From positions 5,022,001 to 5,086,000 of the forward strand of contig CATNEN010000003.1 of the NCBI GenBank assembly GCA_950097015.1: a stretch of DNA of 64,000 nucleotides, read 5' to 3'. The notes under the pieces were generated by a model. The model was not told where the DNA came from and did no database searches. It worked only from the letters and a program-made list of their open reading frames with translations. Made by a program: the position numbers and the translations under genes. Positions 1-64,000 of the stretch are shown in pieces. The number at the start of each line of letters is the position of its first letter. Positions within the stretch are counted from its first letter, which is position 1. This stretch comes from Macrostomum hystrix. Taxonomy: Eukaryota > Animalia > Platyhelminthes.

Positions 1-3000
1 AACATTGCCAGGATCAATCTCACCTTGGGATCCTACAAGGTGAGAGGATGTTTTTTCCTATTTCGATTAAATTACTAGTTTTTGCTCCTATTTTATATAC
101 ACTAGGGATAGTTTGCTAAGTAAGGATGATCTGTCATTTCGAGGGAAAATTTTTAATCTCTGGGGATAAATTGTCATTTCTAGGGATTTGTAGTCTATTC
201 GGGATAATTTACCATTACTCGGGATAATTTACCACTGCTCGTGATAATTTACCATTATTCGGGATAGTTTACCACTATTCAGGATAATTTACCACTACTC
301 GGGATAATTTACCACTATTCAGGATAATTTACCACTATTCGGGACAATTTACCACTATTCGGGACAATTTACCACTATTCGGGATAATTTACCACTATTC
401 GGGACAATTTACCACTATTCGGGATAATTTACCACTATTCGGGATAATTTACCACTATTCGGGATAGTTTACCACAATTCGGGATAATTTACCACTATTC
501 AGGATAATTTACCACTATTCGGGATAATTTACCACTATTCGGGATAGTTTGCCACTATTCGGGATAATTTACCACTATTCGGGATAATTTACCACTATTC
601 GGGATAATTTACCACTATTCGGGATAGTTTACCACTATTCAGGATAATTTACCACTATTCAGGATAATTTACCACTATTCGGGATAATTTACCACTATTC
701 GGGATAATTTACCACTATTCGGGACAATTTACCACTATTCGGGACAATTTACCACTATTCGGGATAATTTACCACTATTCGGGATAATTTACCAACTCCA
801 AGCGCATCACGTGACTGAATCCTAGCAAACGGCAATATTATTTTCAATTCAAACCCGGCAGTACTGCTCCCAGCTGATCAAAGCTGTGCGCACAGAGGAG
901 GCCAATCTAAACGAAGGGTCCATGGACAGTCGCACGGTGGCCGTGGCTGTCGACATCACCGCTCCCACCCTGCGCACCGGCTTAATTGGCGGCTCAGTCG
1001 CCGGCGCTTTCAAAGTCTCCGAGGGTCAATTCATCACTGTCACAATTGACGAAGCCTTCAAAGAAGATTGCACAGTAGATCACCTGTACATCGACACCAC
1101 CTATTGGCGGAAGGCTTTCCACGCTATCAATGTTGGCGACAGGATCGACATTGACGACGGCACCATCATGCTGATTGCTAGGGAGAAAGGTCAGTTTATT
1201 ATCCCTTATTATCTTTTCACAAAAAGCGCCCGGAATTGAGCTATAAGCCACTATAAGCCAGTTTTATTTTGAAGAAAATATGTTAATGAATATGTGCGCA
1301 TTTAGGTGGCACCAACTATTCATCTTCAAATCGGCAGTCAGGTGTGTTGTTTAGTTTTTTATTCGTAGTAAATATATAACTATATACTAAACAGTGCTAT
1401 ATGGTCAAATATGTTAAACTGCTGGCACAAATGGGGATCTAGCATGGATCTAGCAGGGTCTTATAAAGTTATAATTTTATTGCTCTAGGATTTGTAATAA
1501 TAATCGTGTTCTATAAGCTACTTTCACAGGTAAAGTTTATTTAAAATTATTTTTTACAATTAACTTACGACACTCAATTAGTAATAAGACCAATTTACAG
1601 ACAATAATCAGGCCAATTTACAGACAATAATCAGGCCAATTTACAGACAATAATCAGACCAATTTACAGACAATAATCAGGCCAATTTACAGACAATAAT
1701 CAGGCCAATTTACAGACAATAATCAGACCAATTTACAGACAATAATCAGACCAATTTACAGACAATAATCAGGCCAATTTACAGACAATAATCAGACCAA
1801 TTTACAGACAATAATCAGACCAATTTACAGACAATAATCAGACCAATTTACAGACAATAATCAGACCAATTTACAGACAATAATCAGACCAATTTACAGA
1901 CAATAATCAGACCAATTTACAGACAATAATCAGGCCAATTTACAGACAATTATCTTCAATAATTAATTACGAAACTTTGATTCTACTAATTATACCACGG
2001 TATAATAAATTTATTTGAGCATTTGCAAAGCTATTAAAACTATCAACGCATGCATGTGAAATGATTAACTATAAAGTATTTAATTACAGCAGCGTGATTT
2101 TGCTTGACTGTGATTCTATCATAGTTTTCAATTTGTATTAGCTCCTCGGGTGAATCTTCCCAGATACTCGTTTTCGGCATTTTCCGGGATTTATTACTGC
2201 ATTTAAACAAAGTTCTAAGACTGTTATTAATATTTTGCAATACATAAGATTAAAGATATAATTTTTTGTAGCTAAAATTGCACCCCTTTATTAATTTATA
2301 TTTCAGTGTCACTTAATGGCACAATTCGATGCCTGGTTGAGCAGGGAGGCCAACTGCAGAGCTCTAAAGTTGTTCGTCTGCCGCGCATGGCTGAGTACAG
2401 ACACGCTGTAGCCGAAAAGTACAAACAGGACCTGCTGTTCGCTGTGGAAAATCAGGTGAGATTTTGCTAAAAATCGGGTGAGATTTTAATAAAAATCGGG
2501 TGAGATTTTGATAAAAATCGGGTGAGATTTTGATAAAAATCGGGTGGAGATTTTGATAAAAATCGGGTGAGATTTTGATAAAAATCGGGTGAGATTTTGA
2601 TAAAAATCGGGTGAGATAAAAATCGGGTGAGATTTTGATAAAAATCGGGTGAGATTTTGATAAAAATCGGGTGAGATTTAGATGAAAATCGGGTGAGATT
2701 TTGATAAAAATAGCGTGAGATTTTGATAAAAATCGGGTGGAGATTTTGATAAAAATCGGGTGAGATTTTGATAAAAATCGGGTGAGATTTTGATAAAAAT
2801 CGGGTGAGATTTTGATAAAAATTAGGTGAGATTTTGATAAAAATCGGGTGAGATTTTGATAAAAAATCAGGTGAGATTTTGATAAAAATCGGGTGAGATT
2901 TTGATAAAAATCGGGTGAGATTTTGATAAAAATCGGGTGAGATTTTGATAAAAAACTATTGTATGGGCATGAGACTTTGGTAAAATCAGTAAAAAATCAT

Positions 3001-6000
3001 TCACCTGCACTTCCTGTTGTTTAATCTAGAAGAAAAACTCTACTAGAAGCATTCTATTAACCAAATTTAATTGCATAGGAAATTTGTAAACTCGATAATA
3101 ATATACCATTACCATTATATTGTTGTTAATAATTAGATTAGCTTCCCGATTCCATTTATCCATATTAATAAAATTTACTATGATTTTGTATGTGTTCTTA
3201 ACAGAATTCTACAGCAATATATTTCCAATGCTTTCCCGGTACAGTTAAAGGTTATACATATCATATGTTTCCGCTCCGATATCTCAATCCTTCTATCGCC
3301 ATCTGCTACTGTGCTACTGAAATCTAGAGCTCCGATTAGAAAGGGTTATGAATCATAAATACTACTATAGTCAATTATTTAAAAGTATAAGAATTCTGAA
3401 AATTATGATAGCAGTATTTCTTGACAAGACAACCATATAACAATCAATTATACATGAACATTTCTAATCCAGAAATAATTAAGCTTCGATATACTGCAGT
3501 CTGGAACCCATATAAACCTTTTAAATTTACCGCTGACACTGCCCACACTATAAACACACCCTAGACACCAAAACCCCTACAATATAAACACTATCTTGGC
3601 CCAATAAACACCCTACCATTTAAACACACTCTAAGGCCCATAAACCCCTGCAAAATAAACACACTAGGCCCCAAAAAAACACCCAATAATTTAAACAAAC
3701 TCTCGACCCTCTAAAAGCCCAATAAACACACTCTAGACCCGTAAACGCCATATAATACAAACACACTCTAGGCCCTATAAACGCCCTACTATTTATACAC
3801 AGCCTCGACGCCGTAAACTCCTAATAAACACACCCTAGACCATATAAACGCTTTACAAACAGTATAAACACACCCTAGACCATATAAACGCTTTACAAAC
3901 AGTATAAACACACCCTAGACCATATAAACGCTTTACAAACAGTATAAACACACCGTAGACTATATAAACGCTTTACAAACAGTATAAACACACCCTAGAC
4001 CATATAAACGCTTTACAAAACAGTATAAACACACCGTAGACTATATAAACGCTTTACAAACAGTATAAACACACCCTAGACCATATAAACGCTTTACAAA
4101 ACAGTATAAACACACCCTAGACCATATAAACGCCCTACCAACAGTATAAACACACCCTAGACCATATAAACGCTTTACAAACAGTATAAACACACCCTAG
4201 ACCATATAAACGCCCTACCAACAGTATAAACACACCCTAGACCATATAAACGCTTTACAAACAGTATAAACACACCCTAGACCATATAAACGCCCTACCA
4301 ACAGTATAAACACACCCTAGACCATATAAACGCCCTACAAACAGTATAAAACACACTTCAGAGCCCAAAAGCCCCTAAAATTTAAACACACTCTAGGCCC
4401 CATAAACACCCTACAAAAGTGGCTACTAAACACTCTAATCAACCGCCAGGTGGACATAATCTGCTGCGGCTTCGCCGAGTCTGGCCTGGCCATCTCGCAG
4501 ATTCGCAAAGTTCTCGGACCATTTTCACAGAATACTAAAATTCTAGCACGCATAGAGTCTTCTGACGGCCTTAAAAAGTGAGTTTTTTGTTCATTGTTTT
4601 ACTTAACAAATCGCGTTGTGAAATCAGGACAAATCGGAGATCATTTAATGCTACGAGTTTCTATGATTTAAAACATGCTTAATTTTCGATTCCTGGGAAG
4701 ATTCCAGTATCGGACTTCACTGAAGTATCTTTTCTAAATGTGGCTTAATTGGCCTTGACAATCCGATTTCCTATTGGCTGTCAAATGGTTAGAAGGGAAA
4801 ATCTTCTAGTATATGATGATTTACAAAAATCCCTAGCCACCAAATTAAGCACCAAAATATCCCTTTTTCTCTTGATCTCCCAGTCTGGACGAAATCCTCA
4901 CCGTAGCGGACGGTGTGTTTGTGGATCGCGGCGAGTTAGGCCGCAATCTGCCAATCGAGAAAGTTTTCCTAGCCCAGAAATCGGTCATCGCCCACGCCAA
5001 TGCCGCCAAGAAGCCGGTGGTTGTTGCAGCGCAAATGCTGGACTCGATGCGGCACAAGCCTAGGGCTACCAGAGCCGAAATCTCCGATGTGGCCAACGCT
5101 GTACTCGACGGCGCCGATGTTCTGGCTCTCGGAGTTGAGACTGCCAAGGGAGCGTTTCCACTTGAGGCTCTGAAGGTCATGCTGCAGGTCAGTGCGATGT
5201 TTTAGTGGGTTTTATTGGAAGTGGAAGGCAATAGAGGGCGGGAGAGAGCGGAAAGCGGAGGTCTAAGAGGGGCGGAAAGTGGAGGTCTAAGAGGGGCGGA
5301 AAGTGGAGGTCTAAGAGGGGCGGAAAGCGGAGGTCTAAGAGGGGCGGAAAGTGGAGGTCTAAGAGGGGCGGAAAGTGGAGGTCGAAGAGGGGCGGAAAGT
5401 GGAGGTCTAAGAGGGGCGGAAAGCGGAGTTCTAAGAGGGGCGGAAAGTGGAGTTCTAAGAGGGGCGGAAAGTGGATGTCTAAGAGGGGCGGAAAGTGGAG
5501 GTCGAAGAGGGGCAGAAAGTGGAGGTCTAAGAGGGGCGAAAAGTGGAGATCGAAGAGGGGCGGAAAGTGGAGATCGAAGAGGGGCGGAAAGTGGAGGTCT
5601 AAGAGGGGCAGAAGTGGAGGTGTAAAAGGGGCGGAAAGCGGAGATCTAAGAGGGGCAGAAGTGGAGGTGTAAAAGGGGCGGAAAGTGGAGGTCTAAGAGG
5701 GGCAGAAGTGGAGGTGTAAAAGGGGCGGAAAGCGGAGGTCTAAGAGGGACAGAAAGTGGAGGTCTAAGAGGGGCGAAAAGTGGAGGTCTAAGAGGGGCGG
5801 AAAGTGGAGGTCAAAGAGGGGCGGAAAGCGGAGGTCTAAGAGGGGCGGAAAGCGGAGGTCTAAGAGGGGCGGAAAGTGGAGGACTAAGAGGGGCGGAAAG
5901 TGGAGGACTAAGAGGGGCGGAAAGTGGAGGTCTAAGAGGGGCGGAAAGTGGAGGTCAAAGAGGGGCGGAAAGCGGAGGTCTAAGAGGGGCGGAAAGTGGA

Positions 6001-9000
6001 GGTCAAAGAGGGACGGAAAATGGAGATCGAAGAGGGGCGGAAAGTGGAGATCTAAGAGGGGCGGAAAGTGGAGGTCGAAGAGGGGCGGAAAGTGGAGGTC
6101 AAAGAGGGGCGGAAAGGGGAGGTCAAAGAGGGGCGGAAAGCGGAGGTCTAAGAGGGACGGAAAGTGGAGGTCGAAGAGGGGCGGAAAGTGGAGTGGAGGG
6201 GAGAGCTAAATTGGAGGAAATGACGATGAATCAGCTAAAGCCAGGGGCGGTTTGACAGCGTTGCAGTACAGATATCTAGCTGGTGCATGGATCGAAAAAA
6301 GGCGTATAAAATGGAATGCTGTTATAAGTAAGGCCTATTCTAGTAGAGAAACCTGACATAAGGGTTTAGCTCGGTACAAGCTGTACTAGTAGGAATGTCT
6401 GGCTTTTTGTGGGGAAAAACATCAAAAACGATACTGGTAGTAGTTTATCTCTATCCCTTTGTGCCACTGATGAACGATTTGCAATCTTTTAGTATTCTTC
6501 CTCTCTGATCTATTCTCCCCCCCCCCAAAAAAATTCCATCATAGAATTCCCGTTCTAGAAAAATGATCGCACTGATAAACTTTGGATTAATTTCTATCAT
6601 TTCCGAAACACTGCCCAACTGGCAATTCCTGACCTAAAGGAAATAAGTATATATTATTTTTTACCCCCTAAAGTTAAATACAAAGTAGATATCGCTTTGC
6701 TGTAGTTAACTCTCCTTCTAACGCCTAAATTTTTAGTCCTTTGTTCTTAATTTTATATTTTCCTCCTTTCTACTTTCCTCCACTCTACTTTTAATTCCTA
6801 CACTCTACTTTTCCTCCACTCTACTTTTCCTCCACTCTACTTTTTCCCCACTCTACTTTTCCTACACTCTACTTTTCCTCCACTCTACTTTTCCTACACT
6901 CTACTTTTCCTCCACTCTACTTTTCCTTCACTCTACTTTTTCCCCACTCTACTTTTCCTACACTCTACTTTTCCTCCACTCTACTTTTCCTCCACTCTAC
7001 TTTTCCTCCACTCTACTTTTCCTTCACTCTACTTTTTCCCCACTCTACTTTTCCTACACTCTACTTTTCCTCCACTCTACTTTTCCTTCACTCTACTTTT
7101 CCTTCACTCTAATTTTTCCCCACTCTACTTTTCCTCCACTCTACTTTTCCTCCACTCTACTTTTCCTCCACTCTACTTTTCCTCCACTCTACTTTTCCTC
7201 CACTCTACTTTTCCTACACTCTACTTTTCCTCCACTCTACTTTTCCTCCACTCTACTTTTCCTCCACTCTACTTTTAATTCCTACACTCTACTTTTCCTC
7301 CACTCTACTTTTCCTCCACTCTACTTTTCCTCCACTCTACTTTTCCTCCACTCTACTTTTCCTCCACTCTACTTTTCCTCCACTCTACTTTTCCTACACT
7401 CTACTTTTTCCCCACTCTACTTTTCCTCCACTCTACTTTTTCCCCACTCTACTTTTCCTACACTCTACTTTTCCTCCACTCTACTTTTCCTACACTCTAC
7501 TTTTCCTCCACTCTACTTTTTCTTCACTCTACTTTTCCTCCACTCTACTTTTCCTCCACTCTACTTTTCCTTCACTCTACTTTTTCCCCACTCTACTTTT
7601 CCTACACTCTACTTTTCCTCCACTCTACTTTTTCTTCACTCTACTTTTCCTCCACTCTACTTTTCCTCCACTCTACTTTTCCTTCACTCTAATTTTTCCC
7701 CACTCTACTTTTTCCCCACTCTACTTTTCCTACACTCTACTTTTCCTCCACTCTACTTTTTCTTCACTCTACTTTTCCTACACTCTACTTTTCCTCCACT
7801 CTACTTTTTCTTCACTCTACTTTTCCTCCACTCTACTTTTCCTCCACTCTACTTTTCCTTCACTCTACTTTTCCTACACTCTACTTTTCCTCCACTCTAC
7901 TTTTCCTTCACTCTACTTTTTCCCCACTCTACTTTTCCTACACTCTACTTTTCCTCCACTCTACTTTTCCTTCACTCTACTTTTCCCCACTCTACTTTCC
8001 TCCACTCTACTTTTCCTTCACTCTAATTTTTCCCCACTCTACTTTTTCCCCACTCTACTTTTCGTCTAGGTATGCCAAGAAGCCGAGTCCGCCTACTATC
8101 ACGGCCGTAAATTTGTTGACCTGAAACGCCTGGAAGCTGTTCGCTTGGCATCCGTTGGGCCTCGCGACGAACAAATCGAAATGTTCACCTCGGCCACTGC
8201 TGCCGTCAGCGCAGCCATGACCAATGGCGCCGCCGCTATCATTGTTGTCACCACCACCGGCAAGACTTCCTTCGCTGTGGCCAGTTACCGACCTCCTTGC
8301 CCGATTCTGACTGTTACTAGGCAGATGTCTGTTGCTAGGCAGTGTCATCTGTACCGCGGCCTGCGGCCTGTGTTCTTTTCTGGTAATTGTGCAGATATTT
8401 TCATTTGCGCATCACAAATTAACTTCCCCCAGTCCTTCAGGGACACGATCATTATCAACCCTTTATCCTTCAGGGACACGATCATTATCAACCCTTTATC
8501 CTTCAGGGACATGATCATTATCAACCCTTTATCCTTCAGGGACATGATCATTATCAATCCTATATCCTTCAGGGACATGATCATTATCAACCCTTTATCC
8601 TTTATGGACACAGTCATTATCAACCCTATATACTTCAGGGACACAATCATTATCAACCCTATATACTTCAGGGACACAATCATTATCAACCCTATATACT
8701 TCAGGGACACAATTATTATCAACCCATATCCTTCAGGGACACAATTATTATCAACCCATATCCTTCAGGGACACAATTATTATCAACCCATATCCTTCAG
8801 GGACACAATTATTATCAACCCTTTATCCTTCAGGGACATGATCATTATCAACCCTTTATCCTTCAGGGACATGATCATTATCAACCCTTTATCCTTCAGG
8901 GACACAATCATTATCAATCCTATATCCTTCAGGGACACAATCATTATCAACCCTATATACTTCAGGGACACAATCATTATCAACCCTATATACTTCAGGG

Positions 9001-9468
9001 ACACAATCATTATCAACCCTATATACTTCAGGGACACAATCATTATCAACCCTATATACTTCAGGGACACAATCATTATCAACCGATTAAAAATCGAAAA
9101 TTTTCCGTCTCTTCCCAGAGGAGAAATGCGACGACTGGTCGGAGGACATGGACCGGCGCATCACGCACACTCTGCAATTCGCTGTCCGTTCAAAGTTTGT
9201 TAAGCCTGGCGAACGGGTCGTGATCTGCACTGGTTGGCACGCTGGCCAGACTAACACTGTACGCCTGGTGGTTGTGCCCGACGAGAAATTCATGGCCACT
9301 CCGCTGCACATTGTTCGCTCGTGTCAGGTCTTTAACGTGCCGCCTAAGGCTACCGCTGCTGTTGCTGCTGCCGCTGCTGCTGCTGCCGCTAATCAGCCTA
9401 GCCTCGTACCGCCGCCCAACGAACCGGTTAACGCTTGGGGCGATAATCCTACTGTCACATTTGATTGA
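1..9468 (+). CDS. Pyk: Pyruvate kinase-like protein, 5'-partial, 7 exons visible, divergent active site
   Basis: Exons <1-39, 862-1189, 2307-2455, 4450-4577, 4884-5187, 8070-8382, 9119-9468. All introns are GT-AG and phase-consistent (1611 nt = 537 codons). Motifs [112 protein letters not shown] and VVICTGW..TNTVR align with the PK family. Confidence 0.93.
185..795. repeat. 20-bp minisatellite (GGGATAATTTACCACTATTC) in PK intron 1
   Basis: About 30 near-perfect tandem copies. Confidence 0.95.
1582..1950. repeat. 23-bp minisatellite (ACAGACAATAATCAGACCAATTT) in PK intron 2
   Basis: About 16 tandem copies. Confidence 0.95.
2447..2955. repeat. 22-bp minisatellite (ATAAAAATCGGGTGAGATTTTG) starting at the exon 3 splice donor
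   Basis: About 23 copies. The first copy overlaps the donor AATCAG|GTGAGA. Confidence 0.95.
3530..4440. repeat. 40-bp minisatellite (AAACACACCCTAGACCATATAAACGCTTTACAAACAGTAT) with degenerate flanking copies
   Basis: Period of 40 over 3825-4350; degraded units on both sides up to the acceptor at 4449. Confidence 0.9.
5238..6200. repeat. 24-bp purine-rich minisatellite (GCGGAAAGTGGAGGTCTAAGAGGG)
   Basis: About 40 copies; source of the spurious [11 protein letters not shown]. Confidence 0.95.
6765..8062. repeat. 16-bp pyrimidine-rich minisatellite (CACTCTACTTTTCCTC)
   Basis: About 80 copies running directly into the acceptor at 8068-8069. Confidence 0.95.
8432..9084. repeat. 33-bp minisatellite (TCCTTCAGGGACACAATCATTATCAACCCTATA) in the last PK intron
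   Basis: About 20 copies; produces the [11 protein letters not shown] pseudo-ORF. Confidence 0.95.
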
Positions 9469-10375
9469 TTGATCGGATCAACTGATTGGATTAATAGACT
9501 TTGATCGTTTAACATACTAGCTTAGATTCGAAAATCCAATCCAATTCTAATATTTCTATTTTTATATTAGGCTTTTCCAGTCTCGCACGGAAGGTCCTAG
9601 GCTCGAATCCGTATTTCGATTTCCATCATAATTATGTAGACCTCTGTGCGAAACTATTTATAGTAAATCATATAAGGTCTATAATTAGTATTATGTAGCA
9701 CTCATATATGGTCTGTAGTTTTCGTTCTGTTCAGCTGAACTTAAAAATAATTTTTTGTAGAAATCGGTAGTCCTGTTCGTAGATTTTTTCCTTTCGCTCG
9801 CATTGTGCTTTAAAAAATTTAATTTATGTTTCACATATCCTTTTTTAAACCATAAAACATTATCGTCAGGGTTTTTCAACTTATCTATAATCACTACTTA
9901 TAGTAGATGTTTATGAAAAAACACGAAATTAGTTTTTTATAAATCAGTTGTCTAAATTAGATTTGCTTATCAAATCACACCTCGTTCAGTTATGTGAGTT
10001 TCTGTTTTTAGAATCAATGTTTTGTTTGCATATTACATATTACAAATATCGCTTGCACAAAAGACGCGCCGTCTACTATAAGTAGTTTAGATTGTGCCAG
10101 TAAATATTTTGTCATTCTCTACATAAATATGTTTTTTCTCTAACCCTAAATTGCATTGAATTATAATTAAATACAATTCTAACAGATTGCGTATAGATTA
10201 TTTAGAAATAAACAGTTTTTTGTTATTTATTGATGCGTCTTGTGATTAATTAGGAAAAGATTGTAGTGTGAAAATATTTTTTTTCTGCGTTTCCTTTCCA
10301 GGTCGCCTATTTCTGCTGTTGGTTTAAGCAAAAAATATCGATCAATAATCAATCGAATCAATCAATCCAATCAGC

Positions 10376-12390
10376 ATGGGTCAGGCTGCCACTCGTCAGG
10401 AAGCATTCTGGGACAGCTGCAGCTATGGTCGCGAATGGAAGGTCAGACAGATGTTAAACAGCGGTCGAGTGGATGTTAATTGGTTCAGCCCAGCGCACCA
10501 ATCGTGTCCCATCCACGTGGCTAGTCAGGGTAAGCCAGACATTGTTCGCCTACTATTGGATGCCGGTTGTCAAGTTGACGCTCGCGATGGTAAGCGCAAC
10601 ACCGCTTTGCACCAGGCCTCAATGACTGGTCAGGATGAAATTGTTGGCCTACTATTGGAAGCCGGAGCTGACACGAATGCTGTCAATGAGCGAGGTTGGT
10701 CTGCCTTGATCATGGCCTGCTATTTCTGTCAGCCCAGCGTGGTTAGACGCCTTCTAGCCGCTAAGAACTGTGACGCCGTGTTGCGTAATAGCGACGGTAG
10801 GAACTGTCTGCACGAATTATGCCGAGCGGCGCCAAAGAGCCAGATCTGTCAGAATGGCAAGCGGGTTAGTACGGCTAGCCTGGACCAGTCGCCACTCTAT
10901 GCGGCTATGATTGCTCAGTTGCGTAGTGTTGAAGAAGATTTACCGCCTGGATTACTGGCTGCCGATTGGCCCATTGTTCATGGTAGGCTATTTTTATTCA
11001 TCTATTTTGCTACTAGATTTTGCTAATGTTAAACCTCTGAAGTATCTGAGAAAGAGAATGCAAAATTTAAACAGAAAACACACCTGAAGTACTTGTAGAA
11101 AGCTTCTAAAATGCCCACTCCAGGCAAGACGTCCGAGCTTCGGGCTCACAATCAGCAGCAGCAGCAGGCTTCAACTAGGCGTCAGCTGACACCGCACCAG
11201 CCAGCCTCGGCTCCACTAGATCAGTCCCGCTTTGCCAGAGCCTTGGTTGACATCGCTGAGCAGCTGCTGGCTCCTGGCGCCTGTCCTAGTCTAGGCGTCG
11301 ATGACAGGAGCCGGCCGCCTGAGTCTGGTGCACGCGGAGAAGCCGACTTCACCCCGCTGATGTTCGCCGTCTATCACGGTCATCTGCCATTGGCTAGGTG
11401 CCTGTTGGACCACGGCGCCGATGTTGGCGCCGCCGACATGTCCGGTTGGACGGCCCTGCACTGGGCTGTTAATCGAGAGATGAAAAACATTGTGGAATTG
11501 TTAATTAGTTATGGTGCTAACCCGGAGAGAGAATCTCTGGTAAGCTCTCAAAGATATGTCTTTACGTACTTTGAACTTACATGATGTAACGGGTGTAAGA
11601 GATTGATGTCACGTGAATTGTACAGAAAGATTAAATTGTTTATCATGTGACTGTTATTTACTAGCTAACCTCTTTATATTTTATAATTGTGCACGTGGCT
11701 ATACATAATTAATAATAATGATGATGATCATAATTGTAGGAAGGCTGCTAATAATGACACATCATTTGGTGAAACTAGACACGTGCGTACGCAGCCAGCA
11801 AAAAGACGATTCTACACATTTCTCTGACTCCTGAGCACACACGCACAGTTGTGTACATTCTGCCCTGACTTTCTCATCGTCAGGCAGTGTACACTCTCAC
11901 TGTGCCTTGGAGGTTGGCCCTCAAGAGCTTAAATTGCTCGACAAGCCTCCAAGCCTTCTCTCCGCGGCTGCGCCTCAAACGAATGTGGCCTCGCCGCGGA
12001 ATCGAGCTCAGAAAGTAAATAATGTTAGAGTTAGCACATAGAGTTAAATATTTATTTTACATTTTTTAGCGCGGCGAAACGCCAATGGATCTGGCTAGCG
12101 ACGATCCGGAATTGCGTCTTCTTCTAACTCCTATCTATCCTGAGATCATTTCCAACGGCCACGTCACTACTGACGACGAAGATGACGAGGACGATAATGA
12201 TGAAGATGCAGAAGTAGCTGAGGACGATGATGCGGACGTCATCACTGAGAGAGCTCAGAACAGGCACAGCCGGGTCCCGATCTGTCCCGAACTATCCAAT
12301 AAGAATGAAGCTAATGTTGTTGCGAATCAAACTAGCACACTGGAACAGGCGCGCCTAATGCTGGCTAATGGCGAAGATTTGCACGATTGA
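10376..12390 (+). CDS. Ankyrin-repeat protein (3 coding exons, ~447 aa, acidic C-terminus)
   Basis: Exons 10376-10982, 11124-11539, 12070-12390 (1344 nt, in phase). Ankyrin motifs CPIHVAS, NTALHQAS, WSALIMAC, NCLHELC, FTPLMFAV, WTALHWAV and GETPMDLA. Strong 5'UTR acceptor at 10300-10301. Confidence 0.9.
11708..12012 (-). mobile_element. tRNA-derived SINE family 1, 5'-truncated, in ankyrin gene intron
   Basis: Homologous to copies at 21.9, 28.2, 33.5 and 41.0 kb (GAGAAGGCTTGG..CCAACCTCCAAGGCACAGTGAGAGTGTACACTGCCTGACGATGAGAAAGTCAG); (TTA)n-like tail. Confidence 0.75.
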
Positions 12391-12594
12391 GTCTTCAAAG
12401 ATTAAATGATACGTAGAACTATATTTTTGTGCATTGGCTTTAAGTTTTTACAGGCTTAAGCAATTATGATGACATTTTATGACTATCCTATTCTATATAA
12501 TAGCCTTTGTCGTTTTTTCTTAAGGTTATAAATGTTTAACACCTAATGTTTAATGATTAAGCGTCCATTTTAACCCAGTTAGATAAATCTCTAC

Positions 12595-13012
12595 GCCAAA
12601 TGTACACTTGAAAAAATCTCTACCCCCAATGTACACTGATCAAGTGTCCCCTGTAACCCAGTTAAATAAATCTCTAGCCCCTATGTACACTGATCAAGTG
12701 TCCCCTGTAACCCAGTAAAATAAATCTCTACCCTAAATGTACACTGATCAAGTGTCCCCTGTAACCCAGTAAAATAATTCTCTAGCCCCTATGTACACTG
12801 ATCAAGTGTCCCCTGTAACCCAGTAAAATAAATCTCTAGCCACTATGTACACTGATCAAGTGTCCCCTGTAACCCAGTAAAATAAATCTCTAGCCACTAT
12901 GTACACTGATCAAGTGTCCCCTGTAACCCAGTAAAATAAATCTCTAGCCACTATGTACACTGATCAAGTGTCCCCTGTAACCCAGTTAAATAAATCTCTA
13001 CCCTAAATGTAC
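12595..13012. repeat. 54-bp minisatellite (TGTACACTGATCAAGTGTCCCCTGTAACCCAGTAAAATAAATCTCTAGCCACTA)
   Basis: About 7.5 copies, period 54. Confidence 0.92.
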
Positions 13013-14029
13013 ATTCAGTTTGTACATTTAGGGTTGACTTAAAGAACAGGCACCACCAACCAAGCGTAATTTTTCGAGAAAAAAAGTAGTTTTTTAAATG
13101 CAAAGTTGCTTATGCCACATTCAATTTTAGTCATATGCTTTCGCGTCCTTATAATAATATTATAACAAATACTGACTTTTTGCTTACAATCCTTTTAACG
13201 GTCTAAGTTTTTACATAACTTCAACCTCGGTATTTAAACTATTATTGGTCCTGTTTTATTATTCTAATAGCATATTATGCTGTTAACAACTTTTGCGTAA
13301 TCTAATCAAGCTTTCTGTTTTTTTGCTTTTTACTCATGTTTATAATGCGTTTATAATAATTTATCATAAACACTCTACTGACTGCGGCTTTTACAATTTT
13401 TTTATTTACCCTAAAAAGTCTTGGATTTGATTCTTAACTAAATTCGCCAATATTTTCATGCTTGAAGCATAATTTTTCTGTTCTTGAATCTATTTTATTT
13501 GTTGTGCAATAATATATCATCTAATTGGCATGCATTAGTCACTTTAATCTTTTTTTCTGCTTCTCCCATGCCTTTATTTTCTGTTTTATAAGTTTGTTTT
13601 ATTTAAACGATATAAATATTGTAAAGGTACAGATTAATAGACAATCTAGAATGCCTATTTTTGCTGAATCTACCTGCAGTAGTATATATTAATATTTATA
13701 TTTAATTTAAATAAATCTGCAATGACATTAGACTTTTTTCTACCTAATTATTTTTTGCTTTAACCCTGTTTAAACACGTCTACAATTCAACAAAACAATT
13801 GCTTTGGCAATTCGAAATAATGTGATAACCTGACAATAGCTGATTGATGTGAAATTAAATAATTGACACGCTTCGATTTTTTTCGTTGTTTAACAAGTTC
13901 GAAAATAAATACTGCAATGTTTTATTTCGAAAGTTATAAATTTGTTGAATCAGCAGTTGTTCTAATTTTTTTTAACACTATAAGTATAAATAGTCTATAA
14001 AAATAGTCATTTAAGTATTTTATTTAGTA

Positions 14030-14303
14030 ATAATAAATAATTAATTTATAATAATAATAATAGATTGATCAGGTCAGATGTGCAGCCGACAGCACAGCCG
14101 CAGCTATTGCACGGCGCATCTGAAGGCTGCGTACGGCTGTTCAGTCCATGGACTGGGGGGACGCCACACCCGCCCTAAAATTACGCCAGCTAATTGTAAC
14201 AATGCAGAGTTAAGTGTCTTGCTAATAGACACGAATTGTTCAAGTGGAGTTAGAAATCGAACCCCCGACCTTCAAGTCGTAAGTGCTCTAAGCACTAGGC
14301 TAC
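14030..14303 (-). mobile_element. tRNA-derived SINE family 2 with CORE-like domain
   Basis: On - strand: A-box TAGCCTAGTGC, B-box GGTTCGATTTC, then GTGTCTATTAGCAAGACACTTAACTC resembling the CORE/MIR motif (GGGCAAGTCACTTAAC), and a (TTA)n tail. Confidence 0.6.
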
Positions 14304-14403
14304 AACTCTCTATTTGGTAACAATGTGGTTGAGGCCCAAAATTGTCTGATTTGGGCTAAGATTCGAACTCCGTAGTTCCAGTTGTCTAGCCTGCTTAACA
14401 CTC

Positions 14404-16097
14404 ATGCATCGAGGCGACTCAGCATCAGCGGCGGCGGCGGCAGACCCGCTAACTCGGACATTGCTCAGCCTGCAGTCCGCCATCAGCGCGTCGACATCCG
14501 CCGCCGCGGCAGCCGCCTCCGAGCGGAAGAAGCCACGCAAATCTGAGCACTACACGCAGCAGCAGCAGCAGCAGCAGCAGTCCACCAGAACTGCCGGCTC
14601 GTCAATGTCAATGTCCATGGACATTGGCTCCGGTGAATTCGGCGATTTCGACGACGTCATGTCGATGAATTCGCCGCCAGATTCCGTGATGCAGGCCGAC
14701 GCCGCCCGCAGGAATCTAAACAGCCGGTTGCTAAGCAGCGGCCGAATGAAACAGACTGGCAAGAAGGCTAACAAATCAATGGAAGTCCGCGCCAGCGACC
14801 TCCTTGGCTTCAAGAAGTTTAGCGGCCACATGCTCTGGTGCCGGGTGCAGAAGGCCAAACTGGCCGAGGGCGGCGGTGGCGGCGATTTCGGTGGCGGAGC
14901 TTCCGCGTCAGCCGACTTTGAAGATCAGCAGGTGAGTAGTTTATGCCTTCCTTCATCTAACTGAATATGTTCTGCCTTCTTAACCTTCATCTCACTTCAT
15001 ATATTCTGACCTTTCATCTCACCATCCAATCCTTTCTGACTGCTTTTTCTTTTTCAATTATTTTTTACCCTTCATCTCAGCCTGCAGTCCCTTCATTCGA
15101 CCCCTCCCCGCTCATATCCAGGTGGACAAGCGCAAGCTGCAGCAGCTGTGGCAGTACCTGCCCGAGAAGGAGAAGCGCCAGTGGAATGTCAAGGCCAGCC
15201 GACTGATGCGTCAGGCCGCCCGCATCGGCGCGCGCAGCTTCGGCGCCGGCGCCAGTCCGCGCCAGCTGGCCGATCATCGCGCTGTGGAGGCCGTCAAACG
15301 GCTGGCCGGCGAGCGGCGCCGACTGCAGGTCGGTCCCTCTTTGCCTGTCCTTTACCTGTAGCTCCGTGCTTGTCCTTCTGTGCCTGTCCTTCTGTGCCTG
15401 TCCCTCTGTGCCTGTCCTTCTGTGCCTGTCCCTCTGTGCCTGTCCTTCTGTGCCTGTCCTTCTGTGCCTGTCCCTAGCTGTGCCTGTCCTTCTGTGCCTG
15501 TCCCTAGCTGTGCCTGTCCCTAGCTGTGCCTGTATATGTGTGTCTGTCTTTGTTTGCCTGTGTTTGTCTGTCCTTCTGTACCTGTCCGTGTGTGTGTGTC
15601 TGCCTGCATCTTTCGGCTGTGTCTGTCTGGCTTTCTCTCTCTGTCTGTCTGTGTCTTAGCTGGCTTATGTACCTGCCAAATATATATTTTTTTCATTTTT
15701 ATTCCTATTTTTAGCTTGCATTAATTTGTTTTGTTTCAGTGAGCCATATAATTATCTTTTCTGTACGAGATTTATACCTGTCGCTCCTCTAATTATTTTG
15801 CTCATCAATTTCGCAGTTACAAATGGAGAAGGCCAAACTCGGCCGGTTCACCGCCCTAGACGTGGCCGCCCACCTGAAACTGCTCGGCGACTCGCTTCAA
15901 GCACTCGGCCTCCGGTTGAAGCGCGCCACCACGGTGTCTCACGCTGGTTCGCTGGCTGTTGTCACCGACTCATTACTCTGCGCCTTGGTCTGCTTGCACT
16001 GCTTGGCTACTCAGGCGCCTGGCATTGCCGAAGCTGTGGATGTGGCCGAAGCTGCTGACAGTCTGGACAACTGCGCCTTCTTCATGCCCGGCCTGGC

Positions 16098-16136
<39 letters not shown>

Positions 16137-16152
16137 TTCACACTCAGGCTGA
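14404..16152 (+). CDS. HMGXB4: HMG box domain-containing protein 4 homologue (3 exons, ~356 aa)
   Basis: Exons 14404-14931, 15122-15328, 15817-16152 (1071 nt). HMG box KKFSGHMLWC...LQQLWQYLPEKEKRQWNVKA. C-terminus DVAAHLKLLGDSL..GSLAVVTDSLLCAL..LDNCAFFMPGL matches the recalled HMGXB4 C-terminal motif (DVAAHLQLLGESL..LDNIAYIMPGL). Start codon is less certain. Confidence 0.88.
15340..15660. repeat. Degenerate ~14-bp CTGTGCCTGTCCTT / TG-rich repeat in HMGXB4 intron 2
   Basis: Tandem units begin just after the donor at 15329. Confidence 0.8.
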
Positions 16153-17295
16153 GGCTAATCCGACTATAATCTCGGTGACATGTTGGCAGCTTTTACGGTA
16201 TTTAAAGTTCTCTCTATCTTTGTTGTGTCTATTCTCTTTTTTCTCCTCTCCTTTCAAATCACCTGTCATCTACTCCCATCTCTCATCTCTCATCTCTCAT
16301 ATCTCATCTCCTCTCATTTGTCATATCTCATCTCCTCTCATTTGTCATATCTCATCTCTTCTTATCTCTCATATCTCATCTCCTCTCATCTCTCCTTCTT
16401 CTGTAGCTCTTGTCGGCTATTCTCAAAATCGTATGTTAGTATTTATTTACATTCTGTTTATTCAAAGCAAAGTATATATTTTTCCATCTGTAATATCAAT
16501 TTCCATTTCAACGAGTCTGTTTGTCGGTGTCTGCAAGTATTTGCATAAAATCTAATAATACGCTTTCTATATAGCCTACATTCATGATGCAATCATTGTG
16601 CAACAATAATACTTTGTAAATCGTGTTTAACGTTAAATATACTAATTTATACTATGCATTTGGTGTGGCACACCTAAAGTAATTTGCTGTTAAATAACTG
16701 TAAAATACTTGGTGCTTTTGTATTTTCCTTATCGAAATGTGAAAATATCTATTGCTATGCGGAAGGCATCACGACTGTTTAGTTGAAAAAGCTAAAAAAA
16801 ATGTTTTTCGTATGCTTGGGCAAAGTTCGTGACACAAAAAATTATAAATATACGAGTAATAGCTTTACATTAAACCTCATTTATGGTAATATCAGTGTGC
16901 TACTTAAAATTGTAATTTGTTTTTTTTGTGAAGTAGCATCAATGATTCGCCAGTATACGTGACAGATTCTCCAATCAATGATTGATTCGAAATAACAGGA
17001 AAAAATCTATTTTTAACAGTACGAGTAAAACTACCAAGTGGAAATTCTCCCCTCCCCTAACAATTTTTTCTGCTGCACCCGAGCGGAGCAACGCAAGCAC
17101 ACGAAACTCATGAAAAAGGGCCTGTTGCGCATCGTCAGTAACATTTATGAAGTCGCCAGCTCTTCGGACCATCGAGATATTCAATCGAGATTGCGCCTCA
17201 GTTCGGCCTTGCCAGGCCTTCAAACTTTATCAGCATGTCACCTGAATGTGCCTACATCATCTCCGTCTTCGGTGGTCACCTATATTTATCTAGAC

Positions 17296-20200
17296 CAGGG
17301 GTCGGCAAACTCCGGCCCGCGGGCCAGATGCGGCCCTCGAAGCTCCCAAATCCGGCCCGTTGCCCCTTCCAACACCTATAGTATCATCTCATCTCTCATC
17401 TCTCCCGTGTCTCATCTCTCCCGTGTCTCATCTCTCCCATGTCTCATTTCTCCCGTGTCTCATCTCTCCCGTGTCTCATCTCTCCCGTGTCTCATCTCTC
17501 CCGTGTCTCATTTCTCCCGTGTCTCATCTCTCCCGTGTCTCATCTCTCCCGTGTCTCATCTCTCCCGTGTCTCATCTTTCCCGTGTCTCAACTCTCCCGT
17601 GTCTCATCTCTCCCGTGTCTCATCTCTCCCGTGTCTCATCTTTCCCGTGTCTCATCTCTCCCGTGTCTCATTTCTCCCGTGTCTCATCTCTCCCGTGTCT
17701 CATCTCTCCCGTGTCTCATCTCTCCCGTGTCTCATTTCTCCCGTGTCTCATCTCTCCCGTGTCTCATCTCTCCCGTGTCTCATTTATCCCGTGTCTCATC
17801 TCTCCCGTGTCTCATCTCTCCCGTGTCTCATCTCTCCCGTGTCTCATCTCTCCCGTGTCTCATCTCTCCCGTGTCTCATTTATCCCGTGTCTCATCTCTC
17901 CCGTGTCTCATTTATCCCGTGTCTCATCTCTCCCGTGTCTCATCTTTCCCGTGTCTCAACTCTCCCGTGTCTATCTCTCCCGTGCCTCATCTCTCCCGTG
18001 TCTCATCTCTCCCGTGTCTCATTTATCCCGTGTCTCATCTCTCCCGTGTCTCATCTTTCCCGTGTCTCAACTCTCCCGTGTCTCATCTCTCCCGTGTCTC
18101 ATCTCTCCCGTGTCTCATCTCTCCCGTGTCTCATTTATCCCGTGTCTCATCTCTCCCGTGTCTCATCTCTCCCGTGTCTCATCTTTCCCGTGTCTCATTT
18201 ATCCCGTGTCTCATCTCTCCCGTGTCTCATCTTTCCCGTGTCTCAACTCTCCCGTGTCTCATCTTTCCCGTGTCTCATCTCTCCCGTGTCTCATTTCTCC
18301 CGTGTCTCATCTCTCCCGTGTCTCATCTCTTCCGTGTCTCATTTATCCCGTGTCTCATCTCTCCCGTGTCTCATCTCTCCCGTGTCTCATCTCTCCCGTG
18401 TCTCATTTCTCCCGTGTCTCATCTCTCCCGTGTCTCATCTCTCCCGTGTCTCATTTATCCCCTGTCTCATCTCTCCCGTGTCTCATCTCTCCCGTGTCTC
18501 ATCTCTCCCGTGTCTCATTTATCCCGTGTCTCATCTCTCCCGTGTCTCATCTCTCCCGTGTCTCATTTATCCCGTGTCTCATCTCTCCCGTGTCTCATTT
18601 ATCCCGTGTCTCATCTCTCCCGTGTCTCATCTTTCCCGTGTCTCAACTCTCCCGTGTCTATCTCTCCCGTGTCTCATCTCTCCCGTGTCTCATCTCTCCC
18701 GTGTCTCATTTATCCCGTGTCTCATCTCTCCCGTGTCTCATCTCTCCCGTGTCTCATCTCTCCCGTGTCTCATTTCTCCCGTGTCTCATCTCTCCCGTGT
18801 CTCATCTCTCCCGTGTCTCATCTCTCCCGTGTCTCATCTCTCCCGTGTCTCATCTCTCCCGTGTCTCATCTCTCCCGTGTCTCATTTATCCCGTGTCTCA
18901 TCTCTCCCGTGTCTCATCTCTCCCGTGTCTCATCTCTCCCGTGTCTCATTTATCCCGTGTCTCATCTCTCCCGTGTCTCATCTCTCCCGTGTCTCATCTT
19001 TCCCGTGTCTCATTTATCCCGTGTCTCATCTCTCCCGTGTCTCATCTTTCCCGTGTCTCAACTCTCCCGTGTCTCATCTTTCCCGTGTCTCATCTCTCCC
19101 GTGTCTCATTTCTCCCGTGTCTCATCTCTCCCGTGTCTCATCTCTTCCGTGTCTCATTTATCCCGTGTCTCATCTCTCCCGTGTCTCATCTCTCCCGTGT
19201 CTCATCTCTCCCGTGTCTCATTTCTCCCGTGTCTCATCTCTCCCGTGTCTCATCTCTCCCGTGTCTCATTTATCCCCTGTCTCATCTCTCCCGTGTCTCA
19301 TCTCTCCCGTGTCTCATCTCTCCCGTGTCTCATTTATCCCGTGTCTCATCTCTCCCGTGTCTCATCTCTCCCGTGTCTCATTTATCCCGTGTCTCATCTC
19401 TCCCGTGTCTCATTTATCCCGTGTCTCATCTCTCCCGTGTCTCATCTTTCCCGTGTCTCAACTCTCCCGTGTCTATCTCTCCCGTGTCTCATCTCTCCCG
19501 TGTCTCATCTCTCCCGTGTCTCATTTATCCCGTGTCTCATCTCTCCCGTGTCTCATCTCTCCCGTGTCTCATCTCTCCCGTGTCTCATTTCTCCCGTGTC
19601 TCATCTCTCCCGTGTCTCATCTCTCCCGTGTCTCATCTCTCCCGTGTCTCATCTCTCCCGTGTCTCATCTCTCCCGTGTCTCATCTCTCCCGTGTCTCAT
19701 TTATCCCGTGTCTCATCTCTCCCGTGTCTCATCTCTCCCTTGTCTCATCTCTCCCGTGTCTCATTTATCCCCTGTCTCATCTCTCCCGTGCCTCATCTCT
19801 CCCGTGTCTCATCTCTCCCGTGTCTCATTTCTCCCGTGTCTCATCTCTCCCGTGTCTCATCTCTCCCGTGTCTCATCTCTCCCGTGTCTCATCTCTCCCG
19901 TGTCTCATCTCTCCCGTGTCTCATTTATCCCGTGTCTCATCTCTCCCGTGTCTCATCTCTCCCTTGTCTCATCTCTCCCGTGTCTCATTTATCCCCTGTC
20001 TCATCTCTCCCGTGCCTCATCTCTCCCGTGTCTCATCTTTCCCGTGTCTCAACTCTCCCGTGTCTCATCTCTCCCGTGTCTCATCTCTCCCGTGTCTCAT
20101 CTCTCCCGTGTCTCATTTATCCCGTGTCTCATCTCTCCCGTGTCTCATCTCTCCCGTGTCTCATCTCTCCCGTGTCTCATTTCTCCCGTGTCTCATCTCT

Positions 20201-21217
20201 CCCGTGTCTCATCTCTCCCGTGTCTCATCTCTCCCGTGTCTCATCTCTCCCGTGTCTCATCTCTCCCGTGTCTCATCTCTCCCGTGTCTCATTTATCCCG
20301 TGTCTCATCTCTCCCGTGTCTCATCTCTCCCTTGTCTCATCTCTCCCGTGTCTCATTTATCCCCTGTCTCATCTCTCCCGTGCCTCATCTCTCCCTTGTC
20401 TCATCTCTCCCGTGTCTCATTTATCCCCTGTCTCATCTCTCCCGTGCCTCATCTCTCCCGTGTCTCATCTCTCCCGTGTCTCATCTCTCCCGTGTCTCAT
20501 CTCTCCCGTGTCTCATTTATCCCCTGTCTTATCTCTCCCGTGTCTCATCTTTCCCGTGTCTCAACTCTCCCGTGTCTCATCTCTACCGTGTCTCATCTCT
20601 CCCGTGTCTCATTTATCCCGTGTCTCATCTCTCCCGTGTCTCATTTATCCCGTGTCTCATCTCTCCCGTGTCTCATCTCTCCCTTGTCTCATCTCTCCCG
20701 TGTCTCATTTATCCCCTGTCTCATCTCTCCCGTGCCTCATCTCTCCCGTGTCTCATCTCTCCCGTGTCTCATCTCTCCCGTGTCTCATCTCTCCCTTGTC
20801 TCATCTCTCCCGTGTCTCATTTATCCCCTGTCTCATCTTTCCCGTGTCTCAACTCTCCCGTGTCTCATCTCTCCCGTGTCTCATCTCTCCCGTGTCTCAT
20901 CTCCCGTGTCTCATTTATCCCGTGTCTCATCTCTCCCGTGTCTCATCTCTCCCGTGTCTCATCTCTCCCGTGTCTCAACTCTCCCGTGTCTCATCTCTCC
21001 CGTGTCTCATCTCTCCCGTGTCTCATCTCTCCCGTGTCTCATCTCTCCCGTGTCTCATCTCTCCCGTGTCTCATCTCTCCCGTGTCTCATTTATCCCGTG
21101 TCTATCTCTCCCGTGTCTCATCTCTTCCTTATATCATATTTCTATAATCAAAGCGGCCCGCTGTCGTCTTTTAGATTCTCTCTTTGGCCCGCCAGCAAAT
21201 AAGTTTGCCGACCCCTG
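17296..21217 (+). mobile_element. Non-autonomous hAT (Charlie-like) MITE copy 1 with ~3.75 kb internal 16-bp satellite
   Basis: TIRs CAGGGGTCGGCAAACT/AGTTTGCCGACCCCTG; 8-bp TSD ATCTAGAC at 17288-17295 and 21218-21225; GGCCCGCGGGCC subterminal motif. Confidence 0.93.
17385..21125. repeat. 16-bp satellite (TCTCATCTCTCCCGTG), ~230 copies
   Basis: Direct observation; explains the three >1200-aa pseudo-ORFs. Confidence 0.97.
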
Positions 21218-21552
21218 ATCTAGACGGACTGCTGGACCCTCAAGGGCTGCAACAGGTGGAAGGAACTAGGCCACTATGGCACTATGGACACCCTGACGCG
21301 AACTTCTCCGATTTCCCTGGTGAAGCCTATAATTCCCCCTCCCCAAGTCTGTCAACCAATCAGTCATCACCCAACGCTGTTGGCATTCGTGCGCTGCCAA
21401 AAAAATGTCGGGGTAATCCCCTTGGTAAAAAACAGGAGGCAGAATGGCTTTGTAGGCCTACTGTTTAGAATCGAAATAATTATAACGAATCAGTAAGTCA
21501 ATAAGTGGCATTTATCTAATTGTGTACAATATATGTCACAGTTGAAAATCAT

Positions 21553-23532
21553 TCAGCACAAAATTAGCTGGCAGCAAAGAAACGAAATGCTCATCACCTG
21601 AAGTAGTTGAACTAAGGCTGGAACTCCAGTTTTGGAAGCATTGTCTATTAAAAATATTTTACGAGATTTTGTCGGTCTACTTTCCACGGCTTTGATTTTA
21701 GATTTTCTGTCTCGCCTGATGATCTGGCTGTACGAGTTTTTGATGCTGCAGCTCCTTCTGTTCTTGTCAGCTGAGTCCGGGAAGCTCAACAAGGACAGCA
21801 TCGGAGCATCGCAGTCGTTGAACTCAATAGGCGCCTCGGTGAGCCAATCTCGCATTGTCACATTGGCACAATTGCCATTTAATCGGTTTACATCCCGTCT
21901 GTGAAAATGTTTGCAAATATTATGACAATAAAAGCATCATTTTTAGGAGGTGATCGTGGCAGAGCGGTTTAACGCCTCTTGCGCCAAGGTCCCTGAGCTC
22001 GATTCCGATTCCACGGAACGAAGGCTTGGAGGGAAATTTAACCCCTCGATAAAGCAGTGAAAAGTTAAACTGCCCGACAATGAAAAATTCAAGTTCGGAG
22101 CTGCATGAGTCTGTGCTCAGGAGACAAAGTATTGGGCAGAATTGCGTCCTGGCTGGCTGCGGGTTCTAGTGTCACCAAATCCTGCAATTATAAATATTAT
22201 ATTTCATCTGTACATGTGCCCTAACTTTCTCATCGTGGGGATCGTACAAGGACTAGTAATTAGCAGAAAAACAATCCGGAAAAGGTCCCTAATTATGTGT
22301 ACAGAATTAAAAAAATGCTCACGTCATTTCGCTTGAATCGTCAACAGGGCTTAATTGGCAACGGCCTTCGCCGTTCCTGACGATGGTAAGTACTGTAGCC
22401 TCTTTTTCACTGAAGAACAGGCCAAGTCGTATTGGCTGGGTCGATGTTGAACTATTCGCTGTTTTATCTGTCAAATCTAGTATTTGGGATTTAATAGATA
22501 TGACTCTTATGCTCGGAATGCATCGTGTTGAACCCCCTGTCATCAATGACCTCTGACCCAGTGGACTCACACGTAGCGAAGAATTCTTTCATCTCAGCGA
22601 TGCTGCCGAAGCTGGCGAGTTGGGCGTCTCCGCCAAGGCTTTCCATGGCCTCTGTTGCAGTTTGCTTAGTGCTGCTAACCAAGTAGCACCTGCCGCGCCA
22701 GCTGAACAGGCCAGTGCCGCAGTTGCCAGGCAAGGGTACCAACAGTCTCAGACTAAATAGACTGTTCGAATGAGTTCGCGGGTCCCAGACGCTCTGCACT
22801 GTCAGTTTCCTGATGGAATAGTGGCATTCCGATTTGGTTCATTTATAATACGGATTAAACTTCGAGAGCAGCCGAGTAACCAAAGATACAAAGATAGTGA
22901 TGCTCCCGCATAGGGGGCGCCCCCCCCTAGAGGCGCCCCCCTAGAGGCGCCCCACCCCCTAGACAAAAATCCTGGCTACGCCACTGAAGCTGTTGACCCG
23001 ATCGTTCCATTGAAACAAAGAAGTAACTCTGGGGCCTACTCATAAAATGTTGTATAACTCACCTGCTATCGATTTGATAGACGTGAAGCAATCCTGAAGT
23101 GACGTCCACCTCAGCGGTGTCGCTCCAACGGAAAGTCAGGCCAGCCCTATTCTGATAGTTAGTTATGGTCGATTTGTCAGTAGGCCCGGAGACAGCTTGC
23201 AGAACCACTTGCCGACTGAAAGCGCTGAAGCCCTGATCAAAGCTGATATCCCACTTGCATCGCCTCAATTCGGTGTTTTCCGGCACTTCATGAAATATCG
23301 GATTTAGTTGAGCGTCGAAAAGTACAATGGGTTGGTCGTGCTGTACTTCCAGATCTTGTTCACGAATGATGCAATAGTGATGTCTTGATTCACACCTGAA
23401 ATTGGTCAATGTTGCTGTTGAGATTAACTCTATTTTGCAGTAAATTGGTAATGTTAGACGATATGTGACTTACCTTTGAGTCAATATACACAACGCGAAC
23501 AGGGCAGTCAAGGGTAGGCCTAACTGCTTCAT
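21553..23532 (-). CDS. Paralogue A: CUB-like + C-type-lectin-like surface protein, GPI-signal-like C-terminus (~376 aa)
   Basis: Exons 23532-23474 (signal peptide MKQLGLPLTALFALCILTQ), 23395-23063, 22809-22571, 22476-22323, 21898-21553. 1131 nt, in phase, GT-AG. Homologous to paralogues B-D. Confidence 0.72.
21947..22200 (+). mobile_element. SINE family 1, degenerate copy in last intron of paralogue A
   Basis: A-box GTGGCAGAGCGG, B-box-like GCTCGATTCC, and GCTGCGGGTTCTAGTGTCAC shared with the 33.5 kb copy. Confidence 0.65.
22911..22986. mobile_element. Fragment (one end) of a hAT MITE
   Basis: GGCGCCCCCC repeats ending in CCTGGCTACGCCACTG, similar to the CAGTGGCG TIR of the MITE at 45 kb; no matching left end or TSD. 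Confidence 0.45.
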
Positions 23533-24398
23533 TTCACAGTAGCAAAAACTATAAATGTTGAATTGTTCCGACAAGCGCAAAAGAATTTCAATATGGAAGT
23601 ATATTTTCACAGTTCGTGTGTGAATCAAAAACGCCTATGTATATAAAAACAAATGTACATTATTATGCTATCTGTGCCCTCTTAGTCGCAGGGTCTACTC
23701 AAAGTTTTGTACTCAAAAGACCTGGATTCGCCAGCAAGCTTTGCTCATATTTTCTTCGAGTGAGAAAATAAACTTGCCTTGCGCTGAAGTTCCCTTTTTA
23801 AAAGTGCGCACGCTGAGCAATCGCAAGCCGGCGTGATAACAATCTAGATGTATACCAGACAAGTGTGTAGATTTGGTGAATGACTCATTATAGCCGTTGC
23901 AAGTCGGGCCCTGTGACAATGCTATTTTTTGCCGACGCACACTAGAAAGACAATTTCGTTCTAACTCAGTGACTCTCAGGGACTGGCATGGGTGCGAGGG
24001 TCGGCCAAGCGACAGATACGCCTCACACCTCAATTGAAAACTTTTTTCTACCTTTTGGAAAGGTATTTTGAATCTCCAGTTAGGCATTGTATTTTTTAGC
24101 GTTAATACAAACAAACAAATATTGAAAAAATAAGTCAACAGCATGTAACATAATAATAGCACAATGAATAGCATAGCGTTAAAGCATAACTTCTGCGCTC
24201 GACATTTATATGCAATAGATAGTTTCCAATGAGTAGTTTTTGTGTGGTTTCACTAGCCAGTTGGCCAGGTATTTGGCCTAATTACAACTAAAAAATCTTT
24301 TTAATTTTGAATTTCAAGGCGATGCGTCATCAGTTTCATCCGATTCCAATTGAATGTCAGGCGATGCTTCGGGCGGTCTTTGATACAAAATTGAATAG

Positions 24399-27300
24399 TC
24401 AGCATCCTGAATCTCCTGGTGGTAAACTGTAGTAAACATCTGGCTCCAATCCGGCCCCTGAACTAGCATCAGCGAAATCATCAGTTTGAGCTTCAGGGGT
24501 TGATTCGGTCAGAGTCTGAGCTGAGTGTCCTGGTGTGGTTTGATTAGCAGACAATGTCGAATTTCCAGCTTTGCTAGCAGTTGATTCGGTCGGAGTTAAA
24601 GCAGTTTCATTATGCGTCATTTCTACGCCTGGTTCGCTTGGATTATAGCCGAATGGAATATCATTGTTGGGATAATCATTCAAACAAGTGTGATAATTAT
24701 CCGCATCAAAAAGTGCTCTAATTTTAGCCGCGTCTTCGCTTGATTCTGTTGGACTTTCAGGTGGAGTAGCGGTGTCCTTATTGGAAGTGGTCGACGAACT
24801 AGACGTCTTGCCATCCTCCCCAACAATAACTGATCCAGTGGGAGCAGTCCCTGAACAACCAACTGCATCCCTTTTATTGTCAAATTCACTTCTTTGTTCG
24901 TCTATGGTCTGATGGAATAATTCTGCAGAAGTTCGTCCAACAGTGTTCACATCCTCAACTGTTTTTTCAGGTTGTATTTCGACTAGTGCTCCAGTTTCCA
25001 CTGCTGGACTGAGCAATGCTTTGTTACTGTTTGATTCTTTGTCTTCTTTTTGGAAACTATTCTCATATTTTGAAGAGCGCTTATTAAGACCAAAGCAAGG
25101 CCATTTTAGTTTGAACGTCCAAACTCCTGTCAGCGTGAGTAAAACTAGGATCCCGAATATGGCCGCTAGGATGGCGAGTCCGCTGACAACAGGATGCAAC
25201 TGTCCAGATCTTGCAGCTGCAGGGGTAGTAGATAGGCCGTATGAAATATTAATGGGGCTTCCAATTAGAAAACTGCCCCAACTGCGGTTGAAGAGGCTGT
25301 CCAATGAACCAATGCCGCATGCGTCAACAAGCGAAGATGAAGTGGCGTTTTCAGAAAACTTAATAAGAGTCAGCATTGAACTACGGCAGTCGTGAAACTC
25401 TAGGACCATCGTGTCAGATTCGCTAGCTGCCAGTGAACCGCACGGACCTGACACGACTTCGTCTGACAGCCTGAAGTTGTTGCAGAGTCACTGAGCTTCA
25501 TGCATTTGTATGCAATTCCTAAAGTAAGGATAAGGTGTTACAGGACTTACTTAAATGCATCCAGTCTGGAAACTGGTTTCAGCGCGCATGTACCGCTGTC
25601 ATTCCTGACCAATGACAACACCGTGGCATCGGCTGGTCTGTGGAACAGACCTACACGCACTGGCTGGCTCAAACTTAGCGGCCGTCTATAGGGATGCATG
25701 AGCAGCTTGTGAGCGTCTGAAAACGATCGAGCATCAGATTTAAAACCAAGCAGCCCTATTGACTTGCAGCTCAGTGGATGTACCAGCTGTAAAATGGGTA
25801 CCACCATCAGATGGGTAATTAAGGTTTTGTGGCACCTTCCTGGGTCCTCAAACACAGTACTTTTGTCTCAGAACTAGCTATTATTAACATTGGAAAGACA
25901 CGGGGGATATTTCAAGTACCTCCCCCTGCTCCCAAACCGAATGACCAATTTTCGTGAAATATTCCTCCATTTGAATCTAAACTTTCCACCCTTCACGATC
26001 AACCAACTTTCAAAGCCGCCCGACGTCAGATCGTCGAGATATTCAGCGATTTTCGTCGGAGACCCAGGCAACAATGAATGAGACGAGATTCTCTCATTCT
26101 CTCGAGGTCTTACAACTCTTAAATCAGGGGTCAGCAAACTCCGGCCCGCGGGCCAGATGCGGCCCTCGAAGCTCCCAAATCCAGCCCGTTGCCCCTTCTA
26201 ACATCTGCAGTGTCCTGTTTCATCTCTCCCGTGTCTAATCTATCCCGTGTCTAATCTCTCCCGTGTCTAATCTCTCCCGTGTCTAATCTATCCCGTGTCT
26301 AATCTCTCCCGTGTCTAATCTCTCCCGTGTCTCATCTCTCCCGTGTCTCATCTCTCCCGTGGATCATCTCTCCCGTGGATCATCTCTCCCGTGTCTCATC
26401 TCTCCCGTGTCTCATCTCTCCTGTGTCTCATCTCTCCCGTGGATCATCTCTCCCGTGTCTCATCTCTCCCGTGTCTCATCTCTCCCGTGGATCATCTCTC
26501 CCGTGTCTCATCTCTCCCGTGTCTCATCTCTCCCGTGGATCATCTCTCCCGTGGATCATCTCTCGCGTGTCTCATCTCTCCCGTGTCTAATCTATCCCGT
26601 GTCTAATCTCTCCCGTGTCTAATCTCTCCCGTGTCTAATCTCTCCCGTGTCTAATCTCTCCCGTGTCTAATCTCTCCCGTGTCTAATCTCTCCCGTGTCT
26701 AATCTCTCCCGTGTCTAGTCTCTCCCGTGTCTAATCTCTCCCGTGTCTAGTCTCTCCCGTGTCCCATCTTTCCTGTGTCTCATCTCTCCCGTGTTTCATC
26801 TCTCCCCTATCTCATATTTATACAGTCAATGCGGCCCCCTGTTGTCTTTTAGGTTCTCTCTTTGGCCGGCCAGCAAATAAGTTTGTCTACCCCTGTCTTA
26901 AATAAAAGATGTGACTCTTAGATTTCTCCCAGATAAGATTTGTAAGTGATAAAAAGATGCACCATACAACTCACTAGCCTTCACGAAGCTGTTGATTTCA
27001 GCCTGGCTGCCGAAGCTAGCGACCTCTGCATAGCCTCCGAGGCTCGCGATGGCTGCATCGAGGCTTTGAGGCACTTGGCTAATAGCGTAGCAGCTCCCAT
27101 TGTGGCTGAGCATGTTGGTGTCGCACAGTCCGGGAAGCACCAGTAGTATTCTGAGCTGGACCTGGCTAACGCTCTGAGTTCGGGGATCCCAGTTGGCTTC
27201 AACGGTCAGTGGCAGACTAAAATATTTGTTTGTCATTCAGTACCGTTGATGAAATATTCAGCTGGCTTCAAAATTATCACTTCAGCTGACAAATTATCCC

Positions 27301-29044
27301 ACCCTGGTAAATTGTCTCCCGAGCTGACAAATTATCCTACCCTGGTAAATTGTCTCTCGAGCTGACAAATTACCCCCTATTAGATTGTCTCCCGAGCTGA
27401 CAAATTACCCCCTATTAGATTGTCACCCGAGCTGATAAATTACTCCCTATTAGATTGTCACCCGAGCTGACAAATTACCCCCTATTAGATTGTCTCTCGA
27501 GCTGACAAATTACCCCAGCTATTAGATTTTCTCCTGAGCTGACAAATTACCCCCTATTAGATTGTCTCCCGAGCTGACAAATAACCCCCCTATTAGACTG
27601 TCTCCCGAGCTGACAAATTACCCCCCTATTAGATTGTCTCCCTAGCTGACAAATTACCCCCTATTAGATTGTCTCCCGAGCTGACAAATTACCCCCCTAT
27701 TAGACTGTCTCCCGAGCTGACAAATTACCCCCCTATTAGATTGTCTCCCGAGCTGACAAATTATCCCACCCTAGCAAATTGTCTCTTTTGTATGAACTTA
27801 CATTTCCCTTAGCGGTTGTACAATAAAGATTCCCGGAGTGATGGCTATGCTCTTCTTTCCTTTGTAGCTAAGAACTGGATAAGTTAGATTGCTCGTGTCG
27901 TTTCTCGACCAAAATCCTTCCCCTCCAGGAGTGGGTTTAGTTGGCATTCCTAGCACAACTAGCTGGAGATCTTTTCTGGTGGAGCTTCTCATGCCAACTG
28001 TCCACTTGCAGCTCTTGTAGCCCAGCCTGCTCTCTACACGCTCGTCTAAGACAGCCGGGATAATAAACTCCTCCCTGTTGTTGAACTCGTCTAACTGTAC
28101 GGCTGTCGTTAATCCGTTCGTGCAGTAGTTATTGGCAGCCTGACACCTGCAGCGTTTAATGGTGTATTTTTAGTCTCCATGCAATGCTACTATAAGTAGA
28201 ACACTGCAAATAATGATAATAATTGCAGGAGGGCTGCAACAAGCACATCACACTATAGACCCGTAGCCAGCGAGGAGACAGTTCTTGCCCAATTTCGTTG
28301 ACACACGCACACACACACCGTACGCAGGCACACGCTCACACAGGTGTGTACATCTTCCCTGACTTTCTCATCTTCAGGCAGTGTACACTCTCACTGTGCC
28401 TTGGAGGTTGGTCCTCAAAGGTGTCAATTGCACGACAAGCCCCCAAGCCTTCTCTCCGCGGCTGTGCCCCAAATGAATGTGGCCTCGCCGCGGAATCGAG
28501 CTCAGGGACCTTGGCGCAATAGGCAAAAACGCGTTAACTGCTCTGCCACTCACCCGCTTAATCATGATAATTTTTATATCGCAAACCTGTATTAATAGCC
28601 TACTCATCTCTGATTGGTTGAATCTTGAACGTGATGTACACACAGTTCATAAATTTGTATAAAAAAACTGTCGTTTTATCAATCTCCTCAGCAAATTGTT
28701 TTTTTATATCGTGGAATTTTTATTCCACGTCTCTAGAGTCTTACGTCCTGCTTAATCCATGTTGAGCTGTAACTAACTGCAAGTCTATCTTGGCTTTTAG
28801 ATTTAGTTGTTTAAAACACGCAGTCGATAAATGAATGACTAAATCATTTCTAGTGAAGCCTCGCACAAAAAATAGTAGGTTATTGATTTTCGAAATGCCA
28901 AACTCACTCTGTATGCGACAGTACCACAGTCAGAAATAATATGAACGCGTCGATTACAAGTGCGTCCTGAAATGCAGAAATATATATTACTTGCAATGGA
29001 TAATAACAATAATGAACAACATTCATTACTGATCAACTTACCAT
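24399..29044 (-). CDS. Paralogue B: type I membrane protein, CUB-like + CTLD-like + TM + cytoplasmic tail (~628 aa)
   Basis: Exons 29044-29042 (ATG|GTAAGT), 28966-28908, 28146-27802, 27216-26975, 25716-25551, 25470-24399; 1887 nt. Signal MDALVIDAFILFLTVVLSHTE; TM VVSGLAILAAIFGILVLLTLTGVWTF. Confidence 0.82.
26125..26895 (+). mobile_element. hAT MITE copy 2 with ~0.6 kb internal 16-bp array
   Basis: TIRs CAGGGGTCAGCAAACT/AGTTTGTCTACCCCTG; TSD TCTTAAAT at 26117-26124 and 26896-26903. Confidence 0.92.
27283..27785. repeat. ~35-bp minisatellite (GAGCTGACAAATTACCCCCTATTAGATTGTCTCCC) filling an intron of paralogue B
   Basis: About 14 copies between exons 3 and 4. Confidence 0.92.
28205..28558 (-). 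mobile_element. SINE family 1, near full length
   Basis: Reverse complement begins GGGTGAGTGGCAGAGCAGTTAACGCG (A-box), then GCTCGATTCC (B-box); body matches the other copies. Confidence 0.78.
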
Positions 29045-29679
29045 CCTGACTGGTAATTCAGGTTGGCAAGGGTTGTATCAGATAGAAAAAGGTGCTTCGT
29101 CTAAATAAGAAGGCCAGAGAAATATCTTGTAGAAGAAATCGTTTTTCGAATGACAAGAATTCTCTCTCTAAATAGAGAGAAATAAGGAGAGCGAAACACA
29201 CATTGAATTGTACATTGTATATAGGTATCTTTTGCTAACGATACTGCACACTTTTCAGAGGGTAAGAAAGTATAAAATAATTTATTTTTATGTCCACTTG
29301 GCAAACTAGTTCGAAGGAATGAAACATTTCTCTCTAAGATGAAGGGTTGAGCTCTCATGCAGTGCTATAAAACTTGTACACATCATAACTAATAAGAAAG
29401 TGTAGTGAAATTGTAGCGCATAGTTAACCTATAGAAATGAAACGAAACCGAGTTTACGCGTACTCGTAATTACGAAAATGACGTATTAATGACGCATTTT
29501 AATGCTGAATTGAAGCTTGCGTGGCAGGTGACTGGTGCGAGCTGTGTTTAAAGGGATGCTGTGCTACTAAAACATTGTGACTAACACTTTAACTATCGTT
29601 AACGTTACTTTTCTTGGCCAACTAGATAATTTTTTATTCATCGATTTAATATACTTATAGCATTCTTCGTCTAAGACAG

Positions 29680-30830
29680 CTCGCACCGGCGGGACACAGC
29701 GCCTGTGAGGAATGAGTAAGTCCAGGCCCACGGGCTAAGGTCTACGATGCCTCACGCCTGCAGTCGCTTTTCGAGCAGGCTTGGCAGGAGGGCGCCCTGT
29801 GCATTCAGGTGCAGGAATCCCTCCACGCTGTCCCGTCAGCTGGCCCATGGGTACACGTCCGCGTACAGGTCCAAGGCAGCAGCGCTGGACGACCCATCCA
29901 GAACATCTGGCCGAAATGGTACCTCATGCCTCGGCTGGGGGAAAGGTGTAACTTTTTGACCTTAACAGGGCATGCGGTTTCCCAATCGCAGGCGATCGCG
30001 CATGCCCTCCAATATCCCAGTGTCTGACCGTGCTGATGAACGCTTGGCCCAGGGAGTAGTCTGGCCGCTAACGGCTCCTCCCGGTGGCAAAGGCCTTCCA
30101 CACCGGGTTGTCTCTATTTTTTTTTGCTTTTTGGAAGGCCCGATACTCAGTTTGGGAAAGCGGCTGAGTTGAAACTCCTGATGTCAACACGCGCTGGCCA
30201 CAACAGGGACATCCCAGAGCCTGTTGCACCCTCAGCCGAAGGGGCCGCCGCCCCAAAGCTCAGCGCTACTTCCAGAGCGTCCCGCTGTAGACGCTGGAAG
30301 GAACTAGCTAAACAACGGGCCCAATCGGAAGGCAAAGCCAACGTTAAGTAAGCGAATCAGGCGCCTAGCAAAGAGGTGGCCCCTTTAGCGGGGGCCGTGG
30401 CTGCCTAGGGCCCCGTGCCCATGGCAGTAGCGGCTGCAGCTGGCGGGGCGGCCTCTGAGCAGAGCGCATGGACCAGTGTAAGCGCTCCAAATGCTGAAAC
30501 CCAGGAGCCTAGCGTGGGGTTGGCCCCGTTGTCAGGGGCCGTGGAGGCTGAGGGCCTAGCGCCCACGGCTGCTGCGGCGACTGATGATGGGGCTGCAACC
30601 GAGAGCGCCCTTCATGTCATTGCGGAGACACTGGAACGAGCAGTGCTGGGTTCCGGTTTTGCTCTTTCGAGCCTTCGAGAATGTTCTGTTTGAAGCCTTC
30701 AACAGAGCTCTTGAGGCCAGGGAGACGCACCCGCACCTCACTCGTTGGATCATGTAAATGATCCGGAACCGTACTGTTGTGGTCCTTTACGTTGTCATCT
30801 ACACTTTCCATTGCAAGTGTCATGTTTTTA
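29680..30830 (-). pseudogene. Degenerate GC-rich fragment, possibly non-LTR retrotransposon ORF1 (CR1/L2 esterase-like)
   Basis: Broken ORFs with stops. - strand FLHLNAQGA resembles SGNH block V (DxxHLNxxG) found in CR1/L2 ORF1. Weak support. Confidence 0.3.
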
Positions 30831-31045
30831 ATGGATTTATCGATATTGAAATGATGCTATTATCAACTCTTGTTATTACAACATTATAACTGCTATAATT
30901 GCTATTACAACAAAATAGTTGGCTATATTACTTAATGATGGGTATGGATTAGGCCAGCCTCGCCTAGATTTGCCTAGATTTGCCTAGATTTGCCTAGATT
31001 TCTGTCCCGGTAGTTTAAGTAGCCCCTGGCCGTGACCCTCTAAGT

Positions 31046-31578
31046 CAGGGTCGGCAAACTTATTAGCTAGCGGGCCAAAAAGAGAACCTAAAAGACGACA
31101 GCGGGCCGCGCAGACTGTAGAAATCTAAGAGAAATATATCAGAGATAGGGGAGAGATGAGTAACAGGAGAGATGAGAGAGAGAAGAGATAAGACACGAGA
31201 GAGATGAGACAAAGGAGAGATAAGGTACGGGAGAGACGAGACGATGGCGAGATGAGACACTGGATAGATGAGACACGGGATAGACGAGATACGGGAGAGA
31301 TGAGACACGGGAGAGGTGACACACGGGAGAGATGAGGCAGGGGAAAAGGCGACACACGGGAGAGATGAGGCAGGGGGAAAGGCGACACACGGGAGAGATG
31401 AGGCAGGGGGAAAGGCGACACACGGGAGAGATGAGGCAGGGGGAAAGGCGACACACGGGAGAGATGAGGCAGGGGAAAGATGAAACTGTATACAATAGGT
31501 GTCGGAAGGGGCAACGGGCCGGATTTGGGAGCTTCGAGGGCCGCATCTGGCCCGCGGGCCGGAGTTTGCCGACCCCTG
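31046..31578 (-). mobile_element. hAT MITE copy 3 (inverted) with short internal array
   Basis: TIRs CAGGGTCGGCAAACT/AGTTTGCCGACCCCTG; TSD CTCTAAGT at 31038-31045 and 31579-31586; internal unit has become a ~33-bp dimer. Confidence 0.92.
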
Positions 31579-32469
31579 CTCTAAGTCATTGGAAGCCCAG
31601 CAAGTCATTGCACTAAGTCATTGGTGCATCAGTAGAATTAAAATCATAGTCACACAAGTGAAGAGAGTGAAAGCCTTCTTTTCTTTTACGCGTTTTGTAG
31701 AATTTTTTTCTTAGAAAGTAGCATTATTTCTTAGAAAGTAGTTAATTTACTTTATTTCTTGACTTAAAAAGCGGTAGCGCAGCAAAGCCATTAGGGAGCA
31801 AACAAGCAAGAATGGAAATCAATATGTCGTGCGCTTATTCTGATCTGCAATTGTATTGAAGCTATATAATCAAAAGTAGCATAAGAGTTCGATTTAACAT
31901 GTAGAATAAAATGTGATGAATTTCACTAGAATATAATACTTTTCACTTGAAAAACTAAGTTTACTATTTTGCCTGAAACTAGTATTAAATTAAAGCTGGT
32001 AAAACTTACGTGAGTAAATTTTTTAACACCTATAGAATTAAAAAAATTAGCATTACCGAATATAGCAGTATCTCATGTTCGAGCTCACTTTCCCGCTGAT
32101 GATTAATTGACGTTTACAGATATTATGTGCAGGAGACATACTCGCAAAATTTATGTACAAATAGTGCACAAAATGGAGCTATTGAATGCTAAAAAAGGCT
32201 TATAATTGTTGCAGAACACAATGCTGCATTCTGAACACAATTTGCAGTTTCTGGCAAGTTAAGTTAGTTTGTTAGAGCTATAAGGAAATCAACAGATTTA
32301 AACAGTCAACACTATTCATTTTGTTGAGAAAAGACTTTTCTTTGTTAACTAAAAGGAGAAGCGGATAAATCGATTAATGAAATTCTCATTTTCGAATTAT
32401 GGCAATGAACAGCTTAAAGACAGTTTTTACGGCTATATATTCCTTTCTGGTCAAAGCTGAGTTACATTC

Positions 32470-35400
32470 CTATTTAGGCAGGAATCCTATTTTTGAGTCA
32501 TCCTGTTCAAAATGTTCTTCGCCAAGTTCTTCAGCTTGCATCAGCTGACATGTTTGGAAATCATCATTGCCTAAACTTGAAAATGTTGGCATCAATTGAC
32601 TGCCCTGCTCCTGGGATGGATCAGCGATGCTGCTGTCCTTCTGATCTTGTTTCCGAATCGCTGCAGCCGCTGGCAAGTTTCTAGGTACATTCATTGCGCA
32701 AGTTTGAAATTCTTCTTCTGGAGCGAAGCTCTCCGGTTGATTTTCGAGCGATGCCTCCGGGATGTTCGAAAGATTTGAAGCACGAAACATACGCTCAAAC
32801 TCTTCGGGTGTCAAAACGTCTTCTGAAGGTGTATCGGCAAACATTGTAGGAGGACCGAGAGTGCTAGGAGGCTGTTCAAAATATAAAGATGGTGATATGA
32901 GAGGATGTGAGTCGGGAGCATTCGAAACAGCCGAATTTCCTTGCTCTACTCTGTGCGAAGGACTTTCTCGTTGTGCAAACGATTGAATCGGTCGAATCCC
33001 CACTAACTGAATATTTTCCGGTTGTTGTATTTGGCCAGCAGGAGCACGTCCTGGAGGTCGCGACGTTTCACCATTTTCATCGGTTCCGGTGCGACAAGGA
33101 AGTTGTCTTCTTTTGAGAAGGACGATGATTAATATGACAATGCCGAGCGCAACAACAAGAGGGATAACAACTCTTACAATCACTGCCACATTTTTAGACG
33201 ACTCATTTTCCTGTTTATCATGAACCGTATCGGTCCTGTTTAGTGGTCCATCAGTTACTGTTGCAGGACTGACCGGAGGTGCATCCTTTCGTTGAAGGAA
33301 CTCGTCAACAATCTTCGGGATGTTGCAGTCCTTGAAGGCTAACTCTTTGCTTCGGTTGTTAGGTGTCTCTGGAAACATTATAAATGAAAACTTCTCGCTA
33401 TTGCAGGTGTCCAGCTCGAATGTCACGCGGTTCGAAGTGTCGACTTTCATAACAGCGCAACGACCTGTTGACGATTCCACAGGTAATCTGAAATTTTGGG
33501 GGTCGGTGGCAGAGCGGTTAACGCGTTTGCCTCTCGCACCAATTTCCCTGAGCTCGATTCCGCGACAACGCCACATTTATTTTCATTTTCAAGCCGAGAG
33601 AAGGCTTGGGGGCTTGTCTTGCAATTTACGCCCTTGAGGGCCAACCTCCAAGACACAGTGAAATGTGCAAGTACAATGTTTGACGATGAGGAAAGTCAGA
33701 ACAGATGTACACACCTGTGTGAGCGTGTGCCTGCGCACAGTATATGTGTGTGTGTGTGCTCAGGAGTCAGCGAAATCGGCAGAATTGCCTTCTCGCTGGC
33801 TGCGGGTCTAGTGTCACGGTAAACGATGTACCATTGCCCGCAGCCTTCCTGCAATTATTACTAAAGTTTATTATTATTATTACGAGTAGATTCTTTTTTA
33901 AGCTGAAATGTTTGTTACCACACAACAGCTGGTCAAGAAATAAACAAATAAATATTTATTAATTTGCTTCAGACTTACCTTAAGTCACGTGCAGTCGCAA
34001 TCGGTTGGAGACTGCAGGAGACGCTTTCAGTATTTGTCACGGAGTACAATGCCTCTGCGCCCTGATAGTAGAACATGCCCAATCGCACTGACTCATTAAA
34101 GATCAGAGGTTGCCTGTAGGGATGCCTAAACACTCTCTCTTTGTCTGAAATTTCAAATATTAATAATGATTCACAGAAATTCCTATTTGGGTTATAAAAT
34201 CGAATAAATTTTTTTTTTTATTAAAAAAATATTTGTTCGGTTTGCAACAAATTTATCTAAGAAATATTCGCTCTAACCAAAGAGCTTCCTGAATTCTTTT
34301 CCCGATATTGGCCAGCTAAGGCTTGCGTGCTAAACATTTTTCTGGAGAGCACAAGCCTGGTCAGGACCCACTCCACAAATAATGAACGAGGCGACCAAAG
34401 GTGGCGACCAAAAATTCAAGGTGGCGCCCCTCACCCTCTACCCAAGCAAAGGTGGCGCCCCTCCCCAGCAAAGGTGGCGCCCCTCCCCCAAGCAAAGGTG
34501 GCGCCCCTCCCCCAAGCAAAGGTGGCGCCCCTCCCCAGCAAAGGTGGCGCCCCTCCCCAAGCAAAGGTGGCGCCCCTCCCCAGCAAAGGTGGCGTCCCTC
34601 CCCAGCAAAGGTGGCGCCCCTCCCCCAAGCAAAGGTGGCGCCCCTCCCCCAAGCAAAGGTGGTGCCCCAACCCAGCAAAGGTGGCCCCCCTTTCCCCAAA
34701 ATCCAAAATGGCACTGCCAGAAATCCAAGGTGGCGCTTATGAAATACTTCAGGCTTTGTATCTGCAGGAGATGTCGGAGAATCATTTTTAAGAAACAGTA
34801 AAACAAATATTTAGAAATGCACATCAGCTCACTGGCGTCAGTGAAGTTGCGCAGCTCTATCGAGCTACTAAAGCTGGCCAGTCGGGCATCACCGCCCAGG
34901 CGTGCCATGGCTGTGGTGAGATTTACGCGACTGTCGCTCCGAGCGTAGCAGCTGCCCTTGAAGTCGAGCATACTGGCGTCGCATAGTCCAGGAAGGACCA
35001 CAAGGATTCTGAGCTGGACTCGGCTAGGTGTTTGAGTTCGCGATTCCCAGCTGGCTTCAACGGTGAGCGGAAACCTGGTTATGACCGCATTGTGTTTTTA
35101 AAACTGTAGAAATTCCACTGCCCGAATTTCGAAAACACTCATTTTTATTTTCTATGTAGCTCCCAAAATATTCAATCGATAAGAATCCTAAACATGGGAC
35201 GTTTTACCTCGTTTCAGCCATCTGCAGCCTATCAATATTGTAGTTAGCCTACGCATGTTAAAACGAGGTTGAAACGACAGCCCGCCGTTGCTGTTGAGGT
35301 GTGTCTACTGTTAACTAATCACCAATTGGCTTTTAAAATGCGAGCGAGAAAAATGTTCTCACATTCGTTCTATGCTGGCGACATAGAAGGTTCCTGGCTG

Positions 35401-38400
35401 CACTCTGAACTTTTCCCCACTGAAACTGACAATCAAGTCTGCAGGTGTCTTCAGATCATCCTTGGACAGTGATGGACTATCAACATTAGCTTTTTTAACT
35501 GGCACTCCCAGTAGGACGACTTGATGATTTGTTAATGAACTCTCAACTGTCCATCTGCAGCTCTTGAAGGTCTGGAGGCCGTCATCGATGTAGTCTAGTG
35601 GGGTGGGAACTATCATTTCGTCCCTGTTATACTTGTCATCCATTTTGATTGGCATTGTCAAGCCGAACCTGCAATATTGATTTGAAGCTCGACAGCCTCG
35701 GCAGCTGAAATCAAACAAATAAGTAATTATTAACACGAATAAAACATTTCTTTATCAACTAAGGTAGAATTGAGACAGGGTAGAATTGAGACGGGGTAGA
35801 ATTGAGACGGGGTAAGAATTAAGATGGGGTAGAATTGAGACAGGGTAGAATTGAGACATGGTAGAATTGAGACGGGGTAGAATTGAGACAGGGTAGAATT
35901 GAGACGGGGTAAGAATTGAGACGGGATAGAATTGAGACGGGGTAGAATTGAGACGGGGTAAGAATTGAGACGGGGTAGAATTGAGACGGGGTAAGAATAA
36001 AGACGGTTAAGAATTCAGACGGGGTAAGAATTAAGACAGGGTAGAATTGAGACGGGGTAGAATTGAGACAGGGTAGAATTGAGACGGGGTAGAATTGAGG
36101 CGGGGTAAGAATTAAGATGGGGTAGAATTGAGACAGGGTAGAATTGAGACATGGTAGAATTGAGACGGGGTAGAATTGAGACAGGGTAGAATTGAGACGG
36201 GGTAAGAATTGAGACGGGATAGAATTGAGACGGGGTAGAATTGAGACGGGGTAAGAATTGAGACGGGGTAGAATTGAGACGGGGTAAGAATAAAGACGGT
36301 TAAGAATTCAGACGGGGTAAGAATTGAGACGGGGTAGAATTGAGACGGGGTAGAATTGAGACAGGGTAAGAATTGAGACGGGATAGAATTGAGACGGGGT
36401 AGAATTGAGACAGGGTAGAATTGAGATAGGGTAGAATTGAGACGGGGTAAGAATTGAGACGGGATAGAATTGAGACGGGGTAGAATTGAGACAGGGTAGA
36501 ATTGAGACGGGGTAAGAATTGAGACGGGGTAGAATTGTGACGGGGTAGAATTGAGACGGGGTAGAATTGAGACGGCATAGAATTGAGACAGGCTAGAATT
36601 GAGACGGGGTAGAATTGAGACGGGATGGAATTGAGACGGGGTAAGAATTCAGACGGGGTAAGAATTGAGACGGGGTAGAATTGAGACAGGGTAGAATTGA
36701 GACGGGGTAGAATTGAGATAGGGTAGAATTGAGACGGGGTAGAATTGAGACGGGATAGAATTGAGACGGGGTAAGAATTGAGACGGGGTAGAATTGAGAC
36801 GGGATAGAATTGAGACGGGGTAGAATTGAGACGGGGTAGAATTGAGACGGGGTAAGAATTGAGACGGCGTAGAATTGAGACGGGGTAGAATTGAGACAGG
36901 GTAGAATTGAGACGGGATATAATTGAGACGGGGTAGAATTGAGACGGGGTAGAATTGAGACGGGATAGAATTGAGACAGTGTAGAATTGAGACGGGGTAA
37001 GAATTGAGACGGGGTAAGAATTAAGACGGTTAAGAATTGAGACGGGGTAGAATTGAGATGGGGTAGAATTTAGACGGGGTAGAATTGAGACGGGGTAGAA
37101 TTGAGACGGGATAGAATTGAGACGGGGTAAGAATTGAGACGGGGGAAGAATTGAGACGGGTAGAATTGAGACGGGGTATAATTGAGACGGGGTAGAATTG
37201 AGACAGGGTAGAATTGAGACGGGGTATAATTGAGACGGGGTAGAATTGAGACGGGGTAAGAATTGAGACGGGGTAGAATTGAGACAGGGTAGAATGGAGA
37301 CGGGGTAGAATTGAGACGGGGTATAATTGAGACGGGGTAGAATTGAGACTGGGTAAGAATTGAGACGGGGTAGAATTGAGACGGGGTAAGAATTGAGACG
37401 GGGTAGAATTGAGACAGGGTAGCATGGAGACGGGGTAAAATTAAGAAAGGAGATGGGAAGGAAGATACTTCACAAAATTAAGGGAAAAATTATCGGACTG
37501 AGGGGGGAGACAATATACAGTGACGAACAATTGACAAAATAGGGAACTTACTTGATGTAAATAATCATGAGCCAGTACAGCGTGTTCCATTTGCGCCTAA
37601 CAACCTGCAAAGTATTAAATTTCAGCCATTTCGGTGCGAAATTTTGCCACACGTGTTCGTTATTACCCAGTTGTTTATCAAAAGATTTTCAGACAATCGT
37701 CACACTATCAGGTTTACCAAACAGTGAAATTAATAAAACAATAAAATAAACTACGCAGCTTGACAGTTCCAATGCAGTTTATCAATTTACCAGTTTATCC
37801 CCTGTCTCAATTCTCCCCTGTCTCAGTTCTCCACTGTCTCAGTTCTCCCCTGTCTCAGTTCTCCCCTGTCTCAGTTCTCCCCTGTCTCAGTTCTCCCCTG
37901 TCTCAGTTCTCCCCTGTTTCAGTTCCCCCCTGTCTCAGTTCTCCCCTGTCTCAGTTCTCCCCTGTCTCAGTTCTCCCCTGTCTCAGTTCTCCCCTGTCTC
38001 AATTCTCCCCTGTCTCAATTCTCCCCTGTTTCAGTTCTCCCCTGTCTCAGTTCTCCCCTGTCTCAGTTCTCCCCTGTCTCAATTCTCCCCTGTCTCAATT
38101 CTCCCCTGTCTCAATTCTCCCCTGTCTCAGTTCTCCCCTGTCTCAGTTCTCCCCTGTCTCAGTTCTCCCCTGTCTCAATTCTCCCCTGTCTCAATTCTCC
38201 CCTGTCTCAATTCTCCCCTGTTTCAGTTCCCCCCTGTCTCAGTTCTCCCCTGTCTCAGTTCTCCCCTGTCTCAGTTCTCCCCTGTCTCAGTTCTCCCCTG
38301 TCTCAATTCTCCCCTGTCTCAATTCTCCCCTGTTTCAGTTCTCCCCTGTCTCAGTTCTCCCCTGTCTCAGTTCTCCCCTGTCTCAATTCTCCCCTGTCTC

Positions 38401-40440
38401 AATTCTCCCCTGTCTCAATTCTCCCCTGTCTCAGTTCTCTACTGTCTCAATTCTCCCCTGTCTCAGTTCTCCACTGTCTCAGTTCTCCCCTGTCTCAGTT
38501 CTCCCCTGTCTCAGTTCTCCCCTGTCTCAGTTCTCCCCTGTCTCAATTCTCCCCTGTCTCAGTTCTCCCCTGTCTCAGTTCTCCCCTGTCTCAGTTCTCC
38601 CCTGTCTCAGTTCTCCCCTGTCTCAATTCTGCCCTGTCTCAGTTCTTCACTGTCTCAATTCTCCCCTGTCTCAATTCTCCCCTGTCTTAATTCTCCCCTG
38701 TCTCAATTCTCCCCTGTCTCAATTCTCCCCTGTCTCAATTCTCCCCTGTCTCAATTCTCCCCTGTCTCAATTCTCCCCTGTCTCAGTTCTCCACTGTCTC
38801 AATTCTCCCCTGTCTCAATTCTCCCCTGTCTCAATTCTCCCCTGTCTCAATTCTCCCCTGTCTCAGTTCTCCACTGTCTCAATTCTCCACTGTCTCAATT
38901 CTCCACTGTCTCAATTCTCCCCTGTCTCAGTTCTCCACTGTCTCAGTTCTCCCCTGTCTCAGTTCTCCTCTGTCTCAGTTCTCCACTGTCTCAGTTCTCC
39001 ACTGTCTCAGTTCTCCACTGTCTCAGTTCTCCACTGTCTCAATTCTCCCCTGTCTCAGTTCTCCACTGTCTCAATTCTCCACTGTCTCAGTTCTCCACTG
39101 TCTCAGTTCTCCCCTGTCTCAGTTCTCCCCTGTCTCAGTTCTCCCCTGTCTCAGTTCTTCACTGTCTCAATTCCCCCCTGTCTCAGTTCTTCACTGTCTC
39201 AATTCTCCCCTGTCTCAGTTCTCCCCTGTCTCAATTCTCCCCTGTCTCAATTCTCCCCTGTCTCAGTTCTTCACTGTCTCAATTCTCCCCTGTCTCAGTT
39301 CTCCCCTGTCTCAATTCTCCCCTGTCTCAATTCTCCCCTGTCTCAATTCTCCCCTGTCTCAATTTTCCCGTCTCAATTCTCCCCTGTCTCAATTCTCCCC
39401 TGTCTCAATTCTCCCCTGTCTCAGTTCTCCACTGTCTCAATTCTCCCCTGTCTCAATTCTCCCCTGTCTCAATTCTCCCCTGTCTCAATTCTCCCCTGTC
39501 TCAGTTCTCCACTGTCTCAATTCTCCACTGTCTCAATTCTCCACTGTCTCAATTCTCCCCTGTCTCAGTTCTCCACTGTCTCAGTTCTCCACTGTCTCAA
39601 TTCTCCACTGTCTCAATTCTCCACTGTCTCAATTCTCCCCTGTCTCAGTTCTCCACTGTCTCAGTTCTCCCCTGTCTCAGTTCTCCTCTGTCTCAGTTCT
39701 CCACTGTCTCAGTTCTCCACTGTCTCAGTTCTCCACTGTCTCAGTTCTCCACTGTCTCAATTCTCCCCTGTCTCAGTTCTCCACTGTCTCAATTCTCCAC
39801 TGTCTCAGTTCTCCACTGTCTCAGTTCTCCCCTGTCTCAGTTCTCCCCTGTCTCAGTTCTCCCCTGTCTCAGTTCTTCACTGTCTCAATTCCCCCCTGTC
39901 TCAGTTCTTCACTGTCTCAATTCTCCCCTGTCTCAGTTCTCCCCTGTCTCAATTCTCCCCTGTCTCAATTCTCCCCTGTCTCAATTCTCCCCTGTCTCAA
40001 TTTTCCCGTCTCAATTCTCCCCTGTCTCAATTCTCCCTTGTCTCAATTCTCCCCTGTCTCAATTCTCCCTGTCTCAATTCTCCCCTGTCTCAATTCTCCC
40101 CTGTCTCAGTTCTCCCCTGTCTCAATTCTCCCCTGTCTCAGTTCCCCTGTCTCAATTCTCCCCTGTCTCAATTCTCCCCTGTCTTAATTCTCCCTGTCTC
40201 AATTCTCCACTGTCTCAATTCTCCCCTGTTTCAGTTCTCCCCTGTCTCAATTCTCCCCTGTCTCAGTTCTCCAATGTCTCATCTCTCCCCTGTCTCATCT
40301 CTGTCGTGTCTCATCTCTCCCCTGTCTCATCTCTGTCGTGTCTCATCTCTCCCCTGTCTCATCTCTGTCGTGTCTCATCTCTCCCTATCAGACACAAAAG
40401 TACCACAAGACTAAGATAGCGTTAGCAACTGACTTACCAT
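32470..40440 (-). CDS. Paralogue C: type I membrane protein, CUB-like + CTLD-like + TM + cytoplasmic tail (~607 aa)
   Basis: Exons 40440-40438 (ATG|GTAAGT), 37604-37552, 35704-35363, 35074-34833, 34144-33979, 33487-32470; 1824 nt. TM VAVIVRVVIPLVVALGIVILIIVLL followed by KRR. Confidence 0.8.
33497..33882 (+). mobile_element. SINE family 1, full length
   Basis: GGGGGTCGGTGGCAGAGCGGTTAACGCG (A-box), GCTCGATTCC (B-box), (TTA)n tail at ~33868-33882. Confidence 0.8.
34390..34740. repeat. ~22-24-bp GC-rich minisatellite (AGCAAAGGTGGCGCCCCTCCCC)
   Basis: About 14 units in intron 4 of paralogue C. Confidence 0.9.
35762..37440. repeat. 16/17-bp satellite (GTAGAATTGAGACGGG), ~100 copies
   Basis: Direct observation; internal ~293-bp higher-order duplication (35.8-36.3 kb). 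Confidence 0.96.
37796..40390. repeat. 16-bp satellite (TCTCARTTCTCCCCTG), ~160 copies
   Basis: Direct observation; grades into MITE-like TCTCATCTCTCCC units at 40275-40390. Confidence 0.96.
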
Positions 40441-40989
40441 ATCGAAATCGAAGCCTTTAGTAAAAAATAGACAAATTGCTATAAGGTTTCTGCTTCTGCT
40501 GTTTAGAACAATGGCATAAGACAGCTAGCTCATTTGCGCAGCGATTTAGCAAGCGGAAATTTATATTTCATGGTTTTTTCTAAGACTTCTCGCAAAAGCT
40601 AGCGTACTGGTAGGAGAGACTTGATGAAACTTATGTACAGTCTTTCAAGCCGAGAGAGAGAGAGAAAGAGAAACATAGAGACAGGGAGAGCCAGGCAGAC
40701 AGAAAGTAGACCAGGAATCAGCTCTATATGTACATCAGAAAGAAGGGTTGAGGCATTTAATAATGGAGTTTTGTTACATTGGCTGTTTGACTCATTGGCT
40801 GCTTTATGCTCATTGAAATGAGCATTAATGTACACTCGAATTTGTGCGCAGTAGCTCTAGCAAAAACAGCTGTCTGTGAGTATGGATGAATGTGAGTGCG
40901 CATGTCCTATTAGTATAATGTGTTTTTCATAGATGTTCACTGCCATTTAGCACCGACTTGAAGCGTCCCTGTTTTGTTCAGATCGGTTC

Positions 40990-41220
40990 AGATCGGTTTA
41001 CCGCGTTTGCCTCTCGCACCAAGGTCCCTGAGCTCGATTCCACTGCGAGGCCGCATTCATTTGTGGCGCAGCCGCGGAGAGAAGGCTTGGGGACTTTTCG
41101 TTCAATTCGCGCCCTTATGGGCCAGCCTCCAAGCCACAGGGAGAGTGTACACTGCCTGACGATGAGAAAGTCAGGCCAGATGTACACACCCTGTGTGCGT
41201 GTGTGCTCGGGAATCAGCGG
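40990..41220 (+). mobile_element. SINE family 1, partial
   Basis: CGCGTTTGCCTCTCGCACCAAGGTCCCTGAGCTCGATTCC...GAGAGTGTACACTGCCTGACGATGAGAAAGTCAG. Confidence 0.72.
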
Positions 41221-42061
41221 ACCCGACTGTTCACTTGTTTGTTCGGCTGATTTGAAGACCATACGTCGTCGAGTCAGCATTGTCGAGCGCACTACGTATT
41301 GTACGAAATAAAATATAATTTACAGTACACCACAATAAATTAGCTGTAATAGTAAGACTTCTTGACATAAACAGCCTTCTTGACGTAAATTGATTATACC
41401 TAAATATAGAGTAGAGGCTCAATAATATCCACTGCGAATAAATAAAGTACCTCGAATCACGGCAATACGGCTAAAGTCGGCTCGCCAGAGAGAATCACCA
41501 TATATATTTCAGTCGCAATTGAATACTTATAGCTTAATAAGTATACAAGAAACAGAAGCGATTCGTGCAATTTCATCCGGTTTTATATGCAGACAATTGG
41601 CCGGTTGAAAAGTGAATTTGTTCCGGAGGCAATTCGCTAGTTTATAAATCCGTTTTTGATCCGCGTGAGAAAACTGGATCGGAAATTGTTCCGGGTTTTG
41701 TGCCAGGAGCCTTGGCTGGATAGAATGGAAGGATTGCCTAGTGGATATTGTCACCACTCACGATTTTAAGGTCGGGGTGTCGGGTGTGCAAACCTCCAAA
41801 AATAAATTGTACTTTATGTACTTTTATTTAGTTGTGCACTCATTCCGACAGCAAAACAGTTCTTCTTTTTAGAGTTTATAAAAGTCATATTTTCCATCTG
41901 GCCCCTCTTTACCGCGTCTCGCTCAAAAATATACGTTCACTTTGATTCGATCGATAGTTCAATTTAGCTCAACTAATTAAATAATCTGCTTAGTTTACTT
42001 CATTGTCAACAAGCGACAGAAGTAGAGCGGAAGGAGATGCAGATTAGGGAGACAAGTAGAG

Positions 42062-42817
42062 TGGGCAGTTGACAGCGTGGTGGTGAGGCAGTTGACAGCG
42101 TGGTGGTGAGGCAGTTGACAGCGTGGTGGTGAGGCAGTTGACAGCGTGGTGGTGAGGCAGTTGACAGCGTGGTGGTGAGGCAGTTGACAGCGTGGTGGTG
42201 AGGCAGTTGACAGCGTGGTGGTGAGGCAGTTGACAGCGTGATGGTGAGGCAGTTGACAGCGTAATGGTGAGGCAGTTGACAGCGTGGTGGTGAGGCAGTT
42301 GACAGCGTGGTGGTGAGGCAGTTGACAGCGTGGTGGTGAGGCAGTTGACAGCGTGGTGGTGAGGCAGTTGACAGCGTGGTGGTGAGGCAGTTGACAGCGT
42401 GGTGGTGAGGCAGTTGACAGCGTGGTGGTGAGGCAGTTGACAGCGTGGTGGTGAGGCAGTTGACAGCGTGATGGTGAGGCAGTTGACAGCGTAATGGTGA
42501 GGCAGTTGACAGCGTGGTGGTGAGGCAGTTGACAGCGTGGTGGTGAGGCAGTTGACAGCGTGGTGGTGAGGCAGTTGACAGCGTGGTGGTGAGGCAGTTG
42601 ACAGCGTGGTGGTGAGGCAGTTGACAGCGTGGTGGTAGTGAGGCAGTTGACAGCGTGGTGGTGAGGCAGTTGACAGCCTGGTGGTGAGGCAGTTGACAGC
42701 GTGGTGGTGAAGCAGTTGACAGCGTGGTGGTGAGGCAGTTGACAGCGTGGTGGTGAGGCAGTTGACAGCGTGATGGTGAGGCAGTTGACAGTGTGGTGGT
42801 GAGGCAGTTGACAGCGT
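42062..42817. repeat. 23-bp minisatellite (GGCAGTTGACAGCGTGGTGGTGA)
   Basis: About 33 copies, intergenic. Confidence 0.95.
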
Positions 42818-43563
42818 ATGTACGCTCGTAGAATATTTTTGGAATATAATACAACTAGTAGCAACCGATTTAACCAGAAAATCATATCTTACGAGCTAAA
42901 ACAAACCTAGCAAGAATTTGAATACAGTTTCATTTTTGTGATATCAGGAAGCAATATATTATTAAAAACAATTTTGGCGGATTCGAATGTCCTTTGAGAG
43001 GCCTATTACAATATAGACAACATTTTTAAGTCTCAAAGCAAAATTGCTGCAATGAGCTACTGCAGCAAAGAAAACGTAGGTAATCCCAGTTGTTACATGC
43101 ACTATAACACGATTTTGAGGTAATAAAGCATGTTTTGAACGACAAAGTTCTGCAACAAATTAGCTTTTGGCTAATTATAAGCGACGCGCGGAGCGTTTGA
43201 TAGATTGAATTGGTAAGTATTGGTAGGTAGGTTTTGGTAGATTAAATTCTTTTTGTCTATGGACAAAATAGATCGTGGCAGGCAATCGTGGTTAAAATAT
43301 ACTTCTGCAAGCATTTGTGGCCAAGAAATACACAACCATAATTTTTTTGGCTAAGTTTATCTCGGGTTAAGAAAGCACTAATCAAAGATACCATGCGACA
43401 GTTCACAAGAGCAAGTCAAGCGAAAATACAAAAACTCTGGTTGGAATAAACTAATTTAAAAGAAGCAGATTTATCTAACAGTTTATTATACCGGAAAGAC
43501 TTCAGTATTTCTGTCTGAATAAATAAAAAACATAATAGTCGATAGTAAAAATCCAGACTACAA

Positions 43564-46500
43564 CTAAAATTCGTTCATCCTTAGGATTGAATCCAGACTT
43601 GCTGAGCGATCAAGCGATGAATTAGTCTCTGCCTTGACTCCAAGTGCTCCTGCTTCAACAAATTGTAAGTTGGCAAACAGAGTTGAATCAAGACTTGCCG
43701 ATTCACAGAAAGGCGAGTTGGCACCCAAAATGGATCCCAGACTCCACACTGACTCACGCTGCGAGTCAGTTGTTCTCGAATCATATTGCCCTAACAAAGG
43801 TTGCACTTGACGATAAGTTTCAGGAGAATCCGTTCGCATTTCAGTCTGACAAGCTGAGACACCAGTGATAATGGTTCTTTTTATTTCAACGATGAAAACA
43901 ATTAAAAGCGCTACCAATAGTAGAATTATAGCCGAACCAAGAACTGCTGCCAAAATAATGGCATATTCCAGGCTGCTTGCGGAAGGAACTTGCCGTTGAG
44001 AGTCATTGAGTGACGAATTCCGAAACGCAAACTCTGTTAGTTTCTGCAGCATGTCTCTAACACGATTATTGTTGCACTGCTGGGAATAGCTCAATATTCT
44101 TGCATTATTTTCAAATCTGATAAGTGATTTCATTTTTATGCCACATTCACCGAACTCGACAACAGCTGTGTCAGAGATGAGTGCAGTGAGATGAGCACAA
44201 GCGCCAGCCGATGCACCAGAAGCCCTGGAAAGTGTGCGTCCATCAAATCAAAGCAAAGAAAGAAAGAAAAATATAGAGAATATTATTTTTTTGACGGGAC
44301 TAATGAATTCTTACGGAAATTCCTCCGGTCTCTGAACATTCTGCAGCCCGCACGCACCGCTATCATTTCTGATCAAGGACAGGACGGCGGCATCAGCGTT
44401 GCTGTGGAACAGACCTAGGCGCAAGGGCTGGCTCAAAGCTAGCGGCCGTCTGTAGGGGAACACGGACTTTCTGGCCACGTCTGCAATCAGTGAAAACTTT
44501 CTGTGAAACTTTTCGCTGTTATGCAACTTGTCATAATATCATAGTCCTTAACTTGTCCTGACACTTTTGCCTCACATGTTGTTTAATTACTTAAAGAAAT
44601 AGGTAGTCTCCACTTAAAAATTGAAAGAATTCCACTAAGAATCTAATGTTCGTCAACAGTACAAAGAGTACGTTATTCTTAACCTATGGGGAGAGACCAT
44701 GCACGGGGGTGTTTCAAATGACCCTTGACCGATGACCGATGACCGATTTACGGGAAAGTCCACCATATGAATCAAAATTTTCTGTGCTTTACGACGAACT
44801 AACTTTTAAAGTATTCCGACGTCAGCATCGTCCTGATAATCAGCGATTCTTGTCAAAGACCAGTGTGACAAGGAACTAACATTGCTCTGTATTACCTCTA
44901 TGGCGAATCCATATTGGTTCAATAGTTTAATAATCATATAGACAGTGTATAGACAATCCGATATAGTCAACTACAAGTGTATTATAGCCGACATAGTTGC
45001 AAGAAGACAGTGGCGGCGCAGGACCTCCAGCTGGGGGGGGCAGTGGTTGGGTGGTCACCCCCCCGGCCACCAAAAAAAAGGTCTTAGGTGACCACCCTCA
45101 TGCCCCATGGGGTGACCACACTTTTGAAAAAATATGGTAACGTACCAATTTTTTTTAAGTGGGTGGTCACCCCCTGAGGGTGGTCACCCGGGGGCAGCCC
45201 GCCCCCCCCGCCCCCCCTTCGCCGCCACTGCAAGAAGAAAATATTCCTTTATTAGTAGTTTTAGCTAAAAGACAACCCGACTAGAATTGTTGAATATCTC
45301 GACGATGCCGATGCTTAGTGATTCTGGATGTTGTTTCATCGGATAGAGCGGAAAATTAGGCCGTGTTCTGGATTTTCACGGCAATTGGTTGAACGTTTTG
45401 GAGATACAGAAAAAAAAGAAAAAAATGTGGGTAGTTATTTACCCCATGGTATCTCTATTGTTAAATAAATGTATAATCTTTCCCACTTATTTCGGCTGCC
45501 AGGGTGTAAAGGCTCGAGGCGCAAATTTATTGACCGAGGCGAAGCCGAGGTCAATGAAATTCGCGCCGAGTGCCTTTGCACCCTAGACAGCCGAAATAAG
45601 TGGGAGAGATGGTATGTATCCCCCACTTGGCTGCCGACTTTCATTGCACTTTAAGTCTTCTGTTTCTTGCTACGCTCTGTCTGTAGTCTATGGTGAAAAT
45701 CAAAATCCGAGAGGAGGGTAGACGCTAAAAAAGACAGCCTTTATGCGAAAAAGACAGAACAGGACAGAATAGCAGACGCTTGTATATGTCTAGCCCTCGA
45801 TTTGAAAGCTTGAATGAGGCCGAGGCGGAGGCCATGATTGGCGGCACGGTCCCTCCGAACACCGTAAAGAAATGCGAGTGGATGCTGTCTACTTTCAATG
45901 AATGGCACGCGTTTAAGAAGCAAGAATGGGCGACGAATGGTGGACCATCCATCATGGTTATCAAGGACATGGATGAGTTTGACAAGACGGACCTGAACTT
46001 TCTCCTGAAGTTGTTTATCCTGGAGGTCCGGACAAAACGGAACGAACGGTACTCGGCTGGTACCCTGAAGGACTTCTTCTCAATGCTACAATACCAAATG
46101 CGCAACGTGCATCGCAAGGACTGGTGCCTCTGGACGAATGTCGAGTTTGCCGAGTGCAGAAGAGCGTTGGACGCTGCTATGAAGCTATCAACTGCTGAGG
46201 GCAAGGGCGTCGGGCTCAAGAAGTCTGACCCGGTGTCAAAGCCCATCGAAGATGACTGCTGGACGGAGGGTGTGTTTGGTTCCGAGCGTTCTCGTTTTGC
46301 ACTTTCTTTGTTTATTTCCCCAGACGGGTGTGACTTATGTCTGTGGTAAAAGTTCTGTTTCGCGCGGGGGCGCGGGAAATAAATGATTTATTGCCCTAGG
46401 GCAAATAAACGAAACGCGTTACGACATAGACAATGTTGGCGGGCAAGTGGGGGATACATGCACACATTATCGGACATCCTTGTCAGGGTCAAGGACAACT

Positions 46501-49500
46501 TAATAACTCAGGACCGGAAACGAGCCAATTCATGGCGAAAAAAGTATGAGGCTCGTTTAAAAGCATTGTTCTATGGCCCATCCGTATGCGCATGCTTTCA
46601 GTTGCGAATGTATACTCGTATCATATTTGACTTTTTAATAGGCAGTCAGAAGGCGGGTGCAGGGTCGGTTTTCTTAAATGTTGAATAGTTTTATTACATA
46701 AAAAACGTCGGGAAAATACACAATGGGAAAGCTGCACATGCAGCACATGTATAAGGAAACTCGAGAAAAATTTACGATTCTTTCTTCATCTGAACTGCAA
46801 ACAGAGAGGAAAATAACAGTCACATAACGGGACAAGAGCTGACTATGATTAATAGTAAAGTGTTTGCTCCAGGTTCGCTCACTGTCCACTCAGCTTCAGT
46901 ATTTTTCTATCGTGCGCTTTATCAGGCGAAGGAGCGCTCTTTGTTCCTCGTTGAACATAACCCTTGAAGAAACAGTTGGTGAGGCGCACGCAGCATCCCA
47001 GAACATCTGCTTCAGGGAAGTAAAACTCGCCAACGGCAGCAAACAATTTCCGCACTCGCAAAGCACATGACGGTGATCGCAGCGAAATGAAGCATCCGAA
47101 ACAGAGGCAAGCAAAATTGAACAGCCACTTTGGCGGGTGCTTCAACTTTCCCCGGGAAATCATTTCAGTGAATTCACAGAGTGAGGTGTTTAAATTATCG
47201 GCAGGATCTTCACCGGCAATTTTCTCCTTAAACGTTATGTAGCCTGAAATGTTATTATTATGCCTCAGTTTTCACCTCAGCAATCGTTATTTCCATCCAA
47301 GTTTAAGTAACACAAATGCATGCCTGACCTGCAATATAATAAACAGATGCCTTTTCGGCCATTGATAGGCTCTCTGCTTTGACATAGCAGTCATCGAGCG
47401 TCGAAAGTTCTTCGTCTGAAAGGGGCGTGTCGCAGCTCGCGTCTCGAAATTCTACTAGTTCATCTTGGAAAAGGCATCGTTCGGACAACAGCACGCCTCT
47501 TCCCTCAGCCTGTCGACTGGCACGCACTGCAATATCCAAGCGCGCATCTTAGTGGTTCGTTTCGACCCTATTTGATGCAGTACAAATACGCTCGAATATT
47601 TGAATTAAAGCAGTAGAACTTCACAAACCTTGTGTTTGAACGAGGCAAGACTGCGGGACTCCGTCGAAAACTGATGGTGGATGTAGCGGCCTTTCATTTC
47701 TTCCCTTTTTTATCATTGGGGCATCTTGAGGCCAGTGCTTAGCACACACGCCCATGTAGTCTGTCACGGTCTAAACAACAACAAAATTGTTAATGAATTC
47801 ATGTGGCCAGGCTAAATCTGATTAGCAAAGCACATTTGAAGAAAGTCTTACCGTCAGTTGATTAGGCAGAGACAGTCGCCAAGCCTCTCGTTCAGTTGCA
47901 TGTTTAGGAAACGAAAATACTGTAACATTCCGATCACGGTTACTATTGTAGTTTGAACAACAGAAAATAACGCTGCATTTTCTCGGCATGATATTTAGTT
48001 TCAGCTAGCAAGAATAAAAGTTCTCTCTCTCAATTGCAAGTGCATGCGAAGAACTCAATTTTCAGCTCAGATTTCTTCGCTTTCGTAGCTTTGGATGGGC
48101 CATAGAACAATGCTTTTAAACGAGCCTCATACTTTTTTCGCCATGAATTGGCTCGTTTCCGGTCCTGAGTTATTAAGTTGTCCTTGGTCAGGGTATGACT
48201 GTTGTACATGTTTTCAATTAGCAGATTCTATAGACGTCCCTTAAAGAGTGAAGAGTCTACCCATCTTTTCAAGCAATGGGGCAACGCGTGAGGCAATTTT
48301 TTTAAATAAACAAAAAGCAGTCAATGATCTAATGAGTTTTTAATTTATCTGATTATTTTAATGAAAGCAATCCATCTCTCATTATGCACAAGCGAACTCA
48401 CTGGCCTGCACGAGACCGTTTATCTCCAACTTGCTGGTGAAGCTGGCCAGTTGAGCATAGCCTCCTAACCTGTCCATGGCTGCAGTGAGGTTCTCAGATG
48501 TCTCGCTGACTGCGTAGCAACTATTGTTAAAGCTGAGCATGCTGGTGTCACAGATTCCAGGTAGCACCAGCATTACTCTGAGCTTCACCCGGCTAGCGGT
48601 CTGTTCGCTGGGGTCAAAGCTGGCTTCAGCAACCAGCGGAAGACTGCAAGAACGATAAGGACAGCTTAGTGCGAGGACAATAATGCACTTTAACAATTGA
48701 ACTGGAGATTTGATACCTACACTTCAGTGATGGGGTAGACGTGGAACATTCCCAGGATGAGTGGCACCTTGGTGCGTCCGAGCTTGATGAAGAAGTCCGC
48801 AGACCTCATCTCGGGCTGAACTATCGCGTCGCTTGGAGACGAATCAAGCGGCACAACTTGGACAACTAGCAGTTGGTTTCTGTCGAAAATGCTGCTCTCA
48901 ATGCTCCACTTGCAGTTGGTATAGGTCCCAGACGGCTCTCCAGGATTCACAATCATGACGACCTGTTCCCGGTTTATGTTCAAATCTAATTCAATCAGGT
49001 TAGTCTTTCCATCCTGGCAGTAGTGGTTGTCTGAGTAGAATGTCCGACTGAAATTGGCGCACAAGATGGTCGACAGTCGATTGCAGAAACGTACGTATTA
49101 GAATCGGTAAAAAATCTAAGAAATTGTTTATAGGGCTACTTACAAGAAAGCGGAGAGTAGGATCGCAAGGACTACAGTCGTCTGACAGGGCGCTGGAGTC
49201 TGAAAGGATTTGTATTTTTTTCTGAAACTGTTTAGTTTCCAGCATAAAGCATAGCAAGACTAGTGCGTCTGCTTTCAAAAAATGAACCAGCTGGTACAGT
49301 GAACGCACAATTCGAGGCTTGAAGCAAAGTAGAAGAGCTGAGCTTATATTCGTGCGAAACTTTTCCTTTTGAGTTTCTGAGTAGATGAAAAAGTTTTGAT
49401 TACACCTACGCCCAACAGGGCCAGATGCATGGCGATGAGCTGCATCCAAAGGCTTTTTGTTCCGCTGTTTAGTCCATGGATTTACAGAATGACGTTTTCC

Positions 49501-49627
49501 CAGAGTGACATTTCCCTGGAGTGACATTCGAGCCTGATCGTAATCTAAATCTCTAACCAATGGGCTAAAATCGGACAGGACAGTGTGGTCAGTTCTGTAA
49601 CGCTGAAACAATTAAAGGACTTACCAT
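43564..49627 (-). CDS. Paralogue D: type I membrane protein, CUB-like + CTLD-like + TM + short tail (~484 aa)
   Basis: Exons 49627-49625 (ATG|GTAAGT), 49199-49144, 49047-48721, 48643-48402, 44480-44315, 44224-43564; 1455 nt. Signal MTPAPCQTTVVLAILLSAFF; TM YAIILAAVLGSAIILLLVALLIVFIV. Confidence 0.8.
45008..45230. mobile_element. 223-bp hAT MITE (second family)
   Basis: TIRs CAGTGGCGGCG/CGCCGCCACTG; 8-bp TSD CAAGAAGA at 45000-45007 and 45231-45238; GGTCACCC subterminal motifs. Confidence 0.9.
45431..46411 (+). mobile_element. Truncated Crypton-like (tyrosine recombinase/DUF3504 family) element
   Basis: ORF 45780-46349 has NTVKKCEW..FNEW, LNFLLKLFILEVRTKRNERYSAGTL, RRALDAAMK..EGKG..KKSDPVS..EDDCWTEGVFG, as in the N-terminal half of Crypton/ZMYM/KCTD1-type proteins. 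The catalytic half is absent. Inverted ends GTTATTTACCC/GGGCAAATAAAC; boundaries approximate. Confidence 0.72.
46490..48186 (-). mobile_element. Internally deleted P-element-superfamily DNA transposon (THAP transposase remnant)
   Basis: 94-bp TIRs starting CAAGGACAAC; 8-bp TSD GTCAGGGT at 46482-46489 and 48187-48194. Spliced THAP domain from ATG 47989: MPRKCSVIFC..FSFPK..AWRL|..VCAKHW..PPSVF. C-terminal YIAG|YI and SRGKLKHP motifs present; no DDE core. Confidence 0.88.
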
Positions 49628-52600
49628 TGTTCTCAGGAAATTTGTCAATTTTTTTATAATGCAATTTTGCAAAAACAACTACCGTGTCATTTACGCTCGA
49701 ATATAAGTCTAACGAAAGCTTCCATTTTTCCAAGACTGATGATAGTATTTATCTAAAACAGAACCTGGATCTGAAAAAGTTCCTAGTTTTAAATGAGCAA
49801 TTAATTGTGCACACCTGAGATGATTGTGCAGTTACATGGCCTTGTCCAGTTGAGAATTGTTTAGCTTGCAACGGGCGAGGTGTCATTCAAAGTGCTATGC
49901 ACAATGGAACTGGGTACAACTTCATAAAAAAGAATAAATTCTATTGAATTTGATATCTTGCTTTGCTAAAGCGCAGTTTTCATTTGAGCAAAAAGAAATG
50001 ATAATACGTGAGCGCTACAGACTCAGCATGGCTTTTGAAGCGACAAAGACGACCTAGAGGCAGATCTAAATATGTGATGGGCTGAGCAGTGGCATGTGCC
50101 ATTAATTCATTGGTATAAGACTTAGAAATCTGAAGGGAATTTAAGTGAGCGTTAGTTGGTAACTAAAACTAAAAATAGCAACAGCAGAAAGAGCGAGCAA
50201 CTGAAAGGAGAATGATTAGACAAAACCCGCCCTGAGATCAATTAATCATTTCAGCACAAACCCAGCGCGGCAGGGCAGCAGCGGTGCTGACGTGGAGCTG
50301 CCTGAGACCGGATCCGCGGCTGTGCTGACGTGGAGCTGCCTGAGACCGGACCCGAGGCTGTGCTGACGTGGAACCACCCGAGACCGGACCTGCAGCTGCG
50401 CTGACGTGGAGCTGCTGGTATCAACCCGGCCTGTCCCGACCCACAGCTGCCTGAATCGACCCAACCCAGCCGAAACTGGAGCCGCCCGGACCCGATCGGG
50501 AACGAGATCTGGAGGAGCCCGGGATCGCACAAGAAGACGGGATCGATGAAAGGAGAGGGGATAACGAACAATAGGAAAGAGATCTCAGTAGAGGGAGGAA
50601 CGCATCCTAACTCAGCTAAGGCATTTTAAGAATTTTACCCACCCTCCATAGGAGAGGGGTTGGTGTGCCTGCCAAACAAGTAGCATAATGACTAATGACT
50701 GTAATAGACTAGAGGCTGCGACCTCAACCCGCATAAATTCTCTCGCCAGATGTTGCTACGGTATTGCCCCCCTCGGATCGAGGGGTTTTAAAGATAATAT
50801 ATATATCGGTGCGGAGTGCGGGAAAAGATCCGCCGCTCCAGTTAGTTATAGACTCACTTCGAGTTCCGTTTAGATAAACTAGAAAATCATTGTGTTTGCG
50901 TTCTTTCTTAAGTAGGATCAGCGATAACGATCCAGAGAGATCACTACGACCAGCCGAAATACTGAGCTTCGATAGTCGTTAGGAGTTATAGCCTTCAAGA
51001 CCTTTAGACTGCAATAAACCGCTAGACAAACTATAGGAAAACTACAAGTGAAGAAGAAGAGACATCAAAACTTGAAGCGCTATAATTGGTGTACACAAGA
51101 TAGTACATTAGATTCTCTAATTAGTATGAGTGAAATGGATAGGTGTTTTGCAAGCGCTGACCTGCCCTCGTGAGAGAAGACTCCTAAGGCGGGCGACAGA
51201 GTCGCTAAAAATCCGCCTTAAAGATCCGCCTAGCTACACGCGGGATGCCGCGGAGAGAGAGATGAGATGAAGGGAGAGAGAGAAGGGAGGTTCAGCGGAT
51301 GCAGGGAGTGGTCCTATCGGCCTCAGGCTGGCCAGTCCCACTCGTCCCATAGGCCACAGGCATGACTGCCGTGCCTACCCCAAGCAGTGCTCGAAACCGG
51401 CTAAAAGTCTAAGGAGAGGTGTCGGACTGCCCGGAATCGGACAGGACAGGGCTAACTAGTCTACTGTCGTCAGAAGTGCGTGCGCAACTGACTCCTAACC
51501 TTGGTAGCGGTGGTCGAATCGGCCTAGGCTCCTGTCACAGAACTGCGGAAAGGCTATCGGCAAAGCGGATAGTTTATCGAGGGTAGCGCCACCACCCAAT
51601 GCGCCTACGTTGCCACCGCAGGCATTTGGGAACTTGGGTCCCCGGAGTACACAGCTCCTAGTTTATCACGCAGATCTAGACAAGCCGAAAAATAGGGCAT
51701 TCTGCAACTTCCGTTTTAGACTGGGGTGAGAGCCCCAGAATGGATCGAGACACGCCTCAAAAGGGGATTCCTGAATTCGCGCTACAGGGGTCTAGAAAGG
51801 TGGTACTCAGAACTCGAATGAGAATCCATAGCTACTCATGAACATCAGACACATTCTTTACATTAGACTGCAGCCTACACATTAAGTAACTAACAAATCC
51901 GAGTCTGTGTGAGTTGAGGAAATCAGAGGCTGGAGGGATTAAGCAGAACACTGGCTGAGTGATTACGCAAGCGCTGATTACTTAAACCTCGCTCCCGCCC
52001 CTGTGGCGGCAGTTGCAAGAGGAGGGGGGAAAGAAGGGGAACTCCATTGGCAAGGGAGTTTGGCACGTACCCCTTTGATCTGCCGGGAAGAGAGGAAAGC
52101 CCGCCAAGGAATCCCCCACACCCCGGCAGAGGTGCACAGCTACGCTCCGCATCTGCCCGCGAATCCCTAGCTCCCTATTACTCTTATGCGCGCGTGCAGT
52201 TGCCTTCCTGCCGCAGCCTTCAGCTCGGCGTCACCAGAGCCCACCCCCTAGGAGATTAGCCACTCATCTCTGAGGGCTGTCTAACGGATAAATAAAACAG
52301 AGGCGGACGCAGGATGAGAGGATTTAAATTGTGCTTAAATTGGCCTAAAGTAATTAGTGGCTAGAGTTGTAATGTTTATTAAGCCAAAAGTCCTAGCCCT
52401 TGCCCACTAAAGTGCCGCCTAGCTTAATAAATAGTCCCTTAGGATTAGCAATTAAAAACCGCTGCGCGGGTTACTTATCCGGATGTCGATCGGCCGCGTG
52501 CTGCAGTCCCGTAGTTCTCGGGGGTGGGGCGGGCAAGATTAGCGAGGACGGAGAAGGGAAAGCTTATCGCAATGCTGGCAGGGGCCAATACACCAGGAGC

Positions 52601-53749
52601 TCAAAGGCTCAATTAGAGGGCTCACCTAAGGAGGTGGCTGTCGCTTCAGAGGGGATGGGAGCAGGCAATGGGCCTGTGAGCGCTGGTCTGAGCTTATAGC
52701 TCTAGGGTCTAAGCCCTATGTGGGGGAATTAGGTCCGGAGTAAGTGTCCTGGGTCCGGTGGGAGTCCGGCCCGGCAAAGGTAAGTCCGGCGGGGGAGAAG
52801 AAGGTCGGAGATGGTCCGCCGGGAAGGTCGAGGTCCTAGAGGGAGCAGCGCGGCGCGCTTGCTTAAATAGTCTTCCAGCACGCCAACCCCGACATCCATC
52901 AAAGCAGCCCGCATTCGCGCCAGCCTGTCAACGGGGAATCGAAACGGCGATGGGCCGCCCCGATTACCCAATGAACCGACGGCGGGAAACGACAGATGTT
53001 CTGCGCGAACAGCCGTCGGCAGTCGGCCAATGATTGTTACTCCGCCGGGACAATGGGAAGCGCAGGCGCCGACCTGACTACAGTGACATTTACATGTATC
53101 TAAAGGAGGAAGGTCATAAAGTCGAGCTGGGCTCGAATACTGTAAAGAAGTGGGGACATGAAGAATTAATGATCACTCATAACGCCCGAGTGACTCCCGA
53201 TATCTGATCGCGGTTTGGAGGGGAATTATGACCTAAACTACTCATACAATAAAAGCTATGGCCGCGATCAGTCATTCCTACAGGAGTCTAGACAGATCCA
53301 GGGAAAAGGGATTCGACGGCTACTTGACGGTGTCGACGGCTATTCGACGGTGTCGTTTTTACATAGCGAATGGTTCGCTTTAACTACTTGAATGTAAGTA
53401 GTATGTCACCTAAATATAAACAGTCTCATCATTCATGATTTTGCAATCAATGCAATTACTTACCTATTTAGCTTATTAGCTTTAAATGAGTTCGTTAATA
53501 AAAGCTATGAGCTTATTGTCCTTCAAAAATTGACAGCCTATTGAACGAGCTACTTAAATAAAGAAGTTAAGAAAGTTAATGACCAAGTGGAACAAACTTT
53601 TACCAAACTAGGAAGTTATTGCCCAATATTTTGCAATGCATACAGTTTAAATGCTAGTATATTTGAAGCAGCTTTCAAAAACATAAAGTGCACAGAACTA
53701 CTTAAACCTTAAAATGTTAGCAGTCGGTGCTCAAATAGTGCCAGGTCTC

Positions 53750-54795
53750 CAAATGGTGGCAGCAGGTGTTCCAATGATGGCAGCAGGTGTTCTAATGGTG
53801 GCAGCAGGTGTTCCAATGGTGGCAGCAGGTGTTCCAATGATGGCAGCAGGTGTTCTAATGGTGGCAGCAGGTGTTCCAATGATGGCAGCAGGTGTTCTAA
53901 TGGTGGCAGCAGGTGTTCCAATGATGGCAGCAGGTGTTCTAATGGTGGCAGCAGGTGTTCCAATGATGGCAGCAGGTGTTCTAATGGTGGCAGCAGGTGT
54001 TCCAATGATGGCAGCAGGTGTTCTAATGGTGGCAGCAGGTGTTCCAATGATGGCAGCAGGTGTTCTAATGGTGGCAGCAGGTGTTCCAATGATGGCAGCA
54101 GGTGTTCCAATGATGGCAGCAGGTGTTCTAATGGTGGCAGCAGGTGTTCCAATGATGGCAGCAGGTGTTCTAATGGTGGCAGCAGGTGTTCCAATGGTGG
54201 CAGCAGGTGTTCCAATGATGGCAGCAGGTGTTCCAATGATGGCAGCAGGTGTTCTAATGGTGGCAGCAGGAGTTCCAATGGTGGCAGCAGGTGTTCTAGT
54301 GGTGGCAGCAGGTGTTCTAGTGGTGGCAGCAGGTGTTCTAATGGTGGCAGCAGGTAATCTAATGGTGGCAGCAGGAGTTCTAATGGTGGCAGCAGGTGTT
54401 CTAGTGGTGGCAGCAGGTGTTCTAATGGTGGCAGCAGGTGTTCCAATGGTGGCAGCAGGTGTTCTAATGGTGGCAGCAGGAGTTCTAATGGTGGCAGCAG
54501 GTGTTCCAATGGTGGCAGCAGGTGTTCTAATGGTGGCAGCAGGTGTTCTAATGGTGGCAGCAGGTGTTCTAATGGTGGCAGCAGGTGTTCTAATGATGGC
54601 AGCAGGAGTTCTAATGGTGGCAGCAGGTGTTCCAATGGTGGCAGCAGGTGTTCTAATGGTGGCAGCAGGTGTTCTAATGGTGGCAGCAGGTGTTCTAATG
54701 GTGGCAGCAGGTGTTCTAATGGTGGCAGCAGGTGTTCCAATGGTGGCAGCAGCAGTTCTAGTGGTGGCAGCAGGTGCTGGAACCCTGGCAGCAGA
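53750..54795. repeat. 21-bp minisatellite (ATGGTGGCAGCAGGTGTTCYA), ~49 copies
   Basis: Direct observation; open in three frames. Confidence 0.95.
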
Positions 54796-55061
54796 CTTTA
54801 TGATGACGGTAGCCGGTGCTTCATTAAAAATACATTTAACTGGTACCAAAACTTTTCCTGCATATTTAAACTTAGAATTCACAGATCTCGTAAAGTTCTT
54901 ATAATTTTATATTACATTCGAGTCATAGAAACAGTTTTTGCAGCTAATTTTCTCGTATTAGTGCATTTCGGCGCCGAGCTGGTACAACTGAGCTAATTAT
55001 TTCACTGCCTCTCAGTCACGTTCAACGCGTGTAGATACAACTCAATGCAAGTAATTACATT

Positions 55062-55787
55062 TGTTGTGTCTTGGCCTAAAGGCCGACGGAGGGAGATGGG
55101 ATTGGGTCCACCGCCCGAGACACCCAGGTCCCAGCCCAACCCTGCCTGGGCCTAACAATTCTGATTGGTTCCGCGAGAGTTCGCAAAACCAACCACCCTG
55201 GGACTAGCGAGAGTTCACTCGTCTCAGGTCCCTAACGGAGCGAAAGTTCACTCAGTCTTCCCACCGGCCCAACGCGGCACTCCCGGAAGAAAGAAGACAC
55301 GAACTCACCTATGCTTTCTCACGCATACTGATGAGTGAGAAAGCGGAACGGCGTGTATTGGCGGCGCGTGAATAATAAACAAGACCCGGACTGGCAGATA
55401 GAAAGAACAGGTTGATAGAACTATGACAGATGATTGAACATAAGCGCGCGGATTTGCAGATAGAAAAACAAGCTTATATACTTACGGTACAGGGGTAGTG
55501 AAGGGGGAGAGAGAGACGATCCACAAAGCCTGGAGCCACAGGACTTACCGGCTCCCAGCCAATGCGAATGGTCCAGGCGGGGGAGGGGTGGAGAGGTGGG
55601 GTGGCGTGGCTAGCGCTAGCGCACGGGCAGGTGGGCGCAGAGCAGAGAGAGGGGGTAGGCCAGGGTTGAGGCGTAAGCCTCATACAAACCCTGGCCTAGG
55701 CAGGCACGTGCACAGGAAGGGTGGGACAGACATAAACAACACGGGTCACACACAGAGCAGGGCAAAGTGCATCTGCACGGCACAACA
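55062..55787. mobile_element. Solo LTR (726 bp)
   Basis: Termini TGTTGTG...CACAACA (7-bp inverted repeat); 4-bp TSD CATT at 55058-55061 and 55788-55791; AATAAA near 55374; no internal domain. Confidence 0.75.
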
Positions 55788-56299
55788 CATTGTTAGTATA
55801 TTTTACTAGCACATTAAGCCCCCCAGCAGAAAAGAACTAATTCCCCCCAGCAGCAGAGAACTAATTCCCCACCAGCAGCAATAAGAACCCTTATTAACCG
55901 TTCAACATATTAAAAAACTTTTAGATACATTCAGAAAACTGTTGGACACTTTTCTCGATTGAAATTGAGACAAGGTTTGATCATTTATCTATATTGTAGT
56001 AAGAAAGGAGCAGATGTCTCGCTTGCATTTAGCAATATGTCGCTGAATTGAAGTTTACTATTCACATTTTACCTATTCAAATCAAACACACACACACGGG
56101 TGAGAAAAGCTGTGATGTAATCTGTTTATAAATTCGCACTGACTGTCTCGCCAGTGCGGTTGACGCAGCAATATACATTTGACACAGTGGAATTCTTTTC
56201 AGTGTCCTCACAAAACACAACTGGCCTGATGCAATCATTAAAATTGGCAGTGGTATGCACGTTGACAAAACTGGCTCTGATCTAATGCATAAAAAATCC

Positions 56300-56405
56300 T
56301 TTCTAAAACTGTTTTTGGAAATACGTGTATAATTGTCCCCATATTTGGCATCTTTTGGAGAAGAAATGGTGAAAATCGGTTGAGCCGGTCGGGAGAAAAT
56401 CAATT

Positions 56406-56493
<88 letters not shown>

Positions 56494-56500
56494 ATCTAAA
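56300..56500 (+). repeat. (CAAG)n microsatellite, probably part of a Helitron/Helentron-type interspersed element
   Basis: About 21 CAAG units at 56407-56492, preceded by GAAAATCGGTTGAGCCG, a layout recalled from DINE/Lep1-like elements. Confidence 0.6.
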
Positions 56501-56563
56501 ACAGGCAGAAAATGACGTAAAACGTCTCGTCTCAGCATCTCGTTCATCCGGTGCTAAACGTCT

Positions 56564-57319
56564 TCAAAAGCTTCTAGTCCAATCTCGACTTCTGGTTTGA
56601 TCAGGTTCTAAAACTTCTGGTGCAGGCTCGACTTCTGGTTGATCAGGAGCAGGCTCGACTTCTGGTTGATCAGACTCGACTTCTGGTTGATCAGACTCGA
56701 CTTCTGGTTGATCAGACTCGACTTCTGGTTGATCAGACTCGACTTCTGGTTGATCAGACTCGACTTCTGGTTGATCAGACTCGACTTCTGGTTGATCAGA
56801 CTCGACTTCTGGTTGATCAGACTCGACTTCTGGTTGATCAGACTCGACTTCTGGTTGATCAGGTGCAAGAGGCTCGACTTCTGGTTGATCAGACTCGACT
56901 TCTGGTTGATCAGACTCGACTTCTGGTTGATCAGGTGCAAGAGGCTCGACTTCTGGTTGATCAGACTCGACTTCTGGTTGATCAGGTGCAAGAGGCTCGA
57001 CTTCTGGTTGATCAGGTGCAAGAGGCTCGACTTCTGGTTGATCAGGTGCAAGAGGCTCGACTTCTGGTTGATCAGGTGCAAGAGGCTCGACTTCTGGTTG
57101 ATCAGGTGCAAGAGGCTCGACTTCTAGTTGATTAGGTGCTGGGACCTCTGACTCATGAGGTGCTATTAAAACCTCTGGTACAGGCTCGATTTCTGGTCCA
57201 TGAGTTTCCAAAGTTATTTGGTGCATGCCTATGCGCAGATCATCTTGTTCCGGTTCATAAAGCACTAGGTCGAATTTGAAAGAAGTCGAACCTGGCTTTT
57301 TTCGCGAAAATTCACAGTC
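56564..57319 (-). CDS. Putative terminal exon encoding acidic Pro/Glu repeats (QPEVESD/QPEVEPLAPD)
   Basis: Acceptor CCCTGCAG| at 57320 is in frame with ORF 56564-57265. Unique lead-in, then degenerate, then perfect 21/30-bp units. Upstream exons not identified. Confidence 0.4.
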   Translation of the reverse strand, partial: DCEFSRKKPGSTSFKFDLVLYEPEQDDLRIGMHQITLETHGPEIEPVPEVLIAPHESEVPAPNQLEVEPLAPDQPEVEPLAPDQPEVEPLAPDQPEVEPLAPDQPEVEPLAPDQPEVESDQPEVEPLAPDQPEVESDQPEVESDQPEVEPLAPDQPEVESDQPEVESDQPEVESDQPEVESDQPEVESDQPEVESDQPEVESDQPEVESDQPEVESDQPEVEPAPDQPEVEPAPEVLEPDQTRSRDWTRSF

Positions 57320-57334
57320 CTGCAGGGATGAATG

Positions 57335-57926
57335 TGTTGTAGTGCTTCTTTTACAATTGCACTTTTCTAGTAATTCAAACTCTCCTCATACTGTAAGTAA
57401 TTGGCCTAAACTTCTGACTTATTGCCTGTCAATCATTTTAGAATGACATATACATTATACCACACCCCTGCTCGGGTGGACTTATGCAAACTACTGATAG
57501 TTTGGGTAGCGTGGCTCTTTGTCACGATATTTCTGGCCTCCTGCCAGTTATATTCTAGATATTAAATCTAGTTAGATCTGGAGACAATGCTCTCAGGTGA
57601 TTCAGACAAGTTTTGTCAGGTAATTCAGGCTCTCTGGCCAGTCTGTACTCGGGCTTCCCCGGATCGGTTTCAACGGCTTCCACTTACTTTAGAAATAAGT
57701 AAGGCTTGTAAGATTGCTCACGAGGAGAATTGAACTGTTTCTAATAATGGGCACGAAACGGTTACTGTCTTTATCACTTCCCGCCTCTATTTATAGCAAT
57801 ATTCCCAATACACTCAGCATACACACGGTATATTTCTTTTCATCTTAACAAATCACATAAGTCGAATATTATAAGTATACGCACAGCATATTTTTAGCAC
57901 GAATTCAAATATAGCCTGTTATAACT
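57335..57926 (-). repeat. 3' LTR
   Basis: Matches 63478-64000; inner boundary inferred from the PPT and imperfect terminal IR AGTTATAA...CTACAACA; TATAAATAG near 57787-57796. Confidence 0.85.
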
Positions 57927-58189
57927 GCCTCCTCTTAATAATAATACTGAATAATTAAGTGAAGTATTATTAGCAAAAGTACGTAGCAAAAGATGTTAGC
58001 AAAATAAAGAGTTAACATTCGTAGATACCAAGTATAGTGAAGATAAGTAAAATACACAAAGTTTCATAAAACATACACAAAGAAAGCAAAATACGTAGCA
58101 AAAGTTTCAGAAAGATGTTAGCTAAGGATTAACACTTTGCAGAAAAATAAATGTCCATAAAAAATTGATAAAACACTTAGTCAATCCCT

Positions 58190-59056
58190 CTAGAACTCAA
58201 ACTGCGGTGGTGGTTCCTCGTAGTGGATCCAGCCTAGCTGGATGAGGATCCAGCGTACCTCGATGTTCAGTAGGGTCCGGAAGGCCTGCCTGTCGCCTGC
58301 ATTTAGAGCTCGCCGTATCCTGTCGGCGACCGTCTCCATGGCCGTAATGGCCCCTGCCGTGTCCGTCGCACTGCGTAGGGAGCGAATTGAAGGCCATATG
58401 TGCGCCCTCTGCGGCAGTGCTTGGTCATGGCGCAGGAACACAATTTTTAGCAGATATTGCGTCAACTTGTGCTGTGCTTTGGCCACGCGCTCTTCGCGGG
58501 TCCCGATTCTGGGTGGTGGAATCCTTGACGCAGCCGGCCGATCGGCCCGGCCATGTGCTGCTGCAGACCGCGGTGGCCAATTATCCTCCGGCGTGGATAA
58601 CTTCTGAGGCCGTGGAGCCAGCGGCTGGCGTGACGGTGGTCTGTACACTGTTGATTGCGGCTTTGGTTGTTGCACCACCTTTGTCGGTTGTGATGGTCTA
58701 TGCGCAGGTGGCTGCTGCAATAGCACTGTAGGCCTACGAATCTCGGCTGTAGATATTGGCAGCCTAGAGACTCGGCTTTGCGGCGATCCTCGTGGTCGAT
58801 TCTCTGGTTCCAGCCGCGGGCTTGAGGTTCTCATCCGCTTGACAGCCGTGCCCCTATAGGCAGGTGGTTTCGGCCGCGTGGCCTGCCGCAGCGGAGCGGC
58901 CAATTCGTTGCGTGGCGTGGTGTCAACCACATTGCACTCGCCTATTGGCGGCTCAGTTTCGCTGCCTGCTGGCAGGACTTCCACACTCACTCCTGTGAAT
59001 TCATTACAGTCAATGAGTTCTTGTAAGAAATCACTCAGTGAGGTATTTTCGGCCAT
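58190..59056 (-). CDS. Retrotransposon ORF3, unknown function (~288 aa)
   Basis: Intact ORF from ATG 59056 (MAENTSLSDFLQ), between pol and the 3' LTR. Pro/Arg-rich linker and a helical-looking C-terminal ~100 aa; no signal peptide or TM. Confidence 0.7.
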   Translation of the reverse strand: MAENTSLSDFLQELIDCNEFTGVSVEVLPAGSETEPPIGECNVVDTTPRNELAAPLRQATRPKPPAYRGTAVKRMRTSSPRLEPENRPRGSPQSRVSRLPISTAEIRRPTVLLQQPPAHRPSQPTKVVQQPKPQSTVYRPPSRQPLAPRPQKLSTPEDNWPPRSAAAHGRADRPAASRIPPPRIGTREERVAKAQHKLTQYLLKIVFLRHDQALPQRAHIWPSIRSLRSATDTAGAITAMETVADRIRRALNAGDRQAFRTLLNIEVRWILIQLGWIHYEEPPPQFEF

Positions 59057-59118
59057 TATGGCGAGTTGGCTGTATGTCTCAGTAGAGCACTTAGCTAGCG
59101 CAACCCTTGTTCCGAGGT

Positions 59119-59162
59119 GGCCCTTTATATAGTCACAAAATGGGCGAGTGCCTGACCAATAG
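59119..59162 (-). promoter_or_regulatory. Putative internal promoter for ORF3
   Basis: TATATAAAG (59123-59131) ~70 nt upstream of ATG 59056; CCAAT at 59156-59160. Confidence 0.45.
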
Positions 59163-59409
59163 GATGCCGAGATTTTGTTTACAATGAGGATATCGATATG
59201 TATACAAAATATACCAAATAATATGCGGAGAGTATTTAAAATATTTTCGTGACGCAGTCTTATCGTAAGAATTACACAACAATACAAATTTGATACACGC
59301 AGGATATATTGGCGATATAGGTATCGCCAGATTACACAATAATACACGAGGAATATGTGAGCAATATCATCACCCATTGGCTTACTGGCCTGGGGTGGTG
59401 GGCGTTCGC

Positions 59410-62307
59410 CTATTGTTTTTGAAAGCGAGCACGCTTAAGCTTGGGCACGAGATCACCGCATGTCTGCGTGATGCGTGGGGTCAGGCGTGGCCTGAGATTA
59501 TAGGCAACTCGATCTGTTAAGTCCTCGGGGATTTCTTCATTTTCCTCCGAGCTTTCACTGGTATCGCTCTCTGGCGATTCATTTTCCTCGTGCGGGTCAA
59601 AACTTTCCCTGCCACGGGCAGACCATCTAATTCTTTCTTCAGAGCTTAACTCACTATCTGACACGTCCGGCAATTTGTCTGGCGGCTTTTTGTGTTCTGG
59701 CTGCCTCCTCTTAATGCCTTGCTCTGCGGGCTTGGCCTTTGCTTTAGGAGCGCCATTTTTCTTCACAATTTCTTCAATAATTCTCATTGAATTCGGAACA
59801 GCAGTGACATTAATTCGATATAATAACAGTTTTGGTCCTTGTTTGTCTTGAAACAAGCGCTGGCTTGTTAATGCAGACTTTCGTTTTGACCTGGTCTTTC
59901 TTTTTCTCTTCTCATTCCTTACAGTCTGGCATCCTTTCTCTTGGACACGTGGCAACTGTCTGGTTGAGATTCTATTTACTTCTTCTGTTTTGATTGCTTC
60001 TGACGGCCTTCTGGACAATCCATCAGCATTAGAGTGCTTGGCTCCACTTCGATGCTCAATATCGAATTGGAACTCACTAAGCCTCTCTATCCATCTGCCT
60101 AGGATGCCCTGTGCCTCCGTCTGTCTCAAAAGCCATAGAATTGCTTTGTGGTCCGTTCTGGCTAAGAATTTCTTGCCAATCAGGTAGAAGCGAAAATGCT
60201 TCATCCCATCGACCAAGGCGAGCAACTCTTTTTTGGTAATCGGATAACGTTTCTCCGACTCCTTCATCGCGCGGCTAAAATAAGCGATGGGCCTTTCTAC
60301 GCCATCCGCCTGGATCTGACCCAGGCAAGCGCCGATTCTATCGTCGCTGGCGTCAGTGTCTAGCACCATCCTCACATTTTCATTATCAGTGATTTCCGGA
60401 TAAGCGAGCACTTCAGTGGAAGTCATTCTTTGCTTCAGTAGCTGAAATGCCGCATCATGACTACTGTTCCATTTCTCTTTAAAGTTCTGAATGTTCTTCT
60501 TTGTCAGTTGGAAAAGTGGATGCGCTGCCTCTGCATAATTTTTTACGAACCTACAATAATAATTACACAGGCCTAAGAAGCTTCGCAGTTCTTTCACATC
60601 CCGCGGCGTTGGCCATGATGCAATTGCTTCGATCTTAGCAGGGTCAGTTCTAATTCCATACTTTCCGATGACATGACCTAAATACTGCAATTCTTGCTGA
60701 AACAGAAAACATTTCTTGGGCCTTAGTTTGAGCCCGGCAGAAATGATTCTTTTGAAAACTTCGGCTAAATGCTGTAGATGTTCTTCAAATCTTTTTGAAT
60801 AGGTGATGATGTCATCTATATAGGACATGGCATACCGATGCTGGATCCCTTCTAGCACTGTATTCATCAATCTTTGAAAGGTGCCAGGGGCATTGGACAG
60901 CCCTTGCGCCATTACTTGGTATTCAAATTGACCTCGGGTCAGCGTGGAGAACGCAGTCATATGTTTGTGTTCTTCCTTGATCGGCACTTGCCAATAACCC
61001 GAATTCAGGTCAAGGCTGCTGAAGAACTGACTGCCCGTCAGATGAGAAAACGTTTCTTGGATGTTAGGCAACGGATAGGGATAATAGTGTACTCGTGAAT
61101 TCAGTACACGAAAATCACTCACTATCCGGAGCGTCCCGTCTTTCTTTGGCACAATTACCAACGGTGTTGAATAGGTACTGTAGCAAGGTCGGATTAAGTT
61201 CTTTGCCAACATGTCATCTAACTGCTCATCGACCTGCTTTTGAAGGTGTGGCGGAATTCGTCGTGTCGGTATCCTGACTGGCGTGGTGTCCTGTAACACG
61301 ATTTCATGAGTTATTAAATGGGTTAGACCCATTTCTCGACTATTCTGCGAAAAAGCCTTCCGATTGTCTTTGATTAATTGTCTGACCTGTTCTTGTTGGA
61401 TGTCGGACAGTTCTTTGCCTAAATGGATTTCCTTTATCCATTCATCTGATTCTTCTTTGACGCTTCCGATTCGTTCTGTTTCTTTATCGCATTCAATATA
61501 ATAATTTAAATTCTTTGACTTCAGCGGCTTGGCTAAACCAATTAAAGATGATTTCGGTATATTGATTTCGTAGTTATGTTTATTCACAACTTCCACTACT
61601 CCTGTTCCATCGATCATAGTAACTAACGTAGGAGTTACTCCTACTGATCCTTCTTTTAATTGAATCTGATCGTTGATTGCTTCTACAGTCATGGGCGTTC
61701 CATAATTTCTTTCATAGTTAGTTGCTAATCGCACTGGGATCTTCAGAGCGCTGCTAGCCGGCACGGTTATTTTCTCCTGGCTGTATACTCTGCATATTCG
61801 CACAGGCAGTTTAGTAAATTGAATAGGCAGACATCTTCCATTCTTTAAAACCACCATTCCTTGACTAAAATTGATATTATTGCAATATTTCAAGAAAAAC
61901 TCCATTCCTAAGATATCGTCACTCTCGTGGTCACACAGCAGGAATAGTGTACTGATACTGATATCGCCAAAGTTTAATACTGTTGTTACTTCACCAATAA
62001 TCTCCACTTCTGAACCGTCGAAAGTTGTTACTCGTCTATTTGAATTGTAAATTTCTTCTTTGCGGAACGTGTTCTTCCATGAGCTTCGACTTAAAAAGTT
62101 ATGTCCAGCACCGGTGTCTAGTAAAAAGTTTAGCGACTTTCCTCTAATTTCTCCTTGTAATATTGCTTCCCGACCTTTAATCTCTATATTAGTTGACTCG
62201 ATATTGGGTGCGGACGTTGCTACTGCTGGTTCAGAGGCTTTTAATTTGCACTTATTTGTTCCTGAGGATCGGGGCCTCTCTGCTCGATCCTCGCTCTTCA
62301 GTTTCCC
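59410..62307 (-). CDS. pol: Pol polyprotein: aspartic protease, RT, RNase H; no integrase
   Basis: The -1 frame is open from the slippery site. FLLDTGA (PR, ~62115); LDLNSGYWQ, QGLSNAP, YIDD (RT); DTDAS, KELLA, TDH, NADGLSR (RNase H); then a low-complexity tail. Confidence 0.93.
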   Translation of the reverse strand, partial: GKLKSEDRAERPRSSGTNKCKLKASEPAVATSAPNIESTNIEIKGREAILQGEIRGKSLNFLLDTGAGHNFLSRSSWKNTFRKEEIYNSNRRVTTFDGSEVEIIGEVTTVLNFGDISISTLFLLCDHESDDILGMEFFLKYCNNINFSQGMVVLKNGRCLPIQFTKLPVRICRVYSQEKITVPASSALKIPVRLATNYERNYGTPMTVEAINDQIQLKEGSVGVTPTLVTMIDGTGVVEVVNKHNYEINIPKSSLIGLAKPLKSKNLNYYIECDKETERIGSVKEESDEWIKEIHLGKELSDIQQEQVRQLIKDNRKAFSQNSREMGLTHLITHEIVLQDTTPVRIPTRRIPPHLQKQVDEQLDDMLAKNLIRPCYSTYSTPLVIVPKKDGTLRIVSDFRVLNSRVHYYPYPLPNIQETFSHLTGSQFFSSLDLNSGYWQVPIKEEHKHMTAFSTLTRGQFEYQVMAQGLSNAPGTFQRLMNTVLEGIQHRYAMSYIDDIITYSKRFEEHLQHLAEVFKRIISAGLKLRPKKCFLFQQELQYLGHVIGKYGIRTDPAKIEAIASWPTPRDVKELRSFLGLCNYYCRFVKNYAEAAHPLFQLTKKNIQNFKEKWNSSHDAAFQLLKQRMTSTEVLAYPEITDNENVRMVLDTDASDDRIGACLGQIQADGVERPIAYFSRAMKESEKRYPITKKELLALVDGMKHFRFYLIGKKFLARTDHKAILWLLRQTEAQGILGRWIERLSEFQFDIEHRSGAKHSNADGLSRRPSEAIKTEEVNRISTRQLPRVQEKGCQTVRNEKRKRKTRSKRKSALTSQRLFQDKQGPKLLLYRINVTAVPNSMRIIEEIVKKNGAPKAKAKPAEQGIKRRQPEHKKPPDKLPDVSDSELSSEERIRWSARGRESFDPHEENESPESDTSESSEENEEIPEDLTDRVAYNLRPRLTPRITQTCGDLVPKLKRARFQKQ
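62233..62307 (-). promoter_or_regulatory. -1 programmed ribosomal frameshift signal
   Basis: G GGA AAC then TGA ends gag. Stem GAGGATCG/CGATCCTC starts 8 nt downstream; loop AGAGGC can pair with downstream GCCTCT. Confidence 0.8.
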
Positions 62308-63398
62308 TGCTGCTGATTGGAATTAGCCGGTCCAGAACTTCGGCAGAATTTGGCCACATGCCCGTTATTGCCACAATTGAAGCAGATTCGCGGCGGGCGA
62401 TCCTGCTGCTGTTGCTGCTGCTGATAGTTCTGCGACTGCTGCTGTTGCGCTTGAGTATTTGGCTGCTGTCTCTGCTGATAGTTCTGCCGCTGATAGTTCT
62501 GCTGTTGCTGATGGTTCTGCTGCTGTTTCGGCTGATAGTTCTGCTGCTGCTGATAGTTCTGCCGTTGCTGATAATTCTGCTGCTGCTGATAGTTCTGCCG
62601 CTGCTGATAATTCTGCTGCTGATAGTTCTGCTGCTGCTGCTGCGGATAGTTCTGCTGCTGCTGCAGGTTCTGAGTAGCCATCTGGACACTGACCATGAGT
62701 TCTTGCATGGTTCTCTTTTGTTGTTCTAGTTCTTCTTGTTGCCTCAGCAATATTTCTTCAATCCTGCTCTGTCTCTTTTGTTCAGCTTCATCACTCTTGG
62801 CCATCTTCATACTAACACCTTTGTGGGACATGTTCCACGCTGTTTCCATGCGTCTCAGCATTCTCCTTGCATCTTGTAGGGTTGCTGGTGCAGCAAAAAT
62901 AAGCTTCTCTCTGGTCTCAGCCGGTACTTTCACTCCTTTAATAAATTGTTCTATTATTTCTTCTTCTCTCTGTTCTGCGGTCATATTCGGAAATGCTCTG
63001 GTAGCTAGTTCAATAAGAGCGTCAGATAAATTTTCCACTGGTTCGTTGCGTCCTTGACTACGGCTTCTAAATTCTTCCCTAAATTCGGCGGAGCTTCCTG
63101 TTCTTCCGAAACGTTCCACCAGTCTTTCTTTAAATTCTTCATAGTTTAGATTGTCCGGCAAGTTCATACGCTGCACTGCGGCAAACGCAGTTGAGAGATC
63201 GAGGTTGGCTAGGAGCTCGCGCTTCCTGTGTGCCTCCTCTATTCCTTCAGCTTCGCAGCGCTGGTCAAAGGCTGTCAGCCAAATTCTGATTTCCTGATTT
63301 GGCGTGAATTTTTGAATTTTGACATGTCTCGTCGGTCCCAGCTCTAATCGGTTTCTTCGTTCTTCTGCTAGCATGGCGATTGCATCGTTGGCATTCAT
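62298..63398 (-). CDS. gag: Gag protein with CCHC zinc knuckle
   Basis: 366-aa ORF. Retrotrans-gag motifs YEEFKERLVERFG, RSQGRNEPV and EQFIKG; QQQNY repeats; CFNCGNNGHVAKFC. Confidence 0.93.
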   Translation of the reverse strand: MNANDAIAMLAEERRNRLELGPTRHVKIQKFTPNQEIRIWLTAFDQRCEAEGIEEAHRKRELLANLDLSTAFAAVQRMNLPDNLNYEEFKERLVERFGRTGSSAEFREEFRSRSQGRNEPVENLSDALIELATRAFPNMTAEQREEEIIEQFIKGVKVPAETREKLIFAAPATLQDARRMLRRMETAWNMSHKGVSMKMAKSDEAEQKRQSRIEEILLRQQEELEQQKRTMQELMVSVQMATQNLQQQQNYPQQQQQNYQQQNYQQRQNYQQQQNYQQRQNYQQQQNYQPKQQQNHQQQQNYQRQNYQQRQQPNTQAQQQQSQNYQQQQQQQDRPPRICFNCGNNGHVAKFCRSSGPANSNQQQGN

Positions 63399-63477
63399 TT
63401 TGACTATTTGACTATGAATAGCTTATTTCTAAGTAAGATTCTGCCGCTTTTCCGATCCTTTTCCGCTGCCACCAAGT

Positions 63478-64000
63478 TGTTGTAGTGCTTCTTTTACAAT
63501 TGCACTTTTCTAGTAATTCAAACTCTCCTCATACTGTAAGTAATTGGCCTAAACTTCTGACTTATTGCCTGTCAATCATTTTAGAATGACATATACATTA
63601 TACCACACCCCTGCTCGGGTGGACTTATGCAAACTACTGATAGTTTGGGTAGCGTGGCTCTTTGTCACGATATTTCTGGCCTCCTGCCAGTTATATTCTA
63701 GATATTAAATCTAGTTAGATCTGGAGACAATGCTCTCAGGTGATTCAGACAAGTTTTGTCAGGTAATTCAGGCTCTCTGGCCAGTCTGTACTCGGGCTTC
63801 CCCGGATCGGTTTCAACGGCTTCCACTTACTTTAGAAATAAGTAAGGCTTGTAAGATTGCTCACGAGGAGAATTGAACTGTTTCTAATAATGGGCACGAA
63901 ACGGTTACTGTCTTTATCACTTCCCGCCTCTATTTATAGCAATATTCCCAATACACTCAGCATACACACGGTATATTTCTTTTCATCTTAACAAATCACA
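63478..64000 (-). repeat. 5' LTR (runs off window)
   Basis: Matches 57335-57857; adjacent to the PBS. Confidence 0.92.

What the first reader, a model, noticed from the sequence alone, without database searches (positions are those of the whole stretch)
21553..49627. Hidden tandem cluster of four fast-diverging CUB-like/C-type-lectin-like cell-surface receptor genes
Seen: four - strand genes share intron phases. In B, C and D the two lectin exons are exactly 242 and 166 nt. Shared motifs are YC..CKW.I/V..QLVV, PLTVEA.WDPR, LPG.C..ML...SCY, LGG.A.LASF.S..E, HPYR.PL....P.RLGLF and C.L.P. All four splice into uninterrupted ORFs, yet the N-terminal domains and tails are very divergent. Inference: a lineage-specific receptor family evolving by birth-and-death, as expected for immune, allorecognition or gamete-recognition genes. 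I do not recognise it as a named family.
Basis: partly seen in the sequence, partly recalled or inferred. Interest (0 to 1): 0.85.

Follow-up and report, generated by a model that had tools for sequence, protein, structure and literature searches.

The report
Flatworm CUB-like plus lectin-fold receptor genes
Four neighbouring genes of a Macrostomum-type flatworm, two shown to be transcribed, encode surface proteins built from a CUB-like sandwich and a very divergent C-type-lectin fold; they belong to a family of at least 37 genes known only from this genus, whose ligand and role are untested.

Summary
Four minus-strand paralogs (A-D) share exon structure and intron phases (2, 2, 1, 2). The two lectin exons are exactly 242 and 166 nt in B, C and D, and 239 and 154 nt in A. 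Spliced RNA contigs confirm every junction of gene A and the last junction of gene B.

The cluster is larger than four. A fifth gene lies just past the window end. At least 37 lectin-exon copies exist, 36 of them on this one contig. Outside this genome, family members were found only in M. lignano.

"Fast-diverging" is not shown: synonymous sites between A-D are saturated and dN/dS is below 1 in all but one comparison that could be estimated (1.01). Function is untested.

The scan already reported this family on other DNA of this genome (s1-840486, and probably s1-381990). The genome is probably M. hystrix (220 Mb, 42 contigs). Joined spliced proteins were never submitted; all searches went exon by exon.

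The parts
23474..23588 (-). Gene A exon 1: 5' UTR plus signal peptide (ATG at 23532, MKQLGLPLTALFALCILTQ)
   Evidence: RNA contigs of X1-X4 join 23472/4-23587/8 to the N exon with CT..AC ends. The ORF and donor AG|GTAAGT were found.
23063..23395 (-). Gene A N exon (333 nt): strands 1-8 of the CUB-like sandwich
   Evidence: (spliced contigs), alignment A3.
22571..22809 (-). Gene A first lectin exon (239 nt): last two sandwich strands plus the start of the lectin-like domain
   Evidence: RNA joints 22808->23062 and 22476->22571; alignment A1.
22323..22476 (-). Gene A second lectin exon (154 nt)
   Evidence: RNA joints; alignment A2.
21507..21898 (-). Gene A last exon: end of the lectin-like domain, short stalk and a hydrophobic C-terminus with no cytoplasmic tail (stop at 21553-21555). 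A GPI anchor or tail anchor is inferred.
   Evidence: RNA joint 21898->22323 in X2-X4; translation.
27802..28146 (-). Gene B N exon (345 nt)
   Evidence: BLASTP to P0002 residues 1-108: 36% identity, E 5e-20.
26975..27216 (-). Gene B first lectin exon (242 nt)
25551..25716 (-). Gene B second lectin exon (166 nt)
   Evidence: RNA joint 25469->25550 appears in all four runs.
23976..25470 (-). Gene B last exon: end of the lectin-like domain, stalk, membrane span (VVSGLAILAAIFGILVLLT), 244-residue tail, stop at 24399-24401, 3' UTR
   Evidence: RNA contigs of 2224-2394 nt.
35363..35704 (-). Gene C N exon (342 nt)
34833..35074 (-). Gene C first lectin exon (242 nt)
33979..34144 (-). Gene C second lectin exon (166 nt)
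32470..33487 (-). Gene C last exon, coding part: end of the lectin-like domain, membrane span, 214-residue tail
   Evidence: Acceptor TTTCAG at 33487 in the right phase. No RNA check.
48721..49047 (-). Gene D N exon (327 nt)
48402..48643 (-). Gene D first lectin exon (242 nt)
44315..44480 (-). Gene D second lectin exon (166 nt), 3.9 kb downstream across an intron that holds transposon remains
43564..44224 (-). Gene D last exon, coding part: end of the lectin-like domain, membrane span, 107-residue tail
   Evidence: Acceptor TTCCAG at 44224. No RNA check.

Best explanation
A-D, with a fifth gene just past the window end, are old tandem duplicates. They belong to a family of surface proteins seen so far only in Macrostomum.

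Each protein has, in order:
- a signal peptide (identified only for A);
- a ten-strand, CUB-like beta-sandwich;
- a compact, non-canonical C-type lectin-like domain;
- a short stalk;
- a single membrane span with a divergent, low-complexity tail (B, C, D, E), or only a hydrophobic C-terminus (A, inferred GPI or tail anchor).

The lectin-like domain keeps the N-terminal hairpin disulfide and the C2-C3 pair. It has lost the C1-C4 pair and the calcium/sugar motifs.

Inferred mechanism: the ectodomain binds a protein or glycan ligand without calcium, as NK-receptor-type lectin-like domains do. The variable tails would couple binding to uptake or signalling. Tail-less A could act as a co-receptor or decoy.

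My best guess for the role is somatic recognition of microbes, the environment or self. This is inference only.

Shown: genes, splicing of A and B, lectin-like fold, family distribution. Inferred: membrane topology, ligand binding, role.
For: Exon structure and phases.

RNA: spliced contigs identical to the reference in four runs of one study.

Fold:
- AlphaFold model of M. lignano P0002: pLDDT 79.6, pTM 0.79. P0002 is 54-56% identical to B-D in the first lectin exon and 63-69% to B and D in the second (35% to C).
- Foldseek against PDB: 122 hits at E <= 1e-3; the 50 listed are C-type lectin-like domains, best langerin at 5.5e-5.

Sequence link to lectins: the first-lectin-exon profile reaches canonical lectin-domain proteins in a library of 1.84 billion (P0024 at 2.6e-5, P0025 at 4.3e-5; P0025 has Pfam Lectin_C at 1.6e-28).

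Motifs and topology: no EPN/QPD motif in A-D; six conserved ectodomain cysteines; membrane spans in B, C and D.

Distribution:
- 37 lectin-exon matches in the genome, 36 on contig C3.
- All 16 library family members looked up are from M. lignano.
- B, C and D form a supported clade; other subfamilies are shared with M. lignano.

Selection: dN/dS is 0.22-0.55 in all but one comparison that could be estimated (1.01 for A-C over 49 codons).
Against: - Pfam finds neither Lectin_C nor CUB in any exon or any whole family member.
- The fold was modelled on a relative, not on a window gene.
- The first exons of B-D were not found, so their signal peptides are assumed.
- C and D have no RNA check.
- Nothing here bears on ligand, tissue or role.
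- Tail motifs are sparse: one YxxL in B and one YxxV in D.
Confidence: 0.7

Rival explanations
1. The family serves reproduction: sperm, egg or partner-tissue recognition in a hermaphrodite that inseminates hypodermically. Sexual selection or conflict would drive its divergence.
For: Reproduction-related genes in Macrostomum turn over quickly and are hard to place in orthogroups (PMC10468722). The N domain diverges about twice as fast as the first lectin exon (dN 0.64-1.18 against 0.31-0.58). Spermadhesins are CUB proteins (1spp is among the weak N-domain matches).
Against: No tissue information was obtained. dN/dS is below 1 in all but one comparison that could be estimated (1.01). A and B are present in all four RNA runs, whose sample types are coded.
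Confidence: 0.12
2. These are structural adhesion or matrix-contact proteins of epidermis or gut, not signalling receptors. The tails would be spacers without signalling function.
For: The tails are unalignable and low in complexity, and carry few docking motifs. Gene A has no tail at all. CUB and lectin-like modules are common in matrix and adhesion proteins (my knowledge).
Against: A family of 37 or more diversified paralogs is unusual for purely structural proteins. Long tails are kept open in B, C and D.
Confidence: 0.13
3. Some or all of A-D are decaying duplicates with no function, transcribed only as background.
For: Gene D carries a 3.9-kb intron full of transposon remains. One run shows a gene A isoform that stops straight after the second lectin exon. 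C and D have no RNA check.
Against: All four frames are open over 356-607 codons, although synonymous sites are saturated. The cysteine framework is conserved. Splicing of A and B is correct in four runs.
Confidence: 0.05

Closest known systems
NK-receptor-type C-type lectin-like domains (CLEC5A, CLEC-2, KLRG1, NKp80, Dectin-1) of the vertebrate NK gene complex
   Different: They are type II membrane proteins with the lectin-like domain at the C-terminus, no CUB-like domain and the canonical C1-C4 disulfide. Here the topology is type I, with an N-terminal sandwich, and C1-C4 is lost. Rows within 1 Z unit are ties, so calcium-binding lectins (scavenger receptor lectin, Mincle) match about as well.
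Invertebrate proteins that combine lectin-like and CUB domains, such as many Caenorhabditis elegans clec genes (my knowledge)
   Same: They combine the same two module types in large, clustered, lineage-specific gene families, which are often linked to immunity.
   Different: Those proteins are mostly secreted and are recognised by the Pfam Lectin_C and CUB models. This family is membrane-anchored, and Pfam detects neither domain in it.
Type I membrane proteins with a single lectin-like domain (layilin, CD302, chondrolectin)
   Same: Signal peptide, extracellular lectin-like domain, one membrane span and a cytoplasmic tail.
   Different: They are conserved single-copy vertebrate genes with canonical cysteines and no CUB-like domain.
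Other CUB-like/lectin-like arrays reported by this scan in the same genome (s1-840486, s1-381990)
   Same: For s1-840486, the same family by my own search: its place matches my hits at C3 4.02-4.09 Mb. For s1-381990, the same architecture by its title.
   Different: They are different loci. s1-381990 lies on another contig, where my profile found only one weak hit, so it may be a more distant subfamily. Its sequence was not compared here.

Membership tests
C-type lectin-like domain superfamily (fold) | Double-loop alpha/beta fold with two helices and two sheets that superposes on solved lectin-like domains | tested here: met
C-type lectin-like domain superfamily (fold) | Significant sequence or profile link to canonical lectin-like domains | tested here: inconclusive
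   The family profile reaches canonical lectin-domain proteins at E 2.6e-5 to 5e-4 in 1.84 billion proteins. Pfam Lectin_C hits no family member. PDB profile hits are only E 0.011-0.1.
C-type lectin-like domain superfamily (fold) | Conserved disulfides C1-C4 and C2-C3, plus C0-C0' in long forms | tested here: not met
   The C0-C0' pair (C x10 C-Y) and a C2-C3-like pair (C x17-18 C) are present. The helix-1 cysteine C1 is replaced (AAM/AAI..L) and no C4 sits in the last strand. An extra pair, one cysteine in the second lectin exon and one after the domain, is conserved. Pairing is inferred, not seen.
Calcium-dependent carbohydrate-binding C-type lectins | EPN or QPD motif together with WND at calcium site 2 | tested here: not met
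   A-D contain no EPN, QPD or related motif. Only gene A has FND next to the cysteine.
CUB domain | Match to the Pfam CUB profile or to genuine CUB domains by profile comparison | tested here: not met
   Pfam gives no hit at E <= 10 or on whole proteins. PF00431 finds 110 exons in this genome, none at a family locus. hhalign against nine CUB domains of this genome gives probability 2.5%, aligning only the C-x-W motif.
CUB domain | Beta-sandwich of about 110 residues and ten strands that superposes on solved CUB domains | tested here: inconclusive
CUB domain | Four conserved cysteines forming two disulfides | tested here: not met
   Only two cysteines are invariant in the window genes' N exons (Y-C and C-x-W).
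Type I single-pass membrane protein | N-terminal signal peptide and one membrane span after the ectodomain | tested here: inconclusive
   Hydropathy shows membrane spans in B, C, D and E. A signal peptide is shown only for A. M. lignano relatives have one. Gene A ends in a hydrophobic segment with no tail.

The most novel reading that the evidence does not exclude
The roughly 4.4-Mb stretch of contig C3 that holds nearly all members could be a dedicated recognition-gene complex of Macrostomum. Tail-less (A) and long-tailed (B-D) members would work as paired or decoy receptors in self/non-self or partner recognition, in a convergent analogue of the vertebrate NK gene complex.
Probability: 0.08. 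Interest if true: 0.7.

Novelty: new variant of a known kind. Interest (0 to 1): 0.35.

Why it matters
It adds an undescribed receptor-like family, seen only in one genus, to a flatworm group used as a model for regeneration and sexual selection. It also shows a lectin-like fold so divergent that standard domain annotation misses it, which matters for counting immune-type receptors in flatworms. Lineage-specific expansions of lectin-like receptor genes are common in invertebrates, so the result is useful rather than surprising. The scan had already met this family elsewhere in this genome.

Tried and rejected
- Pfam on single exons, on more distant paralogs and on whole M. lignano proteins gave nothing.
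- A word-based homolog search with the gene C tail exon gave no hit.
- An apparently intron-less copy (L025/L026, 181-residue open frame) was dropped as a fold target. The extra 40 or so codons begin like a GT donor, so they are probably an intron that happens to stay in frame.
- The N exon folded alone gave a poor model and no Foldseek match. The sandwich needs two more strands from the next exon.
- hhalign of the N domain against this genome's CUB domains was not significant.
- UniRef names ('CUB domain-containing') were rejected as evidence. Sibling entries carry unrelated names such as BRCT, PAZ, Tub and exostosin.
- The first exons of B, C and D were not found by scanning for signal peptide plus donor.
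- Pairwise dN/dS among A-D is unreliable because synonymous sites are saturated.
- No paper mentions the M. lignano members or a family of this kind.

Full report
**What is in the window.** Stop-to-stop fragments of the minus strand, compared all against all, show four sets of related exons. Splice sites were read from the sequence.

Each gene has these exons:
- An N exon of 327-345 nt.
- A first lectin exon of 242 nt in B, C and D, and 239 nt in A.
- A second lectin exon of 166 nt in B, C and D, and 154 nt in A.
- A long last exon.

Intron phases are 2, 2, 1, 2 in all four genes, and every intron is GT..AG. No junction codon is a stop. The frames stay open for 356 (A), 607 (B), 588 (C) and 464 (D) codons from the N exon to the stop.

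**Expression.** Four public runs from one study hold about 60% of the sampled words of 21500-26100.

- Their contigs are identical to the reference and are spliced.
- For gene A they join 23472-23588, 23062-23393, 22571-22808, 22323-22476 and 21507-21898.
- This corrected my first guesses for A's two lectin exons.
- For gene B, contigs of 2.2-2.4 kb join 25550-25716 to 23976-25469. They carry another 728 nt or so upstream. That length fits the first lectin exon, the N exon and about 141 nt of exon 1.
- One run also shows a gene A variant that joins the second lectin exon to 22131-22180. It reads a stop after two codons.

**Which organism.** The genome has 220,453,370 bases in 42 contigs. The published Macrostomum hystrix assembly is about 220 Mb in 42 contigs (PMC10468722). 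All 16 family members looked up in the protein library are M. lignano entries, and the closest is only about 55% identical to B-D in the first lectin exon. So the window is most likely M. hystrix. This is an inference.

**The lectin-like domain.**
- Pfam finds nothing in any exon or in any whole M. lignano relative.
- A profile of the four first lectin exons, run against 1.84 billion representatives, found 31 proteins. About 23 are family members. Three are canonical lectin-domain proteins at E 2.6e-5 to 5e-4 (P0024, P0025, P0031). P0025 carries Pfam Lectin_C at 1.6e-28.
- I could not submit joined exons. I therefore folded the closest library protein, P0002 (346 aa, a complete ectodomain), with an alignment of library proteins and unjoined exon translations (A6).
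- The model is confident: pLDDT 79.6 and pTM 0.79, with most blocks of residues 1-290 above 80.
- Foldseek gives 122 PDB hits at E <= 1e-3. The 50 listed are all C-type lectin-like domains.
- Gene B maps onto this model exon by exon. The domain starts in the middle of the first lectin exon, at LPG-C. It ends about 40 residues into the last exon, at ...FPE.

**How the domain departs from canonical lectins.**
- A-D have no EPN or QPD motif.
- The helix-1 cysteine (C1) is replaced.
- The hairpin pair and a C2-C3-like pair remain.
- A further conserved pair may tie down the C-terminus. One cysteine lies in the second lectin exon and the other after the domain. This pairing is inferred.

**The N-terminal domain.**
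- In the P0002 model, residues 4-138 form ten strands. The last two strands come from the start of the first lectin exon (PLTVEAxWDPR, LRxLxxLPG). The N exon is therefore an incomplete domain.
- Folded alone, it gave pLDDT 70.5 and no Foldseek match.
- Language-model neighbours of P0002 residues 1-140 are CUB clusters at 0.91. This is a lead only.
- Against the CUB label: Pfam CUB does not hit the family, although it finds 110 exons elsewhere in this genome. hhalign against nine of those gives probability 2.5%. Only two cysteines are invariant in the window genes' N exons.
- The UniRef name 'CUB domain-containing protein' cannot be trusted. Sibling entries are named BRCT, PAZ, Tub and so on.
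- 'CUB-like' is plausible but unproven.

**The rest of the protein.**
- B, C and D have a strong membrane span, followed by 244, 214 and 107 residues of tail that cannot be aligned.
- A ends in a hydrophobic segment preceded by small residues. This suggests a GPI anchor (inferred).
- Only A's signal peptide is established. M. lignano relatives have one.

**Family size and history.**
- A broader profile finds 37 first-lectin-exon matches in the genome. 36 are on contig C3, at 0.66-0.68, 1.11-1.18, 1.38-1.45, 2.07, 4.02-4.09 and 5.04-5.09 Mb. These counts are lower bounds.
- A fifth gene, E, lies 65-2200 nt past the window end. Its two lectin exons and last exon were found. It has a membrane span and a short tail.
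- In a tree of this short region (71 columns, weakly resolved), B, C and D form a supported clade (97/83). Several other subfamilies pair this genome's copies with M. lignano proteins. Some groups are recent local expansions.
- Between A-D, synonymous sites are saturated (pS 0.41-0.83). dN/dS is 0.22-0.55 in all but one comparison that could be estimated; the exception is 1.01 for A-C in the second lectin exon (49 codons).
- The N exon has about twice the dN of the first lectin exon.
- The window genes are therefore old duplicates, apparently under purifying selection, and 'fast-diverging' is not shown.
- In the 1.42-1.45 Mb cluster, L009 and L011 are identical in the first lectin exon and nearly so in the N exon (pN 0.004). 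Their second lectin exons differ at 36% of non-synonymous sites. That points to exchange of segments between paralogs.

**Relation to earlier scan notes.**
- s1-840486 describes the same family at the 4.0-Mb cluster and estimates about 60 genes. My search confirms that locus but counts 37 with my profile.
- s1-381990 reports a similar array on another contig, which my profile barely reaches. I did not compare its sequence.
- These are unchecked AI notes and do not count as independent support.

**Verdict.** This is a real, expressed receptor-like family seen only in this genus. It has a firmly supported, highly divergent lectin-like fold and a probable CUB-like sandwich. Its function is unknown. 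It is an ordinary kind of invertebrate gene-family expansion in an undescribed form.

Noticed in passing
window 44481-48401: The long intron of gene D holds transposon remains: a THAP-domain fragment (47825-47989, minus strand, E 2.2e-5) and a QRICH1-type ORF (45780-46346, plus strand, E 1.1e-5, below the Pfam cut-off).
   Followed up: partly
window 17394-21125, 26216-26815, 31149-31483: The same 16-bp minisatellite (TCTCATCTCTCCCGTG; 233, 37 and 21 copies, the third array in reverse orientation) appears three times. Each array lies next to a conserved stretch that translates as GSANSGPRARCGPRSSQI(R/Q)PVAPS, which suggests a mobile element that carries a minisatellite. One array sits inside an intron of gene B.
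   Followed up: no
window 35763-37446 and 37798-40361: Two further long 16-bp arrays lie upstream of gene C's N exon. Their translations are related across opposite strands. They may lie in gene C's first intron.
   Followed up: no
window 28377-28646, 33296-33819, 40962-41156: A short dispersed repeat (up to 74% identity in translation) occurs near or inside the genes. The second copy abuts the acceptor of gene C's last exon.
   Followed up: no
window 57335-64000: A Gypsy-type retroelement: reverse transcriptase and RNase H (59413-62007, E 2.8e-35) and a Gag-like ORF with a weak zinc-knuckle match (62301-63398, just under the Pfam cut-off).
   Followed up: partly
window 10376-11584: An ankyrin-repeat gene on the plus strand (Pfam Ank_2, E 3.5e-23), upstream of the cluster.
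   Followed up: partly
window 22131-22181: An alternative exon joined to gene A's second lectin exon in one run. It gives a stop after two codons and a truncated lectin-like domain.
   Followed up: partly
L009 and L011 (G000:C3:1.42-1.43 Mb): These recent paralogs are identical in the first lectin exon and nearly so in the N exon, but differ strongly in the second lectin exon (pN 0.365). This is a mosaic that suggests gene conversion or exon exchange.
   Followed up: partly
L045:1065-2223 (G000:C3:5086065-5087223): A fifth family gene (E) just past the window end, with both lectin exons, a membrane span and a short tail. Its N exon was not found within 8 kb.
   Followed up: partly
library proteins P0003-P0040: UniRef names of M. 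lignano family members are mutually inconsistent (CUB, ZP, BRCT, PAZ, Tub, exostosin, ricin B lectin). They should not be used as annotation.
   Followed up: yes
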